DNA of 64,000 nucleotides. It comes from Paludibacteraceae bacterium. GTDB taxonomy: Bacteria > Bacteroidota > Bacteroidia > Bacteroidales > Paludibacteraceae. The stretch spans positions 31,264 to 95,263 of the forward strand of contig JAGCWA010000033.1 of assembly GCA_017962085.1 (NCBI GenBank). Direction: 5' to 3'. This document shows positions 1 through 64,000 of the stretch, one piece after another. The translations under genes and the position numbers were made by a program. The notes below the pieces were generated by a model, which worked only from the letters and a program-made list of their open reading frames with translations, made no database searches and had not been told where the DNA came from. The first letter of the stretch is position 1; each line of letters starts with the position of its first letter.

Positions 1-3000
1 TTCCCACCCGGACATATAGGGTCTGCCCCTGAGATGGACAAGTTAGGTATAGGGTTGACTGTTACGGTATGATTTTTTGTGCCAGGACATCCTTTCGCAT
101 TGTATCCTGTCACTTGGAATGTTTGCTCTGATCCAATTGGTATAACATCTATGGCAGCATTCTTTTTGCTTAGTCCAGTCCAGAAGTATTCGTTGCTCTC
201 TGATCCTGTCGCTTCCAAATGGACTGGGAGTCCATAACATACGGAAGTTGGTCCGTTGATGTTGATGGTTGGTTCTTTGTAGACCTTCACGTCTTTGGTC
301 TTGAACCCTTCGCAACCATCTTTCGTACCGTACACGATGTAATGTATGGTTTTGTCAGTCTTGCTCCCCCATGCTTCAGTCGTGATCGCCGCTTTCTCAT
401 TCATCGGGTTTGTCGTGCCTTTGTCAATCCCTGTTTTGTCAGTGCCTATGTACCAATGGTAAGAGTTGGCTTCGGCACCGGCGGCGGTGAGGACGATGTT
501 GCTGTTGTTGCATATTTCGCCTTCACCTGCGATGTTGATGGACGGAGGTGTCTTTAGGTAGATGGTCACTTGTGCCATCCTCTTACATCCGTTAGCGTTT
601 ACGCCCACTACGTAATAGGTGGTTTGTTGCTTTATGCTGTCAACCTTTATCGAGTCGTTTTTCGTTCCGTTCAGGGAAGTGTATTGGGTGAATGCTTGGG
701 TGGTGTCTTTGTCAGTGAACCATCTGCATTCTGTCAAGGCGACTTTTACACCGTTTTCTATGATATAGGCTTTCAGTGTGTCTGTTCCGTTCGGGCACAC
801 CTTTCCGTTGTTAGCTTCCGCAATGACCCTAGGCAGAGGGTGCACGGTCACATTGACATTCTTTGTGGTGGCGCAATTCCTGCTGTTTGTGATGGTGACA
901 CCATACGTGGTGGAGGTGTTCGGGGTTGCCGACATCTGAGAATCTGTGGTGTGGTTTGCGTCTGTCCATTGGTATGTGTTTGTGACAGAACCAGAATATG
1001 AGCTATAGGAGGTGGTGTCCTGCGCTGTGAGATATATGCTCTCTCCGCTGCAGATTACGGAGTCACCTGTGATTTTGATGGCAGGTATGCTGTCTATCGT
1101 GATTTTTTTTGCCACTTTAGTTGTGCAGGCCACGCTGTTATAACGGTTGAATACAATCACGTGTATCGAGTCGCTCTGCGGGTTGAGTGGGGTAGAGATT
1201 TCTGTGAAGTATGGTATTTTTTCGAAGGCTTGTCCTCCCTTTTCCTCCACACGGGCGGAGTCTGCTCCGTAGATGGATATGCTCACATCTTTGCCCTTGC
1301 AGACAGGCGACAGGTCTGGAATGATTGGAGACGGGTTGTCCCTTACCACTACTTGCTTGTCTATGTATGATTCGCACCCATATCTGTTCGTTCCCGACAG
1401 CCTGTACATGTAATCGTCGCTACCGATGGCGGAAGGTGTGCTATGGATGACAACGAGTGAGTCTGTACCGCTACCTCCGTTGGGCGCGTTTTGGCTTTCG
1501 CTTATTTCGCTTGCGATTGTTTGGCTATTCTCATGGCTGAGTCTATACCATTTGTAAAGCCCGGTATTGTCCACGTCGTTTAGCAGGCTGGTGGCATGGA
1601 GGGTAATAGGGTCGTTCACGCATATTTCGTCTCCTCCGTCGATTATCAGTATCGGTTTCTTCATCACGTTGACTTGGATGGAGTCTTTGACTGCACATCC
1701 GTTGTTGGCTTCCGCCGTGATGTAGTAAAGCGTGGTATCCTGAGGACTCACCGAGTTGTTTGCTGTGTTCTTCAAGTCGCTCCACATCCATTTGCTGATG
1801 CCAAGGCGCGGGTTGGTGGTCTCTTCCGCGTTTAGGGTCGCGTTCTCTGCTTCGCATATGTCCACTTGTTTCGGAGTCGCGCCCATGTGGGTGTTCCTTC
1901 CGGACCCGGAGACTGATATGGTCGGTATGGCCTTTGTGGTGACATTGAAGGCTTTTGTGTAGTAGCAAATGTTTTCCCCCTCTTCTCTACGTATTTTTAC
2001 GTATAGGTGGGTTGTCCCAGGTTCTGGACTAAATGTCAGTTTGGAGTAGGTGTAGCCTTCCCCTTCTTGAATCAAGTTGTTTGGATTGTTTTCTTCGTTT
2101 TCTGTGAGTTCACCTAATGTTTCAGTTTTGTACCACGAGAATTTATTCGTTGGGTCGTTGTAGTTGGTGATCTGCAGAGTTGTGGTTTCCCCTTCGCAAA
2201 CTTCGGTGACTCCGTCAATGCTGACGTCTTCCCTCGGAGAAACAGTGATTGTTTCCGTGTAGGTGTCGTGGCATCCCTTGGCGGTGGTAATATCTAATGT
2301 TACAGTATATCGACCCTTGTTCTCTTGTGTGTATTCCAGAATCCATTTCGGCGTGTCATTTTTATGAGCCGAGTCGGTTACCATGGAGAAATTATGTCCG
2401 TGATTATCGGTACAGGTCCATCTGTATTCTACGATTGTGTCAGGTTCGATAATGCTTCCGTCTTGTTGTTTGATTGGTTTGACGTATGATTCGTTGAGGA
2501 AACTCACTTCGTTATCACATGCGATTTTCTTGGTGAATTTTGCGCCCAATGGGTCTTTCGTCAGTTGCACGATGCCGTAGATTTTGGAGCAGGCTTGGTC
2601 ATCTCCGCTCATCTCACAGATGTAGTCCATGTTCTCTTGTACCTCGGCGCGGTTGACTTGGGCGATGTTGGGTTGATTGGGTACAGTGTAGAGGGATACA
2701 CCTTCACCGGTCTTCCATTCGTAGGATGTGAATCCTGTCGGTGCGGTGATGGTGATCACGTCATTCTCGGGACAGTTGTCCACCAACATCTCCATTTTTT
2801 TTGTGCAAGCGGTGAAATAGCAGTAGGCGCGGTGTCCTCCGGCGACAGGAGTGATCTTGGCGCGGCATTTCCTTCCACATCCGGCGGAACCACTTGTCCA
2901 ACCCCGTTTGCCCGCAATTCCATCTAAGTTATCAACGATTCTTTGTTGTTGATAGCAGTTTACGTATGGTATTCCGTCTGTGTATGAGATTTTTGTGTTG

Positions 3001-4007
3001 TGAAACAACCTGCTGCAATTTGTACAAACTGGAAGTTCCAATAGACAGTCGTGTATCCAAACTTCAATGGTAACGGTGTCTTTGAGATAATTCCTTAAAT
3101 CATATACGTTTGTTGTCCAATTCTTGTATGCGGCAGGATTACTACCTCCAGTGGTAAGACATGAGCTTTTTATCTGATCGAAGTCCATTTGTCCGTTATT
3201 CAGACTCGCCTCGTATTCACTGCACACGGGTTTGATGATTTGGTCGGTTCCATTTTTCCTAATGGTGACGGAAAGGAACACGGATGGACGTTCGTCCGCG
3301 ACGTGTGACGAATCTTGTCCGGGATTGTCAGGATCGTACGGATCCTCCAGGAATGCGGCGTATTGGTAAGAAAGCAGTGTGCTGTTTTCTTTCACGACGA
3401 ATGAATAGACCATTCTTTCGGCATGGGCACGACGATAGTAACCTCTTGGCTCGTAACTTGAGTATCCGATTTCTGTCTCACCACTGCTTCCTATCCTTAC
3501 CACGTTTTGCCTAGGCTCTAATTTCGCCCCCTCTGGCATCGTGTAGAAGGGAACTGTGTTTTCGCATGATGTTTTTACGCTGGGGTCAATTGTCCTTTGC
3601 GTGATGACGTCGAATGCTCCTCGTAGCCTTTGTAGCCCTGTTCCATTTGTGTAGCTTCCCGATTTGGGATATGAACCTCTATTGTCAGGCAATGTATATG
3701 AGAGCTCAGTTCCGTATTGAACCCATCCGTCGTTATCCTCGTCTCCGTTTCCTCCTGTCGCTCTTCCTTCGTCACAATGGTACTTGGATATTTTGTTCAC
3801 GATTTGTTCAGCGTCGAAATGTTCTGCGCCATAGAATCCATAGTATCTTTTCCAGACACGTAAACTGGTGTCCTTGAAACTAGCGGGGAAACTGCCGTTG
3901 CCATCCTCGAAACTTAGGTTTGGCGTATCCTCGTTAATGGCCCATACAGAACCGCAAATACAGGTGTTCACCAACAGGATGGTGAATAATATTTTAATAC
4001 ACTTCAT
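1..4007 (-). CDS. Giant repetitive surface adhesin, paralog 2 (N-terminal part only; ORF runs off the left edge, at least 1335 aa in window)
   Basis: Absent from the ORF track because no stop lies in the window. Reading the minus strand from ATG 4007-4005 gives MKCIKILFTILLVNTCICGSVWAINEDTPNLSFEDGN (signal peptide). A head region follows that aligns to the head of the 8426-aa neighbour (ERMVYSFVVKENSTLLSYQYAAF vs ERATYEFEVKENSTLLSLRYAVI; TVTIEVWIHDCLLELP vs TITIEVENRDCLELLP). After that come Ig-like units with the same P-x-P...C-x-G...L-x-A-x-G...Y-x-W pattern. The last codons at the window edge read VNPIPNLSISGADPICPGG. No listed minus-strand ORF occupies this frame, consistent with one open frame. 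Confidence 0.85.
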   Translation of the reverse strand, partial: MKCIKILFTILLVNTCICGSVWAINEDTPNLSFEDGNGSFPASFKDTSLRVWKRYYGFYGAEHFDAEQIVNKISKYHCDEGRATGGNGDEDNDGWVQYGTELSYTLPDNRGSYPKSGSYTNGTGLQRLRGAFDVITQRTIDPSVKTSCENTVPFYTMPEGAKLEPRQNVVRIGSSGETEIGYSSYEPRGYYRRAHAERMVYSFVVKENSTLLSYQYAAFLEDPYDPDNPGQDSSHVADERPSVFLSVTIRKNGTDQIIKPVCSEYEASLNNGQMDFDQIKSSCLTTGGSNPAAYKNWTTNVYDLRNYLKDTVTIEVWIHDCLLELPVCTNCSRLFHNTKISYTDGIPYVNCYQQQRIVDNLDGIAGKRGWTSGSAGCGRKCRAKITPVAGGHRAYCYFTACTKKMEMLVDNCPENDVITITAPTGFTSYEWKTGEGVSLYTVPNQPNIAQVNRAEVQENMDYICEMSGDDQACSKIYGIVQLTKDPLGAKFTKKIACDNEVSFLNESYVKPIKQQDGSIIEPDTIVEYRWTCTDNHGHNFSMVTDSAHKNDTPKWILEYTQENKGRYTVTLDITTAKGCHDTYTETITVSPREDVSIDGVTEVCEGETTTLQITNYNDPTNKFSWYKTETLGELTENEENNPNNLIQEGEGYTYSKLTFSPEPGTTHLYVKIRREEGENICYYTKAFNVTTKAIPTISVSGSGRNTHMGATPKQVDICEAENATLNAEETTNPRLGISKWMWSDLKNTANNSVSPQDTTLYYITAEANNGCAVKDSIQVNVMKKPILIIDGGDEICVNDPITLHATSLLNDVDNTGLYKWYRLSHENSQTIASEISESQNAPNGGSGTDSLVVIHSTPSAIGSDDYMYRLSGTNRYGCESYIDKQVVVRDNPSPIIPDLSPVCKGKDVSISIYGADSARVEEKGGQAFEKIPYFTEISTPLNPQSDSIHVIVFNRYNSVACTTKVAKKITIDSIPAIKITGDSVICSGESIYLTAQDTTSYSSYSGSVTNTYQWTDANHTTDSQMSATPNTSTTYGVTITNSRNCATTKNVNVTVHPLPRVIAEANNGKVCPNGTDTLKAYIIENGVKVALTECRWFTDKDTTQAFTQYTSLNGTKNDSIKVDSIKQQTTYYVVGVNANGCKRMAQVTIYLKTPPSINIAGEGEICNNSNIVLTAAGAEANSYHWYIGTDKTGIDKGTTNPMNEKAAITTEAWGSKTDKTIHYIVYGTKDGCEGFKTKDVKVYKEPTININGPTSVCYGLPVHLEATGSESNEYFWTGLSKKNAAIDVIPIGSEQTFQVTGYNAKGCPGTKNHTVTVNPIPNLSISGADPICPGG

Positions 4008-4264
4008 ATACATCGACTTTGTTCCTTCCATAAGCAGTTATTTCTTAGCGGTCTACCTTGTAGTCTTTCCACTATAGTTCAATATGCTAAATTAAGTTAA
4101 AGTTTTCATTTTGACAACAGTTTCATCCTTTATTTTATTGGCATTTTCTATTTATTGTGCGCATTTTATATTGTTTTTTCACTTTTATTTTACTATGGGC
4201 ACATCCTTGTGTTTGCGTTTCTTTTTCAACTAAGGGAAATCAGTGTTTCAATCTGTGCTTTTAT

Positions 4265-4308
4265 GCAAAAAAACGATGGTTGCCGATTCCTCGACAACCA
4301 TCGTTTTA
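4265..4308 (-). terminator. Rho-independent terminator after the 8426-aa gene
   Basis: Perfect 10-bp stem ACGATGGTTG (4273-4282) / CAACCATCGT (4295-4304). On the minus strand it is followed by a T7 run (plus-strand A run 4267-4273). It lies 50 nt past the TAA at 4359-4361. Confidence 0.75.
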
Positions 4309-4358
4309 TAAGGGTGCGACAGAGTCGCGATTTTAGTGCGTTTTGGGGCGGATATGGC

Positions 4359-7300
4359 TTATCGGATCAGCGTGACAGTGCCTCGCCTCTCACCTGTCTT
4401 GTCGATGCCTTTGTATACGCTCTTGTATTCTACGATGTATCCATACACACCCCATTCACACTTCTCTCCGTTCTTGTCTGTTCCGTCCCATTTGCCATTT
4501 CGATTGTCGGACTCGAATATGATACGTCCCGATCTATCGAAGATGCGCCAGTGGAATTCGGTCATGAATTCGGTGCCCTTGAATAGGAAGAAGTCGTTCA
4601 TGCCGTCCTCGTTAGGCGTGAATGCGTTCGGTGCCCAGAAGTCTTTCCAAACGTAGACGATGGTGTCACCTTCATAGCGACATCCGTTGTCGTCGACCGC
4701 TATTGCCGTCACGGTGAAGGAGTCGCTCGCATTAGGATTTATGTACGTGTGCTTAGCATTTCGGCCCCTTGTGTCAGGTCTTCCGTCATCTGTAATCCAA
4801 GTCCAATTATTCGTCTCAGGGAAGATACCCGTCATCTCAATGACATTGGATTTCTCGTCGATGGTGGTTGGCGTCACGTCGAAACGGATAGGGTTGAATT
4901 CCAGTGCGTCGACTTTGATTGTGTCATGTGAGGCACATCCGTTGGCATCATATGCGGCGACGTAGACTTCCGTTGGGGTCGTAATCGTTCCGGAAACCTT
5001 TTTCTCGTAGTTGCTGAAGAGGTCTCCGTTGATAGGGTTGCTCGACCAATTGCACTTGACGATGTACGACTCCCTGATGCTGAATTCAGCCCTTGTGTCT
5101 GTGTTCGGACATCCAACGAGGGTGTCGTGAATTTTGACGGTAGGATTCTTGTATACCCACAATGTGAACTCTTTGGTGTTCTTACAATTGTTGACAGAGG
5201 TTCCTGTGATGTGGAATTTGTTGGCTCCTGCTTTCAATCCTTCTCTCACAAGGTAACGGCCTTCCTCAACAATATCTGAACCTTCTTCCCTCCATACGAA
5301 CTTGTCCGCACCATCGGCGATGAGTGTCGCATTGCCACCTTCACAGACGGAGGAGTCTCCATAAATGTCCACATTCGGAGCCACGTTCGTTTCGATGAGG
5401 ATCTCTTCGGATGTGACGCATCCATTGTCGGCGATACCGGAGAGGAGAACCCTTGTCACACCCATTGGAGTGAACTCGTATGGGTTGCCTGCTTTTGAGG
5501 TCAGTCCGCCGTCTGTGCTCCATCTGTATTCCTTCGCATCACCTTCCGCGAACAATTTGATGGCTTCGCCGAGACAAACTTCAGTGTTGCCGGAATATAC
5601 CACGGTTGGTGGGGTCTTCATCTTGATGTTGATGGATTTCTCCGTCTCACATCCTTTGTCGTCCACACCTTTGACGAATACGTAGGTTGGAATGTCTATT
5701 TGCACAGCGATCGGAGTGCCGTTGCTACTGAGGTTCTTGTCGTAGATCGGTGTCTGGTAGCCCCAGTAGTAGGTCATGGCGTCACCCGTTGCGGTCAAAG
5801 TGGTGTATTCTCCTCTACAAACCTCCGTTTCGCCGTCGATGGTGAACTCTGGGTTCTTGTTGACCCTGACAGGAATCTTCAGTTCGCTCTTACACTTGTT
5901 CTTGTCTGTTCCGACAACCGAGAATACACTGTCTCCCGCAGGTGGAATGGTGATCATTGTCTTGTTGCTGGAACCGTTGTTCCACAAGTAAGAGTCTGCT
6001 CCATATACGGTCAGTGTCAACTGAGAGTTCTCGCAGATGACAGTGTTTCCTTGGAAGGTTAGACTTGGGTTCGGCAATGCGTTGACAGGGATGCTGATCG
6101 GCTCTGCCGCACATCCGTTGCTGGAACCCTCCAGTACATATACTGCGCTAGTTGTAGGATAATCTGTCATCAGGTTGGTTGTGGACAATGTTACGCCTGG
6201 TTTGTCGGAGCTGGTCCATTTGTAGGTCTTGGCGCCTTTGGCGTTCAGTTGTAACCTGTCTCCTTGGCACAATGTCGTGACACCTGTCCAAGTCACCTCA
6301 GGAATCTTTTGGCTAACCACCGTATGGGTAACCGTGCTTTCACAATTGTTGGCATCTTTACCCACTACGATGAACTTCGTCGTTGTGTTGATGACTGGTG
6401 TGATGCTTGGTGTACCCGCACCATTGCTCCAACTATAGGAGAGTTGAGAGTTGTCGGTGGATTCTGCGGTGAGTGTTGTCGCAGTTCCTTCGCAGACTTC
6501 CGTCACACCTTTGACGACAAATTTAGGTGTTGGCTTAACGACTACCACGTGTTCTGCCGTGTTGGAACATTTGTGGCTGTCCGTTCCTGTCACGCGGTAA
6601 GTTGTCGTCCTCTCTGGTTGGTCGCTTAGCGTGGTGTTCCTGTATGTGTTGCCGCCCCATGCCCAGGTGTAGGTGTTGCCTCCTGTTGCGCTCAGTTTCA
6701 GTTGGGTGCCTTGGCATACAGTGGCAGGTCCGTTGATCCAAATGGTCGGCAATTCATATTTGTCGATGATGATGTCCCTCACGGTGGTACATCCGTTCTC
6801 TTCTCCTTCCACTTTGTAGATGGTTCGTTCATGGATGGTGTCGGTCATCGTGCCACCTTGGGCCTTCAGTGACTCAGAACCTGACCATTTGTAGTGGGAA
6901 GCTCCGGTGACACTGATTCTCACTTCCGATCCGTCGCAGACCGCGGATGGTGCGGTGTAGCTGAGGACAGGGTAAAGTTTCCGAGTGACGGTCTTGCTGC
7001 CAGTGCTCTTACAACCGTGCTCGTCTGTTCCTTCCACCGTGAATGTCTTGTTGCTTGTGATGATAGGATAGATGTGCGCACCTTGTTCGGAAGTGCTCCA
7101 TACATAATCCTTCGCACCAGTAGCCTCCAAATGGGTGGCATCTCCGTTGCAGGTTGCGTTGTCTCCCAAAATCTTGATGGTAGGGAGTGGGTGTACGGTA
7201 ATCTCGAATGTGTCTTTGTTGACACAATTGTTGGCATCCGTACCCGTTACCCAAATGACAAGTGGTTTCGACGTCTCGGTTGGGGTGAGATTGATGTGTT

Positions 7301-10300
7301 CACCCACTTGTTTTGTGCTCCATACATAGGAGGCGGCTCCGTTGGCGGAGAGCTCTATGTCGTCGCCTGAGCAGATGCTCTCGTTTCCGGTAATCCATAC
7401 GTAAGGGAGTGGGTTGACGTCCACGTAGACGCTGGCCACACTGGTACATCCTTTCGTTGTACCCCTTACGGTATAAGTGGTACCCTTTTCTGGCGAATCC
7501 ACATATTTTTTGTTGTTTTGGGTAGGATCGTTCTGCCATACGTACTCGTTGGCGCCATTTGCGGTCAGAACAGCCTTTTCACCATGGCATACTGCCTTAG
7601 GAGCGGAGATAGTGACGTCTGGATACATCTTCACTTTCACTTTGATGTTATCCTCCGCCGTACATCCGTTCTCAGACTCCGCCATCACCTTGTAGGTCGT
7701 ATGCTCCTCTACAATAGGGTAGATGGTGTCGCTTTGTTCTCCCGTGTTGGTCCATGTGTATCGGATGGCATCTCCCGTTACCCAGAGTGTATCCATGTCT
7801 CCTTGGCATATCTCCGTCTTTCCATGGATTTGGAAAATTGGTGCTGGATTCACTTTCACTTCGAACGAGTCTTTGTTGATACATCCGTTGAGGTCTGTTC
7901 CTGTCACGTGGTACTTGAAGCTCTTATTCGCCTTGTTCGGTTTCACGGTGACGGTCTCCACCGTAGAGCTGTTAGTCTCGATGTCACGAACATCCCATAC
8001 GTAGGTGTGGGCTCCATTGGCCCTCATGGTGATGGTCTGGTTCAAGCACAATTCGTCTACGTTAGAGGAGATCCATACGTTTGGCAATGGCATGACAGCC
8101 ACAGGGAAGGTGGTGTCAGTCTTACATCCGTCCGTCTCGCCCGTTACGCTATAGATAGTGTCTCTCAACAATTTGTTGGAGAATTGGCTCACGTGTGATC
8201 CGTCGTTCCAGGTGTAGTTCTTAGCACCCGAAATGCTGATTTGTGCGCTTTCGTTGTAGCATGTGTAATCAGGAGCTGTCACGTTCAACTTAGGATAAGG
8301 CTTGGTCTTGACCTCTTTCTCCGCATTGTTGACGCATCCGTAGATGTCTTGAACGGTCACCTTGAAGGTCTTGTCCTTCTTGATGCTGCTGTTGATCTTT
8401 TCTACGGTTTCTCCGTCTTCCCAAGCGTATGATTTGAACAATACTTGCGAACCGTTCGCCGCTTTTGGATTGTCGTTGACTACCCATAACGTGTCGATGT
8501 CGCCCTCGCAGATGAGGTCTTGGTATGCCTCGATATGGAGGAGAGGGAGGTCATGTACAATTACTTTGTATTCGTTGTAGTTCTTACATCCGAACTTGTC
8601 TTCTCCCCATACGGTGTAGGTCGTCGTTGCCAAAGGACCAACCTTGATGACATCGCTCTTGTATTGTCCGTTCTCCCATGAGTATTTGCCCGATTCGCCA
8701 CCGCTGGCGATCAAACTGATACTATCATTCGCACAGATTTCGTTGTCTAACTTGTCTGAGGTGATGAGTATGGTCGGCAAACTCTTGACCGGAACATTGA
8801 TGTCGATTGGTTCAGCCTCACATCCGTTCTTGGAACCGCTCACGGTGAAGGTCCTATCCATCAGGAGAACCTCCTTCGTGGTATTTGACGTTTCGTTGTT
8901 ATCCCACTTGTAGATCTCCGCACCACTCACTACGATCTTAGCCTCTGTATTGTAGCATACGTATTCTGGTTTCTCCTCCACTTTGATGACAGGACGATCT
9001 TTTTTGTAGATGGTCTTGTCCACCTTGAAGTCACAACCGTTAGCATTTCTTCCTCTCACGGTGAAGGTAGTGGTCTCCTCGATCTTGTAGGTCATTTCCT
9101 CGCCGCTGGTAAGTATGTTCTCTCCGATGCTCCAAGTGTAGTCCACTCCTGAGCCCGTAGCCTTCAATGTTACGTTGTTTCCTTCGCAGATGCTGTCGGA
9201 TGGTGTTGCGACGATGATGAGGTCGGTTGGCAATGCATCCACTCTCACAAGATGGGTGGCAGTCGAGTGACATTGGTGTTTGTCTGTACCCATAGCGTTA
9301 TATCTTGTGATATCTGTTGGCTTCACCATCAGTTCGGCGGAGGTGTGGTTCTTTATCTCTGTGGTGGCGCCTAATCCGCCTTGTGCGGTTTGCGTCCACT
9401 GGTAAGTCATCGGACCGTTGCCGTTTTTGTCATCCTCGGCGGTCAGGATAGTGCTGTCTCCGATGCAGACCGCATCCTCTCCCTTGATTTCGAAGATTGG
9501 CAATGGCCAAACGTTGATGTTGAAGTTGGTGTCGTTTTGGCACTCCCTTACTTCGACTCTCACATTGTAGCTCCTCTTGTTGGAGATGACCTCTTCCCAA
9601 TAGCTATTGGTGTTGGCGTTCTGCCATTCCCAAGAAGCGTTCTCGCTCAGATCCTTTCCTTTGGCGTCCACAGCTCTCAAGTCGATACGTACCATGTCAT
9701 TCTTACAAACAGTGTCCACACCAGTGTTCGTGTTTACTAAGATGTGCGGTATAGGTTTTGTCCTAATCGTATCTCTATCGACACTCTCACATCCATTGTT
9801 GTCCGTTCCGATAACAGTGACGATGGTGCTATCCTTCAGGATCTGAGGATTGATGTTGGAGGTGTAATAGTTTTCTTTGTTCACTGTCCAGATGAACGAC
9901 TCTGCGGTACCGCTTGTGTACAATGTGGCTTCCGCACCTTGGCACACCTCTAAGTCTCCTTCGATTTGAACGCTTGGTAACTCGTTGACTTTGATGTCGA
10001 TGTCGCCTTGTCCTTTACATCCATTCTCATCCACACCAGTGACGTAGTATTTGGTCATGAATGAGGCGTTCTTTGATGCGTTGAGGTGAACCTTGACCTG
10101 GTCTCCGAATAGGCTTGAAGCGTATGTTCCTGCCCATTGTATGCCTGCTTCAGAAATCTCTGGTCCTCTCCATGTGTATTTGCCGGATATGCCACCCTTA
10201 GCGAAGAGGGAGTCATAACCTCCGATACATACATCGGTATTCTCCACATCGATTGTGATGTTTGGCAACGACCAGATGTTGATGCTGGTGTCGATCGTGG

Positions 10301-13300
10301 ATTCACAACCGTTGGATATGCCTCGCAATTGTACATTGACAGGGGCGGTGAGTTGGGTGAGAACTATCTCGTTCTGACCGTCATATTCATTCCTATCCCT
10401 TTTGTCCACGCTCCAGAAGTAGCCTCCGTTTGCACCTTGGGCTGTCAATGTCATGTTCTCTCCGTAACATACGTAGTTCGTGTCTTTCCCTTCGCTGTTC
10501 TTCATGGACAATCTTAAAATAGGGTTGGCCTTGACTTTGACATTGATTGAGTCGTCTTTCGTACATCCGAATGCTGTGCGGGCTGTAACGTACAACATCT
10601 TGTCGTCGTTTAACGTCTCGGAGTAGGTCATGTCTTGACGGAATCCCTTCATGTCATGCCAATCGTATTCCAGACCCATGTTGTTCGCTTGCACGGTAAC
10701 ATCTGAACCACGGCAAACTGGGCTGTTGCTAGACAGGGTGAATGCCGGCAGTGGGTGGAGCGACACATTGACGGATGTTCTGCCTTGACAATTGTTGCCA
10801 TCCACTACTGTCACGTAGAAGGTGCTGTCTGAGGTGATCGCATTTGTCGTGTATGTCGCGCTGTGCACGTTTGTGCCTTCCCAATGGAATGCGTTGTCGA
10901 TGCTGACCGTTGGACTGCTTGCCTCCAAAGTGGCCGTATTACCAGGACATACGGATACATTCTCCACAATGATGGTAGGATCATCCCAAGTGTTGATGGT
11001 GTATTTGTTTACACTAGGACAGTATCCTTTCGCATTGTTGCTGGTGTTAGTGTATACGTTAGATGCAGTGACGGTGTACTGCGTCTGTTTGAGCACTTTC
11101 GGCGTGATGGAGTCTCTGTTCAGGATGGCTCCTTGTTCGCCCCACGATGTCCATTGGTATTGAACTTCCTCTACATTCGTCTCAGTGTTGCTGACGCGTA
11201 CGAGACCTTTCGCTCCCTTACATACGTTCTCTGTGATGGTGTCAAGTTTGATGATTGGGAGTTTGTGCATTTTGACGGTGTGCGTCAGGCTACTGCTACA
11301 ACCCAGCGAGTTGGATGCCGTCAGCTTCACTGTCGTATCCTTCGTGATGAGGAATGTGTGGCTCTTCAGGCTGGAAATGTGGTTGCCTAAGGTGTCTGTC
11401 CATTTGTAGCTTAGACCTTCGGCGCTATTTCCAGTGAGGGCGATACGTGTGTTATCGCAAGTGTCGGTCGGACCTTCGATGGAGAATACTGGCAATTCAT
11501 GCAGCGCAATGATTGTGGAGTCTACATTGTAGCATGTCTTTCCATCGTAATTAGGGTAACTCATTCCACCCAACAGGATGTGTTTCTCTCCATTTCGTGT
11601 CGGAATGAATGTGGTGTCTTGACTTCCTCTTGCGCTGGTGTCTCTAGTGTCCCATGCGTATTTGTCTCCACCAGTGGCATTCAAGGTCAAAGGTTGTCCT
11701 TTACAAGCCGAGTAGCTGTTGCCCTCCTTTATCTTGATGTTCGGCAACTGAAGTACTTGTACCCTGAATGTCGTGTCGCTTTCACATACTGCAGTGACGT
11801 ATTTCTTTTGGGCTAATACGTGGAACCATGACTCGGTGGTCAATGGCTTCGTTGTCCACTCTTTGCCTACTTTGTCTGCGGTCGCACTTACGTCTGTGCC
11901 TTCGTACCAATAGAACTTCGTGCTGTCGTTGTCGTTCAATTGGGTAGAGAAGTTCGCTGCAGAACCGAAGCAGATATATTTGTCGACATCCAACATCAGC
12001 TCAGGATGTTTTTTGCTGTCGATTGTGATACTGTCGAGCTTCTCGCAGTGTGTGTCTGGATTGATCGCATAGATGCGGATTGTCGTATCTTTTGTGATCG
12101 TGTAGTTGTGCGAGTTGTTTGTGCGGTAGCCGCTCTCGTCCCACTTGTAGCTGTAAGCCGTTGTCGCTTCGACGAGTACCTCGATCTTGTCTCCCTCGCA
12201 GGCTTCTTTTGGCCCCTTGATGTTGAATTTCGGCAATCCATTTCTCCTGACGAGGATGTTGGTGCTGTTTTTACAAGTCCTGATATCCTTGCCCTCGACA
12301 ATGTAGGTGGTCAAGTCGGCCTCAGGAGCAATCTTGAGTTGGCTTTCCCTGACTAAACTATTGTTGACTTTGACTGTGTCTATGACTTCATTGTCGTTTT
12401 GGTCTTGGTATTTGACAGACCAGATGTATTCTCCATCCACACCGCCTTGCGCTTTCAGCAATACGGAGTCTCCTTCGCAGACTTCCCTTTGCCCATCCAA
12501 TTGGATGACTGGTTTTTCCCAAGGGGTTATCTTGAAGATCGTGTCGGATGAGCACTCTTTGTATTTGTTGACAAAGATTGGATACTGCTTCGTGACAGTA
12601 GCCTTATACTCCTTATAAGTGGAGATGGTTTGTTTCAATGTGGTGTTATTGAAACTCAAGTCATTTCCAGTAATCTTTGTGCCCGTTCTGGCGTCGACCC
12701 AACTGAATGTCACATTGTTCATGTGTGAGTTGACAACCAGGGTGGCGGTGTCGTCCTTACATACATTGTGCGTGTCCTTCACTGCGTAGATGTCCGGTAT
12801 CATCTTCATCATGATGCGGATAGAATCCTTTTCGCTACAACCGTTGGCGTTGGTGCCGATCACGTAGAGCGTGGTGTCTTGCGTGATTCTGATCTTGAGC
12901 TCGTCGTTCCTACCCAATTCGGTTCCACTCTTGTTTGTCCATTCGTAGCCGAGTCCGCCGACTGTTGAGGCGTCCTTGGTGGCCGTAAGGGTAACCTCCT
13001 CGCCCTCGCAGGCGATGGTGTCGCCTGAGATGGAGAACTTAGGTAATTCGTTGATGCCGATGAATACGCTGTCTTGGTTCACACATTTGTTGCCGTCCAT
13101 ACCCCAAAGGTACTTCGTGGTTTGTGTCGTCAGATTCTTATAGGTCATCTCTGATTCCGTGCCGTAGTCGTTTTCATCTCTTGAGATGGTGCCGCGGCTA
13201 TCCCTCCATGCGTATTTCAGCGCTCCGTTTCCTGCCAAGGTCACGCTATCTCCCTTACATACGGATTTTGCGGACAAGTCGATCTTGACGTTTGGCAAAC

Positions 13301-16300
13301 TCCATACATCCACGATGTGCGTTTGCGTGTGTGTACAGATGCTCCTTGTTCCGACGACGGTGAAGGTGGTGAGCTCTTTCAGACTCTTTACGATGAGGGA
13401 ATCTCCCGTATTGTTCTTGTCTCCCATCCAGTAGAATTTGGTCTCCGTCGAATTGTTGTCTTTTACTTTGAGTTTTACAGAATCTCCCAAACATACGTTG
13501 TTGACAGGGTCGACGAAGGTGACTTCCGGATTAGGAAGTGATTTGATCGTGCTGTCGGATGTGTTGGTACAACCATTGTTGTCCTTAACGATCACCTTGA
13601 CGGTCTTGTCGTTTTCGTCGATTGAGATGTTCCATACGTTGGAGGTCGTGAAGCTAGCCCCATCATCCCAACTATAGAGCAAATCCGTATGGCCGCTCTT
13701 AACTGTCACGATAGTGTCTGTTTGGGCACAAACCTGTGACGGTGCGGACAACTCTATGCGTGGTAACGCATTCACATAGACAGTGAAGTCGGTGGAGTCT
13801 GTACATCCATTTCCGTCTGTCGCTTTGACGATGTACTTGTTCTGACCGTTTCCTGTTAAATCCTTGTCTGTCGTTATATTAACGATTGAGTTGGAACTTG
13901 TGTTTGGCGTGCTTGAAGCCGTCAAGTCCTTTCCTTTCCATGCCCATGAGTCGGTGAGGATGTTTTGGGACGTTGCGGTGAGGACGACAGGTTCTCCCGC
14001 ACATACAGTAGTGTCTGCTTTGCCTCCGTTGATGGATATTGCAGGCAAATCCCATATGTCGATCGTGATGATCTCGTGGGCGATACAATCGACGCTGTCT
14101 ATCAAATTAGTGCCATTGTAGACTACTTTGTCGACATGGTGGCGCATCATTGATATTTCAAAGTCGCTTCTGTCGTCGATTTTCTCTTGGATGGTTAAAT
14201 CGGTTATGTCGCTGCCTTCTGGAGGTATGTTGCCTCCACCTCTCCAAATGTAGTCGGAGATTACCAAACCGTTCTTATCCTTATGCAATATGACATTGGA
14301 GTAGCTTCCTTTACATACGGTCAGACTTCCTTCCCTGTCATATGCTGGATTTTCTTTTGCCTTGACGATGAATTTCTTTGTCGCCTCACAACCATTTGTC
14401 CTTGCGGTTACGGTTATGGTGTCTGTGCCTTGGACATCTGGCAGCGTGATGGATTCGGTCGTGGCTCCCGTATTCCATTCCCATGTGCCATTTGTCTTGT
14501 CTGTGAAGGTCAATGTCTTGTCCGATCCTTCACAAACGAATACTAATTCTGTTGGAACCTCGAACTTAGGTGTGTTGAAGACTTGGATGATGGCTTCGTT
14601 GCTGTTCTTACATCTTCCTACCGTCACCTCCACCGTGTAGCGCAGGGTCGTGTCTTTGTCAGGCATTTCAGTGATTACCAGCGTTTGCTCATTCCAAATG
14701 GAATCGTTGTTGCCGTTAAACCACTTGTATTTGTCTGCGCTAGAGGACGTTAGCTCTGCCCTTGGCGTGTTGACGCAAAGGAAGGTTGGAGCTGAGATTT
14801 CCACGTCAGGCAATGGCTTGACGTTGACGTAGGTTCCCTCCTCTTTCTCGCACACTAGCGTGTTGTTGGTGAGTGTGTAAGTCTTCTTTGCTGTTACGGA
14901 CATGGCCTGTCCTGTGCTCAACTTCTTGGATCTGTCGGTCCATTCTCCGTTGGTGAATGTGATTTCATCGCCTCCAACGTAGTAGGAATAGTCTGCCGCA
15001 CTGCTTTCCAACTTGATGACCGCATAGTCGTTCTCGCAGACGTCCTCACCTGCGATAGTGAAGGTTGGAAGCGCTTTGACCGCAATCTTCACACTGTCAG
15101 TGTAGGTACATTGGTTAATGGATTTGGCGGTGACGGAGTATACTTCCTCTTGGCCTGCCGGTTTCGTTGAAGTGACAGTCACGTTTCTTTCTCTGTGGCT
15201 TGAGCTCAGCGTTCCCCAATCCAGTTCATTGATTTGCGCATCTGCGGTAGATGTCACCCTCAAGTCGATTTCCCCGTGTTCACAAATGGCCTCCATAGCA
15301 TCGAGTGTGAAGACAGGTTGAGGGTTGATAGTGATAGTGAAGTAAGCAGAGTCGGAACAATCGTTTCCGTTGGCTGCTCCCAACTTGACAGAGATGGTCT
15401 GTTCCTCGTGACGGTTAGCGTTCGTTTTGATGACCACGGTGTCTTTGTTAGTGTTGTAAACCTCCGTGCCACTGAATGTGGATATTGTCCAACCATAATT
15501 CTTCAGACCTTTGGTTGCTCCCAATATGATGCTGTCTCCCTCGCAGATGTTGGCGGAACCATTGGATTCTCCGTTGATTCGCAGGTCAGGAAGAGGGTTC
15601 ACCATAATGGATATGGTTGAATCGCCTTCACATTGTCCGTCTGAATATTTGATGTCGTAATCGCGGGTGGCATCTGGCTTGAGAATGGCTTCCACGATGT
15701 TGCTTATGGCGCTGCTGTTATAAACCTTTGTGTTGTCGATCGTGTATTGGATCGCTCCACTGAGTTTGAGTGCCACGCTGTCGGCACCACCTTCGCAGAT
15801 GCCTTTTATGCCGTCAATGGTCAGTGTCGGCTTGTCAAGTCTTGTGATGGTGGTGTCGGCGGTTCCTATACATCCGTTCTCATCCATACCTGTGACTTCG
15901 AACAAGGTGATGCTGTTTAGGATGACCACCTCGATCCTGTCACCAACCTCCTCGTCAGTGTTGTCGATCTTCCAAGTGAATGTTCCGTTACCTGTTTGCA
16001 GTCTGGCGCTGATAGTTGTCGAATCACCCTCACAAACTTTGCTCTTCTCAGGGAAGAGGAGAACGGTCGGGTTGCTCCAGAGTTCAACGACGAATTGGTC
16101 TGATTTCGCTTCACAATTCTTGTCGTCTGTCGCCGTGGCAATGAAGGTATATGAACTTCCTGTCAGGTGAGAGGCTTGGATGGTATCTTTCCTGGTGTTT
16201 TCTGTGATAGAGAACCCATTGGTTTGATTGCCGTTCTCTATCCTCCAAGACAATGTGTAGGTGCTGTTCGGGTCACCTCCTGTGACGGATGCATGAAGTT

Positions 16301-19300
16301 CCACGTCCCCATCAGGACAGGTGTTCTTGTCTCCATCGATGGTTACGGTTGGGATAGAGTAGTAGTTGGTGCGAATAGTGTCTTGGCTTTCACAGTTGTT
16401 CAGGTTGGCGGTGACAATGTAGACACCGTTATCCGATACTGTGGTTTCCAATAATGAGTTTGTGCCTCCGTGGAAACTTAAGTCGTTCTCTTTGCTCCAA
16501 ACGTAAGTTGTGTCTGCACCGTTGGCTGCGTTGGTCACTTTCGCTCTCACTTTGAGCGTGACGTCCTTACAGGTGATGGTGTCTTTGTTGGTGATTACTT
16601 GTCCCAAGCTATTGTAGAGTGCAATAGTAGGGTATGGTTTGGTACCAACGGTAGTTGAGTCGTATGCCTCGCATCCGTTCTCTGGATTGATGCAGGTGAC
16701 GATGAACGTGTCCGCAGGAACTTTTGGCGCTATCCTTTCGGTGATGCTTGTTCCAGTCTTTCCGTTGTTCCATACGTATTGGTACTCGTTCTTCGCATTT
16801 TCCACGAATATGTCTACTTCTGTGTTCTCGCAGACGGTGTCAACCTTTGCGATCTTCACGGTTGGTCTTTCCAATCCGTTTACTGTGAATTTCGTGTTGT
16901 CGGAGCATTGATGAGTCAAAACGTTCTTTTCTTTCACAACGACAGTGTAGTCGGTCGATCCGATCACCTTGGCGATGTCCAACTCCGCGTTCGTCGGGGT
17001 GTTGCCATTGTTCCATGTGTAGTCGAATTCACCAGTCATGTTGGTCACTTCGGCGGTCAGCTTGAATGAACTTCCTTCACAGATGTTGTCACTGCCATCC
17101 CTCATGCCGTTGATGGTCACGATAGGCTTTTTCTTCACGTTGATTTGTATGAACGTGTCCATTTGGCAGTTGTTGGCCGTCTCCACTTTGATGTGGTATG
17201 TTGTTGTATCCTTCGGGCTTAAAGTCACCTGAGCCTGGGAGGTTGACGCATTGTCTTCTTGCCAATAGTAAGAGATGGCTTGTGTCCCCGTGTGGCCCGT
17301 TGGCCATTCCGCATGGATGGTTATGTCTGTGGACTCACCCTCGCAGATGGTCGTGTTTCCTTCGAATGTGATAGTCGGCAATGGGTATGCCTTCGCCATG
17401 ACGGTTGTGTCTATCTCGCATCCGAATTCGCTGGATGCTGTCACGACGAATTGTGCCGAATCGCTGATTTCTTTCTCCAATTTGTCTCCTGAACCTACGA
17501 ACGCACCCTTGTTGTTATTGCCAGATTGGGTTGGATCGTACTCATACCAGGTGTATGTCACGTTTTCGATATTCCCTTCCTCCTCAGCTTTGATGGTGGT
17601 TGGTTCGCCTGGGCAATTTGGAGTAACCTCTGTCTTGGTTCTAGGCATTGGTTTGATGTCTATCATGTAGCTTTCGCTTGCCTTACAACCGTTCTTATCC
17701 GTCACGGTGACATTATAAGGGACATCCTCTTGTGCCTGTGTCGGTTTAATGTTGATCTTGGACGAATCATTTGCATCGATTGTATAGCCATTGATTGCCC
17801 GTTCTTCCCATTCGTACTTCTTGATGCTGCTTGGGTCATCGCAGAGTACAGCAAGGATGTTTGCCGTATTGTCCACGCAGATTACGTTCTCGCCGGTGAA
17901 TCCGTTGATGATAGGCAATGCGTATACATTGACAGTCGTGTCCTTGGAGATGGTACATCCGTCCTTTTCCGCTTTGACTTGGAAGAAGTGGCTTCCTTGT
18001 GCATTGTCGATCTTGACGTGGTTCGTGTCTTGAATGGTTTTGTCTCCGTCCCATGTCCAGTCGTAGGAGGTTGCGTCGCCTATGACTCTGATGTCCATTG
18101 AATCGCCGTAGCAAGGCGTTTTAGCTTGGAAATTAAACACAGGGTCTGGCCTCATGCTAATTGTGGTGTCCATTGTGCTTGAGCAGACCAATGTCACGTT
18201 GGCGAAGCTTTGTTGGGTGGAGACCACTATGCGGAAGGTCGTGTCTTGCGTCGTGATGGTTGGCTTTATCTCTTCCATCCTTTCGATGAGGACAGCATTG
18301 TTGTCTTTCGTGACATAGTACCATTCGTAATTGTATGAGGAGTTGCCGCTTCCTGCAGGTTTCAGGCTAACCCTCTCTCCGTTACATGGACTGCCCTCCA
18401 TATTGATACCTGTGAGGGTTGGACGAGGAACAACGGTTATATTCGTTGTCTTTGGCTCTTCCATCTCACATTGCAGACCATCCGTCATCTTGGCTATTAC
18501 GCTATAGGTGGTGCCGCTTGTCGCGGTGAATGTGTTGCTGGATCCGTAAGTGCCGTCGTTCCATTTGTATTGTACATTCGCACCGTATATCTCTGTGGCG
18601 GTAATCTCTGTTTGTCCGCCTTCGCAGAACGCTCCTTCCGTGCTTAAGATCAGTTCAGGCAAAGGAAGGATGGTGACGGTGATGTCCTCTTCCGAGTTAC
18701 ATGTGTTGTTGTCAACCGTGAGGCTCGCCTTCACACTGTAGACCTCTTCCCTCTTGCTACCGTTGTTGGTGGTAAGTTTTGTGTTGACTAAGTTGCCGTT
18801 GATACCTGTACCTCTTGTCCATCTTACGTCTTTTCCTGCACCTTCGCCTTCCGCCAAGGTTGCGGTCATCGCCAACGTGCTTCCGCTACAAATGGTTCCA
18901 GGGTTGCCGCTGATAATGATGGTAGGAGAAGGAAGAATGGTGACGGAGATGGTGTCTGATTGTGCACATGCGCATTCGTTCGCATCTGTACCTGTCGCAT
19001 AGATCTTGAAGTTGCCCATGATTCTTTTTGCGGTGATCTCACTGCTGTCGCTGTTGTTGCAGACAATAGAGCAGGTGTTGTTGTCTCCGATGATGTGCCA
19101 TTGATAGCTCTCCGCACCGATTGCTGTGAAGTCGAGCTCATCACCTTTACATACTTGGTTCTTGCCTGTGATGGTGATTTTGTTCGTCGGATATACCTTT
19201 ATGGCTTGGCTTCCGGATGCTTCACAACTCAAATCGTTTGTAACCTTCACATCTGCGGAGACGGTGAACGTCGTGTCTCTTGCGATTGTTGGGGTTATCG

Positions 19301-22300
19301 GATTAGTGGAGCTTCCGTTTAACCATTGGATGTTAGAGAGCACCGCCCCAGCTGTTGTGCTGTGCGTTTCTATGCGTACGTTCTCTGTGCCCGTGCAGAC
19401 CATGACAGGTCTGTCTTGAGTCTCCACTCCGTTTACTTTGAATGTGAGTTCCTGTTTAGGATGAACGGTTACAGGAACCGATTTTATGTCAGACACGCAT
19501 CCTCCCTTGGATGTGTTGATTGTGAACGTCTTGTCATTGGTCAGTCTGGTCTGGGAAGTCCATGTCTTCCATGTGCTGGAAGAGGCTTGGGTGCTCTTGG
19601 AACCATCAGGCCAGTTGATTTCGTCCATGTCGCCGTCCACTACCAAAGTCGGATAGCCATTGTAACAGATTGGATTTGCGGAAATTGTGAACTCAGGTCT
19701 TGCTTTCGTGTAAATCAAAATCGTGTCCCAATTGCTACAATTGTATACGTCTGTCACATCCACTCTGATGTATTTGCTGAAGTTCTCGGTTGTCGGGGTC
19801 TCGTAGTGGTCGGTTGAAGAGAGTGAGGTTCCCGTTGTGGTTCCGTTACGGTCACTCTCTCTCCAGTCGTACGAACTATATACGTTGTTGGTTCTCAGCG
19901 TGATTTGTTCTCCCTCACAGACAGGATTGTCATCTGCTATGATGGTCACTTCCGGCAATGGGTTCACGTTGACATAGTAGTCTGTCGAGTCGACACATCC
20001 CGTTTCGGTGTTCTTTATGGACAGTTTCACCATGTATTGTGCCACATTCGGGTTGGTCGCCGGTATTTTAATGCTAGTCTTGTTTATGTCTCCGGTTGGC
20101 AAATTGTAGTCTGACACCTTCCATGTGTATTCTGCATTGTTTGCGTCCACATTGCTGTCAATCGTACCAGTAAGCGTTGCGTTCTCTTTGAAACATACGC
20201 TGGTGCTTACCGTGTTTGGCTCATTGATGTAGAAAATCGGCTTCTTGTTTACTCTCAGGGTGAAGGTGGTCTCTGCTTCACATGATTTTAACGTGACATG
20301 TACGCCGTTGCTCATCTCTATTTCTGTCGTGTCCCATGCGGTGACAGTGTATTGTTTGTCGTTGAAGATAGGATTTCTTTCAGTGAATTCTGGACCAGGG
20401 TGATTCCTTTCTGATGTCCATTCGTATTCATGCGCGCCAGAAAGCCTGATGGTTGGCTTGTCCCCTTCGCAGACTTTTGGCTTGTCGACGTTTATGTTCA
20501 CTTTGTTCTGTCTCCTGATTTGATTGACTATCATATCGCTCTTGCAACCCAAATAGTCTATCGCACGGACATAGAAGTTCTTGTCATTTACGTTCTCATT
20601 CCATAAAATGTTGGAAGAGAGGGTGTAGGATGGTCCTGTTCCTAATAATGTGACTTGGTCGTTGTGGTACCATTCGTAGTCTACAGCGCCCTCCACATAG
20701 GTGGACAAGGTCACATCGCTTCCCTGGCAAGCGGCAAAGATGGCTTGTGGTGGGTTCGGGACAGTGTCTAGGTGAGCGACAACGAAGTCGGAATCCTTAC
20801 ATTGCGTGGTATTGTCTGTGACAGTTACCCAATAGTAGATGTCTGTAACTCTTGGCTTTAATTTGCTTGGAACTACTCGGCAATACTCTTTTTCGTTGCT
20901 GCTTGTTACAATTCCGTGTTTGGTGACGTTGCTTTCCCCGCGGAATGTATAGTCGTTAATAGGGCCGTTCGCATCTCCTCGGTTCCATACACATTTCAGA
21001 TTGTTGCCCGGTACGGAGAACTTAATCGTGTCTTTTTTGCACACTGTATTATTTCTCGTGTTGTCGCTGAGGATGGTGAATTCCGGCTTCTTGTTGACAA
21101 CGGCGGTCTTGGTCACAGGTTCGCTTGAACATGTGAGGATTTTATTGTTGCCCATCGCATATTCATATGTTCCGACCACATGGTAGGTCTTGCTTTCGGA
21201 CAATTGTTCAGTGAAGGACAGGTCTCCGGCCACATTGTCCCATGTGAATTTGACGTTGTCCCATGTGAATGTGCTGTTCCCGTTTGGACCCAATCTTCCC
21301 AACTTGTTCTTTCTCACCGTAGAGGTTGCCACGTTGCCTTGGCATATTGGGGTTGTCTGAATATCGAAATCAGGGATTGGCACCGCCTTGATGTCGATTC
21401 TGGATTCGTTCTTACATCCGTTCACGTCGTATACCGTCAGGATGTAGGTCTTGTCAGTCTCGATCTTCTCGGTCAGTGAATTGGCGCTGGAGAGTATGTT
21501 GCTTGGATTTGTTGCCTCTGTCCAAGTGTAGCTACTGAATGTGGTTTTTTCAGACGACAATGTCAGGTTGCTTCCTTCGCATGCCGCCTGGTCACCGATG
21601 ATGCTGTTGATAGCCTCGTCGTATACCACAATGTTGTAGGTCTCGCTGCTTGTACATGTCAGTGTTCCATGTGCGTTTGTCGCAGTCACCGTAAACTTGT
21701 ATGGGTCGTCTATGCCTCTTGGATTTTCTGGGATTAATTTGAACTTGCCAGTATTCGTGTTGTCGATGGTGAATACTGGTGACGCAAGATTGTCAAGGGA
21801 TTCCCAAGCCAATGTGGCACTGGTTTGATCGCTTTGGGCGGTGATTGTCACATCGTCTCCTAAGCATATCTTGCTAGTGTTGTTATCCGTGCTTGGATCG
21901 AAGGATATGACAGGTTTCTTCACCACCTCGATGGTGAATGACGTGTCAATGGAACATTGGTTCGTGTCAACAACAATAGCCGTATAGCTCTTTGTGTCTG
22001 TTAATCCGTCGAAAGTTATTTCCAGTTTCCTGACCGCATTTTCGGTCACTGTCTGGTCGTAGGTGGTTCCGCCCTGCAGGGAAACGCTACCCAAGTCGGA
22101 TGCGGAGAATGTCACTTTCGCTTGTGTTCCTTCGCATATAGGGCTTGTCGCTATGTTTATGTCACCACGTTGTTTGATGGAGACGTTAACCGTGACAGGA
22201 CGGCTGCTACAGTGGTCATCCGAACCATATACCGTGAATGTCTCGTTTTTGTTGATGACAGGATAGATGGTCGCACCGTTCAGGATGCCGTTTTCGTTGT

Positions 22301-25300
22301 TCCATACATACGTCAGGTTTTGGGCGGTTCCGCTGGCAGGTTCCGCCTTTAACGTCGCGACATCTCCTTGGCAGAGCGTTACGTTCGGTTCCGTCTCTAT
22401 GACAGGGATGTCGTATACCGTTATTGTGATGTCCGTACTATCCGAACATCCGTTGTTTCCTTCACCCTTCACTCTTAATGTGTAAGTGCCTGATGCGGTT
22501 GGTTTGAACACACTGGTGTTGTTTGACGCCACCAATCCTGCGGCAGTTTTCCAAGTGTAGGTTGTTCCACCCGTTGCGGTGAGGATGGCGCTATCTCCCA
22601 AACAAATTTCCCTGGAGATTGGGTCGCAAGCAATTTGTATGTTCGGTAATGCGTTAGCGGTGATGGTCTGGTTCTTGACTTCGCTTTTGCAGTTCTTGTC
22701 GCTAGCCGCGATTATGGAGTAGAGTTGACTTTGCAGCATCTTCTCCCTCGTGGTGTAGCTGATTTCAGATTGTTGTGCGTTGTAGCGGATGGTGTCGTCT
22801 ACGTTTTCTCTCTTTATGTTGAATGCCGCAACGTCATGGATGTTCGAGAAGGTGATAACTCCGTTCTCTCCCACACATACAGGTTGTGCGTTCATGTCAA
22901 ACGAAGGATTTGGATTTCCTTTGACGGACACTGTGTCTGTTCCCACGCAACCATTGGCCTCTGTTCCGATTAGAACAAATTCCGTAGTCTCTTTCCTGAT
23001 GGCTGGACGGTATTCCGTTCCACCACCCACGCTGGCTCCGTCTTGGAACCAAGAGTAGTTGTTGGTGCTTACACCGCTTGCTGTCAGTGTGATCACCTCG
23101 TCGATACATTTCTCTGTCGCACCGTTGATCTTCACGTTCGGCAAAGCGTTGATGGTCACATTGAATGTGGCAGGAGCAGACTTACATTCTCCCTCCTGTA
23201 CTTGTACGGTCGCTCCGATGGAGGTCTCGTCACTTGAGATTGAGGAGATGTATTTAGCGTAGTATTGGGAACTGTCTTCTTTACTGCTCCAGTTTTTATT
23301 GTTCCATGAATATTTTAGGTTGCTCGGGTCGGAAACATTGCTGTAGTTGGCTTGCAGGATGATGCTGTCTCCCTTACAGATGCTGTTCTTTCCGCTGCGG
23401 CTGGTGATGGTGACGCGTGGTATGTCGCTTACGGTCACATCCTTGGTCTTGGTTGTTGTACAAGATCCGTTTGACGCTGTTACCTTGATGGTGTACACTT
23501 TCGCAATGGTCAGTGTGGTGTCAAATGTGGTGCTTGCTGTGGCGTCTCCATTGTCCCATGAGTAGGTTAGGTTCTCGTCGTTGGTGGTGATGCTGAAGTG
23601 AACCGTTTCGTTTTTACATACGGCCTCCTTGTCCACGTGTATTGTGAATTTTGGCGCATCTGTGGTCGCCACATTGTATTGAGTCCATTCAGATTCACAA
23701 CCGAATCGGTCTGTTCCTTTGATGTGGTACTCTCCGCTACCGTTCATCTTTTGGATGTTGTAGACATTACTCTTGTTGCCCAAATCGTTCCCGTCCGCAT
23801 CTTTCCATGTCCATCCTGCACTGTTCATCACGCTTCCGACACCTACTGCGGTCAGTTTCACATTCTTGTCTTGACATACAGCAGGGCTTGGATCCTGGGA
23901 AATTGATATTGTCGGCAAATCCTTAACCTCTACAGAGGCAGGGGCGCTCGTGGTCGTACAGTTGTTGTTCGCATATCTGGCTATGAGCGTGAATTGCGTT
24001 TCCTCTTCAATCGTGACATTGATTTTGTTGCTGGTATTATTGGTTGGTGCATTGTATGTGATGTTGGCGTTATTGCCTTGGTTGTCTTTCGCTATCCATT
24101 CGTAGCTAAGGGAGGCGTCTCCAATTGCGCTCAATTCCATTGGGCTTCCTTTACATACATATCCCAATCCCTTGTCGATACCGATAGTTGGCTCTGAATA
24201 GATCTCTATGGTGATGTTCTCTTGCGCCGTACAACCTGTAGATGTTTGGGCGGTGATTTCGTATTTCTTCCTTTCAGTTAGATTGCCAGTGTTGAATTGG
24301 TATTGTGTGGAACTGCTTTCTCCAACAACAGCTCCGTCCAATTTCCAGGTGCTCACACTGTTTTTCCCGTCGTACACAGTGATGTTTGTGGAGTTACCCT
24401 TACATAATGTATCTTTTTCCGCATAAATACTCAGGACAGGTTTCGTCTTGACATTGATGCTTTGTTTATTTGTTCCGGAACATCCATTTTCCACACCCGT
24501 CACAATGTAAGTCGTCGCTTCTTCGACGATTGGGTTGATGCTTTGACAAGAAGAGCAAGGGTAATTGGTAGTGTCATTAGGAGATGACTCCTTGACCTGT
24601 TCCCAAGTGAAGGACCCGGCGCCACTTGCCTGTAATGTGACAGGCTCGCCGCTACAAACCGTAGTCTGGCTTGCGTTGATGGAAACTACAGGTATTTCTC
24701 TGATTGTCAGGTTATACTCCGCCTTGCTGGAACAACCTCTACTGTCCTCTCCCGTTACATGGATTGTGGTTCTTCCAATTTTTGCGGTGGAGTCGTATGT
24801 CTCGCCTATAGTTCCATTGTCCCATTTATAGGTTGCGCCTCCCTTGGCGGTTAGGTGTACAGTTTCGTTTTCGCAATATTCGTTCTTTCCTGTAATGTAG
24901 ATGTTCGGGCTGGAAACAACGCTGAAGTTGAATGATTTTTGGGTAATACATCCCTTTTCGCTCTTTCCGTTGACCTTGATCTGGTAGATGGAGTTGCCTG
25001 GCTTTGGACTTTGGTCAGTGAAGGATGTCTGGCCTGCCACATATCCTGTCGCTTGCATGTCGGAGTAAGTGGGTATTGGCTCCCACTGAACATAATCCGG
25101 CATCACTTTGTCAGCGACATTTTTGATGGTCATTGTTATTTGGTCTCCCTGACATACATAGTCATTTTCCATCGTGAAGTCTGGGTATGGGTAGACCGTG
25201 ATGGTGGTGAATGTGTCTCTGCTGCAATATTCCTCGGAGGATCCGACAACCCTTACGTTAGCGTTCTCTGACAATGGTATTTGGATGGATTCGCCCGTCG

Positions 25301-28300
25301 CGTTGGCTATTGTTTGCCCGGTGGCGGTCGATGTGATGTTCCAAGCGTATGTTCCATTGGTGCCAGCTCCCGTAGCGCTGAGGTAAACAATCGAGTTGAC
25401 GCAAGAGTCCTTCCCTGCGACGTCTCTTGTGATGCTGATCGGATCTATGGAGTAGACTTCCATCTTAGCCACAGCGGATGTTCCTTTACAACCATTTCCG
25501 CCCACACCGGATACTCTGTATTGGGTCTTAATGGTTGGTTTTACTGTGACGGATCTTCCCTTGCCGGATAGGGTGTCCCATGTCGTTCCGTTGTTGGTGG
25601 AGTATTCCCAAATATACTCGTTCCCGGTTTCTCCGCCCGTTACGGAGAGTGTTGCGCTGTCACCTTTACAAATGCCACCCTCTGCGCCTGAGATGGCGAG
25701 TGCAGGCGCTTCCAGAACGTTGATGGTGACAAAATCCTCTTTTTCACATCCGTCGAGTGAGCCAGTGTAGATGTATTCCTTGGTTCCGGCTCTTCCCACA
25801 TCTGCTATTGTCCATGAGTATGCGGCGGTAGGAGATTGGTTCTTCGCAATGGTGTCTCCTTGATATATATATTTGTCCGCACCCATTAGGGCGATTTCCA
25901 CGGAACCATTTTCGCATGCCTCCACACCTGATGTTGCGGATAGGTTAGGGTATGGTTTCGACTCCAGTGTGATGCTTGCTGTGGATATACAGTTGTGACC
26001 GGTCTTTCCTGTCACACTAATAGGTTCCTCTCGTTGGTAGATGGCCACGGTGATTTTTTCTCCGATGGCTCCGTTGCTCCAAGAGTATTCAAGCGATTGT
26101 CCGTTCCCCGTTCCTTTGATTTGCGCTGTCAACTCTTTTGTTCCGCCTTCGCAGACTTTCGTATTGTCGAATAGGATTTCGATCTCCGGCGCTTCTTCGA
26201 TGCTGACGGATATAGGTTCTGTGCTCTTACATTTCGCTCCGCTGATGTTGCTTCCCTCCACGTAATATAGAGTATCGCTTCTCGGTGTGTCGGTGAATGT
26301 GGTTCCTGTTTTTTTGTTGTTTTCGTCACCTTTCAGCCACCAGGTGAATACATCTGCGCCTATTGCGCTCCAGGAGATTGGTTCCCCCTCGCATATGACT
26401 CTCTCTCCGATGATGCTGATCTTTGGCGCCTGGTTCACATCTATACTGAACTCATTGGTGGTCTTACATGTGATGCCTCCATTTTTCTTGAATCCCTCCA
26501 CCATGTAGAATCTTTTCGCCTCGTTGGCCACGAGTGGAATCCTGATTGTGTCAGGTGGGGTGAGCAGACTTCCTGCTTCAATGCTGTTGTCGACCACGCA
26601 GGAGTCCACACCGTTCACTTTCAACTCGAACTCAACGCCAGCGCATTCCCTGCTTGGGGAGTTGTCGAACGCGATGGTTGGCTTCTTGTACATGTAAATG
26701 TTTATGAAGTCCGTGTTGGTACATCCGTATTGGTCGCTACCGCTCACTGTATATTGGTATTCATACCTATTTGTAGAACTGTTGAAGTAGTTTTGGTCTT
26801 CAGCCGGAGTGGCAGTGATGGCGTCCAGGGTAGGCTGACCTTGGTTTGGTGTTGTCCACACGAAGGTTCTGATCGCGTTCCCGACAGCATCTTTTCCTGA
26901 CACTCTCATGGTGGTGGATTCTCCGACACAGATTTCCGTGTAGCCATTGCTTATGGTGTCATTGTTGGCTGTGATGGTCAACTTAGGCAATGGGATGGCG
27001 TTGGTTTGGAGAGAGTCGACTTGCGCACATCCGTTCTCTGCCAGGAATACCAAATAGTATTGTGTGGTGTCCAGCACGTTGATGTTGCTGGTGTCCGTGG
27101 TGCTGGCGGTCATTAGACGCAATCCGTTAAAATCGACGTTCTCCAATCCTGTCCAGTTTGCCCGGTCGAACCAACCGTACTGGCAATTATCCATACTAGT
27201 GGCTCCTGTCAGTCGGATGGTCTCTCCTGTACAGAGGTCCACCTGTTTGATTTCCCCCTCAGGTGTGTACATGTTGGAGATGGATATTTTGGAGGTTGGT
27301 TTCTCGATAACGGAGACATCATGTGTGCCCTCGAATACGCAATGCATAGGATTGCCGTGGTCAGTGATTCTGTCCTGATGGATTTGTAAACGGTAACGGA
27401 TCGTTCCATTTACCGGCTTCACGTAACAGGACCTACCATCGGTTCCGTTCGATCTCTTCAGGGTGTCTCCTGCCTCGTTGAGCCAAACGTAGTAGTAATT
27501 TCCCCCTCCGTTTTGTAAGTCGTTCTCTGTGTAAGAGTTGTCGTCCAGACTCAGCAGGGTGGAGTCTCCGTAGCAAACTGTTTCGTCACCGTTGATGACC
27601 ACCTCAGGTCTTTTTTCCACATTGATTTGTTTGATGACAGGAATCCTACAGTCATTTTTAGTTACGACCGCCAATTGGGTTGCGAAGTTGCATCCTCCGT
27701 CGACTTGACAGTTGAATAGTTTAGTCGGTTCGAACTCTCCATTCTCCTCTTCTGCCTCTCCGCTTTGGTCGAAGAATGTCCAAACTTGGTAAACGATGCT
27801 GTCGTTCGCTTTCTCGATATTGTTCACTGTCACGTGTTCAACCCTAGATAGGTTCGTGAACTTCACCTCGTTGTAGCATCCCTTGTCCCAAGAGTAGTCC
27901 GCCACGATAGGGTTCTTCAATAGTCGGAATGTGTCTATCACTTTGGTGCAGCTCTCGTCTGCGCTGTTGTACATGGTGCAGGTGTAGTCCACGCCCTCGA
28001 AGATGCTTGTGTCGGGAATTGCGCAAATGTATGGCGAGCTCGATTTCGTTTTGAATATTTTGCCGTCGCTCAATCTTTTCCACTCGTATGTGTCGAAGGC
28101 GTCAGGTGCTGTGATGACGGCATCCTCGCCTCCGCCACAGTTCTTGATCTTCAGTTCCATCTTTTGTGTGGAGGCGTTGACGTAGGCGTAGGTGCGGTGG
28201 TAACCACCGGTGAATGATGTGACGAACTCTCTTTCGTTATTAGGGCTACATACTTCGCATTTTGCCATGTATTCTCCTGGTATTATATCCCCGTTGCCGT

Positions 28301-29639
28301 TTCTCTTTGGCCTGAGTTCAGTCGTATTTGTGTAGAATTTCGGTTTGTCGGCGGCGTGGCTTCCTCCGCATCGTGGCAACAACTCTAGGCAATCCCGGTT
28401 TTCCACTTCGATGGTGATGGTCTGTCCTATGAATTTCCGAAGGTCATAGCTTAATGTCACCCAACCGTCATAGGAGAATTGATAGAGTAAATTTTTCACG
28501 TGGGATGCGCTACATGGCGTGTTGGGATCTTCATTTCCGAAGGTAACTTCTGTGATTTCTTTTTGTTTGTACTTCTTGCAAGCTTGGAGGGTACACTGGT
28601 ATTGTTTGCAAACTCGTACGTATTGGTCACAGAAGGTTTCGGTTATATCATTATAGCTCCATCCTGTTTGTCCGTATATTCGACCGTCGCAATTGTCGCA
28701 TTTCCAAGCTGTCCACTGATTTTTCTTGCATTTAAATTCTATACCTGTGCTACATGTTCTATTCTCTTTGCTCTCATGCACCGTCCGTGTTGAGTAGTGT
28801 GTACAACTGTCTGCTTCAAGTATGCAATTGTTGTTCCATCCTTTGCATTCCCATTCTTCGCATTCGTCTGTGTCCTCGTATCTCGTTGTTACGGTTCTTA
28901 CTCTTTGGCGTCGCGCAGCGGGTTTTAGTCTGGCGTCACCAGGTCGGTATTCCACCTTTGCCCCACATTCTTGGGAAGGAATCAATGTGCCGTCGGCTTT
29001 GCGGACTTTAATGCTGAAACGAGGTCTTTCATCGTCTGGGTAAATGTGTGGATGTGTGTGGCTTATGGGGTCTTCGTCCTGCATGATGACAGCATAGCGA
29101 AGGGATAGGAGTGTGGAATTCTCCTTCACTTCAAATTCGTAGGTGGCGCGTTCCGCCATGGCCCTGTTTTTACGTTTGAGGATTGTTGAATCGTTGTAGT
29201 GAACTTCCGCTTCATCGTAAGATCCGATTCGCATGGACTGTCCGAAACCTTCTGGGACCAATCTGATGTTGTCGCACGCCAGATTGAAGTCGAAACCTGT
29301 GCTGGCCACTACTTCGAAATATCCACGTTCCACATTGATGTTGTCTGTTTTGAGCGACCACGTGTCGTGTACATTGGGATCCATTCCGTTGCTGCTGACA
29401 TCTTCGCTGATTTTGTCGCTGATGATTAGTTTTGCGTTGGACGCGTCCTGACTTTCGTATTTTACAGGTCCATAGTACCCGTAATATCGAGTCCAGTTCT
29501 CGAAGTTTCCTTTCTCGAAACTAAGGTTCGGTGTGTCTATATTTCTTGTCGCTGCGTAGGTAGACGCTCCGATAAGGAATAGCGCTATGGTTGAGATTAA
29601 GTTGATTTTCAATAGTCTGTGTATATGTTTTGCTCCCAT
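4359..29639 (-). CDS. Giant (8426 aa) T9SS type-B-sorted repetitive cell-surface adhesin
   Basis: Single uninterrupted 25,281-nt ORF. Signal peptide MGAKHIHRLLKINLISTIALFLIGASTYA. N-terminal head of about 475 aa. Long array of roughly 75-85-aa units, each with the pattern [LP]P.[IV].[IV].G....C.G....L.A.G...Y.W ... G..GC. C-terminal 96 aa (FWAPNAFTPNEDGMNDFFLFKG...WRIFDRSGRIIFES...WDGTDKNGE...GVYGYIVEY) match the gliding-motility-associated / T9SS type-B C-terminal domain signature. Confidence 0.93.
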   Translation of the reverse strand: MGAKHIHRLLKINLISTIALFLIGASTYAATRNIDTPNLSFEKGNFENWTRYYGYYGPVKYESQDASNAKLIISDKISEDVSSNGMDPNVHDTWSLKTDNINVERGYFEVVASTGFDFNLACDNIRLVPEGFGQSMRIGSYDEAEVHYNDSTILKRKNRAMAERATYEFEVKENSTLLSLRYAVIMQDEDPISHTHPHIYPDDERPRFSIKVRKADGTLIPSQECGAKVEYRPGDARLKPAARRQRVRTVTTRYEDTDECEEWECKGWNNNCILEADSCTHYSTRTVHESKENRTCSTGIEFKCKKNQWTAWKCDNCDGRIYGQTGWSYNDITETFCDQYVRVCKQYQCTLQACKKYKQKEITEVTFGNEDPNTPCSASHVKNLLYQFSYDGWVTLSYDLRKFIGQTITIEVENRDCLELLPRCGGSHAADKPKFYTNTTELRPKRNGNGDIIPGEYMAKCEVCSPNNEREFVTSFTGGYHRTYAYVNASTQKMELKIKNCGGGEDAVITAPDAFDTYEWKRLSDGKIFKTKSSSPYICAIPDTSIFEGVDYTCTMYNSADESCTKVIDTFRLLKNPIVADYSWDKGCYNEVKFTNLSRVEHVTVNNIEKANDSIVYQVWTFFDQSGEAEEENGEFEPTKLFNCQVDGGCNFATQLAVVTKNDCRIPVIKQINVEKRPEVVINGDETVCYGDSTLLSLDDNSYTENDLQNGGGNYYYVWLNEAGDTLKRSNGTDGRSCYVKPVNGTIRYRLQIHQDRITDHGNPMHCVFEGTHDVSVIEKPTSKISISNMYTPEGEIKQVDLCTGETIRLTGATSMDNCQYGWFDRANWTGLENVDFNGLRLMTASTTDTSNINVLDTTQYYLVFLAENGCAQVDSLQTNAIPLPKLTITANNDTISNGYTEICVGESTTMRVSGKDAVGNAIRTFVWTTPNQGQPTLDAITATPAEDQNYFNSSTNRYEYQYTVSGSDQYGCTNTDFINIYMYKKPTIAFDNSPSRECAGVEFELKVNGVDSCVVDNSIEAGSLLTPPDTIRIPLVANEAKRFYMVEGFKKNGGITCKTTNEFSIDVNQAPKISIIGERVICEGEPISWSAIGADVFTWWLKGDENNKKTGTTFTDTPRSDTLYYVEGSNISGAKCKSTEPISVSIEEAPEIEILFDNTKVCEGGTKELTAQIKGTGNGQSLEYSWSNGAIGEKITVAIYQREEPISVTGKTGHNCISTASITLESKPYPNLSATSGVEACENGSVEIALMGADKYIYQGDTIAKNQSPTAAYSWTIADVGRAGTKEYIYTGSLDGCEKEDFVTINVLEAPALAISGAEGGICKGDSATLSVTGGETGNEYIWEYSTNNGTTWDTLSGKGRSVTVKPTIKTQYRVSGVGGNGCKGTSAVAKMEVYSIDPISITRDVAGKDSCVNSIVYLSATGAGTNGTYAWNITSTATGQTIANATGESIQIPLSENANVRVVGSSEEYCSRDTFTTITVYPYPDFTMENDYVCQGDQITMTIKNVADKVMPDYVQWEPIPTYSDMQATGYVAGQTSFTDQSPKPGNSIYQIKVNGKSEKGCITQKSFNFSVVSSPNIYITGKNEYCENETVHLTAKGGATYKWDNGTIGETYDSTAKIGRTTIHVTGEDSRGCSSKAEYNLTIREIPVVSINASQTTVCSGEPVTLQASGAGSFTWEQVKESSPNDTTNYPCSSCQSINPIVEEATTYIVTGVENGCSGTNKQSINVKTKPVLSIYAEKDTLCKGNSTNITVYDGKNSVSTWKLDGAVVGESSSTQYQFNTGNLTERKKYEITAQTSTGCTAQENITIEIYSEPTIGIDKGLGYVCKGSPMELSAIGDASLSYEWIAKDNQGNNANITYNAPTNNTSNKINVTIEEETQFTLIARYANNNCTTTSAPASVEVKDLPTISISQDPSPAVCQDKNVKLTAVGVGSVMNSAGWTWKDADGNDLGNKSNVYNIQKMNGSGEYHIKGTDRFGCESEWTQYNVATTDAPKFTIHVDKEAVCKNETVHFSITTNDENLTYSWDNGDATASTTFDTTLTIAKVYTIKVTASNGSCTTTKTKDVTVSDIPRVTITSRSGKNSICKGDSIILQANYSNVSDPSNLKYSWNNKNWSSKEDSSQYYAKYISSISSDETSIGATVQVQEGECKSAPATFNVTINALPNVKINGATEKCIDEVITLTASGVSTNNYSWFQDGASVGGGTEYRPAIRKETTEFVLIGTEANGCVGTDTVSVKGNPNPSFDMNAQPVCVGENGVITFSNIHDVAAFNIKRENVDDTIRYNAQQSEISYTTREKMLQSQLYSIIAASDKNCKSEVKNQTITANALPNIQIACDPISREICLGDSAILTATGGTTYTWKTAAGLVASNNTSVFKPTASGTYTLRVKGEGNNGCSDSTDITITVYDIPVIETEPNVTLCQGDVATLKAEPASGTAQNLTYVWNNENGILNGATIYPVINKNETFTVYGSDDHCSSRPVTVNVSIKQRGDINIATSPICEGTQAKVTFSASDLGSVSLQGGTTYDQTVTENAVRKLEITFDGLTDTKSYTAIVVDTNQCSIDTSFTIEVVKKPVISFDPSTDNNTSKICLGDDVTITAQSDQTSATLAWESLDNLASPVFTIDNTNTGKFKLIPENPRGIDDPYKFTVTATNAHGTLTCTSSETYNIVVYDEAINSIIGDQAACEGSNLTLSSEKTTFSSYTWTEATNPSNILSSANSLTEKIETDKTYILTVYDVNGCKNESRIDIKAVPIPDFDIQTTPICQGNVATSTVRKNKLGRLGPNGNSTFTWDNVKFTWDNVAGDLSFTEQLSESKTYHVVGTYEYAMGNNKILTCSSEPVTKTAVVNKKPEFTILSDNTRNNTVCKKDTIKFSVPGNNLKCVWNRGDANGPINDYTFRGESNVTKHGIVTSSNEKEYCRVVPSKLKPRVTDIYYWVTVTDNTTQCKDSDFVVAHLDTVPNPPQAIFAACQGSDVTLSTYVEGAVDYEWYHNDQVTLLGTGPSYTLSSNILWNENVNDKNFYVRAIDYLGCKSDMIVNQIRRQNKVNINVDKPKVCEGDKPTIRLSGAHEYEWTSERNHPGPEFTERNPIFNDKQYTVTAWDTTEIEMSNGVHVTLKSCEAETTFTLRVNKKPIFYINEPNTVSTSVCFKENATLTGTIDSNVDANNAEYTWKVSDYNLPTGDINKTSIKIPATNPNVAQYMVKLSIKNTETGCVDSTDYYVNVNPLPEVTIIADDNPVCEGEQITLRTNNVYSSYDWRESDRNGTTTGTSLSSTDHYETPTTENFSKYIRVDVTDVYNCSNWDTILIYTKARPEFTISANPICYNGYPTLVVDGDMDEINWPDGSKSTQASSSTWKTWTSQTRLTNDKTFTINTSKGGCVSDIKSVPVTVHPKQELTFKVNGVETQDRPVMVCTGTENVRIETHSTTAGAVLSNIQWLNGSSTNPITPTIARDTTFTVSADVKVTNDLSCEASGSQAIKVYPTNKITITGKNQVCKGDELDFTAIGAESYQWHIIGDNNTCSIVCNNSDSSEITAKRIMGNFKIYATGTDANECACAQSDTISVTILPSPTIIISGNPGTICSGSTLAMTATLAEGEGAGKDVRWTRGTGINGNLVNTKLTTNNGSKREEVYSVKASLTVDNNTCNSEEDITVTILPLPELILSTEGAFCEGGQTEITATEIYGANVQYKWNDGTYGSSNTFTATSGTTYSVIAKMTDGLQCEMEEPKTTNITVVPRPTLTGINMEGSPCNGERVSLKPAGSGNSSYNYEWYYVTKDNNAVLIERMEEIKPTITTQDTTFRIVVSTQQSFANVTLVCSSTMDTTISMRPDPVFNFQAKTPCYGDSMDIRVIGDATSYDWTWDGDKTIQDTNHVKIDNAQGSHFFQVKAEKDGCTISKDTTVNVYALPIINGFTGENVICVDNTANILAVLCDDPSSIKKYEWEERAINGYTIDANDSSKINIKPTQAQEDVPYNVTVTDKNGCKASESYMIDIKPMPRTKTEVTPNCPGEPTTIKAEEEGNIENVTYTWYEYDPTQSGNNNKGAFVGSGDKLEKEISDSAQFVVTASSEFGCEIDTTVMAKAYPLPTITFEGNTTICEGESTDITIHAEWPTGHTGTQAISYYWQEDNASTSQAQVTLSPKDTTTYHIKVETANNCQMDTFIQINVKKKPIVTINGMRDGSDNICEGSSFKLTAEVTNMTGEFDYTWNNGNTPTNAELDIAKVIGSTDYTVVVKEKNVLTHQCSDNTKFTVNGLERPTVKIAKVDTVCENTEVDIFVENAKNEYQYVWNNGKTGTSITERIAPKVPADTFIVTCINPENGCEAYDSTTVGTKPYPTIALYNSLGQVITNKDTITCKDVTLKVRAKVTNAANGADTTYVWSKENDLSFHGGTNSLLETTVSDNGVYIVTANLNNCESQDTIRTNYYSIPTVTIDGDKNTCPDGDVELHASVTGGDPNSTYTLSWRIENGNQTNGFSITENTRKDTIQASHLTGSSYTFIATATDDKNCEAKSDQFVVELWSNPTVLLFPEKSKVCEGDSTTISARLQTGNGTFTWKIDNTDEEVGDRIEVVILNSITLFEVTGMDENGCIGTADTTITRLDKPTLTIDGIKGICEGGADSVALKLSGAIQYTIDNTKVYNSSAISNIVEAILKPDATRDYDIKYSDGQCEGDSTISIMVNPLPDLRINGESNGSANICEGDSIILGATKGLKNYGWTISTFSGTEVYNTNKDTVVIKTNANRHEEQTISVKLGAANGNDCSDSAYFTITINPQPVFTLDAMEAICEHGEIDLRVTSTADAQINELDWGTLSSSHRERNVTVTSTKPAGQEEVYSVTAKSINQCTYTDSVKIAVKALPTFTIAGEDVCENDYAVIKLESSAADYSYYVGGDEITFTNGEWTDRSKKLSTGQAMSVTAKKTYTLTNNTLVCEKEEGTYVNVKPLPDVEISAPTFLCVNTPRAELTSSSADKYKWFNGNNDSIWNEQTLVITEMPDKDTTLRYTVEVTVGRCKNSNEAIIQVFNTPKFEVPTELVFVCEGSDKTLTFTDKTNGTWEWNTGATTESITLPDVQGTDTITVTARTNGCEATKKFIVKAKENPAYDREGSLTVCKGSYSNVILHKDKNGLVISDYIWRGGGNIPPEGSDITDLTIQEKIDDRSDFEISMMRHHVDKVVYNGTNLIDSVDCIAHEIITIDIWDLPAISINGGKADTTVCAGEPVVLTATSQNILTDSWAWKGKDLTASSTPNTSSNSIVNITTDKDLTGNGQNKYIVKATDGNGCTDSTDFTVYVNALPRIELSAPSQVCAQTDTIVTVKSGHTDLLYSWDDGASFTTSNVWNISIDENDKTVKVIVKDNNGCTNTSDSTIKSLPNPEVTFVDPVNNVCLGDSVKLKVKDNNSTETKFYWMGDKNNTGDSLIVKSLKELTTFTVVGTRSICTHTQTHIVDVWSLPNVKIDLSAKSVCKGDSVTLAGNGALKYAWRDSRGTISRDENDYGTESEMTYKNLTTQTTKYLWGMDGNKCVNQDSVFIGINELPKFSISGDTIACEGEEVTLTATKDASTVGGLGYEWTNKSGTELGRNDELKIRITQDTTLYVIGTNANGCSEKDSIRIMMKMIPDIYAVKDTHNVCKDDTATLVVNSHMNNVTFSWVDARTGTKITGNDLSFNNTTLKQTISTYKEYKATVTKQYPIFVNKYKECSSDTIFKITPWEKPVIQLDGQREVCEGDSVLLKAQGGVDGEYIWSVKYQDQNDNEVIDTVKVNNSLVRESQLKIAPEADLTTYIVEGKDIRTCKNSTNILVRRNGLPKFNIKGPKEACEGDKIEVLVEATTAYSYKWDESGYRTNNSHNYTITKDTTIRIYAINPDTHCEKLDSITIDSKKHPELMLDVDKYICFGSAANFSTQLNDNDSTKFYWYEGTDVSATADKVGKEWTTKPLTTESWFHVLAQKKYVTAVCESDTTFRVQVLQLPNIKIKEGNSYSACKGQPLTLNATGGDKYAWDTRDTSARGSQDTTFIPTRNGEKHILLGGMSYPNYDGKTCYNVDSTIIALHELPVFSIEGPTDTCDNTRIALTGNSAEGLSYKWTDTLGNHISSLKSHTFLITKDTTVKLTASNSLGCSSSLTHTVKMHKLPIIKLDTITENVCKGAKGLVRVSNTETNVEEVQYQWTSWGEQGAILNRDSITPKVLKQTQYTVTASNVYTNTSNNAKGYCPSVNKYTINTWDDPTIIVENVSVCPGNTATLEASSPTVSIDNAFHWEGTNVHSATYTTNAITSDSTFYVTVVDGNNCQGRTSVNVSLHPLPAFTLSSNSPVCRGSDVTVQANNMGLEYDWHDMKGFRQDMTYSETLNDDKMLYVTARTAFGCTKDDSINVKVKANPILRLSMKNSEGKDTNYVCYGENMTLTAQGANGGYFWSVDKRDRNEYDGQNEIVLTQLTAPVNVQLRGISNGCESTIDTSINIWSLPNITIDVENTDVCIGGYDSLFAKGGISGKYTWRGPEISEAGIQWAGTYASSLFGDQVKVHLNASKNASFMTKYYVTGVDENGCKGQGDIDIKVNELPSVQIEGDLEVCQGAEATLYTSGTAESFIWTVNKENYYTSNINPQILKDSTIVTVIGTDNNGCESVDRDTIRTKPIPHILVNTNTGVDTVCKNDMVRIDLRAVDAKGKDLSENASWEWQNANTNSYWEEVISNKRSYNVRVEVRECQNDTNFNINVWPLPIFEIKGEDAVCIGDSTILTAEDDKNGNGPMTYQWTQTAQGGLGATTEIKNHTSAELMVKPTDITRYNAMGTDKHQCHSTATHLVRVDALPTDLIIVATPSDSICEGNNVTLKATGSGVDYTWSIGENILTSGEEMTYKIEETTTFTVRGRNANGCDFKVDKTIYKKDRPVIKVEEKPEYVCYNTEAKIVVSGAEIYKWDNNETSNTTKEVLLMDRTFTVSGSKNGCEAEPIDINVPVKSLPTILITSDKLDNEICANDSISLIASGGESGKYSWENGQYKSDVIKVGPLATTTYTVWGEDKFGCKNYNEYKVIVHDLPLLHIEAYQDLICEGDIDTLWVVNDNPKAANGSQVLFKSYAWEDGETVEKINSSIKKDKTFKVTVQDIYGCVNNAEKEVKTKPYPKLNVTAPDYTCYNESAQISISGAKNYTWNDGSHVSQFSNKLLRDTIYSVTGETDGCKTDTTFPVAVMPLPNVWISSNVDELCLNQTITMRANGAHTYVWDVRDIETNSSTVETVTVKPNKANKSFKYHVTGTDLNGCINKDSFEVKVNPAPIFQIHGKTEICQGDMDTLWVTGDAIRYTWTNTGEQSDTIYPIVEEHTTYKVMAESENGCTAEDNIKVKVKMYPDVTISAPKAVCHGEKAVLTANGANEYVWQNDPTQNNKKYVDSPEKGTTYTVRGTTKGCTSVASVYVDVNPLPYVWITGNESICSGDDIELSANGAASYVWSTKQVGEHINLTPTETSKPLVIWVTGTDANNCVNKDTFEITVHPLPTIKILGDNATCNGDATHLEATGAKDYVWSTSEQGAHIYPIITSNKTFTVEGTDEHGCKSTGSKTVTRKLYPVLSYTAPSAVCDGSEVRISVTGASHYKWSGSESLKAQGGTMTDTIHERTIYKVEGEENGCTTVRDIIIDKYELPTIWINGPATVCQGTQLKLSATGGNTYTWAWGGNTYRNTTLSDQPERTTTYRVTGTDSHKCSNTAEHVVVVKPTPKFVVKGVTEVCEGTATTLTAESTDNSQLSYSWSNGAGTPSITPVINTTTKFIVVGKDANNCESTVTHTVVSQKIPEVTWTGVTTLCQGDRLQLNAKGAKTYKWTSSDKPGVTLSTTNLMTDYPTTSAVYVLEGSSNGCAAEPISIPVNALPNPSLTFQGNTVICENSQLTLTVYGADSYLWNNGSSNKTMITIPPAGDSVFSVVGTDKNKCKSELKIPVRVNKNPEFTIDGETEVCRGEYTTLTATGDAMTYYWGYQTPIYDKNLSSNGTPIAVQIDIPTYVFVKGVDDKGCETEKSINIKMKTPPTVVYSGNTEVCLGEAIKLFAEGDAKEYRWSTDGGLTSKAGNPYEFTPMGVTRVLLSGIADNGCVTSEEILIETNVAPNVDIYGDSSVCEGGNATLIADGADKFVWREEGSDIVEEGRYLVREGLKAGANKFHITGTSVNNCKNTKEFTLWVYKNPTVKIHDTLVGCPNTDTRAEFSIRESYIVKCNWSSNPINGDLFSNYEKKVSGTITTPTEVYVAAYDANGCASHDTIKVDALEFNPIRFDVTPTTIDEKSNVIEMTGIFPETNNWTWITDDGRPDTRGRNAKHTYINPNASDSFTVTAIAVDDNGCRYEGDTIVYVWKDFWAPNAFTPNEDGMNDFFLFKGTEFMTEFHWRIFDRSGRIIFESDNRNGKWDGTDKNGEKCEWGVYGYIVEYKSVYKGIDKTGERRGTVTLIR
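4362..4649 (-). other. T9SS type-B (gliding-motility / CHU_C-like) C-terminal sorting domain of the 8426-aa protein
   Basis: Last 96 aa: WKDFWAPNAFTPNEDGMNDFFLFKGTEFMTEFHWRIFDRSGRIIFESDNRNGKWDGTDKNGEKCEWGVYGYIVEYKSVYKGIDKTGERRGTVTLIR. The N-A-F-T-P-N-x-D-G-x-N-D, I-F-D-R-x-G and W-D-G motifs are characteristic of type-B CTDs. Confidence 0.85.
4650..28124 (-). repeat. Array of Cys-bracketed Ig-like domains (estimated ~100 units, not counted individually)
   Basis: About 7,800 aa of tandem 75-85-aa units, each opening with P-x-P/x-I-x-G...C-x-G and closing with G-C near the unit end. Units are diverged at the DNA level, so this is not a recent amplification. Confidence 0.8.
28125..29549 (-). 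other. N-terminal head region shared by both giant paralogs (unknown fold)
   Basis: aa 31-505 of the 8426-aa protein, starting TPNLSFEKGNFENW. Collinear conserved blocks occur in paralog 2 (TPNLSFEDGN; VKENSTLLS; DERP; TIEV..DCL.ELP; ITAP..F..YEWK). Confidence 0.6.
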
Positions 29640-29673
29640 AAGCTTATAAATTTTTCTGTGTTAATAGCAATAT

Positions 29674-29705
29674 CAAAAGTAAATCTTATTTTTTTCATTA
29701 ACAAA
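29674..29705 (-). promoter_or_regulatory. Bacteroidetes-type promoter for the giant gene (-33 TTTG / -7 TACTTTTG)
   Basis: The minus strand reads TTTG (29705-29702), 20 nt, then TACTTTTG (29681-29674). This matches the TTTG...TAnnTTTG consensus and sits about 35 nt upstream of the ATG at 29639. Confidence 0.5.
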
Positions 29706-29921
29706 TTTTAAACATGGAAATAGATGTAAAAAAGTCAATTGGCACCGCAATTATATCATCATTGCGCCGTTTTATGTCCATAGTGTTCGATTGTCCGATA
29801 ATTTACTGATAGATAATTTGTTGCGTGTTCTTTCTCGGAAGTCCTCTGTTGTGTCGCTAGAAAAGTACCCGAAATCGTTGTTGACTCCATCCCGAAATAC
29901 GTGTTTTTTGTGTATATGACA

Positions 29922-29957
29922 ACAAGCGGAGACAATTCTTTCTTTGTCTCCGCTTGT
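29922..29957 (-). terminator. Strong hairpin downstream of the PfkB kinase gene (probable terminator/insulator ahead of the giant-gene promoter)
   Basis: Perfect 14-bp inverted repeat ACAAGCGGAGACAA (29922-29935) / TTGTCTCCGCTTGT (29944-29957) with an 8-nt loop. There is no clean U-tract on the minus strand, so the terminator call is tentative. Confidence 0.45.
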
Positions 29958-30044
29958 GTCTGGTTTTCAAATATTTGTATTTTCTGTGTAATAGATACCG
30001 TGATGAATCTATCCGGCGGTGCGAATGTTTAGTTGAAGTATGTC

Positions 30045-31010
30045 TTAGCTCTTTCTTCGCAGCTCTTCCCATTTGCACTCGTCCAGCTTTGAACCCACCA
30101 CTTGCACGATGTTTCCGCTCACGAGCGAGCCTATTTCTCCGCATCGTTTCATGTCGTAACCTTTGTGGAGACCATACAGGAATCCAGAGGCGAACAGGTC
30201 GCCGGCGCCTGTGGTGTCTATGGCGGTCACGCCAGGCAGGCAATCCACCCGTACCGTTTTGCCGTCCTTTTTGATCAACGAGCCCTTCTTGCCTAGTTTG
30301 ACGACGGCTATTTCGCACATCTCCGCAATGTAGTCGAGGGCCTCTTCCGGCTCCCTCTGTGCGAAGGCTTTCGCCTCTTCCTCGTTGGCGAAGACGATGT
30401 CGACATACTCCTTCACGGCACGTTGCAGGAACTCCAGGTTCTCTTCTACCACATTGTAGCTGGCAAGGTCCAATGAGACTTTCGCACCCGCCGCCTTCGC
30501 CATCTTCATGGCTGCCTCGATCATGGTGGTGTTCTGAACCAAATAACCCTCAATGTGGCAGAGGTCCACACCCTTGAACCAGTTGGGGTCGAAATCGTTC
30601 TCCGTCAGTGTGCTGGCCGCTCCTAGACAGGTGGCCATGGTTCGCTCGCTGTCTGGCGAAATCAGGGAGACGCATACGCCGGTCGGCAAATCGCTCTTGA
30701 CGATATGGGTGGTCACACCATGCTTCTCCATGTCCGATTTGAAGAACTCACCTGCTTCGTCCTCTCCCGTCTTTCCGATGAAGTGGCAAGGCGCTCCCAA
30801 TGCGGCAAGTCCTGAAATGGTGTTGGAGGCGGACCCTCCTGTGACGAAATGACGGTCGCCGTCCTTGATTTCGTCTTGTATCTTTGCGGACAAATCCTTG
30901 TCTATCAATTGCATACTCCCTTTGGGTAGAGAAAGTTTCTTCAATGTGTCGTCAGACTTCAGTACAGACAAGACATCCACCAGTGCGTTTCCTAATCCTA
31001 TTGTTACCAT
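30045..31010 (-). CDS. PfkB-family carbohydrate/nucleoside kinase (adenosine-kinase-like)
   Basis: 321 aa. N-terminal GLGNALVDV, GGSASNT, and C-terminal DTTGAGDLFASGFLYG (PfkB signature 2). Confidence 0.85.
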   Translation of the reverse strand: MVTIGLGNALVDVLSVLKSDDTLKKLSLPKGSMQLIDKDLSAKIQDEIKDGDRHFVTGGSASNTISGLAALGAPCHFIGKTGEDEAGEFFKSDMEKHGVTTHIVKSDLPTGVCVSLISPDSERTMATCLGAASTLTENDFDPNWFKGVDLCHIEGYLVQNTTMIEAAMKMAKAAGAKVSLDLASYNVVEENLEFLQRAVKEYVDIVFANEEEAKAFAQREPEEALDYIAEMCEIAVVKLGKKGSLIKKDGKTVRVDCLPGVTAIDTTGAGDLFASGFLYGLHKGYDMKRCGEIGSLVSGNIVQVVGSKLDECKWEELRRKS

Positions 31011-31041
31011 ATTTTTTCTTCTTTTTTGTGAAATTTATATG

Positions 31042-31049
31042 CAAATATA
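31042..31049 (-). promoter_or_regulatory. -7 box TATATTTG for the kinase gene
   Basis: Minus strand TATATTTG, 32 nt upstream of the ATG at 31010. Confidence 0.45.
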
Positions 31050-31073
31050 TTTTTTTTATTCGAGAAAACAACC

Positions 31074-31081
31074 TAAATTTG
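31074..31081 (+). promoter_or_regulatory. -7 box TAAATTTG for tRNA-Asn copy 1, followed by the conserved GCACCGCA initiation region
   Basis: TAAATTTGCACCGCATTTGAGGGAAAT lies 35 nt upstream of the tRNA 5' end. The same TTTGCACCGCA core precedes the other two tRNAs in the window. Confidence 0.55.
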
Positions 31082-31116
31082 CACCGCATTTGAGGGAAAT
31101 CCTCGGGTGTGGAAAT

Positions 31117-31190
31117 TCTTCCTTAGCTCAGTCGGTTAGAGCACCTGACTGTTAATCAGGGGGTCCTTGGTTCAAGTCCAAGAGGGAGAG
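31117..31190 (+). tRNA. tRNA-Asn (anticodon GTT)
   Basis: 74 nt. The cloverleaf folds by hand: acceptor TCTTCCT/AGGGAGA (one G-U), D arm GCTCAGTCGGTTAGAGC, anticodon stem CCTGA/TCAGG with loop CTGTTAA, T arm CTTGGTTCAAGTCCAAG. CCA is not encoded. Confidence 0.93.
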
Positions 31191-31193
31191 CAG

Positions 31194-31222
31194 AGAGAGT
31201 CGGTGACGGCTCTCTTTTTTTT
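31194..31222 (+). terminator. Rho-independent terminator after tRNA-Asn
   Basis: 9-bp stem AGAGAGTCG / CGGCTCTCT (one G-U), GTGA loop, then a run of seven T (31216-31222). Confidence 0.8.
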
Positions 31223-31248
31223 GTCTTCTGGGGGCAGAAGACTAAAGC

Positions 31249-31303
31249 CTTTAAGGTCGGAGGGCTAGTGGGTGAGGATAAGCTCTTTAAGGTCGGAGGG
31301 CTA
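31249..31303. repeat. Two copies of a 19-nt direct repeat CTTTAAGGTCGGAGGGCTA (36-nt spacing)
   Basis: Copies at 31249-31267 and 31285-31303. An imperfect inverted pair flanks them: GACTAAAGCCTTTA (31240-) and TAAAGGCTAAAGTC (to 31322). Confidence 0.7.
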
Positions 31304-31393
31304 ATATTTAAAGGCTAAAGTCTTAATTGTCAGTTGGTTGTTTTTAGTTAATAACTTTTGCTTGAAAATTTCTTTTCCTTCTTTTTTTCATTA

Positions 31394-31401
31394 TATTTTT
31401 G
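31394..31401 (+). promoter_or_regulatory. -7 box TATTTTTG upstream of dnaE
   Basis: Matches TAnnTTTG, 35 nt upstream of the ATG at 31436. Confidence 0.4.
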
Positions 31402-31435
31402 CCTTTGTTAGCATTCAATCATAGACCCTAATAAA

Positions 31436-34400
31436 ATGGCAGAATTTGTTCATTTGCATGTCCACTCTCACTACTCCATCCTCGACGGTATGTCGAAGGT
31501 GCCGGATTTGGTGGACAAGTGTATGCGGACCGGCATGCGTGCGATGGCGCTGACGGACCACGGTAATATGTTCGGTATCAAGGACCTGAAAGACTATGTC
31601 AAGAAGGTGAATGGCGCTCCGAAGAAAAAGGTGAAGGAGTGTGAGGAGAATATCGAGAAGGAGACAGATCCCGCCAAGAAGGCCGAATTGGAGGCTGAAC
31701 TGGTGAAGCTGAAGGAGAAGGCGGAGGCTTTCGTCCCATTCAAGCCTATCATCGGTACGGAGGCTTACTGCGCACGTCGTACCTTGCATGACAAGGATAA
31801 GACGGTCAAGGAGATATCCGCCGAGACGGGCAAGGAACGTATCGTCGACCGTAGCGGTCACCACCTGATTCTTTTGGCGAAGAACATGGCAGGGTACAAA
31901 AGTCTTTGTAAACTGGCTTCCATCGCCTATACGGAGGGTTATTACGACAACCCTCGTATTGACAAGGACGTGCTGAAGCAGTACCATGAGGGCCTTATTG
32001 TCTGCTCCGCTTGCTTGGGAGGTGAGATCCCCCAACTGATCATTGCAGGTAAGATCGACGAGGCGGAGAAGTCTATCATGTGGTTCAAGGAAATCTTCGG
32101 AGACGATTATTACATAGAGTTGCAGCGTCACAAGACGGACAAGCCGAACGCCGCCACAGATACTTACGAGCGCCAGCAGATGGTGAACAAGGTGCTGATC
32201 GAATTGGCCCGCAAGACCAACACGAAGATCATCGCCACGAACGATGTGCACTTCGTCGAGGAGGAGCATGGCGAGGCGCACGACCGCCTTATCTGCTTGA
32301 GCACGGGCAAGGACTACGACGACCCGAATCGCCTGCACTACACGAAGCAGGAGTGGTTGAAGACGCCGGACGAGATGTACAGCATATTTGAGGACATTCC
32401 GGAGGCGCTGACGAACACGCTGGAGATCGCGGACAAGGTGGAGGTGTACGACATCGATTCGGACCCTATCATGCCTAAGTTCGATATCCCGGCTGACTTT
32501 GGCACGGAGGAGGAGTACCGTAAAAAATTCACGGAAAAGGACCTCTTCGACGAGTTCACGCAGAACGAGAAGCATGAGGTGGTGCTGAGCCAGGAGGATG
32601 CTGAAAAGAAGATTAAGAAATTGGGTGGATACGAGAAGCTGTACCGTATCAAGTTGGAGGCGGATTACCTCAACAAGTTGGCATGGGACGGAGCGAAGAA
32701 ACGCTACGGCGACCATCTGACGGAGGAGCAGATAGAACGTATCACCTTCGAGCTGCATATCATGAAGACCATGGGTTTCCCAGGCTACTTCCTGATCGTG
32801 CAGGACTATATCCGCGCCGCCCGCGAGGAGTTGGGCGTGAGCGTGGGCCCAGGTCGTGGATCCGCCGCCGGATCAGTGGTGGCGTACTGCCTATGGATCA
32901 CGGACCTCGACCCGCTGAAGTATGATTTGCTGTTCGAGCGTTTCCTGAATCCTGACCGTATATCCTTGCCCGATATCGACGTCGACTTTGATGATGACGG
33001 ACGAAGCAAGGTGCTCACCTGGGTGCGCAAGCGTTACGGCGAGGAGAAGGTGGCGCATATCATCACCTATGGAACCATGGCGACGAAGTCCTCCGTGGCG
33101 GATGTCGGCCGTGTGCAGAAGGTGCCGCTCCCTACGGTGAACGCTATCAAGGCGTTGATCCCTGACCGTGGATTCGATGAGGAGTCGGTGAAGGCGGTGG
33201 AGGGTACTCTGCCTAAGAAGATGCCGAAGGTGAACCTCAAGAACTGCTTCAAGTATATTCCGCAGCTGCGTGACATGAAGAACGGTTCGGACGAGAACAT
33301 CTCCACGATGCTGACCTATGCGCAGGAGTTGGAGGATACCAACCGTCAAGTGGGTATCCACGCTTGTGGTGTGATCATCGGTGCGGACGACCTGACGAAA
33401 TTCGCCCCTGTCTGCACCATCCATGATAAGAAACTGGACAAGGATGTGGTGGTGACCCAATACGACGGACATGTGGTCGAGTCGGTAGGCTTGATCAAGA
33501 TGGACTTCCTCGGACTCAGTACCCTGACGTTGATCAAGGAGGCGCTCGCCAACGTGAAGAAGGCGCGTGGCATTGATGTGGACATCTCCAACATCCCTAT
33601 TGATGACGAATTGACCTACCAACTCTATAGTGAGGGGCGCACCATCGGTACGTTCCAGTTCGAGTCGCCCGGTATGCAGAAATACCTTCGAGAGCTGAAG
33701 CCTACGCAGATCACCGACTTGATCGCCATGAACGCGTTGTATCGTCCGGGACCTATCGAGTATATTCCTACGTTTATCCGTCGTAAGAATGGATTGGAGC
33801 CTATCGAGTACGATATCCCAGTGATGGAAAAGTACCTCAAGGATACCTATGGTGTCACTGTCTATCAGGAGCAGGTGATGTTGCTGAGCCGTTTGCTGGC
33901 CAACTTCACTCGTGGTGAGGCGGATACCTTGCGTAAGGCGATGGGTAAGAAGATCTTCGCCATGCTGGCCATCCTGAAGCCTAAGTTCATCGAGGGCGGT
34001 AAGAAGAACGGGCATGATCCGGAGATTTTGGAAAAGATATGGAAAGACTGGGAGAAGTTCGCTTCCTATGCCTTCAACAAGTCGCACGCTGCATGCTACG
34101 CCTGGGTGGCCTACCAGACCGGTTACCTGAAGGCGCATTACCCTGCGGAGTACATGGCCGCCAACCTGACGCTCAGCAAGGATAACATCACCGATGTGCA
34201 GAAGTTTATGGAGGAGTGTAAGTCCATGAAGATCAAGGTGAAGGGACCAGATGTCAACGAGTCGGAGATGAACTTCACCGTGAACAAAGACGGTGCTATC
34301 CGTTTCGGACTGGGTGGTATCAAGGGTGTCGGAGAGGCATCCGTGATAGCCATTGTGACGGAGCGCGAGAAGAATGGTCCGTACACCTCCATTTTCGATT

Positions 34401-35326
34401 TCGTGGAGCGTGTGGACTTGAAGGCCTGCAACCGAAAGACGTTGGAGAGCTTAGCCTTGTCGGGCGCATTCGACTCCCTTCCGAACTGCACCAGGGAGCA
34501 GATCATGTCGACTACGGACAAGGGACGAACTGTGTCGGAGGTGCTCTGCCAGTATGGCACGCAGTGCAAGTTGGCTGCACAGAGCAATGTGCAGTCCCTC
34601 TTTGGTGGGGATGTGGGCATGAAGCCTCAGCAGCCGATTTTGCCGAAGGCGGAGGCGTGGTCCGATCTGTACCGGTTGGAAAAAGAACGTGAATTGGTGG
34701 GAATTTATCTTTCTGCCCATCCACTTGATGCATATTACGTATTTTTAAATTATATTTGCAATGTGAGGATGAATGATATGGAGACGGACGCAAGTTTCGG
34801 AGCCAATCATTTGGATCAGGAGTTGATGATGGGAGGAGTCATCACGGAGGCGGTCTCCACCGTTTCGAAGAAGGGAACTCCTTGCCGGTTCATCACGGTG
34901 GAGGATTATTCGGGGTCCCATCGTTTCGCCCTCTTCCGTTCGGAGGACATTGTGAAGTTCTCCCCGTATGAGAAGGGCATGATGGTCTTCATCAGCGGTA
35001 GTTACTCCAAACGTCGGTATGGAGACTTCATCGACTTCAACATCGCCACGGTGAAGCCATTGGCGGAGGAGAGCAGGGATTTCTCCGGCAACTTGACGAT
35101 CAAGATCAAGGAGGAGAATGTCACGTCAGACTTTGTCACTAACTTTTTGTCATTGATTGAAGGACAAGATGGCAATGTGAACCTCTCCTTGGCGGTTGTG
35201 GAACCTACCACGGGTAACCCTGTGACTGTGACGTCCCGCACGAGGAAGATAAAGCTCACACGGCCTCTGATGGAGTATCTCGAGCAGATGCGGCAGGAGG
35301 GCACGGTGGACTTGAATGTCGCCTGA
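31436..35326 (+). CDS. dnaE: DNA polymerase III alpha subunit
   Basis: 1296 aa. PHP domain start FVHLHVHSHYSILDG. Polymerase core motifs GPGRGSAAGSVVAYCLWITDLDP, LPDIDVDF and FNKSHAACYA. C-terminal OB-fold region. Confidence 0.97.
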   Translation: MAEFVHLHVHSHYSILDGMSKVPDLVDKCMRTGMRAMALTDHGNMFGIKDLKDYVKKVNGAPKKKVKECEENIEKETDPAKKAELEAELVKLKEKAEAFVPFKPIIGTEAYCARRTLHDKDKTVKEISAETGKERIVDRSGHHLILLAKNMAGYKSLCKLASIAYTEGYYDNPRIDKDVLKQYHEGLIVCSACLGGEIPQLIIAGKIDEAEKSIMWFKEIFGDDYYIELQRHKTDKPNAATDTYERQQMVNKVLIELARKTNTKIIATNDVHFVEEEHGEAHDRLICLSTGKDYDDPNRLHYTKQEWLKTPDEMYSIFEDIPEALTNTLEIADKVEVYDIDSDPIMPKFDIPADFGTEEEYRKKFTEKDLFDEFTQNEKHEVVLSQEDAEKKIKKLGGYEKLYRIKLEADYLNKLAWDGAKKRYGDHLTEEQIERITFELHIMKTMGFPGYFLIVQDYIRAAREELGVSVGPGRGSAAGSVVAYCLWITDLDPLKYDLLFERFLNPDRISLPDIDVDFDDDGRSKVLTWVRKRYGEEKVAHIITYGTMATKSSVADVGRVQKVPLPTVNAIKALIPDRGFDEESVKAVEGTLPKKMPKVNLKNCFKYIPQLRDMKNGSDENISTMLTYAQELEDTNRQVGIHACGVIIGADDLTKFAPVCTIHDKKLDKDVVVTQYDGHVVESVGLIKMDFLGLSTLTLIKEALANVKKARGIDVDISNIPIDDELTYQLYSEGRTIGTFQFESPGMQKYLRELKPTQITDLIAMNALYRPGPIEYIPTFIRRKNGLEPIEYDIPVMEKYLKDTYGVTVYQEQVMLLSRLLANFTRGEADTLRKAMGKKIFAMLAILKPKFIEGGKKNGHDPEILEKIWKDWEKFASYAFNKSHAACYAWVAYQTGYLKAHYPAEYMAANLTLSKDNITDVQKFMEECKSMKIKVKGPDVNESEMNFTVNKDGAIRFGLGGIKGVGEASVIAIVTEREKNGPYTSIFDFVERVDLKACNRKTLESLALSGAFDSLPNCTREQIMSTTDKGRTVSEVLCQYGTQCKLAAQSNVQSLFGGDVGMKPQQPILPKAEAWSDLYRLEKERELVGIYLSAHPLDAYYVFLNYICNVRMNDMETDASFGANHLDQELMMGGVITEAVSTVSKKGTPCRFITVEDYSGSHRFALFRSEDIVKFSPYEKGMMVFISGSYSKRRYGDFIDFNIATVKPLAEESRDFSGNLTIKIKEENVTSDFVTNFLSLIEGQDGNVNLSLAVVEPTTGNPVTVTSRTRKIKLTRPLMEYLEQMRQEGTVDLNVA

Positions 35327-35450
35327 CCTCACATGTGGCATGGTTTTTGTGCAGTAGATAGTAAAATGGACTCGACGAATTGACTTTCAAACCGTTGTCC
35401 ATGCGTTTATGTAGAGAAGTTGAATCTTTAGAACTCACCTAAAAATAATT

Positions 35451-35768
35451 ATGAGTATGATTAATATTACAGATGCTAATTACGAAGAGATGGTTAAGAG
35501 CGACAAACTCTTAGTGTTGGATTTCGGCGCAAGCTGGTGTGTCCCTTGTAAGAACGTGGCCGTCGTCTTGGAGGAATTGTCCGAAACGTATGCCGACCGT
35601 GTGGTGTTCGGCAAGGTGGATGTGGACGATAATCCTGATTTGGTCAGCATGTATAAGGTGCGCAATGTTCCAACCATCTTCTTGGTTCGTAATGGAGAGG
35701 TTGTCGACAAGATGGTCGGTGGTTATCCGAAGCCAGACATTGTCGCTAAAATAGATGCTAATCTATAG
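35451..35768 (+). CDS. trxA: Thioredoxin
   Basis: 105 aa. Active site WCVPCK (Val in place of the usual Gly of WCGPC), followed by VDVDDNPDL and VRNVPT. Confidence 0.9.
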   Translation: MSMINITDANYEEMVKSDKLLVLDFGASWCVPCKNVAVVLEELSETYADRVVFGKVDVDDNPDLVSMYKVRNVPTIFLVRNGEVVDKMVGGYPKPDIVAKIDANL

Positions 35769-35825
35769 TATCTTCCTAAGGGGGGAGAGACAATTTTATT
35801 TTTGAACCACCTATAATTTTCGCAT

Positions 35826-36206
35826 ATGACAAGGGTTCTTATTTACGTATTGATTATCGTCGCCGTGTTTGTCTACAATTTATTGAAAGACAAGTGGAAG
35901 GCTGATGCGAATCGGGAAAAGAGCAAGGCGCAGAACCGCCCGGTGGGTGGTGTTGCGGAATCAATGCAGGCATCTGTACAAAAGAAGCCGCAAAGACGTC
36001 CTTCCGATCCGTTCCTGACTGCTGAGATGAACACGTACGATGTGGAGAAGCCGAATAAGCACCAGAATCAACGTGCGGGGAAGAAGTCTCGTGCCAACGT
36101 GCCGAACCCTGTGGACGAGAAGAGGAAGCCTGAGATATCCTTCAAATCCGTGGAGGATGCGAGGAGGGCTTTCATCGCCTCAGAGATTTGGAATAGAAAA
36201 TATTAA
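35826..36206 (+). CDS. Hypothetical protein with N-terminal membrane anchor and basic, low-complexity tail
   Basis: 126 aa. One hydrophobic helix (RVLIYVLIIVAVFVYNLL), then a K/R/Q/P-rich region. No recognisable domain. Confidence 0.5.
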   Translation: MTRVLIYVLIIVAVFVYNLLKDKWKADANREKSKAQNRPVGGVAESMQASVQKKPQRRPSDPFLTAEMNTYDVEKPNKHQNQRAGKKSRANVPNPVDEKRKPEISFKSVEDARRAFIASEIWNRKY

Positions 36207-36216
36207 TTAATATACC

Positions 36217-36918
36217 ATGGGAAAGAAAAGGTTGGTTGTATTGACGGGAGCTGGAATCAGTGCGGAGAGCGGCATCAGCACTTTCCGTGATTCGGATGGC
36301 CTATGGAACGAGTATCGTGTCGAGGATGTCGCCACGCCTGAGGGATTTTATCGTAATCCGGAGATGGTGTTGAACTTCTACAACGATATGCGCAAGGACC
36401 TGAAGAACCATCAGCCTAACTACGGACATATCGGACTGAAGGAGTTGGAGGAGGACTTCGACGTGAAGATCATCACCCAAAACGTGGACGACCTGCATGA
36501 AAGGGCGGGTAGTTCCTCCATTATCCATCTCCATGGTGAGTTGATGAAGGTTTGCTCCTCCAAGGATACGAGCCTTGTGACGACCTTGCCTTCCATGGAG
36601 AGTGAGATCCATGTGGGGGATAAGGCTTCGGACGGTAGCCAACTGCGTCCTTTCATCGTGTGGTTCAGTGAGCCTGTGCCGATGATCGAGCCTGCCATCG
36701 AGTGGGTGGAGCAGGCGGATATCTTTTTAATCGTGGGCAGCTCGTTGGTTGTTTATCCTGCGGCGGGGTTGGTCCATTACCTGCGAAGGGAGGTGCCTAT
36801 CTATGTGATAGATCCTAAGCCTGTCACTGTCCCTTCTTCCAGACCCATCTATATGATTCAGAAGGGGGCATCCGAGGGAATGAAGGAGTTCAAATCAATG
36901 GTGCTGGCAAAAGAATGA
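36217..36918 (+). CDS. cobB: Sir2-family NAD-dependent protein deacylase
   Basis: 233 aa. GAGISAESGISTFR, QNVDDLHERAG, HLHG catalytic His, GSSLVVYPAAG. Confidence 0.88.
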   Translation: MGKKRLVVLTGAGISAESGISTFRDSDGLWNEYRVEDVATPEGFYRNPEMVLNFYNDMRKDLKNHQPNYGHIGLKELEEDFDVKIITQNVDDLHERAGSSSIIHLHGELMKVCSSKDTSLVTTLPSMESEIHVGDKASDGSQLRPFIVWFSEPVPMIEPAIEWVEQADIFLIVGSSLVVYPAAGLVHYLRREVPIYVIDPKPVTVPSSRPIYMIQKGASEGMKEFKSMVLAKE

Positions 36919-36967
36919 CGATAGACTGAAGGGACTTGTAGTTCCCTGTTAGGCGCAAGCATATAAA

Positions 36968-37015
36968 GAAAAGCCGGAGGAGTGAAACTGCATCGTTTCG
37001 CTCCTCCGGCTTTTT
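36968..37015. terminator. Bidirectional rho-independent terminator between the convergent cobB and repeat-protein genes
   Basis: 16-bp stem (GCCGGAGGAGTGAAAC / GTTTCGCTCCTCCGGC, one G-U) flanked by A4 and T5 runs. Confidence 0.85.
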
Positions 37016-37031
37016 GTGATGACCCGACCGC

Positions 37032-40000
37032 CTATCGCACGGTCGTGGTCAATGTCTTTCCGTTCGCCCTGACGAAATAGATGCCTTGGCTAGGAACGTA
37101 CAGGGAACGGGTCTCGCCGGCTGTGCCGGTGGAGACGGATATTAGCCTTCCTGAAGGATCATAGAGGGATACCTTGCCCTCCGCATTGCGGATGAAGATG
37201 GTGAGGCCATCCGACCATACGGCTATGCCGTCGCTTGTGGTGGTGCCTACACCAACTTCCTCTTTGTGTTTGATAATCCAACCTTCAGGGATTCTGTCTT
37301 TCCCTGTTTGTACTGGCAATGATTCTGGGCAGATGAATGTGCCGGTAGGGGCAACGTTCTTGACCCAAGATTCTGTTACTGCGGTATAATAGTAATACCA
37401 AGAATCAAAGGCGACGTTGATTTCGGAAAGATTTGTACATCCTTCGAACATGGATCTGTAACAATGTGACGATAAGTCCGTGGCGGGTAATTCAGGCGCT
37501 TCCGTAAGACTTGTGCAATTAGCGAACATCCCTTCATAACAACTGCTCGCCATGGATGTGGCTGGTAGTTCCGGGGCTTGCGTGAGGCTCGTGCATTTAT
37601 AGAACATGTTTTCATAACAATTGTTCGCCAAGGTGGTGGCTGGCAATTCCGGGGCTTGCGTGAGGCTTGTGCAGCTAGCGAACATGTATTCATAACAATA
37701 GCTTGCCAGGGATGTGGCCGGTAATTCGGGCGCTTGTGAGAGTTTCGTGCATCCAACAAACATGCGTTCGTAACAATTGTTCGCCAAAGTGGTAGCCTGC
37801 AATTCCGGGGCTTGCGTGAGGCCTAAACAATCAGTGAACATGTATTTATAGCAACTTTCTGCCAAGGTTGTGGCCGACAATTCCGGGGCTTGCGTAAGAT
37901 TCGTACATTTATAGAACATGTCTTGGTAACAATTGTTAGCTAATGCTTTGGCGGGCAGTTCCGGTGCTTGGGTCAAGCTTTCACATTCACTGAATAAATA
38001 AGCGAAACAATAATCTGCTGGTATCAAATTGGCCTCCTTGAGGTAATATATGAGGCTCATGACACTTCCGCTTGCTGCTATTTTACCTGTCATAGTGAAT
38101 CTCGTATATTTATTGTTCTGCTTAGAGAATCCTTGAGTGTTGTTTCCCCTCAGCATGGCTTTATCCCCTTTGTGCTCTAACGTGACAGTCTTAAATATAG
38201 TGAGATCCTGCCATGTTTCGCCGCCATCGATGGAGTATTGAATGTCAGGATAGTTGTCACCGACGTTTTCTATTCCGAAAGAAGAACTGTCCTCTTCTGC
38301 TGTGAAAGTCAGGTAATTGGTTTCAAACACTTCCTTCTCTTCTTTCCCGATATACTTTATTTCCCATCCTTCGGGGATTAGATTTTCCCCATATCCGAGC
38401 GGCAACGATTCTGGACAGATGAAAGTGCCGGTCGGGGCAACGTCCTTGACCCAACTTAAGGTGCTTTTGGAGGAAAGGATCCAATCCGTGAAGTGTACTT
38501 TTATGCTTGAAAGGGATTCACATCCATTGAACATATAGTAATAACACTTATTTTCTAAATTTGTCGCTGGCAATTCCGGGGCTTGCGTAAGGCTTGTACA
38601 TCCATTGAACATGAAGTTGTAGCAATCAGTTGACAATGATGTGGCTGGTAATTCCGGGGCTTGTGTGAGGCTCGTGCAATTATTGAACATGTTTTCATAA
38701 CAATTTTTCGCCAATGTGATAGCCGGCAATTCCGGGGCTTGCGTAAGACTTGTGCATCCTCCGAACATGCTTAAGTAGCAGCTGCTCGCCAAGGTTGTGG
38801 CCGGTAGCTCTGGAGCTTGCATGAGGCTGGTACAACCAAAAAACATGGCATAATAGCAATAGTCGTCCAGGGTGGTGGCAGGCAACTCAGGCGCTTGTGT
38901 GAGACTTTCACATTCGAGGAATAATCGAAGAAAACAATAATCATTTGGTATGGTGGTTGAGGTCCCGTAATAATCCAATAGGCTCATGACGCTTCCGCTT
39001 GCCGCTATTTTCCCGGACATCGTGAATCCTGTATACGTATTCTTGTCTGAGGATAGACCTGTCGGATTATCTCCCCTGAGCAGTACTTTGTCACCTTTGT
39101 GCGCTAATGTGACTTGTTCATTTGTGAGGGGAATCCATGTCTCTCCTCCGTCTGTGGAGTATTCTATGTTTGGATTATTGCCTCCGTAATTTTTTATTCC
39201 GAAAGAAGAACTGTCCTCCTCTGCTGTGAAAGTCAGGTAATTGGTTTCTGGCTCTTCTATGACAATTGTCCACCCTTCAGGGATTTGGCTGACCCCATAT
39301 TCAATCGCTAATGACTTGCCGCAGACGAAGGTGCCGGTCGGGGCAACATCACTGACCCATTCTGTCGTGTTTAAGACCGTTTCATCTTTTTTGCTCCAAT
39401 CCAACAAGTTGACTTTAATCTTGGACAGAGAAGAGCACCCATAGAACATGGATTTATAACAGTCGCTCTTGAGATTCATAGCGGGTAATTCTGGTGCTTG
39501 CGTGAGGCTTGTACACCCCAAGAACATACTTTGGTAACATCCCGCAGCTAAGGCTCTTGCCGGCAATTCCGGGGCTTCCGTTAACCCTGTACATCGCAAG
39601 AACATGTAGTCATAGCAATGGTATTCCATAACCACAGCTGGTAATTTAGGCGCTTGTGTGAGGCTTGTACAGTTGGCGAACATGTCGAAATAACAGCTTT
39701 GGGCCAATGCCATGGCTGGCAATTCCGGGGCTTTTGTGAGACTTGTACAGTTGGAGAACATGTGGCTGTAACAAGAGTTAGTCAAAGTGGTGGCTGGCAG
39801 TTCTGGCGCTTGTGTGAGACTTGAACAATAGCCAAACATGCAGCTGTAACAACTATTCGCCAGTGTGGTGACAGGTAATTCCGGGGCCTGTGTGAGGTTT
39901 GTGCATCCATAAAACATGTGTTCGTAGCATTTCTCCGCCAAAGTAGTGGCAGGCAGTTCAGGTGCTTGTGTGAGGCTTGTGCATCTCGAGAACATGTTGG

Positions 40001-42323
40001 CGTAGCAGGCTGTTGCCATCTTTTTTGCCGGTAATTTTGGTGCCTGTGTGAAACTTGAACATCCATTGAACATCTCCTCATAGCAATAGTCGGCTAAGGT
40101 GGTTGCTGGTAATTCAGGCGCTTGTTCGAGGCTTTCGCATCCGCCGAACATGTTGAAATAGCAACCGTCACTCAAAGAGGTTGATGGTAATTTAGGCGCT
40201 TGTGTGAGGCTCTTGCAATTGTTGAACATGTATGCGTAGCAGTATTTGTTCAAATACAACGCCGGCAATTTCGGGGCTTTTGTTAGGCCTTCACAGGCGT
40301 GTAATAAATATACGAAACAATATTCGTTGGGTATCTTGACAGATTTGCCCTCAAGGTCTATGAGGCTCATCACATTCCCACTAGCCGCTATTTTGCCTTT
40401 CGTTTTGAAATATGTGTATGAGTCTTTGGTGGAGAAGCCTTCAGGATTGTACCCTCTAAGCAACATTTTGTCTCCTTTGTGCGCTAATGTGATTTCCCCT
40501 GTGGCATAAAATTTACTCCATGTTTTACCGTCGTTTGTGGAATAGTGTATGTCTGGGGTGGTGTTTTTGCTGAATAAGCTAATCGCGATGCTGTCTTCTT
40601 CAGCCGTGAAGATGAGATAGTCTCCGTCAATGCCATTCCCTTCCTCTTCGTTGATGTCTACTAATGTCCATCCTTCGGGTATTTGGCTTTGCCCGTATTC
40701 GATCTTTAAAACTTTGGGACAGTAGAATGTGCCGGTCGGGGCGACGTCTTTAACCCAACTTGTGGTAATCCGAGGAGGAAGATACCAATTCGTGAAGTGC
40801 ACTTTTATGCTTGAAAGGGATTCACATCCACTGAACATGGAATAGTAGCACTCCTGTTCCAAATTTTCCGCCGGCAGTTCCGGTGCTTGCGTAAGCTTTT
40901 TGCATCCGGAGAACATGTTTTGGTAGCAGTTGGAGGCCAATGTCGTCGCTGGCAATTCTGGGGCTTGGACGAGGCTTCCGCAATTCTTGAACATCCCATC
41001 GTAGCAACCGATTGCCAGTGTGGTGGCCGGCAGTTCCGGGGCTTGTGTGAGACTGTCACATCCATTGAACATCAATTTGTAGCACTCCTTCGCCATCGCC
41101 TTTGCAGGTAATTCCGGGGCTTGGACGAGTCTCGTGCATCCGGAGAACATGCCTTGATAACAATCCTGGGCCAGTCTCGTTGCAGGCAACTCTGGGGCTT
41201 GGACGAGATTTAGGCATATCTCGAACATCCTGTTATAACAACCGGTTGCCAGTGTGGTGGCGGGTAACACTGGGGCTTGTGTGAGGTGAATGCAGGAATA
41301 GAACATTCGCCTATAGCATTCTTCTGCCAGTGTGGTGGCTGGCAGTTCAGGTGCTTTTGTAATCCCAATACATGCAGAGAACATGGCGCTGTAGCAATTT
41401 TTTGCTAGTCGGGTTGCTGGCAGTTCTGGCGCTTCCGTCAGGCTGGTGCATAATTTGAACATAATCGAGTAGCAACTGTCCTCCAGTTGAGTCGCCGGCA
41501 ATTCTGGAGCTTTCGAAAGTTTGGCGCATCCTCTGAACATGGCGTAGTAGCATCCTTTGGCCAGTGTTGTCGCCGGCAATTCAGGCGCTTCCGTGAGGCT
41601 CACGCAACTATCGAACATGTTCGTGTAACATCCCACCTTCATAATGGTGGCAGGCAATGTCGGGGCTTTCGTGAGACTCACGCAGTTGGCGAACATGTCT
41701 GCGTAACATCCATCTTCCAATGTTGTCGCCGGCAGTTCTGGTGCTTCCGTCAGACTGGTACATCCTTTGAACATTTCAAAATAGGATTCCAAGTACATGC
41801 TTGTTGCGGGTAATTCTGGAGCTTGGACAAGACCTGTGCAACCTTTAAACATACATGCATAACACTGGGTCGTTATGGTATCTGCCGGTAATTCCGGAGC
41901 TTTCGTGAGGCTTTCGCATTTCTCGAACAATTTCCAAAAACATATATCATTAGGGATGGCGGTGGTCTTTCCGATGCTGTCAATCAGGCTCATCACGCTT
42001 CCGCTGGCGGCTATTTTGCCTCCCATTGTGAACTTTGTATATTTTTCATAATGGGTAGAGAATCCTTTGGGGTTGTTTCCCCTAAGCAGGGCTTTGTCTC
42101 CCTTGTGCGCTAAAACGACTGCCTTGTCCTCTGAGAGGTCCGTCCAGGTCTCCCCGTCATCCAGGGAGTACTGCACACTCGGATTGTTATCGCCAAACCT
42201 CTTGATACAGAAGGTGGACGAATCCTCCTCCGCCGTGAAGGTTAAGTGGTTGGCCGCACTCGCCATATAGGTGGCGCAAAACATCAAAATGAATGTCAAG
42301 AACGTTCTCATCTTCATTGCCAT
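37032..42323 (-). CDS. T9SS-sorted surface protein made of four tandem modules of 26-aa leucine-rich-type repeats (BspA/DUF285-like)
   Basis: 1763 aa. Signal peptide MAMKMRTFLTFILMFCATYMASA. 37 exact 26-aa units with consensus ELPATTLAxxCYxxMFxGCTSLTQAP. C-terminal 67 aa resemble a type-A T9SS CTD (VSLYDPSGRLIS...GIYFVRANGKTLTTTVR). Confidence 0.85.
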   Translation of the reverse strand: MAMKMRTFLTFILMFCATYMASAANHLTFTAEEDSSTFCIKRFGDNNPSVQYSLDDGETWTDLSEDKAVVLAHKGDKALLRGNNPKGFSTHYEKYTKFTMGGKIAASGSVMSLIDSIGKTTAIPNDICFWKLFEKCESLTKAPELPADTITTQCYACMFKGCTGLVQAPELPATSMYLESYFEMFKGCTSLTEAPELPATTLEDGCYADMFANCVSLTKAPTLPATIMKVGCYTNMFDSCVSLTEAPELPATTLAKGCYYAMFRGCAKLSKAPELPATQLEDSCYSIMFKLCTSLTEAPELPATRLAKNCYSAMFSACIGITKAPELPATTLAEECYRRMFYSCIHLTQAPVLPATTLATGCYNRMFEICLNLVQAPELPATRLAQDCYQGMFSGCTRLVQAPELPAKAMAKECYKLMFNGCDSLTQAPELPATTLAIGCYDGMFKNCGSLVQAPELPATTLASNCYQNMFSGCKKLTQAPELPAENLEQECYYSMFSGCESLSSIKVHFTNWYLPPRITTSWVKDVAPTGTFYCPKVLKIEYGQSQIPEGWTLVDINEEEGNGIDGDYLIFTAEEDSIAISLFSKNTTPDIHYSTNDGKTWSKFYATGEITLAHKGDKMLLRGYNPEGFSTKDSYTYFKTKGKIAASGNVMSLIDLEGKSVKIPNEYCFVYLLHACEGLTKAPKLPALYLNKYCYAYMFNNCKSLTQAPKLPSTSLSDGCYFNMFGGCESLEQAPELPATTLADYCYEEMFNGCSSFTQAPKLPAKKMATACYANMFSRCTSLTQAPELPATTLAEKCYEHMFYGCTNLTQAPELPVTTLANSCYSCMFGYCSSLTQAPELPATTLTNSCYSHMFSNCTSLTKAPELPAMALAQSCYFDMFANCTSLTQAPKLPAVVMEYHCYDYMFLRCTGLTEAPELPARALAAGCYQSMFLGCTSLTQAPELPAMNLKSDCYKSMFYGCSSLSKIKVNLLDWSKKDETVLNTTEWVSDVAPTGTFVCGKSLAIEYGVSQIPEGWTIVIEEPETNYLTFTAEEDSSSFGIKNYGGNNPNIEYSTDGGETWIPLTNEQVTLAHKGDKVLLRGDNPTGLSSDKNTYTGFTMSGKIAASGSVMSLLDYYGTSTTIPNDYCFLRLFLECESLTQAPELPATTLDDYCYYAMFFGCTSLMQAPELPATTLASSCYLSMFGGCTSLTQAPELPAITLAKNCYENMFNNCTSLTQAPELPATSLSTDCYNFMFNGCTSLTQAPELPATNLENKCYYYMFNGCESLSSIKVHFTDWILSSKSTLSWVKDVAPTGTFICPESLPLGYGENLIPEGWEIKYIGKEEKEVFETNYLTFTAEEDSSSFGIENVGDNYPDIQYSIDGGETWQDLTIFKTVTLEHKGDKAMLRGNNTQGFSKQNNKYTRFTMTGKIAASGSVMSLIYYLKEANLIPADYCFAYLFSECESLTQAPELPAKALANNCYQDMFYKCTNLTQAPELSATTLAESCYKYMFTDCLGLTQAPELQATTLANNCYERMFVGCTKLSQAPELPATSLASYCYEYMFASCTSLTQAPELPATTLANNCYENMFYKCTSLTQAPELPATSMASSCYEGMFANCTSLTEAPELPATDLSSHCYRSMFEGCTNLSEINVAFDSWYYYYTAVTESWVKNVAPTGTFICPESLPVQTGKDRIPEGWIIKHKEEVGVGTTTSDGIAVWSDGLTIFIRNAEGKVSLYDPSGRLISVSTGTAGETRSLYVPSQGIYFVRANGKTLTTTVR
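37035..37235 (-). other. Type-A T9SS C-terminal sorting domain of the repeat protein
   Basis: SDGIAVWSDGLTIFIRNAEGKVSLYDPSGRLISVSTGTAGETRSLYVPSQGIYFVRANGKTLTTTVR. This has the typical [IV]YD..GR and G.Y.V....G strands at the extreme C-terminus. Confidence 0.65.
37236..38321 (-). repeat. Module 4 (aa 1335-1696): head + 7 x 26-aa units + cap
   Basis: Head TNYLTFTAEEDSSSFGIENVGDNYP. Cap EINVAFDSW...WVKNVAPTGTFICPESLP...IPEGW. Confidence 0.8.
38322..39245 (-). repeat. Module 3 (aa 1027-1334): head + 5 x 26-aa units + cap
   Basis: Head TNYLTFTAEEDSSSFGIKNYGGNNP. Cap SIKVHFTDW...WVKDVAPTGTFICPESLP...IPEGW. Confidence 0.8.
39246..40622 (-). repeat. Module 2 (aa 568-1026): head + 11 x 26-aa units + cap
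   Basis: Head DYLIFTAEEDSIAI. Cap KIKVNLLDW...WVSDVAPTGTFVCG...IPEGW. Confidence 0.8.
40623..42254 (-). repeat. Module 1 (aa 24-567): head + 14 x 26-aa units + cap
   Basis: The head starts NHLTFTAEEDSSTF. The cap reads SIKVHFTNW...WVKDVAPTGTFYCP...IPEGW. Hand counting of all modules sums exactly to 1763 aa. Confidence 0.8.
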
Positions 42324-42427
42324 ATCTGTTTTTGTTTGATTAATTCATTCATGTTACACATCCCATTAGTTGCAAAGGACAGATAGCCAGTCGGTTGATG
42401 GAATATTTGTCCGTTTGAAATATTTTC

Positions 42428-42435
42428 CAAATATA
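42428..42435 (-). promoter_or_regulatory. -7 box TATATTTG, candidate promoter of the repeat-protein gene
   Basis: Minus strand TATATTTG, about 105 nt upstream of the ATG at 42323. Confidence 0.35.
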
Positions 42436-42693
42436 CAATTTTTTGTTGGATTGGTCAAAAAAACGCTTCCATTTGCTTCCCCCATGGTCCTGTTTTGGGA
42501 CAGATGGAGCCCTCCAACGTGGCGCACAGAAAGGGGTGGGGGACATTCCCGGGACGGCTTATTGATGCTACCGATTAATCCTTCGTTGGTAAATTTTTCC
42601 CTATACTTGCTTTTAATCTTATGATAAATGACTATCTTAGCACGATTTTTAACCATAATGTAAACGAATAACTAAAAAAATAAGGAATATAGT

Positions 42694-44397
42694 ATGGAAG
42701 AGAAGACCAAAGGTGCGTGGAAAATCAAGACGCTCCTCTCTATCGCAGGTAAGATGCAGTGGAGAAAATTGGACAAGGCCGCCAAGGATTGTAAGAAAGC
42801 GCAAGAGAAAACGCTGAGAGGTATTTTGGAATATGCGAAGGATTCCGTTTATGGTAAGGAACACAACTTCGCCAAGATATTGGAAGCGAAGAGCGCTGAC
42901 GAGTTGTTCAAACTCTATGAGGAAAACGTGAAGTCTAACGACTACGAGGATTTCCGCCCATACGTGGAGCGTCACAAACATGGTGAGGAGAACGTGCTCT
43001 TCCCTGGCAAACCTAAGATGTACGCCACCACTTCCGGTACGACCAGCGAGCCTAAGTGGATTCCTATCACGAACGAATATTACTCCAACGTATATAGCAA
43101 GATGACGAAGGTGTGGCTCTACTCCTTCATCAAGAACCGCCCGAAGACTTTCGACGGACAGATCGTTTCCATCGTAGGCAAGGCCATCGAGGGTGCCGCT
43201 CCGGACGGAACGGTGTACGGCTCCGTTTCAGGTGTGACGCAACGTGACTGCCCTGAGTTCATCAAGGTGGCTTACACGGCCCCTGCGGATGTCTTCACCA
43301 TCTCGGATTACAAGGCGCGCTACTATTGCATCATGCGTTTGGGTATCGAGCACAATGTGCACTTGATCGTGACCGCAAACCCTTCCACTATCGTGGAGAT
43401 GCAGAACAACGTGAACGAGTTCTACGACGATTACGTGGATGATATCGAGAAGGGTACCATCAGCGCTAAGATCAATATCCCTGAAGAGGTTAGACAAAAC
43501 ATCATCAAGGGCAAGAACCTGCAGCCAAACCCTGAGCGTGCGAAGGAACTCCGCGCGTTGAAGGAGAAGTACGGCATCGTGTTGCCTAAGCACTATTGGC
43601 CTAACATGCAGATCCTGAACACTTGGAAGTGCGGTAACACGAAGTTCTATTTGGAGAAGTTCAAGGATTCCTTCCCTAAGGATATGATGCACTTGGAGTT
43701 CAGCTACTTCTCTTCCGAGTGCCGCGCCGGATTGGTGTTGGACGATACGACCGGTACGGTCCTCTTCCCTCACATGCACTATTTCGAGTTCGTGGAGAAG
43801 AGTGATCTTGAGAACCCTAACCCTAAGTTCCTGCGTCTGCATGAGCTGGAGGTTGGCAAGCAATATTGCCCATACGTGACGACATGGGCGGGTCTCTACC
43901 GTTATACGATGAGCGACTTGCTAGAGGTGGAGGGCTTCTACGGAACCATCCCTAAGGTTCACATGGTACAGAAGATCAACGGTATCGTGACGATGACGGG
44001 TGAAAAACTGCACGAGACTCAGTTCACGGGCGCTGTCGAGGAGGCTGCGAAGGAGTTGAACATGCCAGTTAAGTTCTTCATCGGTTTCGCCGACCTGAGC
44101 GTTTCCGCTTACCACTTCTACTACGAGTTCGAGAACCAGGATACTACGCAGGAGCAGGCTGAGGCGTTCACTAAATTGGTGGACGACAAGCTGAAGCAGC
44201 GCAACATGGAGTATCAGGCTAAGCGTGACTCCTTGCGTGTGCACGACCCGATCACGCACATGCTCGTTCCTGAATCGTTCGAGAAGTTCAAGGCACGTTG
44301 CATCGAAGAGGGTGCCCGCGACGGACAGTTCAAGCTGAACTTGCTGTTGCAGGATGAGAACCGTCATGCTAAATTCAAAGACCTCGTTAAGAAATAA
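42694..44397 (+). CDS. GH3-family (acyl-acid amido synthetase-like, adenylate-forming) protein
   Basis: 567 aa. NDYEDFRPYVERHKHGEENVLFPGKPKMYATTSGTTSEPKWIPIT matches the conserved N-terminal block of bacterial GH3 auxin-responsive-promoter-family proteins. The YGSVSG motif is also present. Confidence 0.82.
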   Translation: MEEKTKGAWKIKTLLSIAGKMQWRKLDKAAKDCKKAQEKTLRGILEYAKDSVYGKEHNFAKILEAKSADELFKLYEENVKSNDYEDFRPYVERHKHGEENVLFPGKPKMYATTSGTTSEPKWIPITNEYYSNVYSKMTKVWLYSFIKNRPKTFDGQIVSIVGKAIEGAAPDGTVYGSVSGVTQRDCPEFIKVAYTAPADVFTISDYKARYYCIMRLGIEHNVHLIVTANPSTIVEMQNNVNEFYDDYVDDIEKGTISAKINIPEEVRQNIIKGKNLQPNPERAKELRALKEKYGIVLPKHYWPNMQILNTWKCGNTKFYLEKFKDSFPKDMMHLEFSYFSSECRAGLVLDDTTGTVLFPHMHYFEFVEKSDLENPNPKFLRLHELEVGKQYCPYVTTWAGLYRYTMSDLLEVEGFYGTIPKVHMVQKINGIVTMTGEKLHETQFTGAVEEAAKELNMPVKFFIGFADLSVSAYHFYYEFENQDTTQEQAEAFTKLVDDKLKQRNMEYQAKRDSLRVHDPITHMLVPESFEKFKARCIEEGARDGQFKLNLLLQDENRHAKFKDLVKK

Positions 44398-45092
44398 TGG
44401 TGAAGATTGATTGGTCGAGAGTGAAGGCGGTTGTCTTCGATTTCGACGGCACATTATACGACAAGAAGAATTATCCTCTATACCTGATTCTGGCGAATCC
44501 GCTGGACATCTGCAAGGTGGGTGCCGAGCGTTCTGTGCGGAAAGGGATGAAGGACAAGGATTTCGAGACTGCGGAGAATTTCGACCAGGCCTTTTTCCAA
44601 CAATTGGCCGAAAGACAGAAACAGTCCGTCGAAAAGGCCAAGGCGTGGTACAACGAAGCCTATTTGGGACGCTTCTTGAAGGTCCTGAAGAAGCATTACC
44701 ATGCTCAGCCTAGGGTGGACGAGCTCTTGGCGAAGCTCCGTGACCGTGACGTGAAGACGGCAGTCTTTTCGGATTACCAGCGTACGGAGGAGCGCATGGA
44801 GGCTGTGGGTCTTTCCCCTTCGGATTTCGACTTCTGTTTCAGTGCTCCTGACATGGGTGCGTTGAAGCCGGCTCCTCGCCTGATGTGGGAGATTCTTTCC
44901 CAGATGGATGTGGATGGTCCTGAGATCCTTGTGGTCGGTGACCGAACCGATACGGACGGTGTTTCCGCCTTGGTGGTGGATGGACAGTTCGCCCAAATCG
45001 TCAGGAAAAAACCGGAAGAGGAGGTCACCACACATGCTGTCATGCTTTGGGACGAGTTCGTGGAGGAAGCCATGAACGTTCCGATGGGATGA
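44397..45092 (+). CDS. HAD-superfamily hydrolase (phosphatase-like)
   Basis: 231 aa. Motif I VVFDFDGTLYD and motif IV VVGDRTDTDG. The start overlaps the GH3 stop by 1 nt (TAATG at 44395-44399). Confidence 0.82.
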   Translation: MVKIDWSRVKAVVFDFDGTLYDKKNYPLYLILANPLDICKVGAERSVRKGMKDKDFETAENFDQAFFQQLAERQKQSVEKAKAWYNEAYLGRFLKVLKKHYHAQPRVDELLAKLRDRDVKTAVFSDYQRTEERMEAVGLSPSDFDFCFSAPDMGALKPAPRLMWEILSQMDVDGPEILVVGDRTDTDGVSALVVDGQFAQIVRKKPEEEVTTHAVMLWDEFVEEAMNVPMG

Positions 45093-45117
45093 TTCTTATT
45101 GAGATTGACTAATTACA

Positions 45118-45151
45118 AGGCGGATGCGTTGTGTGTCCGCCTTTTTATTTT
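45118..45151 (+). terminator. Rho-independent terminator after the HAD gene
   Basis: AGGCGGA (45118-45124) / TCCGCCT (45136-45142), an 11-nt loop, then TTTTATTTT. Confidence 0.7.
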
Positions 45152-45197
45152 CTTGAAAAAAAATCTATTAAAGTGTGGAATTTTTTACTTTATTTCA

Positions 45198-45205
45198 TAA
45201 TTTTG
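45198..45205 (+). promoter_or_regulatory. -7 box TAATTTTG upstream of the acetyltransferase gene
   Basis: Matches TAnnTTTG followed by CA, 58 nt upstream of the ATG at 45263. Confidence 0.4.
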
Positions 45206-45262
45206 CATATGATGTGTTGCGACAAATGAAATTTATTGTAATTATATAATTATTAGGTTGTT

Positions 45263-45973
45263 ATGTTGGATCCCAGTGAACAGATTAATAGTAAGGAAAG
45301 GTATAAATTTTACAAGCAGGCGGATATCGTCGCTTATTCAGTTTATCCTACTTTTAAAGGGAAGTTGCGTGCGTTAGTGATGGATTTCAGTTATCGTTAT
45401 TCGCGCGTGTTGAGGCGATATGAATATGTGAAGAACTGTAAGAAGGGGGTGTTGGGACGTTTGGAACTGTTCTTTATTGTGTTCATATTTAGACGTTTAA
45501 TGTTCCAGACGTGTTATCGTGTCCCGCCTAATGTGTTAGCCCCTGGCTGTTGTCTCCATGGTTTGGGCCCTATCACTATTAATCGAGGGGCAAGTATCGG
45601 AGAAAACACACGTATCCATGTGGGGGTCCATATCGGCCCGAAGGGTGGCTATGCGAATGCTGCACCTAAAATCGGGAAAAATTGTTACTTGGGTCCTGGG
45701 TCGAAATTGTTCGGTGATATTACCCTCTCTGACTGTACGGCGGTTGGAGCCAACTCGGTTGTGACCAAAAGTTGCGAGAAGAGCAATGTGCTATTGGTCG
45801 GTGCGCCTGCCACTGTGAAAAGAGAGGACTTGGATGTGTTCAGTCTCATCATTCCTTCCACCCTGATTGCCCGGTTGGATCCGGAGGAGAGGCGTGCCAT
45901 CTCCCGTAGGCCATCCCTTGAGGTGAAGAAATACCTTGTGGAGAAGGGCTATCTGGAGGAATTTAAGAGTTAA
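45263..45973 (+). CDS. Hexapeptide-repeat (left-handed beta-helix) O-acetyltransferase, serine/sugar acetyltransferase-like
   Basis: 236 aa. The N-terminal helical region (FSYRYSRVLRRYEYVKN) is typical of polysaccharide-locus SAT-like enzymes. Hexapeptide region GPITINRGASIGENTRIHVGVHIG...PKIGKNCYLGPGSKLFGDITLSDCTAVGANSVV. Confidence 0.8.
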   Translation: MLDPSEQINSKERYKFYKQADIVAYSVYPTFKGKLRALVMDFSYRYSRVLRRYEYVKNCKKGVLGRLELFFIVFIFRRLMFQTCYRVPPNVLAPGCCLHGLGPITINRGASIGENTRIHVGVHIGPKGGYANAAPKIGKNCYLGPGSKLFGDITLSDCTAVGANSVVTKSCEKSNVLLVGAPATVKREDLDVFSLIIPSTLIARLDPEERRAISRRPSLEVKKYLVEKGYLEEFKS

Positions 45974-45994
45974 GAGTTGAGGTGTGACGTAAAC

Positions 45995-46031
45995 AAAAAA
46001 AGGTTGAATGCTAAGCATCCAACCTTTTTTT
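45995..46031. terminator. Bidirectional terminator shared by the acetyltransferase gene (+) and tRNA-Asp (-)
   Basis: A7 run, hairpin GGTTGAATGC-TAA-GCATCCAACC (one mismatch), T7 run. It lies directly 3' of both convergent genes. Confidence 0.7.
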
Positions 46032-46032
46032 G

Positions 46033-46106
46033 CGGTGCGGACGGGACTCGAACCCGTGACCCCATGCGTGACAGGCATGTATTCTAACCAGCTGAACTAC
46101 CGTACC
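46033..46106 (-). tRNA. tRNA-Asp (anticodon GTC)
   Basis: 74 nt. Minus strand GGTACGGTAGTTCAGCTGGTTAGAATACATGCCTGTCACGCATGGGGTCACGGGTTCGAGTCCCGTCCGCACCG. Anticodon stem CATGC/GCATG with loop CTGTCAC. T arm ACGGGTTCGAGTCCCGT. The acceptor stem has one A-C mismatch at pair 4-69. Confidence 0.88.
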
Positions 46107-46136
46107 AATCACATCGGGTATTTCCCAAATGCGGTG

Positions 46137-46144
46137 CAAAGGTA
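46137..46144 (-). promoter_or_regulatory. -7 box TACCTTTG plus GCACCGCA for tRNA-Asp
   Basis: The minus strand reads TACCTTTGCACCGCATTTGGGAAATACC, 30 nt upstream of the tRNA 5' end. Confidence 0.55.
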
Positions 46145-46289
46145 GTGTTTAAATTTTAATGTGCAATGCTTTTGCCCTCTTTTTTCTTTGGTGCGCATGT
46201 TTTTTTCGCGTGTGGGCTAATATCCATGCGGAATTTTGTTTGTTAATACTTTGTCGTGGAGTTTTTTAGCCTTATAAGTGAATTATTTG

Positions 46290-46297
46290 TAGATTTG
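46290..46297 (+). promoter_or_regulatory. -7 box TAGATTTG upstream of the SGNH-SGNH-MBOAT operon
   Basis: TAGATTTGCA, 22 nt upstream of the ATG at 46319. Confidence 0.4.
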
Positions 46298-46318
46298 CAT
46301 TTGTAAAAATGTATTTTG

Positions 46319-48103
46319 ATGAAAGCTTATATTTCGTTGATCTTCTTTTTGTCGGTGATGGCGGTATTGACGCTGTTGTGTCTAATTTTCCCTTCTTCGG
46401 GAATCACCATAGGAGCCAAACCTGAGCCGGGAGATTCGGTGATGACAAAAATAGATAGTCTTGCGTTGGATTCGATAGAGGATGCTAGGTTGAATGGTGT
46501 GGTGGATACGACTGTAGTCATAGATGACGACAGCATTGTGCAATATGAGTCCGATTTCCTTGACCAACTGAGCAAAGAGAGTGTTACCCTAACCTTCCCA
46601 TCGTTGAGTCAGGCGTTGTCGAAACGCAATAGCGACAAAGAGTCGGCGGAAAGCAAACTGCAGAAGGCGGAGGAGGAGTTGCGCCTCCAAATCGAAAAGG
46701 ATTCGCTCGATAAGGTGAGAGAGGAGCAGATGGCGCAGGAAGAGAAGGAGCGCAAGGCTTTCGAGGATACGTTGAAGTCTTACCGACACTTCGCGGAGAA
46801 GAGTTCGGCGAGAATCTACTTCCCTGACAATGATTTCCACTTGATGGACAAGCTGTTCGTCTCCCTGCAGAATTGTAACAGGGGACCGGTGGTGCACATC
46901 TTGCATTATGGCGACTCGCAGATTGAGTCGGACCGTATTACTGGATACATCCGTGAACAATTCCAGAAGAAATTCGGCGGGTACGGACCTGGTACCTGCC
47001 CTGCCATACAACCCATTCATTCCTATACGGTGGCGCAGACATTCTCCGACAGCTTGCCTCGCTACATTGCGGATGGTACCCTGCAACAGAAATTGTCGGA
47101 CGACCACTATGGTGTCCTGGCGCAGATGGCGAAGCTGAGAGGGGGAAAGGTGACGCTGGGATATACGACCTGCAACAACAGCAAGGTGTATAGCCATGCG
47201 AAGAAATTCTCCCAAGTCCGCCTTTTGGTCGGCAACACGGGGGAGAAATTCACCGCTAAGCTGAGGTGGGGAAAGCAAGACTCCACTCAGGTGATAGAGG
47301 CTGCGACTCCGGAGTTCTCGGTCATCACGTGGAAACTCGACACGATGGTCACCAGCGTGAAGCTGGATCTGTCCGGTACGGCGGAGTTGTACGGTGTGGC
47401 GATGGACGGCAAGTCGGGCGTGGCGATGGATAACATCCCTCTCCGCGGTAGCTCCGGTACCTTCTTCACGCGAATATCCTCCCACCTCCTTTCGTCCGCT
47501 ATGAAGGAGTTGAACGTGAAACTCATTTTGTTGGAGTTCGGTGGTAACTATACCCCTCACATCTATAGCTTGGACAGGGTGGAGAAGTACAAACAGATGA
47601 TCTCGAACCAGATCCGCTATCTGAAGAGACTGCACCCTGGCGCCATGATTATCCTCATCGGTCCGGCTGATATGTCCCAAAAGATAAACGGTGAGTTGCA
47701 GACTTACCCGTTCCTGGAAGAGAACATCGAGGGAATGAAACAGGCCGCACTGGAGAACGGCGCAGCCTTCTGGGATATGTACCAGGTGATGGGTGGACGA
47801 AACTCCATGATCAAATGGGTGGAGCATGTGCCTGCTTGGGCGGCCTCCGACTATATACACTTCACGCCGACGGGTGCCGGACGTATCGCGGATATGTTCG
47901 TGCAATCCTTCATGAACTATTACGACTACTATTGCTTCCTGAAGAGGAACAAAAAGTGGTATGATGAGCTGAAGGCGAAAGAGGCGGAGTTGGCGAAGAA
48001 GGCCGCTCAGGAGCAGCAAGCGGCTCAAGCGGCTCAAGCAGCACAGGCGAAACAAGTGAATCAAGCAACTCAGGTGAAACAAGTGAATCAGGTGAAGAAA
48101 TGA
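46319..48103 (+). CDS. Membrane-anchored SGNH/GDSL-family hydrolase or acyltransferase with coiled-coil linker and Q/A-rich tail
   Basis: The ORF track starts at TTG 46316; ATG 46319 is preferred. N-terminal TM helix (ISLIFFLSVMAVLTLLCLIF). Coiled-coil segment (KLQKAEEELRLQIEKDSLDKVREEQMAQEEKERK). SGNH blocks HYGDSQIE (block I), LLEFGGN, and DYIHFT (block V Asp/His). Confidence 0.78.
   Translation: MKAYISLIFFLSVMAVLTLLCLIFPSSGITIGAKPEPGDSVMTKIDSLALDSIEDARLNGVVDTTVVIDDDSIVQYESDFLDQLSKESVTLTFPSLSQALSKRNSDKESAESKLQKAEEELRLQIEKDSLDKVREEQMAQEEKERKAFEDTLKSYRHFAEKSSARIYFPDNDFHLMDKLFVSLQNCNRGPVVHILHYGDSQIESDRITGYIREQFQKKFGGYGPGTCPAIQPIHSYTVAQTFSDSLPRYIADGTLQQKLSDDHYGVLAQMAKLRGGKVTLGYTTCNNSKVYSHAKKFSQVRLLVGNTGEKFTAKLRWGKQDSTQVIEAATPEFSVITWKLDTMVTSVKLDLSGTAELYGVAMDGKSGVAMDNIPLRGSSGTFFTRISSHLLSSAMKELNVKLILLEFGGNYTPHIYSLDRVEKYKQMISNQIRYLKRLHPGAMIILIGPADMSQKINGELQTYPFLEENIEGMKQAALENGAAFWDMYQVMGGRNSMIKWVEHVPAWAASDYIHFTPTGAGRIADMFVQSFMNYYDYYCFLKRNKKWYDELKAKEAELAKKAAQEQQAAQAAQAAQAKQVNQATQVKQVNQVKK
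48014..48100 (+). repeat. In-frame short tandem repeats encoding the Q/A/V/N-rich C-terminal tail
   Basis: CAAGCGGCT x2 plus CAAGCAGCA (48017-48043). AAACAAGTGAATCA is duplicated at 48050-48063 and 48076-48089. Together they encode AQAAQAAQAKQVNQATQVKQVNQVKK and end at the ATGA overlap with the next gene. Confidence 0.75.
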
Positions 48104-49365
48104 GACGATGGCTTCTTATATTGGCAGTTTGTCTTTCCTCTGTGGGCGCTGATGCGGCGCAGGGGTTTCTGAGACGTGGCATACCTAAGTATGATTTTAT
48201 CTCCGACTCCTTGAACAAGATCGTTACGCCAGGCTCGACGGCTCGACGGGACGCTTTCTTCGAGAAGTTGGACTCCATCGTGTTGTGCCACGAGGGAATG
48301 GTCAATATCCTGCATATCGGGGGCTCCCATGTGCAGGCGGACATCTATTCGCACGAGATCCGTCGTAACCTCGACTCCATCAACGACCAAAGCCAGCCAG
48401 GGCGCGGACTCATCTTCCCCTATACGGTGGCTAAGACCAATAACCCCTCCAACTACAAGATCATGTATCGCGGGGAGTGGACCACTACCAAGAACGTGAT
48501 GCGCGAGAGGAAGGCTGTCTTAGGCTTGACGGGCATGGCGGTCACCACGTCCGATTCGCTCGCTGAACTTACGGTATGCCTGAATGGTAAGAACCGGTCT
48601 AATCGATGGACCTGCAATAAACTAACACTGTTGGGCTATGCGGATTCCACCTGCATGGTGGAGCCTTTCGTCCGGCTGACGGACTCCTCGCTTTATGCGG
48701 CGCGCTATGATGCCTCGCTTTCTGTCTATGTCTTCGAATTCGAGCGTTTGGTGGACACCTTCACCATCGTCTTTGACCAGATGGATAGTGTGCCTCATGA
48801 ATTCACCATCACAGGTCTCTTGCCGGAAAAGAGCGAGCCGGGAGTTGTCTACAGCTCTATCGGTGTGAACGGGGCCACAGTCCCTTCCTACTTGTCGTGC
48901 GAGAACTTCGATAGGGACCTATCCCTCATCCATCCGGACATGGTGGTCTATGCCATAGGCATTAACGATGCGCTCGTGAAGAATTTCTCCGAAGAGAAGT
49001 TTATCCATCGATATGACTCCCTCATCTCTAGGGTGGAGTCTGTTTCCCCGAATTGTTACCATGTCTTTGTGACAAATAATGATTCCTACAAGCGGGTGCG
49101 CGCCAACCGTCGTACTCATTATGAGGTCAATAAGAACGGACTGAAGGCCCGCGATGCCTTCTACAAACTTGCGGAGAAACATAACGGTAGTGTCTGGGAC
49201 CTCTTCGAGATAATGGGCGGTTTAGGCTCCATGAAGCTGTGGGAGAAGGAAGGCATGGCGGCGAAGGATAAGGTGCATTTTACTCACAAAGGATATGTGT
49301 TGATTGGTGATTTGTTTTATAACGCGTTGATAAACGCATATTTGGAGAAAAATAATAAGGAATAA
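48100..49365 (+). CDS. Secreted SGNH/GDSL-family hydrolase or acyltransferase
   Basis: 421 aa. Signal peptide MRRWLLILAVCLSSVGADA. Blocks LHIGGSHVQAD (Ser), YAIGINDA (GxND) and DKVHFTHKGY (DxxH). ATGA overlap with the upstream gene (48100-48103). Confidence 0.78.
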   Translation: MRRWLLILAVCLSSVGADAAQGFLRRGIPKYDFISDSLNKIVTPGSTARRDAFFEKLDSIVLCHEGMVNILHIGGSHVQADIYSHEIRRNLDSINDQSQPGRGLIFPYTVAKTNNPSNYKIMYRGEWTTTKNVMRERKAVLGLTGMAVTTSDSLAELTVCLNGKNRSNRWTCNKLTLLGYADSTCMVEPFVRLTDSSLYAARYDASLSVYVFEFERLVDTFTIVFDQMDSVPHEFTITGLLPEKSEPGVVYSSIGVNGATVPSYLSCENFDRDLSLIHPDMVVYAIGINDALVKNFSEEKFIHRYDSLISRVESVSPNCYHVFVTNNDSYKRVRANRRTHYEVNKNGLKARDAFYKLAEKHNGSVWDLFEIMGGLGSMKLWEKEGMAAKDKVHFTHKGYVLIGDLFYNALINAYLEKNNKE

Positions 49366-49373
49366 TTGGTAGT

Positions 49374-51272
49374 ATGGAATTGGTTGTAAATTTTCTTAAA
49401 GATACATTCGCATTTGATGAAAACTCTCCGCTGCTTTTCACCCAACTCTATTTCTGGGTGTTCTTCGTGGCGGTCTTCGCTGTATTCTCCTTGGTGCATA
49501 GCAAGGTGTTGCTCAGGAATACATTCCTCTTTTTCGTCAGTGTGCTATTTTACTATAAGACAAGCGGTTGGTTCACGTTGATCTTAGTCTTCGCGACGCT
49601 CTTCAATTACATCGACGGCCTCCTCATCTACCATTCCAAGAAGGGGTGGAAGACCACATGGCTGGTGCTGGGACTCATCGTCAACCTGGCCTCCCTTTGT
49701 TACTTCAAGTATGCCTATTTCTTTGCGGATATGGTGCAGAACCTATTCGGTGCGCATATCGAAGTGAAGAATGTCTTCTCGATGATCGGTAACCGTATCT
49801 TGGAGGACCATCCTTCCATCTTCTCCACCTTGGGTTCCCCGGCGGACCCTAGCAAGCCTTATTTCACGGTCGATCGGATCCTGCTTCCGGTAGGTATCTC
49901 CTTCTTTACCTTCCAGTGTATCAGCTACTTGATGGATATTTTCCGTGAGAAGGTGGCCCCTGTGAAGAATATCCTCAACTTCGGCTTCTACGTGACCTTC
50001 TTCCCGCAATTGGTGGCGGGCCCTATCGTGCGCGCGAGCACCTTCATACCACAGCTTTACAAGAAATATTTCCTGTCGAGGAGGATGTTCGGTATCGCCA
50101 TCTTCTGGATATTGAACGGTATGGCGAAGAAAATTATCTTGAGCGACTATATCGCGGTGAACTTCATCGACCGTGTCTTCGAGAACCCTACCATGTACTC
50201 CGGCTTCGAGAACTTCGCCGCGCTGTTCGGCTATTCTCTTCAGGTGTACACTGACTTCTCCGGCTATACGGACATTGCGATCGGTCTTGCCATGCTGATG
50301 GGCTTCTATCTGCCGAAGAACTTCAACTCGCCTTACAAGGCCACCAACCCTGGAGAGTTCTGGAAACGTTGGCACATCTCCCTCTCCAAGTGGTTGCAGG
50401 ATTACCTCTACATACCATTGGGTGGAAACCGTACCGCCTCAATCGGTACCTATGCTTGTATCATCACCATCTCTTTGGTGGGCATGATCCTTTCGGGTAG
50501 TATCTGGGTGGCTATCGTGGTGCTGGCTATCGCGCTTATCGTCACGATTAACTGCTACAAATATCCTGAGAAGAAAAAGAATCTGACGTCTAACATGAAC
50601 CGATTGAACACTATGTTGTTGGGCGGTTTGTGGCACGGCGCCAGTTGGAACTTCATGATTTGGGGTGGTCTGAACGGTATCGGTATGATCGTGTACCGTT
50701 TCTGGAAAGACATGAACGTCTATGTCCGCTCGTGGGTCTCCTTGCTGATCGCGGCCGTCTTCTTCGTGCTGGCGAAGTTCTTCCCAGCCCCGATCTGGAA
50801 CATCGCGGTGATTTGGATGGGTGTCATAGCTGTCGGTTCCTTCATCCGTATGCTCTACCACTTCTTCGAGGGTACGGCCGAATTGAAACCGTTGGCGACG
50901 GCTTGGGCGGTTTTGCAGACCTTCGTCTTCATCACATGGACGCGCCTCTTCTTCCGTTCCGGCTCCAACTTGGACCCTGCGCAGGCGAATGAACAGGCTT
51001 GGATGACCGCCAAGGATATGGTCAATCAGATTGGTACGAAGTGGAATACCGCAGTGATTCCTAACATGGTTTGGGAGTATCGCTACGTCTTTACGCTTAT
51101 CATTTTGGGTATGATCATCCACTGGTTGCCGGAGCATTTCAAGCGCAGATACAGACTCTGGTTCGCCACCACACCGTTGCCACTGATGGCTCTCTATGTG
51201 GTGATCGCAGTCTTCATCATTTATCAGTTCATCACGGCGGACTTGCAGAAGTTCATCTACTTCCAATTCTAA
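49374..51272 (+). CDS. MBOAT-family membrane O-acyltransferase (AlgI/DltB/PatA-like)
   Basis: 632 aa, polytopic. FWKRWHISLSKWLQDYLYIPLGGNR and GGLWHGASWNFMIWGGLNG (the conserved MBOAT His). The start lies 8 nt after the upstream stop. Confidence 0.9.
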   Translation: MELVVNFLKDTFAFDENSPLLFTQLYFWVFFVAVFAVFSLVHSKVLLRNTFLFFVSVLFYYKTSGWFTLILVFATLFNYIDGLLIYHSKKGWKTTWLVLGLIVNLASLCYFKYAYFFADMVQNLFGAHIEVKNVFSMIGNRILEDHPSIFSTLGSPADPSKPYFTVDRILLPVGISFFTFQCISYLMDIFREKVAPVKNILNFGFYVTFFPQLVAGPIVRASTFIPQLYKKYFLSRRMFGIAIFWILNGMAKKIILSDYIAVNFIDRVFENPTMYSGFENFAALFGYSLQVYTDFSGYTDIAIGLAMLMGFYLPKNFNSPYKATNPGEFWKRWHISLSKWLQDYLYIPLGGNRTASIGTYACIITISLVGMILSGSIWVAIVVLAIALIVTINCYKYPEKKKNLTSNMNRLNTMLLGGLWHGASWNFMIWGGLNGIGMIVYRFWKDMNVYVRSWVSLLIAAVFFVLAKFFPAPIWNIAVIWMGVIAVGSFIRMLYHFFEGTAELKPLATAWAVLQTFVFITWTRLFFRSGSNLDPAQANEQAWMTAKDMVNQIGTKWNTAVIPNMVWEYRYVFTLIILGMIIHWLPEHFKRRYRLWFATTPLPLMALYVVIAVFIIYQFITADLQKFIYFQF

Positions 51273-51300
51273 ACGCTTCTGTATTGAGCTGTTATCTCTA

Positions 51301-51352
51301 ATATATAGTAAATCGAATATATAGTAAATCGTAAATGGTTAAGTAGTAAATC
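51301..51352. repeat. Tandem 16-nt repeat ATATATAGTAAATCGN x2 plus a third partial TAGTAAATC
   Basis: Units at 51301-51316 and 51317-51332 are identical for 15 of 16 nt. A partial copy lies at 51344-51352. The repeat sits in the MBOAT-prs intergenic region. Confidence 0.8.
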
Positions 51353-51483
51353 CTTGCGTTCGTCTTTGGGGGTAAGTGAAAATTCCGTGATTGTTGGCTT
51401 AAATTTTATGTTATATGACACAATTGTTCGTGATTTTGTATTAATTTCGCGCTTACAACAAAAAATCAGTTAATAGAGTAGTA

Positions 51484-52425
51484 ATGGACAGTCAACATCC
51501 TTTTTCAGTTTTCGCCGGATCCAATACGAAGTATTTGGCGGAGGAAATATGCAACTGTTTGGGTTGCAAACTAGGTAAAATCAATTTGCAGAGATTTGCA
51601 GATGGTGAGTTCGGGGTCTCCTATGAGGAGTCTGTGCGCGGCCATTATGTTTTCTTGGTTCAATCTACTGTGCCATGCGCAGACAATCTGATGGAGTTGC
51701 TCCTGATGATTGACGCGGCCAAGAGGGCTTCCGCTTATAAGATCATCGCTGTAATCCCTTATTTCGGCTGGGCGCGTCAAGACCGTAAGGACAAGCCGCG
51801 TGTGGCTATCGGCGCTAAGTTGGTTGCGGACATGTTGACAGTTGCCGGCATCGACCGTCTGATCACGATGGATCTCCATGCCGACCAGATCCAAGGCTTC
51901 TTCAATGTGCCTGTCGATCATTTGTATGCTTCTACAATCTTCTTGCCGTATATCCAATCCATGAATCTTGAGAACTTGGTCATCGCTTCTCCTGACGTCG
52001 GTGGTTCCAAGAGGGCTAACGCCTACTCCAAGTACTTGGGTTGCCCGATGGTTCTTTGCCATAAGAGTAGAGAGAAGGCCAATGTGGTCAGCGAGATGAC
52101 GGTCATCGGTGATGTGAAGGGTAAGAACGTTATTATTTTGGACGATATGGTGGACACCGCTGGTACGTTGACGAAGGCGGCAGGCATCATGTCTAACGGT
52201 GGAGCGCTCTCCGTTCGTGCGCTCGTTTCCCACGCTGTCATGTCCGATCCGGCCAGCACGCGCGTGGATGAGTCAAGCTTGGAGGAGATCATCTTCACGA
52301 ACTCGATTCCGTTCCACAAGAACTGCAAGAAGGCGCACATCTTGTCTATCGCGCCGCTCTTCGCTGACACGATCCAACGTGTGATGGACAACCGCTCCAT
52401 CAGCGAGAACTATTTGACTAAATAA
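51484..52425 (+). CDS. prs: Ribose-phosphate pyrophosphokinase
   Basis: 313 aa. IPYFGWARQDRK, DLHADQIQGFF, and the PRPP-binding loop VIILDDMVDTAGTL. Confidence 0.95.
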   Translation: MDSQHPFSVFAGSNTKYLAEEICNCLGCKLGKINLQRFADGEFGVSYEESVRGHYVFLVQSTVPCADNLMELLLMIDAAKRASAYKIIAVIPYFGWARQDRKDKPRVAIGAKLVADMLTVAGIDRLITMDLHADQIQGFFNVPVDHLYASTIFLPYIQSMNLENLVIASPDVGGSKRANAYSKYLGCPMVLCHKSREKANVVSEMTVIGDVKGKNVIILDDMVDTAGTLTKAAGIMSNGGALSVRALVSHAVMSDPASTRVDESSLEEIIFTNSIPFHKNCKKAHILSIAPLFADTIQRVMDNRSISENYLTK

Positions 52426-52438
52426 ATTTTATAATAAT

Positions 52439-52470
52439 GGGCTGGAATCGTAGTGGTTTCAGCCCTTTTT
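52439..52470 (+). terminator. Rho-independent terminator after prs
   Basis: GGGCTGGA / TTCAGCCC (8 bp, one G-U), an 11-nt loop, then T5. Confidence 0.7.
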
Positions 52471-52483
52471 GTCTTTGCGCATT

Positions 52484-55456
52484 ATGTTTGCGGTCGTTAT
52501 CTCCGATCATCGTTTGTGGGGCTACAGGTTCCAACCCTGCCTTTTGCCCGATGATGAACAGGCGGACACTTTGCAGTGCCTCCGCTTGGGGGGAGCGGAT
52601 TTCCCTTTGGAGGGACTCTCGGACGTGGAGGTTAAGATCGTGCGTCTCTGCGAAAAGTATGCGGAGCAATTCGTGATGCGCATCTTCGTCAAGGAGAAAC
52701 TGTCTGTCGCTGAGTTCCAGACGAAATACTTGAACAATAGGGACAACTACCTTCAGATCCTTCCGTTCATCGAACGGGTCAATTGCGATGTGGCGAACCT
52801 GCTTCGTGGCACGGACATCCCTGTCTATCTGCGCGAAAAGAATTTCTCGGGTGTCTATCAGTCCGATAGGGTGGAGGTGTTGCCGCTTCTGTCCCGCCCG
52901 GTTCCTGCGTTCGATCTGGGGGAGGAGAAGATGACCTATACACTGAAGATATTTTCGGGGACGAAGGAGATTCCTTTCCGGAAGTGGAAGCGGACCAATA
53001 TACGCCTCTCCTCGGAGCCCCTTTGCCTGGTGTGCGGCAAGCAACTATGCTTGTTTGAGTCGATGCCCTATAAGCGCATCCTCCCCTTCATGGAGAAGGA
53101 GGGTGTCGAGGTGCCGATCCGTACGGTTCCCTCTTACATGAAGTCCTTCGTCTTGCCCACGTTGGAGAAGGAGAACGTTGAGGCTCATGGCTTTTCCGTG
53201 GAGTATCACGATGCCACGCCTCAACCTGTGTTGACGTTGGAGAACGACCTCTCTTTGCGCACGGCCCTCCGCCTAAGCTTTGAATATGAGGGACATGAGT
53301 GTGAACTTTCTTCCACCAGGAGGAGGTTCGTCTCCCTGACCGAGGGGGAGGAGTTCAGCTTCTCCGTTATTGACCGTGATATTGACCGTGAAAATCATTT
53401 CGCCTCGCTGCTGAGTGATATGGGTTTCCGCTCGAATGGCGCCTTCTATTATGCCTATGAGGCGGAGTCGCCTTCTTCCGGGTTGTATGAGACCGTGGAT
53501 TTCCTGGTCGCCCATAAGGCGGAGCTCTCTTCTTTTTCTATCCGCCAGAAGTTGGATAAGTCGGAGATTGTACTGGCTGTCCCTAATCTGGACATGGATA
53601 TCAATCTCAACGACGTGTATGACTGGTTCGATATCCGTGCGTTGGTGCATGTGGGCGACGAGTCTTTCCCTTTCGCTTGCCTGCGTCGGAACATTATCGA
53701 TGGGGAGCGGGAGTATGTGATGCGCTCAGGAAAGATTTTTATTATCCCTGAACCGTGGTTTGCCCAGTATCGGGAGCTTTCCCTCTTCGCGGAGGAGAAT
53801 GCGGCGGAGGAAAATACTCTCAAATTAGGGAAGTGTCATGTGGGGATGCTGGATGCGAATGGTTCGACTTCGGTGCGCGACTTCCGAGGATTGCTGGAGA
53901 AACGTGTCGATGTCCCTGCTGGACTTAAGGCCGAACTGCGTGATTATCAGCATGTCGGATATTCCTGGTTGGTGGGACTCTACGAAAACGGTTTGGGAGG
54001 ATGCTTGGCGGATGACATGGGTTTGGGTAAGACCCTTCAGGTGCTTGCTTTTTTCCTGCGGGTTTATTCCCCGGCGGAGGAGAGCGCCGAGCAGTCGTCG
54101 GAACAGCCGGCTCCGTTCGTGTGGCCGTATGAGTCCGCGCAACCCTCCTTGTTCGACCAGCCTGTGATCGATACGTCTAGACCGGTTCGCCGGATGGTGC
54201 CTCAGTCGGAGAAGAAACCGGCATCCTTGGTTGTCATGCCAGCCTCTTTGCTGTTCAATTGGGTGAATGAGACGAATCGTTTCGCGCCTTCCCTTCGTCA
54301 TCTGCTGTATGCCGGTGTGAACAGGACGGCGCCAGCCTCGATGAAGGCTAGGTTCGACCGCCATGATTTGGTCTTCACCACGTATGGACTATTGCGCAAG
54401 GATATTTCCCTCTTGAAGAATTACCATTTCGAGTGCGTGGTGATGGATGAAAGCCAATATGTGAAGAACGCCTCTTCGCAGGCCTATAAGGCGATTATGG
54501 AATTGGACGCCTCCCATTTTTTCTGCATGTCGGGTACGCCGATAGAGAATTCGTTGGAAGATCTCTGGTCGCAGATGAACCTGGCGAACCGTGGTGTGTT
54601 GGGCTCTGTGGAGTCCTTCCGAAAGATATATGTGAACCCTATTGTGAAGCGTGGCGACGAGGAGCGCGCGGAGCGGGTCAAAACGCTCATCAAACCCTTC
54701 CTGTTGCGCAGGACGAAGGAGGAGGTCGCCTCGGATTTGCCACCTGTTGTGGAGCAATTGGTCTATTGCGACTTGAATGCGGAGCATCGTGACATTTACG
54801 AGCGGGAGAAGTCCATGGTGCGCAATAGTCTGATGTCAGTGATCGCGGAGTCTGGGGTGAACAAAAATTCTATCCTTGCGCTCTCTTCCCTGACGAGGCT
54901 GCGTGAGCTCTCTAACCATCCGAAACTACTCTTCGATGATTGCCTGGTGGAGTCCGAGAAGATGAATGAGGTGGTGCGCCGCATCCAGAACCTGAAGGAA
55001 GAGGGGCATAAGGTACTGGTCTTCTCCTCTTTTGTGCGATTGCTGGATTTGTTACAGGAACGTTTGGATGCCGAGGAGGTCAAGTACACGAAACTGACAG
55101 GTGAGACGCAACGGAGGGAACAGGTGGTGAGCACCTTCCAGAACGACCCTTCCGTGGTCTGTTTCCTGATTTCGCTGAAGGCCGGAGGTGTGGGACTGAA
55201 CCTGATGGCGGCCGACTATGTGTTTATTCTAGACCCTTGGTGGAACCCAGCGGCGGAGATGCAGGCAGTCGACAGGTCTCATCGTATCGGGCAAGACAAA
55301 ACTGTCTTTGTCTATCGCTTTTTGTCGAAAGATACGGTGGAGGAGAAGATCCATAATATGCAGGAGGAGAAGCTGCAACTATCGGATATGTTTGTGAATT
55401 CTAACAATCCTTTCGCCGATGTCGATTTGGAAACACTGGAACAATTATTCGGCTAA
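52484..55456 (+). CDS. SNF2-family helicase/ATPase (RapA/HepA-like) with a large uncharacterised N-terminal region
   Basis: The ORF track starts at TTG 52469. ATG 52484 (MFAVVISDHRLWGY) is preferred because it lies after the prs terminator. Motifs LADDMGLGKTLQ (I), DESQYVKN (II), MSGTPIENSLEDLWS (III), SLKAGGVGLNLMAADYVFILDPWWNPAAEMQAVDRSHRIGQ (V-VI). Confidence 0.9.
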   Translation: MFAVVISDHRLWGYRFQPCLLPDDEQADTLQCLRLGGADFPLEGLSDVEVKIVRLCEKYAEQFVMRIFVKEKLSVAEFQTKYLNNRDNYLQILPFIERVNCDVANLLRGTDIPVYLREKNFSGVYQSDRVEVLPLLSRPVPAFDLGEEKMTYTLKIFSGTKEIPFRKWKRTNIRLSSEPLCLVCGKQLCLFESMPYKRILPFMEKEGVEVPIRTVPSYMKSFVLPTLEKENVEAHGFSVEYHDATPQPVLTLENDLSLRTALRLSFEYEGHECELSSTRRRFVSLTEGEEFSFSVIDRDIDRENHFASLLSDMGFRSNGAFYYAYEAESPSSGLYETVDFLVAHKAELSSFSIRQKLDKSEIVLAVPNLDMDINLNDVYDWFDIRALVHVGDESFPFACLRRNIIDGEREYVMRSGKIFIIPEPWFAQYRELSLFAEENAAEENTLKLGKCHVGMLDANGSTSVRDFRGLLEKRVDVPAGLKAELRDYQHVGYSWLVGLYENGLGGCLADDMGLGKTLQVLAFFLRVYSPAEESAEQSSEQPAPFVWPYESAQPSLFDQPVIDTSRPVRRMVPQSEKKPASLVVMPASLLFNWVNETNRFAPSLRHLLYAGVNRTAPASMKARFDRHDLVFTTYGLLRKDISLLKNYHFECVVMDESQYVKNASSQAYKAIMELDASHFFCMSGTPIENSLEDLWSQMNLANRGVLGSVESFRKIYVNPIVKRGDEERAERVKTLIKPFLLRRTKEEVASDLPPVVEQLVYCDLNAEHRDIYEREKSMVRNSLMSVIAESGVNKNSILALSSLTRLRELSNHPKLLFDDCLVESEKMNEVVRRIQNLKEEGHKVLVFSSFVRLLDLLQERLDAEEVKYTKLTGETQRREQVVSTFQNDPSVVCFLISLKAGGVGLNLMAADYVFILDPWWNPAAEMQAVDRSHRIGQDKTVFVYRFLSKDTVEEKIHNMQEEKLQLSDMFVNSNNPFADVDLETLEQLFG

Positions 55457-55706
55457 AGCTCCTTTTTTGTTGAAGCACTATCCGCTTTCGTTGAATATCT
55501 TCATATATAAGTAGTTGTTTTTATAACTTTGGAAACGTTAAAGTTGGTGCTTGGTGATTATTTTTTGATGAAAATTGTTTTATATGAGTGAATTATAAAA
55601 CTTTTTTACTACTTTAGCGTCGTGAAATGCATTGGTTGATTCGTTGGCGAATGTTTTTCACATTGGATTTAGACCCTAAATTGTGTTGTTCTATATATTA
55701 TTATGT

Positions 55707-55740
55707 GGTTGGCCCATTGAGAAATGCGCCAACCTTTTTT
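55707..55740 (+). terminator. Terminator-like hairpin with U-tract in the AT-rich intergenic region
   Basis: GGTTGGC (55707-55713) / GCCAACC (55728-55734), a 14-nt loop, T6 (55735-55740). It is 250 nt past the SNF2 stop and could terminate SNF2 read-through or a small transcript. Confidence 0.5.
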
Positions 55741-55960
55741 AAGATGAGGGATAGGAACTCATTGTTAAGAGGGGAAAGCGGTGGTTCTAGACAGATATTT
55801 TACAACCACATGTTAAAAACAAGGGTCTGTTTCCTGAAGAGCAAAAAAATGGTTATAATTGTATTCTAAAAGTATTGGGGTAAAATAAGTTAATATAGAT
55901 TTATAGTTATAATGACGATAATATTAAGACAATTAGAGTATTAAATAAAATTTGAAGGAT

Positions 55961-56437
55961 ATGAGAAATAAGTTTATTCCGGCGATATTGCTTTTTGCGT
56001 TGTGTTCTTTTTCAGCACAAGCGGCGACTGTGGTTACGATCACGGATAAGAGTGGCTCTTCAAAAGACTACAAGATTGAAGAGTCGGGCAAGTTGTACTT
56101 CTCTGATAACGCATTGATGATCAATGAAAAGGCAGGTGCGAAAGATGTGAATGTGCAAATTGCGGATATCAGGAAGATCATGTTCAAGTCTGGCTCTGTA
56201 GGTGTGGATGGAAATGCGTCCGACGCTATCTCTCTGTTCGCTTTCCCTAATCCGGTGAAGGACGTTTTATTCCTTGCAGGGGTGGGTAATGGAGAGAAGG
56301 TCAGTGTTTTTGCTGTGAATGGTTCGTTGGCAGGCGAATATACGTACTCCGATGAGGGTATTAATTTGTCTTCCTTGCCTGCGGGCGCATATATGATCAC
56401 AGTATCTGGTAAAACTGTAAAAATCACTAAGTTATGA
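55961..56437 (+). CDS. Small secreted protein consisting of a short N-terminal domain plus a type-A T9SS C-terminal sorting domain
   Basis: ATG 55961 is preferred over the TTG at 55952. Signal peptide MRNKFIPAILLFALCSFSAQA. C-terminus ISLFAFPNPVKDVLFLAGVGNGEKVSVFAVNGSLAGEYTYSDEGINLSSLPAGAYMITVSGKTVKITKL is a classic T9SS CTD. Confidence 0.8.
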   Translation: MRNKFIPAILLFALCSFSAQAATVVTITDKSGSSKDYKIEESGKLYFSDNALMINEKAGAKDVNVQIADIRKIMFKSGSVGVDGNASDAISLFAFPNPVKDVLFLAGVGNGEKVSVFAVNGSLAGEYTYSDEGINLSSLPAGAYMITVSGKTVKITKL

Positions 56438-58356
56438 AAAAATATGTATTCACGGCATGTGCGCTTTTGCTCTCTGTACTCGTGTGGGGTGAGTATTCTA
56501 TGCTCATCCATCGGTCGGAGGGAAAGGTCTCTGTGGCGAACTGTGAGTCGGTGGATAGTGTGAAATGCCTGCAGAAAAGTGTTAGGTTTCACAAAGAAGG
56601 TGATGATGTTTCTGACTATGATTATAGAACATTGGACAGCATTACATTCGTGGATGCGGACGAGTTGATTCCTCGCGACACGGTCTTCGTGACATTCTCG
56701 CGCAGTGGCGCGAAATGCGTGAATCCGTATGAGTCGTTTGTGGATATCAAGACCGACGGAGGAGTCGTCAATGTGAAGTCGACCGCCTATTACAAGGATA
56801 TTGTCTATGTGCTTTCCGGCTCGTCCGACAATGGTTCTTTTGTCATCGACTCGGAACGTAAGTTCAAGGTCATTCTGGATAATCTGACGTTGACCTCTAC
56901 GGGGCAGGTCTCTCCGATCCGTTCCTTCTCTGATAAGACGATGTCGATTGAACTGAAAGGTAAAAATGTTTTGACCGACTCCGATAAGGATACATGTAAC
57001 GCTGTGATCAGGAGCAAGGGCCAGATCGTGTTCGAGCCTTGCAATGGCTCGTTGGAGGTGAATGCCAAGCAGAAACGCGCTATCCAGTCGGGTGATTATA
57101 TCGAGGTGAATGGTGGTACCATCAAAACCACTTCGTCTCTTGGAGACTGTATACGTGCCAACGATTACTTCCTGATGACGGATGGAAAGCTTTCGTTGAA
57201 CGGAGGTGGACTGAACGTCACGGATGGTTATTTCCGTATGGATGGCGGTTCTTTGCAGGCGATTTCAGATATGGTCGATGTCAAGATGATCGATGTGGAA
57301 ACTGAATTTGTCGATGAGGAAGGTGATACCATCACCGATGCGGAGCATGGAGCTTTCTATTTAAATGGAGGCGATCTTGAGTTTACCATAGTTGGCGAAG
57401 GTTCACGTTTCGTCAAAACGGATGGTGATATTGTGGTGAAGGGTGGTAAGATTAGCGGAATGGTGGGAGGCCCATCTTTCTTGGAGACGATCGCCTCGGG
57501 TGCCGATATGGAAATCGATGTCACGAACTCTACAGCTTTGAAGGCGGATGGTTTCATTTACATCTATGGAGGTGTACATGATCTGCGTTCCGGCTCTGGT
57601 GCGGATGGTGCGCGTCTCCTCGCTTCGGATAACGGAATCGTGTTCGATGGAGGGGCGAAACTCACATTGTACAGCGAGTCCACCATGTTTGAGTATACTT
57701 CGAGTTCGGGGAAGGCGAAGAAAAAAATAGCGGCTGCGATTAAAACGGATAAGAATGTGGTCTTCAAGGATTGCGAGGTGAACATTATTTCCTCTTCGTA
57801 TGCCTATGGCATAGCGTCGGATGGCAACACGGAGGTGAACGACGGCGCCGTTGTCTCTATTATTTGTGAATCCAACGATGGTGTGTATGTCTGCACAGAT
57901 TGCGCTGGCAAGTTGGTTTGCAACGGTGGATATATCGCTTCTCGTTCAAATGCTTCATGGGCGTTCTCTTGCCCTATCAGCTTGAATGGCGGTCTAGCCG
58001 TCGGCTTCGGAAAGGCAAAGCATTCCTCTGGGTTGAAGAGCTCCAAGTATGGTTTGCTCCTTGACAGGGAATATGATGGTACTCCTTTCCAAGTGGTCGA
58101 TGAGGCTGGTAATGTGCTGTTCTCTCATAACGGAAAAGTGGGGAACGAAAAAGTGAGTGTCACCCAACTTTGTATGGGCTTCCAGTTCGTTAAGGGAGAT
58201 ACTTTCTACTATAAAGTGGGCGGCTCGCTGAAGAATGGTAATGACGTCGGTTATACTGGTTTCGTCGTGGATGGAACATATTCCGGTGGGGATTCGTATG
58301 AAGCGATTGGCCCTAGGGAGACAGGTCAGTATACTATTTCGAGAGAAGGCGAATGA
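56434..58356 (+). CDS. Secreted parallel beta-helix protein, Cthe_2159-like carbohydrate-binding family (tentative)
   Basis: 640 aa. Signal peptide MKKYVFTACALLLSVLVWG. Repetitive G/N/D-rich rungs (LDNLTLTSTG, IELKGKNVLTD, GSLEVNAKQKRAIQSGDYIEVNGGTIKTTSSLGDCIRANDYFLMTDGKLSLNGGG). No T9SS CTD is recognisable at the C-terminus. ATGA overlap with the upstream gene. Confidence 0.55.
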   Translation: MKKYVFTACALLLSVLVWGEYSMLIHRSEGKVSVANCESVDSVKCLQKSVRFHKEGDDVSDYDYRTLDSITFVDADELIPRDTVFVTFSRSGAKCVNPYESFVDIKTDGGVVNVKSTAYYKDIVYVLSGSSDNGSFVIDSERKFKVILDNLTLTSTGQVSPIRSFSDKTMSIELKGKNVLTDSDKDTCNAVIRSKGQIVFEPCNGSLEVNAKQKRAIQSGDYIEVNGGTIKTTSSLGDCIRANDYFLMTDGKLSLNGGGLNVTDGYFRMDGGSLQAISDMVDVKMIDVETEFVDEEGDTITDAEHGAFYLNGGDLEFTIVGEGSRFVKTDGDIVVKGGKISGMVGGPSFLETIASGADMEIDVTNSTALKADGFIYIYGGVHDLRSGSGADGARLLASDNGIVFDGGAKLTLYSESTMFEYTSSSGKAKKKIAAAIKTDKNVVFKDCEVNIISSSYAYGIASDGNTEVNDGAVVSIICESNDGVYVCTDCAGKLVCNGGYIASRSNASWAFSCPISLNGGLAVGFGKAKHSSGLKSSKYGLLLDREYDGTPFQVVDEAGNVLFSHNGKVGNEKVSVTQLCMGFQFVKGDTFYYKVGGSLKNGNDVGYTGFVVDGTYSGGDSYEAIGPRETGQYTISREGE

Positions 58357-58373
58357 TTTAGTCATGTATGGAC

Positions 58374-58407
58374 GGAGCACCGCAATCTGTGGCGCTCCGT
58401 TTTTTTT
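58374..58407 (+). terminator. Rho-independent terminator after the beta-helix gene
   Basis: GGAGCACCGC / GTGGCGCTCC (one mismatch, one G-U), then a T8 run. Confidence 0.65.
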
Positions 58408-58412
58408 GTTTT

Positions 58413-58934
58413 ATGGATAAGATTACACCGGAACAACGGAGCAAGACGATGTCTCGTATTCATAGCAAGAATACGAAGCCTGAGATGATTGTGCGTCGCT
58501 ACCTCTATGCGAACGGGTTCCGTTTCCGCGTGAATGTGCGTACGTTGCCCGGCACGCCTGATATCGTCCTAAAAAAATACCGCACTGCGATTTTCATTAA
58601 CGGATGCTTTTGGCATGGACATGTCTGCCAGCAGGGTAGGATGCCCAAGTCGAACGTGGAGTTTTGGTTGAGTAAAATCACACGTAATAAGGAGAGGGAC
58701 GAGGAGGTGCGTGATAAGCTCCGCGCGATAGGCTGGCGTACGATGGTGATTTGGGAGTGCCAGTTGAAGCCTGCTGTGAGGCAAAGCACGTTGGAGGGTG
58801 TGGTTTATTTGCTGAATGAGGCTTTCCTCGACCTCTATCGTGGCAAATGCAAGCCTTCCCTGGGTCGTGTGGATGAACCTGAAGAGTTCTCGCAATTGGT
58901 CGCGGAGGATTCTCCGCAATATGGTCGGAAGTAG
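58413..58934 (+). CDS. vsr: Very-short-patch repair endonuclease
   Basis: ATG 58413 (MDKITPEQRSKTMSRIHSKNTKPEMIVRR) is preferred over 58368 because the terminator lies between them. Motifs LPGTPDIVL and AIFINGCFWHGH are diagnostic of Vsr. Confidence 0.9.
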   Translation: MDKITPEQRSKTMSRIHSKNTKPEMIVRRYLYANGFRFRVNVRTLPGTPDIVLKKYRTAIFINGCFWHGHVCQQGRMPKSNVEFWLSKITRNKERDEEVRDKLRAIGWRTMVIWECQLKPAVRQSTLEGVVYLLNEAFLDLYRGKCKPSLGRVDEPEEFSQLVAEDSPQYGRK

Positions 58935-59180
58935 CGACGGTTGGGAAGAAATGCCCGTGTCGTCGTGTCTGCTAAACAAGAGCAGCGGAAAACGTTTGTT
59001 CCCCGCTAACGATCTTCCCAGACAATAACTCTTGCCTTATGTGGTAATTGTCCTTGGATATGTGAAGACTATCTTTTATTTATTCATTATGGCTTACTTT
59101 CTTGTACAGTATTGATCTTCTATCCCTTTTCGTGGACAACTCTTTTTTTTTATTGTGTTTTATTGTTCCTCTGAACATTG

Positions 59181-59188
59181 CAAAGGTA
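59181..59188 (-). promoter_or_regulatory. Orphan -7 box TACCTTTG (same TACCTTTGCA core as two of the tRNA promoters) with no annotated gene downstream
   Basis: The minus strand reads TACCTTTGCAATGTTCAGAGGAACAATAAAACAC. The next 240 nt on the minus strand carry no ORF of 60 aa or more and run into the 3' end of vsr. Confidence 0.3.
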
Positions 59189-59287
59189 GGGAGAGCCGGC
59201 GGGCTATGAAATCACTATATGTAGCTATTTGGCTCGCTTTTATTCCCTATAAGGGTGTATGGATAGGGTGATGATAGGTCTGTTATG

Positions 59288-59324
59288 AAAAAAGGCCACA
59301 ACATCAACATGTTGCAGCCTTTTT
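59288..59324 (-). terminator. Rho-independent terminator after tRNA-Asn copy 2
   Basis: The minus-strand RNA forms GGCUGCAACAU-GUUG-AUGUUGUGGCC (11 bp, two G-U) followed by U6. A runs and T runs lie on both sides, so it may act bidirectionally. Confidence 0.7.
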
Positions 59325-59325
59325 G

Positions 59326-59399
59326 CTCTCCCTCTTGGACTTGAACCAAGGACCCCCTGATTAACAGTCAGGTGCTCTAACCGACTGAGCTAAGGAAGA
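59326..59399 (-). tRNA. tRNA-Asn (anticodon GTT), second copy
   Basis: The reverse complement matches the 31117-31190 copy at 74 of 74 positions (checked by eye). Confidence 0.93.
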
Positions 59400-59420
59400 G
59401 TGTTTTTCTCTTTTGCGGTG

Positions 59421-59428
59421 CAAAGGTA
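59421..59428 (-). promoter_or_regulatory. -7 box TACCTTTG plus GCACCGCA for tRNA-Asn copy 2
   Basis: The minus strand reads TACCTTTGCACCGCAAAAGAGAAAAACAC directly abutting the tRNA 5' end. Confidence 0.55.
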
Positions 59429-59474
59429 AGTCGTTTTTGTGGAGTTTCCAAAAAACTGACGCACTATTTTTGCA

Positions 59475-60614
59475 CTATTTTCCTGTTTTTATCAACTTCT
59501 TTTCTATGATAAAGGAAACCAATTCGTTAGCCATCCTCTTGTGCGTGTCGATGGTAGGGTGGTAATCCTCTCCGAAGGGACCTTCCTGCGGTTTCGTCTC
59601 GAAATAGTGGATGTGGTTCTCCTCACCTCCGGCGTTTTGGATGGCTGTGAGCACGCATTGGCTGTAGCGTGTCAGCTGGTTCGGGAAGAACTCCATGTTG
59701 TCGTGCAGGGCTGGTCCGACGGCGCAGATGATCTCCGCATTAGGGTAATAGCCTTTCATGCGTTGGAGGAATGCTGTGTACTCGGCGATGAAGCGGATGG
59801 AGTCGACCCTGATCTTTGTGGTGCTCTCCGCCTGGTAGTCGTTCGTGCCTATGTTCAGTACTAGGATGTCGGGGATATATTCGTTGATGTCCCATTTGGA
59901 GTCTGCCTTGGTGGCGATGGTCTTGCCATAGAAGTGCGGGATGGTGTTCTCCGAGTCTCCTTCGTAGTTTCTGTAGACGCCTTTGCCCGAGTAGGCCGTG
60001 CATACATATTGCGCGTTCAATGCTCTGGCGGTGATGGCACCGTATGCGTAGTAGTTGTTTTCGTTAAGCGGGGAGAATCCGGCCTTTGGAATCATGGACG
60101 ATAGCTCGTTCCCGTACCCGCAGGTGAGGGAGTTGCCGACGAACTCCATCTTCAGGGAAGGAAGCGAGTCTGGATATACTAAGAACGCGTCGCTGGGCTT
60201 GTCCCCCACGAAGAAGCCGCAGAAGTTCACCTCTCCGACGAAGCTCTCCGTCAGTTTGATGAGCTCGACGGTGTGTAGGGTGTCCTTTAGTCGAGAAGCT
60301 AATATGTATTCGTATTGGCTTTCGCTCAGCACTATCTTCTGGGGCTCTCCGTTGTCGATGATGCAATAGAGGGTGTTATGCATCCCTGGCATGGCTTGGT
60401 CATTGAGCCTTGCGGTGATGGATGTTCCCCTGAATTTAGCCTGAATGGTGACTCCCGGGTAGGCGAACGACACGTAGTTCGGATTGCTCTTGTCGATACG
60501 TCCCACGTAGTTGATGTATGGGCTTGTCGGCTCATAGGATCCGTTGTTGCAACCGGTGAATACTGCCGCCATGATCAGTAACGCGTAGAATGATATCCTT
60601 TTAATCGTTTTCAT
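59475..60614 (-). CDS. SGNH/GDSL-family esterase lipoprotein with CE2-like architecture (N-terminal beta-sandwich plus SGNH domain)
   Basis: ATG 60614 is preferred (MKTIKRISFYALLIMAAVFTGC, lipobox) over 60641. Blocks FVGNSLTCGYG (Ser), YSGKG, NIGTNDY, DYHPT (His). Confidence 0.75.
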   Translation of the reverse strand: MKTIKRISFYALLIMAAVFTGCNNGSYEPTSPYINYVGRIDKSNPNYVSFAYPGVTIQAKFRGTSITARLNDQAMPGMHNTLYCIIDNGEPQKIVLSESQYEYILASRLKDTLHTVELIKLTESFVGEVNFCGFFVGDKPSDAFLVYPDSLPSLKMEFVGNSLTCGYGNELSSMIPKAGFSPLNENNYYAYGAITARALNAQYVCTAYSGKGVYRNYEGDSENTIPHFYGKTIATKADSKWDINEYIPDILVLNIGTNDYQAESTTKIRVDSIRFIAEYTAFLQRMKGYYPNAEIICAVGPALHDNMEFFPNQLTRYSQCVLTAIQNAGGEENHIHYFETKPQEGPFGEDYHPTIDTHKRMANELVSFIIEKKLIKTGK

Positions 60615-60615
60615 A

Positions 60616-61476
60616 TTATCCTTTGTCGTTAGGTTGGACACTTGGCCAAGGGTTCTCTACGATGCCTGCCAGCTCCACCATTTTGGCGTGGACGCGGTCC
60701 CTCATTTCGTCGACCGACTCCTTCCTCGGCAGGTTCATGTCTGGATAGATGGGTTCGCCTATGGTGATGTTGTACAATGGCTCATCCTTCTTGAAGTATT
60801 TGTACAAGCCTGTTCGTTCGCGGTAGGTGATGACCATTGGCACGATAGGCATTTGGTACTTGTAGGAGAAGATGAAGGCACCCTTCCTGAATGGACGGAG
60901 CGGCTTGTAGTTGTTCCATCTGCACTCCTCTGGGAAGACGTGGAACCAAGCTTTGCGCTCGTGGAGTGTGTCGAACGCTTGGTTGAATTTCTTCATGGCG
61001 CTCATGCTCTTCGGTACGGGTATGCCGCAGGTGTGGCGCATGTTGTCCCTGTCCTTCGTCTGGAAATTGTCCGCCCACGCAGGGTACCATAGCCTGAAAC
61101 GCTTGGAAGCTTGCCATACTGCGAGGAAGTCCCATCTATAGGCATGGTTGCAGACGGTGATCGCACCATCCTTCAGCTCTTTTTTGTACTTCTTCAGGTT
61201 CTCTCTGCCCTTGATGCGTAGACCGAAGATCAGCGGGTTGACCCAGAAGCAGACGAAGAAGGCGCGGAAAACGGCCCAGAGATGTCCGATCTTCCATTTG
61301 AAAGACTCGTCCAAGTAAGGGTAGTTCTCGTCGAACACCTCGTTGTAAATGTTTTCGTATATGAGTTTGTGGACGAACGGATCGTCTTCAGGAAAGGTGT
61401 CCTCCACGTCAGGAACGTATTCCCCTTCCTTTACTTTCATCATCTTGTAACGCTTATTCTCTAAACATGATCCCAT
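60616..61476 (-). CDS. PlsC/LPLAT-family acyltransferase (lysophospholipid acyltransferase-like)
   Basis: 286 aa. HX4D motif NHAYRWD. FPEECRW (EGTR-like block). The stop lies 1 nt before the downstream lipoprotein start. An alternative start is at MMKVKEG (61443). Confidence 0.8.
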   Translation of the reverse strand: MGSCLENKRYKMMKVKEGEYVPDVEDTFPEDDPFVHKLIYENIYNEVFDENYPYLDESFKWKIGHLWAVFRAFFVCFWVNPLIFGLRIKGRENLKKYKKELKDGAITVCNHAYRWDFLAVWQASKRFRLWYPAWADNFQTKDRDNMRHTCGIPVPKSMSAMKKFNQAFDTLHERKAWFHVFPEECRWNNYKPLRPFRKGAFIFSYKYQMPIVPMVITYRERTGLYKYFKKDEPLYNITIGEPIYPDMNLPRKESVDEMRDRVHAKMVELAGIVENPWPSVQPNDKG

Positions 61477-61502
61477 AATAGCTTAGTTATGTGTATTTTA
61501 AA

Positions 61503-61560
61503 TTCTTAATTCTTAATTCTTAACTCTTAACTCTTAATTCTTAACTCTTAATTATCTTAA
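61503..61560. repeat. Heptanucleotide tandem repeat (YTCTTAA)7 plus one degenerate unit; TTAAGAR on the minus strand
   Basis: Units at 61503, 61510, 61517, 61524, 61531, 61538 and 61545. The array spans the MBL-hydrolase stop codon (61541-61543) and the whole space upstream of the acyltransferase gene. Confidence 0.9.
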
Positions 61561-62197
61561 TGAGTTCCGGATTGGTCTCCTTCTCGTGCCCCAAGGTGGC
61601 TGGCTCGCCGTGTCCGCTGTAGAGCATGGTGTCGTCGGGTAGGGGAAGAAGCTTCTCCTTGATGCTCTTCACCAAGGTCTCGTAGTTGCCTCGGTGCATG
61701 TCCGTCCTTCCGATGCCTCCCTCCAGGATGGTGTCTCCCACGAAGGCGCAGTGTTCCTTCTCCTCGTAGAAGGCGAGTCCGCCGGGAGAGTGCCCCGGTA
61801 CCTGCAGCACGTTCAGCCGGATGCTCCCCACCTCTATCACATCACCGTCCACCAAATATCCTTTGAGCGGCAGCGCCTCGTCGTCCATCGGCATGTTGAA
61901 CATAACCAGCAGGTCTTGGTAGTGGTTGAGGAAGGTGATGTCCTTCTTGCAGGCCTCCGCTCCCACACCGAACGTCTCCTCCACGAAACGTTGTCCGTAG
62001 ATGTGGTCGAAGTGCAGGTGCGTGTCTAACACCCGTTTGATTTTTAGATTATTGTTTATGATATAATCCTTGAATGTCTTTCTTTCCTCTGCGCTCTGAC
62101 AACCGGGGTCGATGACAATCGCTTCATAGGTTTTCTCGTCTATGAGCACGTAGGTGTTTACGTTCAATATGTTGAATGTGAAACGTTTAACAATCAT
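61541..62197 (-). CDS. MBL-fold metallo-hydrolase (glyoxalase II-like)
   Basis: 218 aa. HLHFDHIYG (HxHxDH), VPGHSPGG, and GDTILEGGIGRTD. Confidence 0.88.
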   Translation of the reverse strand: MIVKRFTFNILNVNTYVLIDEKTYEAIVIDPGCQSAEERKTFKDYIINNNLKIKRVLDTHLHFDHIYGQRFVEETFGVGAEACKKDITFLNHYQDLLVMFNMPMDDEALPLKGYLVDGDVIEVGSIRLNVLQVPGHSPGGLAFYEEKEHCAFVGDTILEGGIGRTDMHRGNYETLVKSIKEKLLPLPDDTMLYSGHGEPATLGHEKETNPELIKIIKS

Positions 62198-62236
62198 TTC
62201 TTAGAATTATGGTTCGTTCATTCGTTTAAAATCAGG

Positions 62237-62244
62237 CAAATATA
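62237..62244 (-). promoter_or_regulatory. -7 box TATATTTG for the MBL hydrolase gene
   Basis: Minus strand TATATTTGCC, 40 nt upstream of the ATG at 62197. Confidence 0.45.
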
Positions 62245-62356
62245 TGCTTTTTTTGTGAAAAAATGGGTGGATTAATGCATTCTTTGGCACTAAATGAGCA
62301 AAATTTACGTTACTTTCGCGCATTGAAATAGCGTTGAAACATAAAGGGTAAGGATT

Positions 62357-62947
62357 ATGATGATTCAAATCGATGATACGATCATTTCCACGGACCTCTT
62401 CGACACGAGGTTCTGTTGCGATTTGTCCGTTTGCAAGGGTGAGTGTTGCGTGGAGGGTGACTCCGGCGCACCGTTGGAGAAGGATGAGTTGCCTGAGCTG
62501 GAGAAGGTGTTGCCTGTCGTGTGGGACGAATTGCCGGAGAAATCCCGTGAGGTGATAAAGCAGCAAGGCTTTTCCACGGTGGATGGGGATGGTGATTTGG
62601 TCACCTCCATCGTGGACGGATGTGAGTGCGTCTTCGCCTATTTCGATGAGGATGGCATGTGCAAGTGCGCCATCGAGAAGGCCTACAAGGAGGGTCGTGT
62701 CGGGTTCTACAAACCGATATCCTGCCATCTGTACCCTGTCCGTCTGGAGACGCTCCGGAACGGGACGGTGGCCTTGAACGTCCATCGTTGGAGGGTTTGC
62801 CGTTGCGCCTTCGCCAAGGGGCAGGAGGAGAACGTGCCGTTGTATGTTTTCCTGAAAGAACCGCTGATCCGTCGTTTCGGCAAAGAGTGGTACGAGAAGG
62901 TGGAGATCGCCGCCGAGGAACTGAAAAAGATGGAGGATCGAGGATGA
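62357..62947 (+). CDS. DUF3109-family Cys-rich protein
   Basis: 196 aa. MMIQIDDTIISTDLFDTRFCCDLSVCKGECCVEGDSGAPLEKDE matches the conserved N-terminus of Bacteroidetes DUF3109 proteins. Confidence 0.75.
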   Translation: MMIQIDDTIISTDLFDTRFCCDLSVCKGECCVEGDSGAPLEKDELPELEKVLPVVWDELPEKSREVIKQQGFSTVDGDGDLVTSIVDGCECVFAYFDEDGMCKCAIEKAYKEGRVGFYKPISCHLYPVRLETLRNGTVALNVHRWRVCRCAFAKGQEENVPLYVFLKEPLIRRFGKEWYEKVEIAAEELKKMEDRG

Positions 62948-64000
62948 AGGAGTCCCCTATATCATACAAAAAATTGCCTAATGGTGTCCGCTTGGTCCAC
63001 TTGCGGGATAGGAGCCCCGTGGCCTACTGCGGCTTTGTCGTGAACGTGGGCACGCGCGACGAGCTTCCGGAGGAGTCCGGCATGGCGCATTTCGTCGAAC
63101 ATCTGCTCTTCAAGGGGACGCGGAAACGCAGGGCTTGGCATATCCTGAATAGGGTGGAGTCTGTCGGGGGCGAATTGAACGCTTACACGACCAAGGAGGA
63201 GACGTTTGTCTACGCCACGGTGCTGACCACCCATTTCGAGCGGGCGATGGAGCTCTGCGCCGATGTGGTCTTCCATTCCACCTTCCCTCAGAAGGAGATG
63301 GACAAGGAGGTGGATGTCATCATCGACGAGATACAGTCCTACAAGGATTCTCCGTCCGAACTGATCTACGACGATTTCGAGAACATGATCTTCTCGGGCT
63401 CCCCGATGGGACGGTATATTTTGGGCGATAAGAAAGCCCTGAAACACTACGTTTCGGAGGATGTCCGCAGGTTCGTGGACCGCACCTATTCGGCGGACAG
63501 GATATTGTTTTTCTCTATCGGCAACATCGATTTCAAACGTATCGAGCGCTGGGCGGAGAAGTATTTCATGGATGTGCCGGTGTTGGCCTCAAACGCCTCC
63601 CGCAGTGCGCTTCCCCTCTACGTGCCGCAACAGAAGCTTATTCGGAAGAACACCTGCCAGTCTCACGTGATGATCGGCACCCGTGCCTTCGACCTGAACG
63701 ATGATAGACGCCTGGCTTTTGGCTTGGTTAACAATATATTGGGTGGAACGGGCATGAACAGCCGGCTGAATCTCCTGCTGAGGGAGCGGAACGGTATGGC
63801 CTATAATGTGGAATCGGTATTTACCCCTTATTCGGACACGGGCATCTTCTCCGTCTATTTCGGTACGGACGAGAAGAACCGGGAGAAGTGCACCGCCCTT
63901 GTGATGGAGGAGCTGAAGCGGATGCGCACCGAACTGATACCGCCTCGTAAACTGCTCCAACTGAAGCGTCAGTGGCTGGGGCAATTGGCGATCGCGCAGG
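62944..64000 (+). CDS. M16-family (pitrilysin/insulinase-like) zinc peptidase, 3'-truncated by the window edge
   Basis: Not in the ORF track because there is no stop in the window. ATG 62944 overlaps the DUF3109 stop (ATGA). The translation MKESPISYKKLPNGVRLVHL...GMAHFVEHLLFKGT carries the inverted HxxEH zinc motif. The frame is open to 64000. Confidence 0.88.
   Translation, partial: MKESPISYKKLPNGVRLVHLRDRSPVAYCGFVVNVGTRDELPEESGMAHFVEHLLFKGTRKRRAWHILNRVESVGGELNAYTTKEETFVYATVLTTHFERAMELCADVVFHSTFPQKEMDKEVDVIIDEIQSYKDSPSELIYDDFENMIFSGSPMGRYILGDKKALKHYVSEDVRRFVDRTYSADRILFFSIGNIDFKRIERWAEKYFMDVPVLASNASRSALPLYVPQQKLIRKNTCQSHVMIGTRAFDLNDDRRLAFGLVNNILGGTGMNSRLNLLLRERNGMAYNVESVFTPYSDTGIFSVYFGTDEKNREKCTALVMEELKRMRTELIPPRKLLQLKRQWLGQLAIAQ

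What the first reader, a model, noticed from the sequence alone, without database searches (positions are those of the whole stretch)
1..29639. Two tandem paralogous giant adhesin genes fill nearly half the window; at least one is T9SS type-B sorted
An 8426-aa ORF (25.3 kb) is followed, after its own terminator (4265-4308), by a second gene. That gene has its own signal peptide and a homologous head region, and its repeat array continues past the window edge. The supplied ORF track misses the second gene entirely. The first gene ends in a type-B CTD. Established work on SprB/SprF in Flavobacterium shows that type-B cargos normally need a cognate PorP/SprF-like outer-membrane partner encoded next to them. 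No such gene lies in this window, so it may sit beyond the left edge, downstream of paralog 2. Proteins of this size are rare. The conserved head domain suggests a shared, uncharacterised ligand-binding or tip function.
Basis: partly seen in the sequence, partly recalled or inferred. Interest (0 to 1): 0.7.

Follow-up and report, generated by a model that had tools for sequence, protein, structure and literature searches.

The report
Tandem giant T9SS surface adhesin genes
An uncultured rumen bacterium carries two adjacent, anciently duplicated genes for roughly 8,000-residue cell-surface fibre proteins exported by the type IX secretion system, which is a new, well-supported example of a known kind of giant adhesin rather than a new kind of system.

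Summary
Gene 1 (4359-29639, minus strand) is an intact 8426-codon ORF. It encodes a signal peptide, a roughly 470-aa head, about 91 diverged Ig-like repeats and a type-B T9SS sorting domain above the curated cut-offs. A strong, conserved terminator follows it. Gene 2 (start about 4031) then runs off the left edge and has a homologous head.

Mis-assembly is excluded. The longest exact DNA repeat is 16 nt, and independent assemblies give the same gene.

The window holds no PorP/SprF gene. In this same strain a PorP/SprF gene lies about 5.5 kb past the right edge. It sits directly after a third, 1667-aa family member whose sorting domain is 52% identical to gene 1's. In a sister lineage, a gene-2-type giant is followed by MutS2, not PorP.

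New points:
- The tandem pair is conserved and collinear in three related genomes.
- The head core has a carbohydrate-binding-module-like fold, with a cysteine-stapled beta-hairpin insert in gene 1.
- The distal roughly 1200 aa of gene 1 is a divergent allelic cassette (dS 0.8-2.0 against 0.05 in the flanks) under purifying selection.

Verdict: a new member of a known kind, of moderate interest.

The parts
4359..29639 (-). Gene 1: complete CDS for an 8426-aa giant T9SS type-B surface protein (stop codon 4359-4361)
   Evidence: ORF list and translation. Independent assemblies call the same gene at 8426 or 8430 aa. omega is 0.08-0.24 between strains.
29550..29639 (-). Gene 1 signal peptide (aa 1-30, ...LFLIGASTYA|AT). 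It is 100% identical between strains.
   Evidence: Sequence read directly. Strain comparison. The cleavage site is inferred and was not run through a predictor.
28143..29546 (-). Gene 1 head domain (aa 32-499). It has no Pfam or NCBIfam model. The core is a beta-sandwich like carbohydrate-binding modules.
   Evidence: No family hit in the head. AF2 model: pLDDT 73.7, pTM 0.65. The minimal homologous head models at pLDDT 83.9 and matches CBM61/27/16/28 at E 1e-5 to 1e-3. Only 40 clusters at E<=1e-30 among 1.84 billion representatives.
28515..28910 (-). Cysteine-rich insert in the gene 1 head (aa about 244-375), predicted to form one very long beta-hairpin
   Evidence: AF2 strands 213-261 and 296-344 of the model, pLDDT about 72-87. 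Cysteines on the two arms sit at mirrored positions (sums 554-559) and are conserved in gene-1-type heads. The insert is absent from gene-2-type and short heads.
27600..28142 (-). Two Ig/PKD-like domains between the head and the repeat array (aa 500-680)
   Evidence: Aligned with the gene 2 PKD_4 region.
4644..27596 (-). Stalk: about 91 contiguous Ig-like repeats (PF19081 Ig_7 type, about 80 aa each), aa 682-8332
   Evidence: Pfam Ig_7 at 189 and 259 bits. An iterated HMM finds 91 back-to-back domains. Median pairwise identity is 21%, maximum 42%. There is no nucleotide-level repetition.
4362..4634 (-). Type-B T9SS C-terminal sorting domain of gene 1 (aa 8336-8426)
   Evidence: TIGR04131 45.1 bits (cut-off 35) and PF13585 63.3 bits (cut-off 27).
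25920..29519 (-). Variable distal cassette of gene 1 (aa about 41-1240): an old divergent allele between strains of one species
   Evidence: 53-94% nt identity in 120-nt windows, against 98.8-100% in flanking genes. dS is 0.8-2.0 over aa 31-1000, against 0.05 in the flanks. omega is 0.08-0.23. The 5' boundary falls just after the signal peptide. Fragment P0026 is close to identical to this window's gene 1 up to about aa 263 and then diverges.
4265..4308 (-). Intrinsic terminator of gene 1
   Evidence: 17-bp stem plus U-run, -27.6 kcal/mol, z -5.8. Conserved with compensatory changes in L005 and L017.
4032..4225 (-). Conserved leader or promoter region of gene 2. It is about 95% identical across three species, more conserved than the coding sequence.
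   Evidence: Alignment A4. No Rfam family. Function is inferred only.
3..4031 (-). Gene 2, 5' part (first 1343 codons; the gene continues past the left edge): signal peptide, head, PKD-like domain and the first roughly 9 Ig-like repeats
   Evidence: Open frame. Head HMM E 1.6e-88. Ig_7 at 73.7 bits. Orthologues are 62% and 69% identical, open for more than 4656 aa and more than 3229 aa.
2775..3938 (-). Gene 2 head domain (aa 24-411 counted from MKCIK), same family as the gene 1 head but without the long hairpin insert
62944..64000 (+). M16 peptidase gene that runs off the right edge. It is the synteny anchor for the next two genes, the 1667-aa short paralog and its PorP/SprF, at window-equivalent 64,501-69,504 and 69,539-70,492 (+), outside the window.
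   Evidence: L024 is 100% identical to window 52357-64000 (11644 of 11644 nt) and continues into those genes. The same gene order is seen in L006-8 and L022/23.

Best explanation
The region encodes two tandem, anciently duplicated giant cell-surface fibre proteins of an uncultured rumen Paludibacteraceae bacterium (Bacteroidales).

Proposed pathway for each protein:
1. It is exported by Sec through its N-terminal signal peptide.
2. It crosses the outer membrane through the type IX secretion system, using a C-terminal type-B sorting domain. This is shown by sequence for gene 1. For gene 2 it is inferred from gene-2-type relatives.
3. It stays anchored by that C-terminus to a PorP/SprF-family outer-membrane protein.
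4. About 91 Ig-like repeats then form a stalk a few hundred nanometres long. The length is inferred.
5. The stalk presents the N-terminal head away from the cell.

The head core is a beta-sandwich of the carbohydrate-binding-module type, so the likeliest job is binding a glycan on plant particles, other microbes or host material. That function is inferred from fold alone.

In gene 1 the head carries a cysteine-stapled long beta-hairpin. The distal roughly 1200 residues exist as old, divergent alleles exchanged by recombination. This fits an exposed tip whose ligand or enemies vary.

Neither giant has a PorP/SprF gene beside the parts seen. The most likely shuttle (about 45%) is the PorP/SprF encoded about 40 kb from the start of gene 1. 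It lies directly after the family's 1667-aa short paralog and would serve the giants in trans as 'orphan' cargos.
For: - Architecture and sorting domain.
- Real, selected gene: independent assemblies call it at 8426 or 8430 aa. There are no DNA repeats longer than 16 nt. omega is 0.08-0.24.
- Conserved tandem pair: seen in L005 and L017, with the gene 1 tail 78% and 72% identical and gene 2 62% and 69% identical.
- Collinear giants: the 7956-aa gene-2-type relative P0155 aligns end to end with gene 1 (257-7956 against 388-8426) and ends in a type-B domain.
- Head fold.
- PorP pairing: the short paralog plus PorP occurs in the same strain. The short paralog is always directly followed by PorP elsewhere. 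Sorting domains are 52% identical between gene 1 and the short paralog. The L019 giant has no PorP within 10 kb downstream.
- Literature: orphan type-B cargos share a distant shuttle, and closely related domains cross-talk (PMC12618676). Type-B cargos are anchored through PorP-like proteins (PMC9143113).
Against: - There is no expression, localisation or binding data.
- The C-terminus of gene 2 and what follows it in this genome were not seen. A second PorP/SprF could lie there.
- The exact-peptide scan that found the tails of gene 1 orthologues and short paralogs found no third tail on the L017 contig. The gene 2 tail therefore differs at least at those motifs.
- The 52% domain identity only borders the level at which cross-talk was shown in F. 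johnsoniae.
- The head's structural matches are weak: about 10% identity and target TM of 0.45-0.59. TNF-like jelly rolls also match.
- The long hairpin rests on an AF2 model built from only about five sequences that contain the insert.
Confidence: 0.75

Rival explanations
1. One reading: the cognate PorP/SprF for these giants is encoded just past the left edge, directly downstream of gene 2. One shuttle gene at the end of the tandem pair would serve both.
For: A porP/sprF-like gene directly downstream of a type-B cargo gene is the commonest layout (PMC12618676). It holds for every short paralog examined. The end of gene 2 in this genome was not reached.
Against: Gene 1 is followed by a terminator and gene 2, not PorP. 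The gene-2-type giant of a sister lineage (L019, 63.5% identical to P0155) is followed by MutS2, flotillin, a phosphatase-family gene and PNPase, with no PorP in 10 kb. A PorP/SprF already exists nearby, paired with a paralog whose sorting domain is 52% identical.
Confidence: 0.3
2. The giants are SprB-like mobile adhesins. They would be carried along the cell surface by the gliding machinery, and their main role would be motility rather than static attachment.
For: Like SprB they are giant, repetitive and type-B sorted. In F. johnsoniae, orphan type-B cargos are directed to the gliding track (PMC12618676). No porE-like gene is seen next to the PorP at 69.5 kb. Gorasia et al. link that absence to mobile cargos.
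Against: No SprB-repeat (PF13573) or sprC/sprD-like genes were hit. There is no sprF directly downstream. Cultured Paludibacter is described as non-motile (my own recollection, not checked here). The presence of gliding genes in this genome was not tested.
Confidence: 0.15
3. The head binds a protein or cell-surface receptor (cell-cell aggregation, predator or phage decoy) rather than a carbohydrate. The CBM-like fold would be only a generic jelly roll.
For: TNF-family and gingipain K2 adhesin jelly rolls also match at E 1e-4 to 1e-3. Strong allelic divergence of the tip is typical of partners that co-evolve.
Against: The best target-normalised matches are CBM61, CBM16, CBM28 and a porphyran CBM from a T9SS protein. 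The rumen habitat is rich in polysaccharide surfaces.
Confidence: 0.3
4. The giant ORF is an assembly artefact (collapsed or chimeric repeats) or a decaying pseudogene.
For: Repeat-rich giant genes in short-read MAGs are a known risk.
Against: The longest exact repeat is 16 nt, with a single 47-nt self-HSP in 29.6 kb. Repeats are 21% identical at the median. Several independent assemblies give intact 8426- or 8430-aa ORFs. omega is below 0.25 throughout. Orthologues in other species are collinear.
Confidence: 0.02

Closest known systems
SprB / SprF of Flavobacterium johnsoniae (giant type-B T9SS gliding adhesin and its PorP-like shuttle)
   Same: [quoted passage not shown] Both have a Sec signal peptide and a TIGR04131-type C-terminal domain that depends on a PorP/SprF-family protein.
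   Different: - No sprF directly downstream, and no sprC/sprD neighbours.
- The repeats are PF19081 Ig_7, not SprB repeats.
- The head is unrelated and has no Pfam model.
- There are two tandem giants plus a short paralog.
- The host is an anaerobic rumen Bacteroidales bacterium with no evidence of gliding.
[quoted passage not shown]
   Same: They are type-B cargos with no adjacent porP/sprF gene. The documented solution is a shuttle encoded elsewhere and shared by several related sorting domains.
   Different: Here the candidate shuttle is not itself an orphan. It is paired with a paralogous short cargo. Sharing is inferred from 52% domain identity and was not tested.
PG1035-PorP of Porphyromonas gingivalis (PMC9143113)
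   Same: A type-B cargo held on the surface by a PorP-family protein that is not encoded beside it.
   Different: P. gingivalis has a single PorP that is part of the core machinery. This lineage has several PorP/SprF paralogs.
Beta-sandwich carbohydrate-binding modules (CBM61 2xom, CBM27 1of3, CBM16 2zex, CBM28 1uww, porphyran CBM 8xmz)
   Same: The predicted fold of the conserved head core matches them: Foldseek E 2e-5 to 6e-4, probability about 1.0, target-normalised TM 0.37-0.59.
   Different: About 10% sequence identity. No CBM family HMM hit. The head is much larger (265-470 aa) with lineage-specific inserts. The binding site and ligand are unknown.
Roughly 1500-aa 'gliding motility-associated C-terminal domain-containing' proteins of Paludibacteraceae (P0003-P0011; the 1667-aa protein of L024)
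   Same: Same head family, same Ig_7/PKD repeats and same type-B tail. The heads place them as sister to the giants.
   Different: They have only about a dozen repeats and are always directly followed by PorP/SprF. The copy in this strain has an acidic Gly/Ala/Glu-rich N-terminal extension.

Membership tests
T9SS type-B cargo (TIGR04131 / PF13585 CHU_C) | C-terminal domain scores above the curated cut-off of TIGR04131 or PF13585 | tested here: met
   Gene 1: 45.1 bits against 35, and 63.3 bits against 27. The gene 2 C-terminus is outside the window. Gene-2-type P0155 and L019 carry the domain.
T9SS type-B cargo (TIGR04131 / PF13585 CHU_C) | N-terminal Sec signal peptide | tested here: inconclusive
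   Both genes start with a basic n-region, a hydrophobic core and an A-x-A-like site. No signal-peptide predictor was available.
T9SS type-B cargo (TIGR04131 / PF13585 CHU_C) | The host has a T9SS | tested here: inconclusive
   Indirect only. Type-A CTD proteins lie at 37032-42323 and 55952-56437, and a PorP/SprF gene lies on the same contig. Core genes (sprA/sov, porK-N) were not looked for.
T9SS type-B cargo (TIGR04131 / PF13585 CHU_C) | A porP/sprF-like gene lies directly downstream. This is common but not obligatory: 9 of 12 cargos in F. johnsoniae. | tested here: not met
   Gene 1 is followed by a terminator and gene 2. No PorP lies in the window. The nearest is about 40 kb from the start of gene 1. 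For gene 2 this could not be tested.
T9SS type-B cargo (TIGR04131 / PF13585 CHU_C) | Secretion depends on T9SS and on a PorP/SprF shuttle | not testable with these tools
   Needs genetics or reporter fusions.
SprB-type gliding adhesin | SprB repeats (PF13573) and sprC-sprD-sprB-sprF gene order | tested here: not met
   No PF13573 hit at E<=0.01. The neighbours are pfkB, tRNA-Asn, dnaE, trx and Sir2.
SprB-type gliding adhesin | Movement along the cell surface, required for gliding | not testable with these tools
   No culture or imaging.
PF19081 Ig_7 (Ig-like domain, CHU_C-associated) repeat proteins | Significant matches to PF19081 | tested here: met
   189.4 and 259.2 bits in gene 1 and 73.7 bits in gene 2 (cut-off 27.3). 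The family HMM finds 91 and 10 repeats.
Carbohydrate-binding module (head domain) | Sequence membership of a CAZy or Pfam CBM family | tested here: not met
   No Pfam or NCBIfam hit in the head. The profile search against PDB sequences gave only E = 0.74.
Carbohydrate-binding module (head domain) | Beta-sandwich CBM fold | tested here: inconclusive
   The minimal head model (pLDDT 83.9) matches CBM61, CBM27, CBM16 and CBM28 at E 1e-5 to 1e-3 with modest TM. TNF-like jelly rolls match too.
Carbohydrate-binding module (head domain) | Binds a carbohydrate | not testable with these tools
   Needs a binding assay.

The most novel reading that the evidence does not exclude
The locus may be part of a three-member cargo family: two giants of about 8,000 aa or more and one protein of about 1,700 aa. 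All three would be served by a single PorP/SprF shuttle. The tip of gene 1 would combine a CBM-like lectin domain with a long disulfide-laddered beta-hairpin 'spike', roughly 15 nm long if extended (an estimate from about 49 residues per arm). That tip would be kept in the population as deeply divergent, recombining alleles. This would amount to population-level tip switching on a conserved stalk in a gut commensal, analogous to receptor-binding-protein cassette exchange in phage tail fibres.
Probability: 0.2. Interest if true: 0.6.

Novelty: new member of a known kind. Interest (0 to 1): 0.4.

Why it matters
Giant T9SS adhesins have been studied almost only in gliding Flavobacterium. This locus shows the same export logic used for very long surface fibres in an uncultured rumen Bacteroidales lineage.

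It offers three concrete handles:
- a natural test of whether one PorP/SprF shuttle can serve several paralogous type-B cargos;
- an uncharacterised, rare, CBM-like tip domain that may mediate attachment to feed particles or to other microbes;
- a clear case of allelic tip replacement on a conserved stalk.

None of these overturns current understanding. They extend it.

Tried and rejected
1. Protein search with gene 2 did not return the protein itself. The giants seem to be missing from that index, so the full length of gene 2 could not be read.
2. The genome-contig scan found only a related species (L005), not this genome. The locus stopped 4656 aa into the gene 2 orthologue.
3. I searched for the window species' PorP using a PorP from a relative and two context look-ups. 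These returned only more short-paralog/PorP pairs. The 'longest contig' fingerprint idea failed because that column describes the cluster representative only.
4. Foldseek on the full gene 1 head gave nothing at E<=1e-3, because the long insert dominates the model. The minimal head worked.
5. A profile of the head against PDB sequences gave nothing.
6. Rfam on the gene 1-gene 2 spacer gave nothing.
7. The sigma-70 promoter/terminator scan missed the real hairpin and gave no more promoter-like sites than shuffled sequence.
8. A literature search for giant adhesins in rumen Paludibacteraceae found nothing specific.
9. I first took the minus-strand ORFs 62207-62785 and 62962-63447 for genes. They have no family hits and overlap the real plus-strand genes.
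10. Mis-assembly and pseudogene readings were rejected.
Full report
**What is there**

On the minus strand, 4359-29639 is one ATG-started ORF of 8426 codons with no stop. An open frame of that length cannot arise by chance in 48% G+C DNA.

The product has these parts:
- a signal-peptide-like N-terminus;
- a head of about 470 aa with no Pfam or NCBIfam match;
- two PKD/Ig-like domains;
- about 91 back-to-back Ig-like repeats of the PF19081 'Ig_7, CHU_C-associated' type, from aa 682 to 8332;
- a C-terminal domain that passes the curated cut-offs of TIGR04131 (45.1 bits against 35) and PF13585 (63.3 bits against 27).

A 17-bp hairpin with a U-run lies 51 nt after the stop codon (-27.6 kcal/mol, z -5.8).

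A second minus-strand frame is open from 4037 to base 3 (1345 codons). It starts at ATG 4031 with a signal-peptide-like sequence. Its head and first repeats align with those of gene 1 at 27-29% identity (E 2e-43 and 8e-21). The ORF tool does not list ORFs that run off an end, which explains why this gene was 'missed'.

**Is it real**

The repeats are old.
- Median pairwise amino-acid identity is 21% and the maximum is 42%.
- At the DNA level, the longest exact repeat in 1-29639 is 16 nt.
- There is a single 47-nt self-match.

An assembler therefore has nothing to collapse.

The neighbouring pfkB protein is found, by exact sequence, on 15 public contigs. The four shown come from four samples. 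On those four the giant gene is called intact at 8426 or 8430 aa. One of them (L004) is 100% identical to the window over the first 9.6 kb of gene 1.

Between the two strains, omega is 0.08-0.24 all along the part that can be compared. The reading frame is therefore under purifying selection.

**Whose genome**

The contigs are rumen metagenome assemblies and MAGs. The closest species representative in the genome collection is titled a Paludibacteraceae MAG from sheep rumen, and the named relatives are also Paludibacteraceae.

The remaining genes in the window are ordinary chromosomal ones: pfkB-family kinase, tRNA-Asn, dnaE, thioredoxin, Sir2, a 1763-aa LRR/BNR protein with a type-A T9SS tail, GH3-family ligase, esterases, PRPP synthetase, an SNF2 helicase and others.

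**The family**

The tandem pair is conserved.
- In L005 (a related species), a gene whose last 2293 aa are 78% identical to gene 1 ends in the same type-B domain.
- It is followed by the same terminator, with compensatory stem changes, and then by a gene 62% identical to gene 2. That gene is still open after 4656 aa.
- L017 and L018 (JAEEGG010000281.1 and JAEEGK010000056.1, near-identical in the parts examined) show the same layout in a third genome, at 72% and 69% identity.

The gene 2 orthologue aligns with gene 1 in register over more than 4300 residues at 25% identity.

A complete 7956-aa relative (P0155) aligns end to end with gene 1 (257-7956 against 388-8426, 28%) and ends in a type-B domain.

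A neighbour-joining tree of the heads gives:
- a gene-1-type clade (bootstrap 100);
- a gene-2-type clade that includes P0155 (bootstrap 82);
- the giants as a group, apart from a set of proteins of about 1500 aa with the same head and tail (bootstrap 100).

The array was therefore already giant before the duplication, and its length and repeat order have been kept since.

**The PorP/SprF question**

The window has no PorP/SprF.
- Pfam found none in the larger ORFs outside the two giant genes.
- A PorP HMM against all six-frame ORFs of at least 50 aa gave only noise, with a best E of 0.48.

The short paralogs are always followed within 10-35 nt by a PF11751 gene.

The right end of the window (a 196-aa PF11307 protein, then an M16 peptidase running off the edge) has the same gene order as the region upstream of those short paralogs. 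Looking up the 196-aa protein gave a 173-kb contig, L024. It is 100% identical to window 52357-64000 (11644 of 11644 nt), so it is the same strain. On it the peptidase is followed by two genes:
- a 1667-aa protein with the family head (E 3e-58) and the type-B tail (E 1e-68);
- 35 nt later, a PorP/SprF gene.

In window-equivalent coordinates these lie at 64,501-69,504 and 69,539-70,492 on the plus strand. That is about 5.5 kb past the right edge and about 40 kb from the gene 1 start. The last 100 aa of gene 1 and of this short paralog are 52% identical.

For the left side I could not reach the end of gene 2 in this genome. The best proxy is L019, the tail of a giant 63.5% identical to the gene-2-type P0155. 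It is followed by MutS2, a flotillin-like gene, a phosphatase-family gene and PNPase, with no PorP in 10 kb.

Published work in F. johnsoniae shows the following (PMC12618676; PMC9143113):
- 9 of 12 type-B cargos have an adjacent sprF-like gene;
- the three orphans share one distant shuttle;
- shuttles can handle non-cognate cargos with closely related sorting domains;
- PorP-like proteins anchor type-B cargos.

My reading is that the giants are orphan cargos, most likely served by the nearby PorP/SprF. This step is inference. I put it at about 45%, against about 30% for a second shuttle gene after gene 2.

**The head**

An exhaustive profile search of 1.84 billion representative proteins found the following for the head:
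- 1398 hits at E<=1e-3;
- 225 hits at E<=1e-10;
- 40 hits at E<=1e-30.

It is a small family inside a wider, loosely related set.

AF2 on the minimal head of a short paralog gave pLDDT 83.9 and pTM 0.85. Foldseek against the PDB gave 37 matches at E<=1e-3. They are led by beta-sandwich carbohydrate-binding modules (CBM61, CBM27, CBM16, CBM28, and a porphyran-binding module from a T9SS protein) and by a chain of a Klebsiella phage tailspike (K2-2 TSP). TNF-like jelly rolls rank lower.

The gene 1 head modelled at pLDDT 73.7. It shows the same core plus a 130-residue cysteine-rich insert predicted as one very long beta-hairpin, with arms at aa about 244-292 and 327-375. Cysteines on the two arms sit at mirrored positions and are conserved among gene-1-type heads. 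That fits a ladder of cross-strand disulfides. The gene 2 head lacks this insert.

A glycan-binding tip is therefore the best guess, but it rests on fold alone.

**Allelic tip**

I compared the window with a second strain (L001-L003).
- The flanking DNA is 98.8-100% identical, with dS of about 0.05 for dnaE and the LRR gene.
- The gene 1 stalk from aa 1001 to 3190 is about 95% identical (dS 0.12-0.14).
- Over aa 1-1000, 170- to 320-aa blocks are only 73-87% identical. Identity falls to 53-65% in some 120-nt windows, and dS is 0.8-2.0 over aa 31-1000. In 120-nt windows the lower identity continues to about aa 1240.
- omega there stays at 0.08-0.23.
- The first 120 nt of gene 1 and the intergenic DNA just upstream are 100% identical.

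This is the signature of an old, divergent allele brought in by recombination, not of relaxed or recent positive selection. A database fragment (P0026) is close to identical to this window's gene 1 up to about aa 263 and then diverges inside the insert, which suggests further mosaics.

**Comparison and verdict**

The system works like the known giant type-B T9SS adhesins, of which SprB is the model. It is not a SprB orthologue:
- it has no SprB repeats;
- it has no sprCDBF neighbourhood;
- it has no adjacent sprF.

It meets the sequence definition of a type-B cargo and of an Ig_7 repeat protein. Its head belongs to no described family.

I file it as a new member of a known kind. Moderately interesting extras are the ancient collinear tandem giants, the orphan status beside a paralog-linked shuttle, the CBM-like head with a stapled hairpin, and the allelic tip cassette. 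Interest is 0.4.

Noticed in passing
window 4032-4225 (-), aligned with L005 and L017: The last roughly 190 nt before the gene 2 start codon are about 95% identical across three species whose gene 2 proteins are only 62-69% identical. The region is more conserved than the coding sequence. It may be a promoter plus a structured leader. There is no Rfam match.
   Followed up: partly
window 37032-42323 (-): A 1763-aa LRR (BspA-type)/BNR protein with a type-A T9SS tail. Its DNA has many internal repeats at 63-75% identity, unlike the giants, whose repeats share no DNA similarity.
   Followed up: no
window 31117-31191 (+) and 59325-59399 (-): Two tRNA-Asn(GTT) genes. The strain-2 copy of the first is 100% identical over 76 nt to the second. 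A tRNA-Asp lies at 46032-46106 (-).
   Followed up: partly
window 62207-62785 (-) and 62962-63447 (-); also 31415-32758, 32891-34138 and 34138-34620 (-): Long minus-strand ORFs with no family hits that overlap real plus-strand genes (PF11307 protein, M16 peptidase, dnaE). They are spurious antisense ORFs.
   Followed up: yes
L024 12145-17148 (window-equivalent 64,501-69,504): The short paralog of this strain starts with an acidic, low-complexity extension of about 150 aa made of GAEQGAGGKEDGPGAGG-like repeats before the head. The short paralogs of other species that were read lack it.
   Followed up: no
P0001 (1306 aa, 4.8-kb contig): A gene-2-type head and a few Ig repeats, joined to a different C-terminal region that ends like a type-A T9SS tail (...GLYIVNGRKVVIK). 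It is either a real domain-swapped short form or a chimeric contig.
   Followed up: no
L009 8544-10907: In another lineage, a giant gene tail is followed by a gene-2-type gene that stops after 787 aa (P0002). This may be a truncated or frameshifted copy of paralog 2.
   Followed up: no
L002 5685-9575: In one assembly, dnaE is called as two pieces (749 and 535 aa). This is probably a frameshift or sequencing error in that contig.
   Followed up: no
L006/L007 14234 onward: In the P0010 species, the short paralog/PorP pair is followed by a further 2584-aa HYR/CHU_C type-B protein. Type-B cargos cluster in these genomes.
   Followed up: no
window 55952-56437 (+) and 56434-58356 (+): A small 161-aa protein consisting mostly of a type-A T9SS tail. 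It overlaps by 4 nt a 640-aa Cthe_2159-type carbohydrate-binding protein.
   Followed up: no
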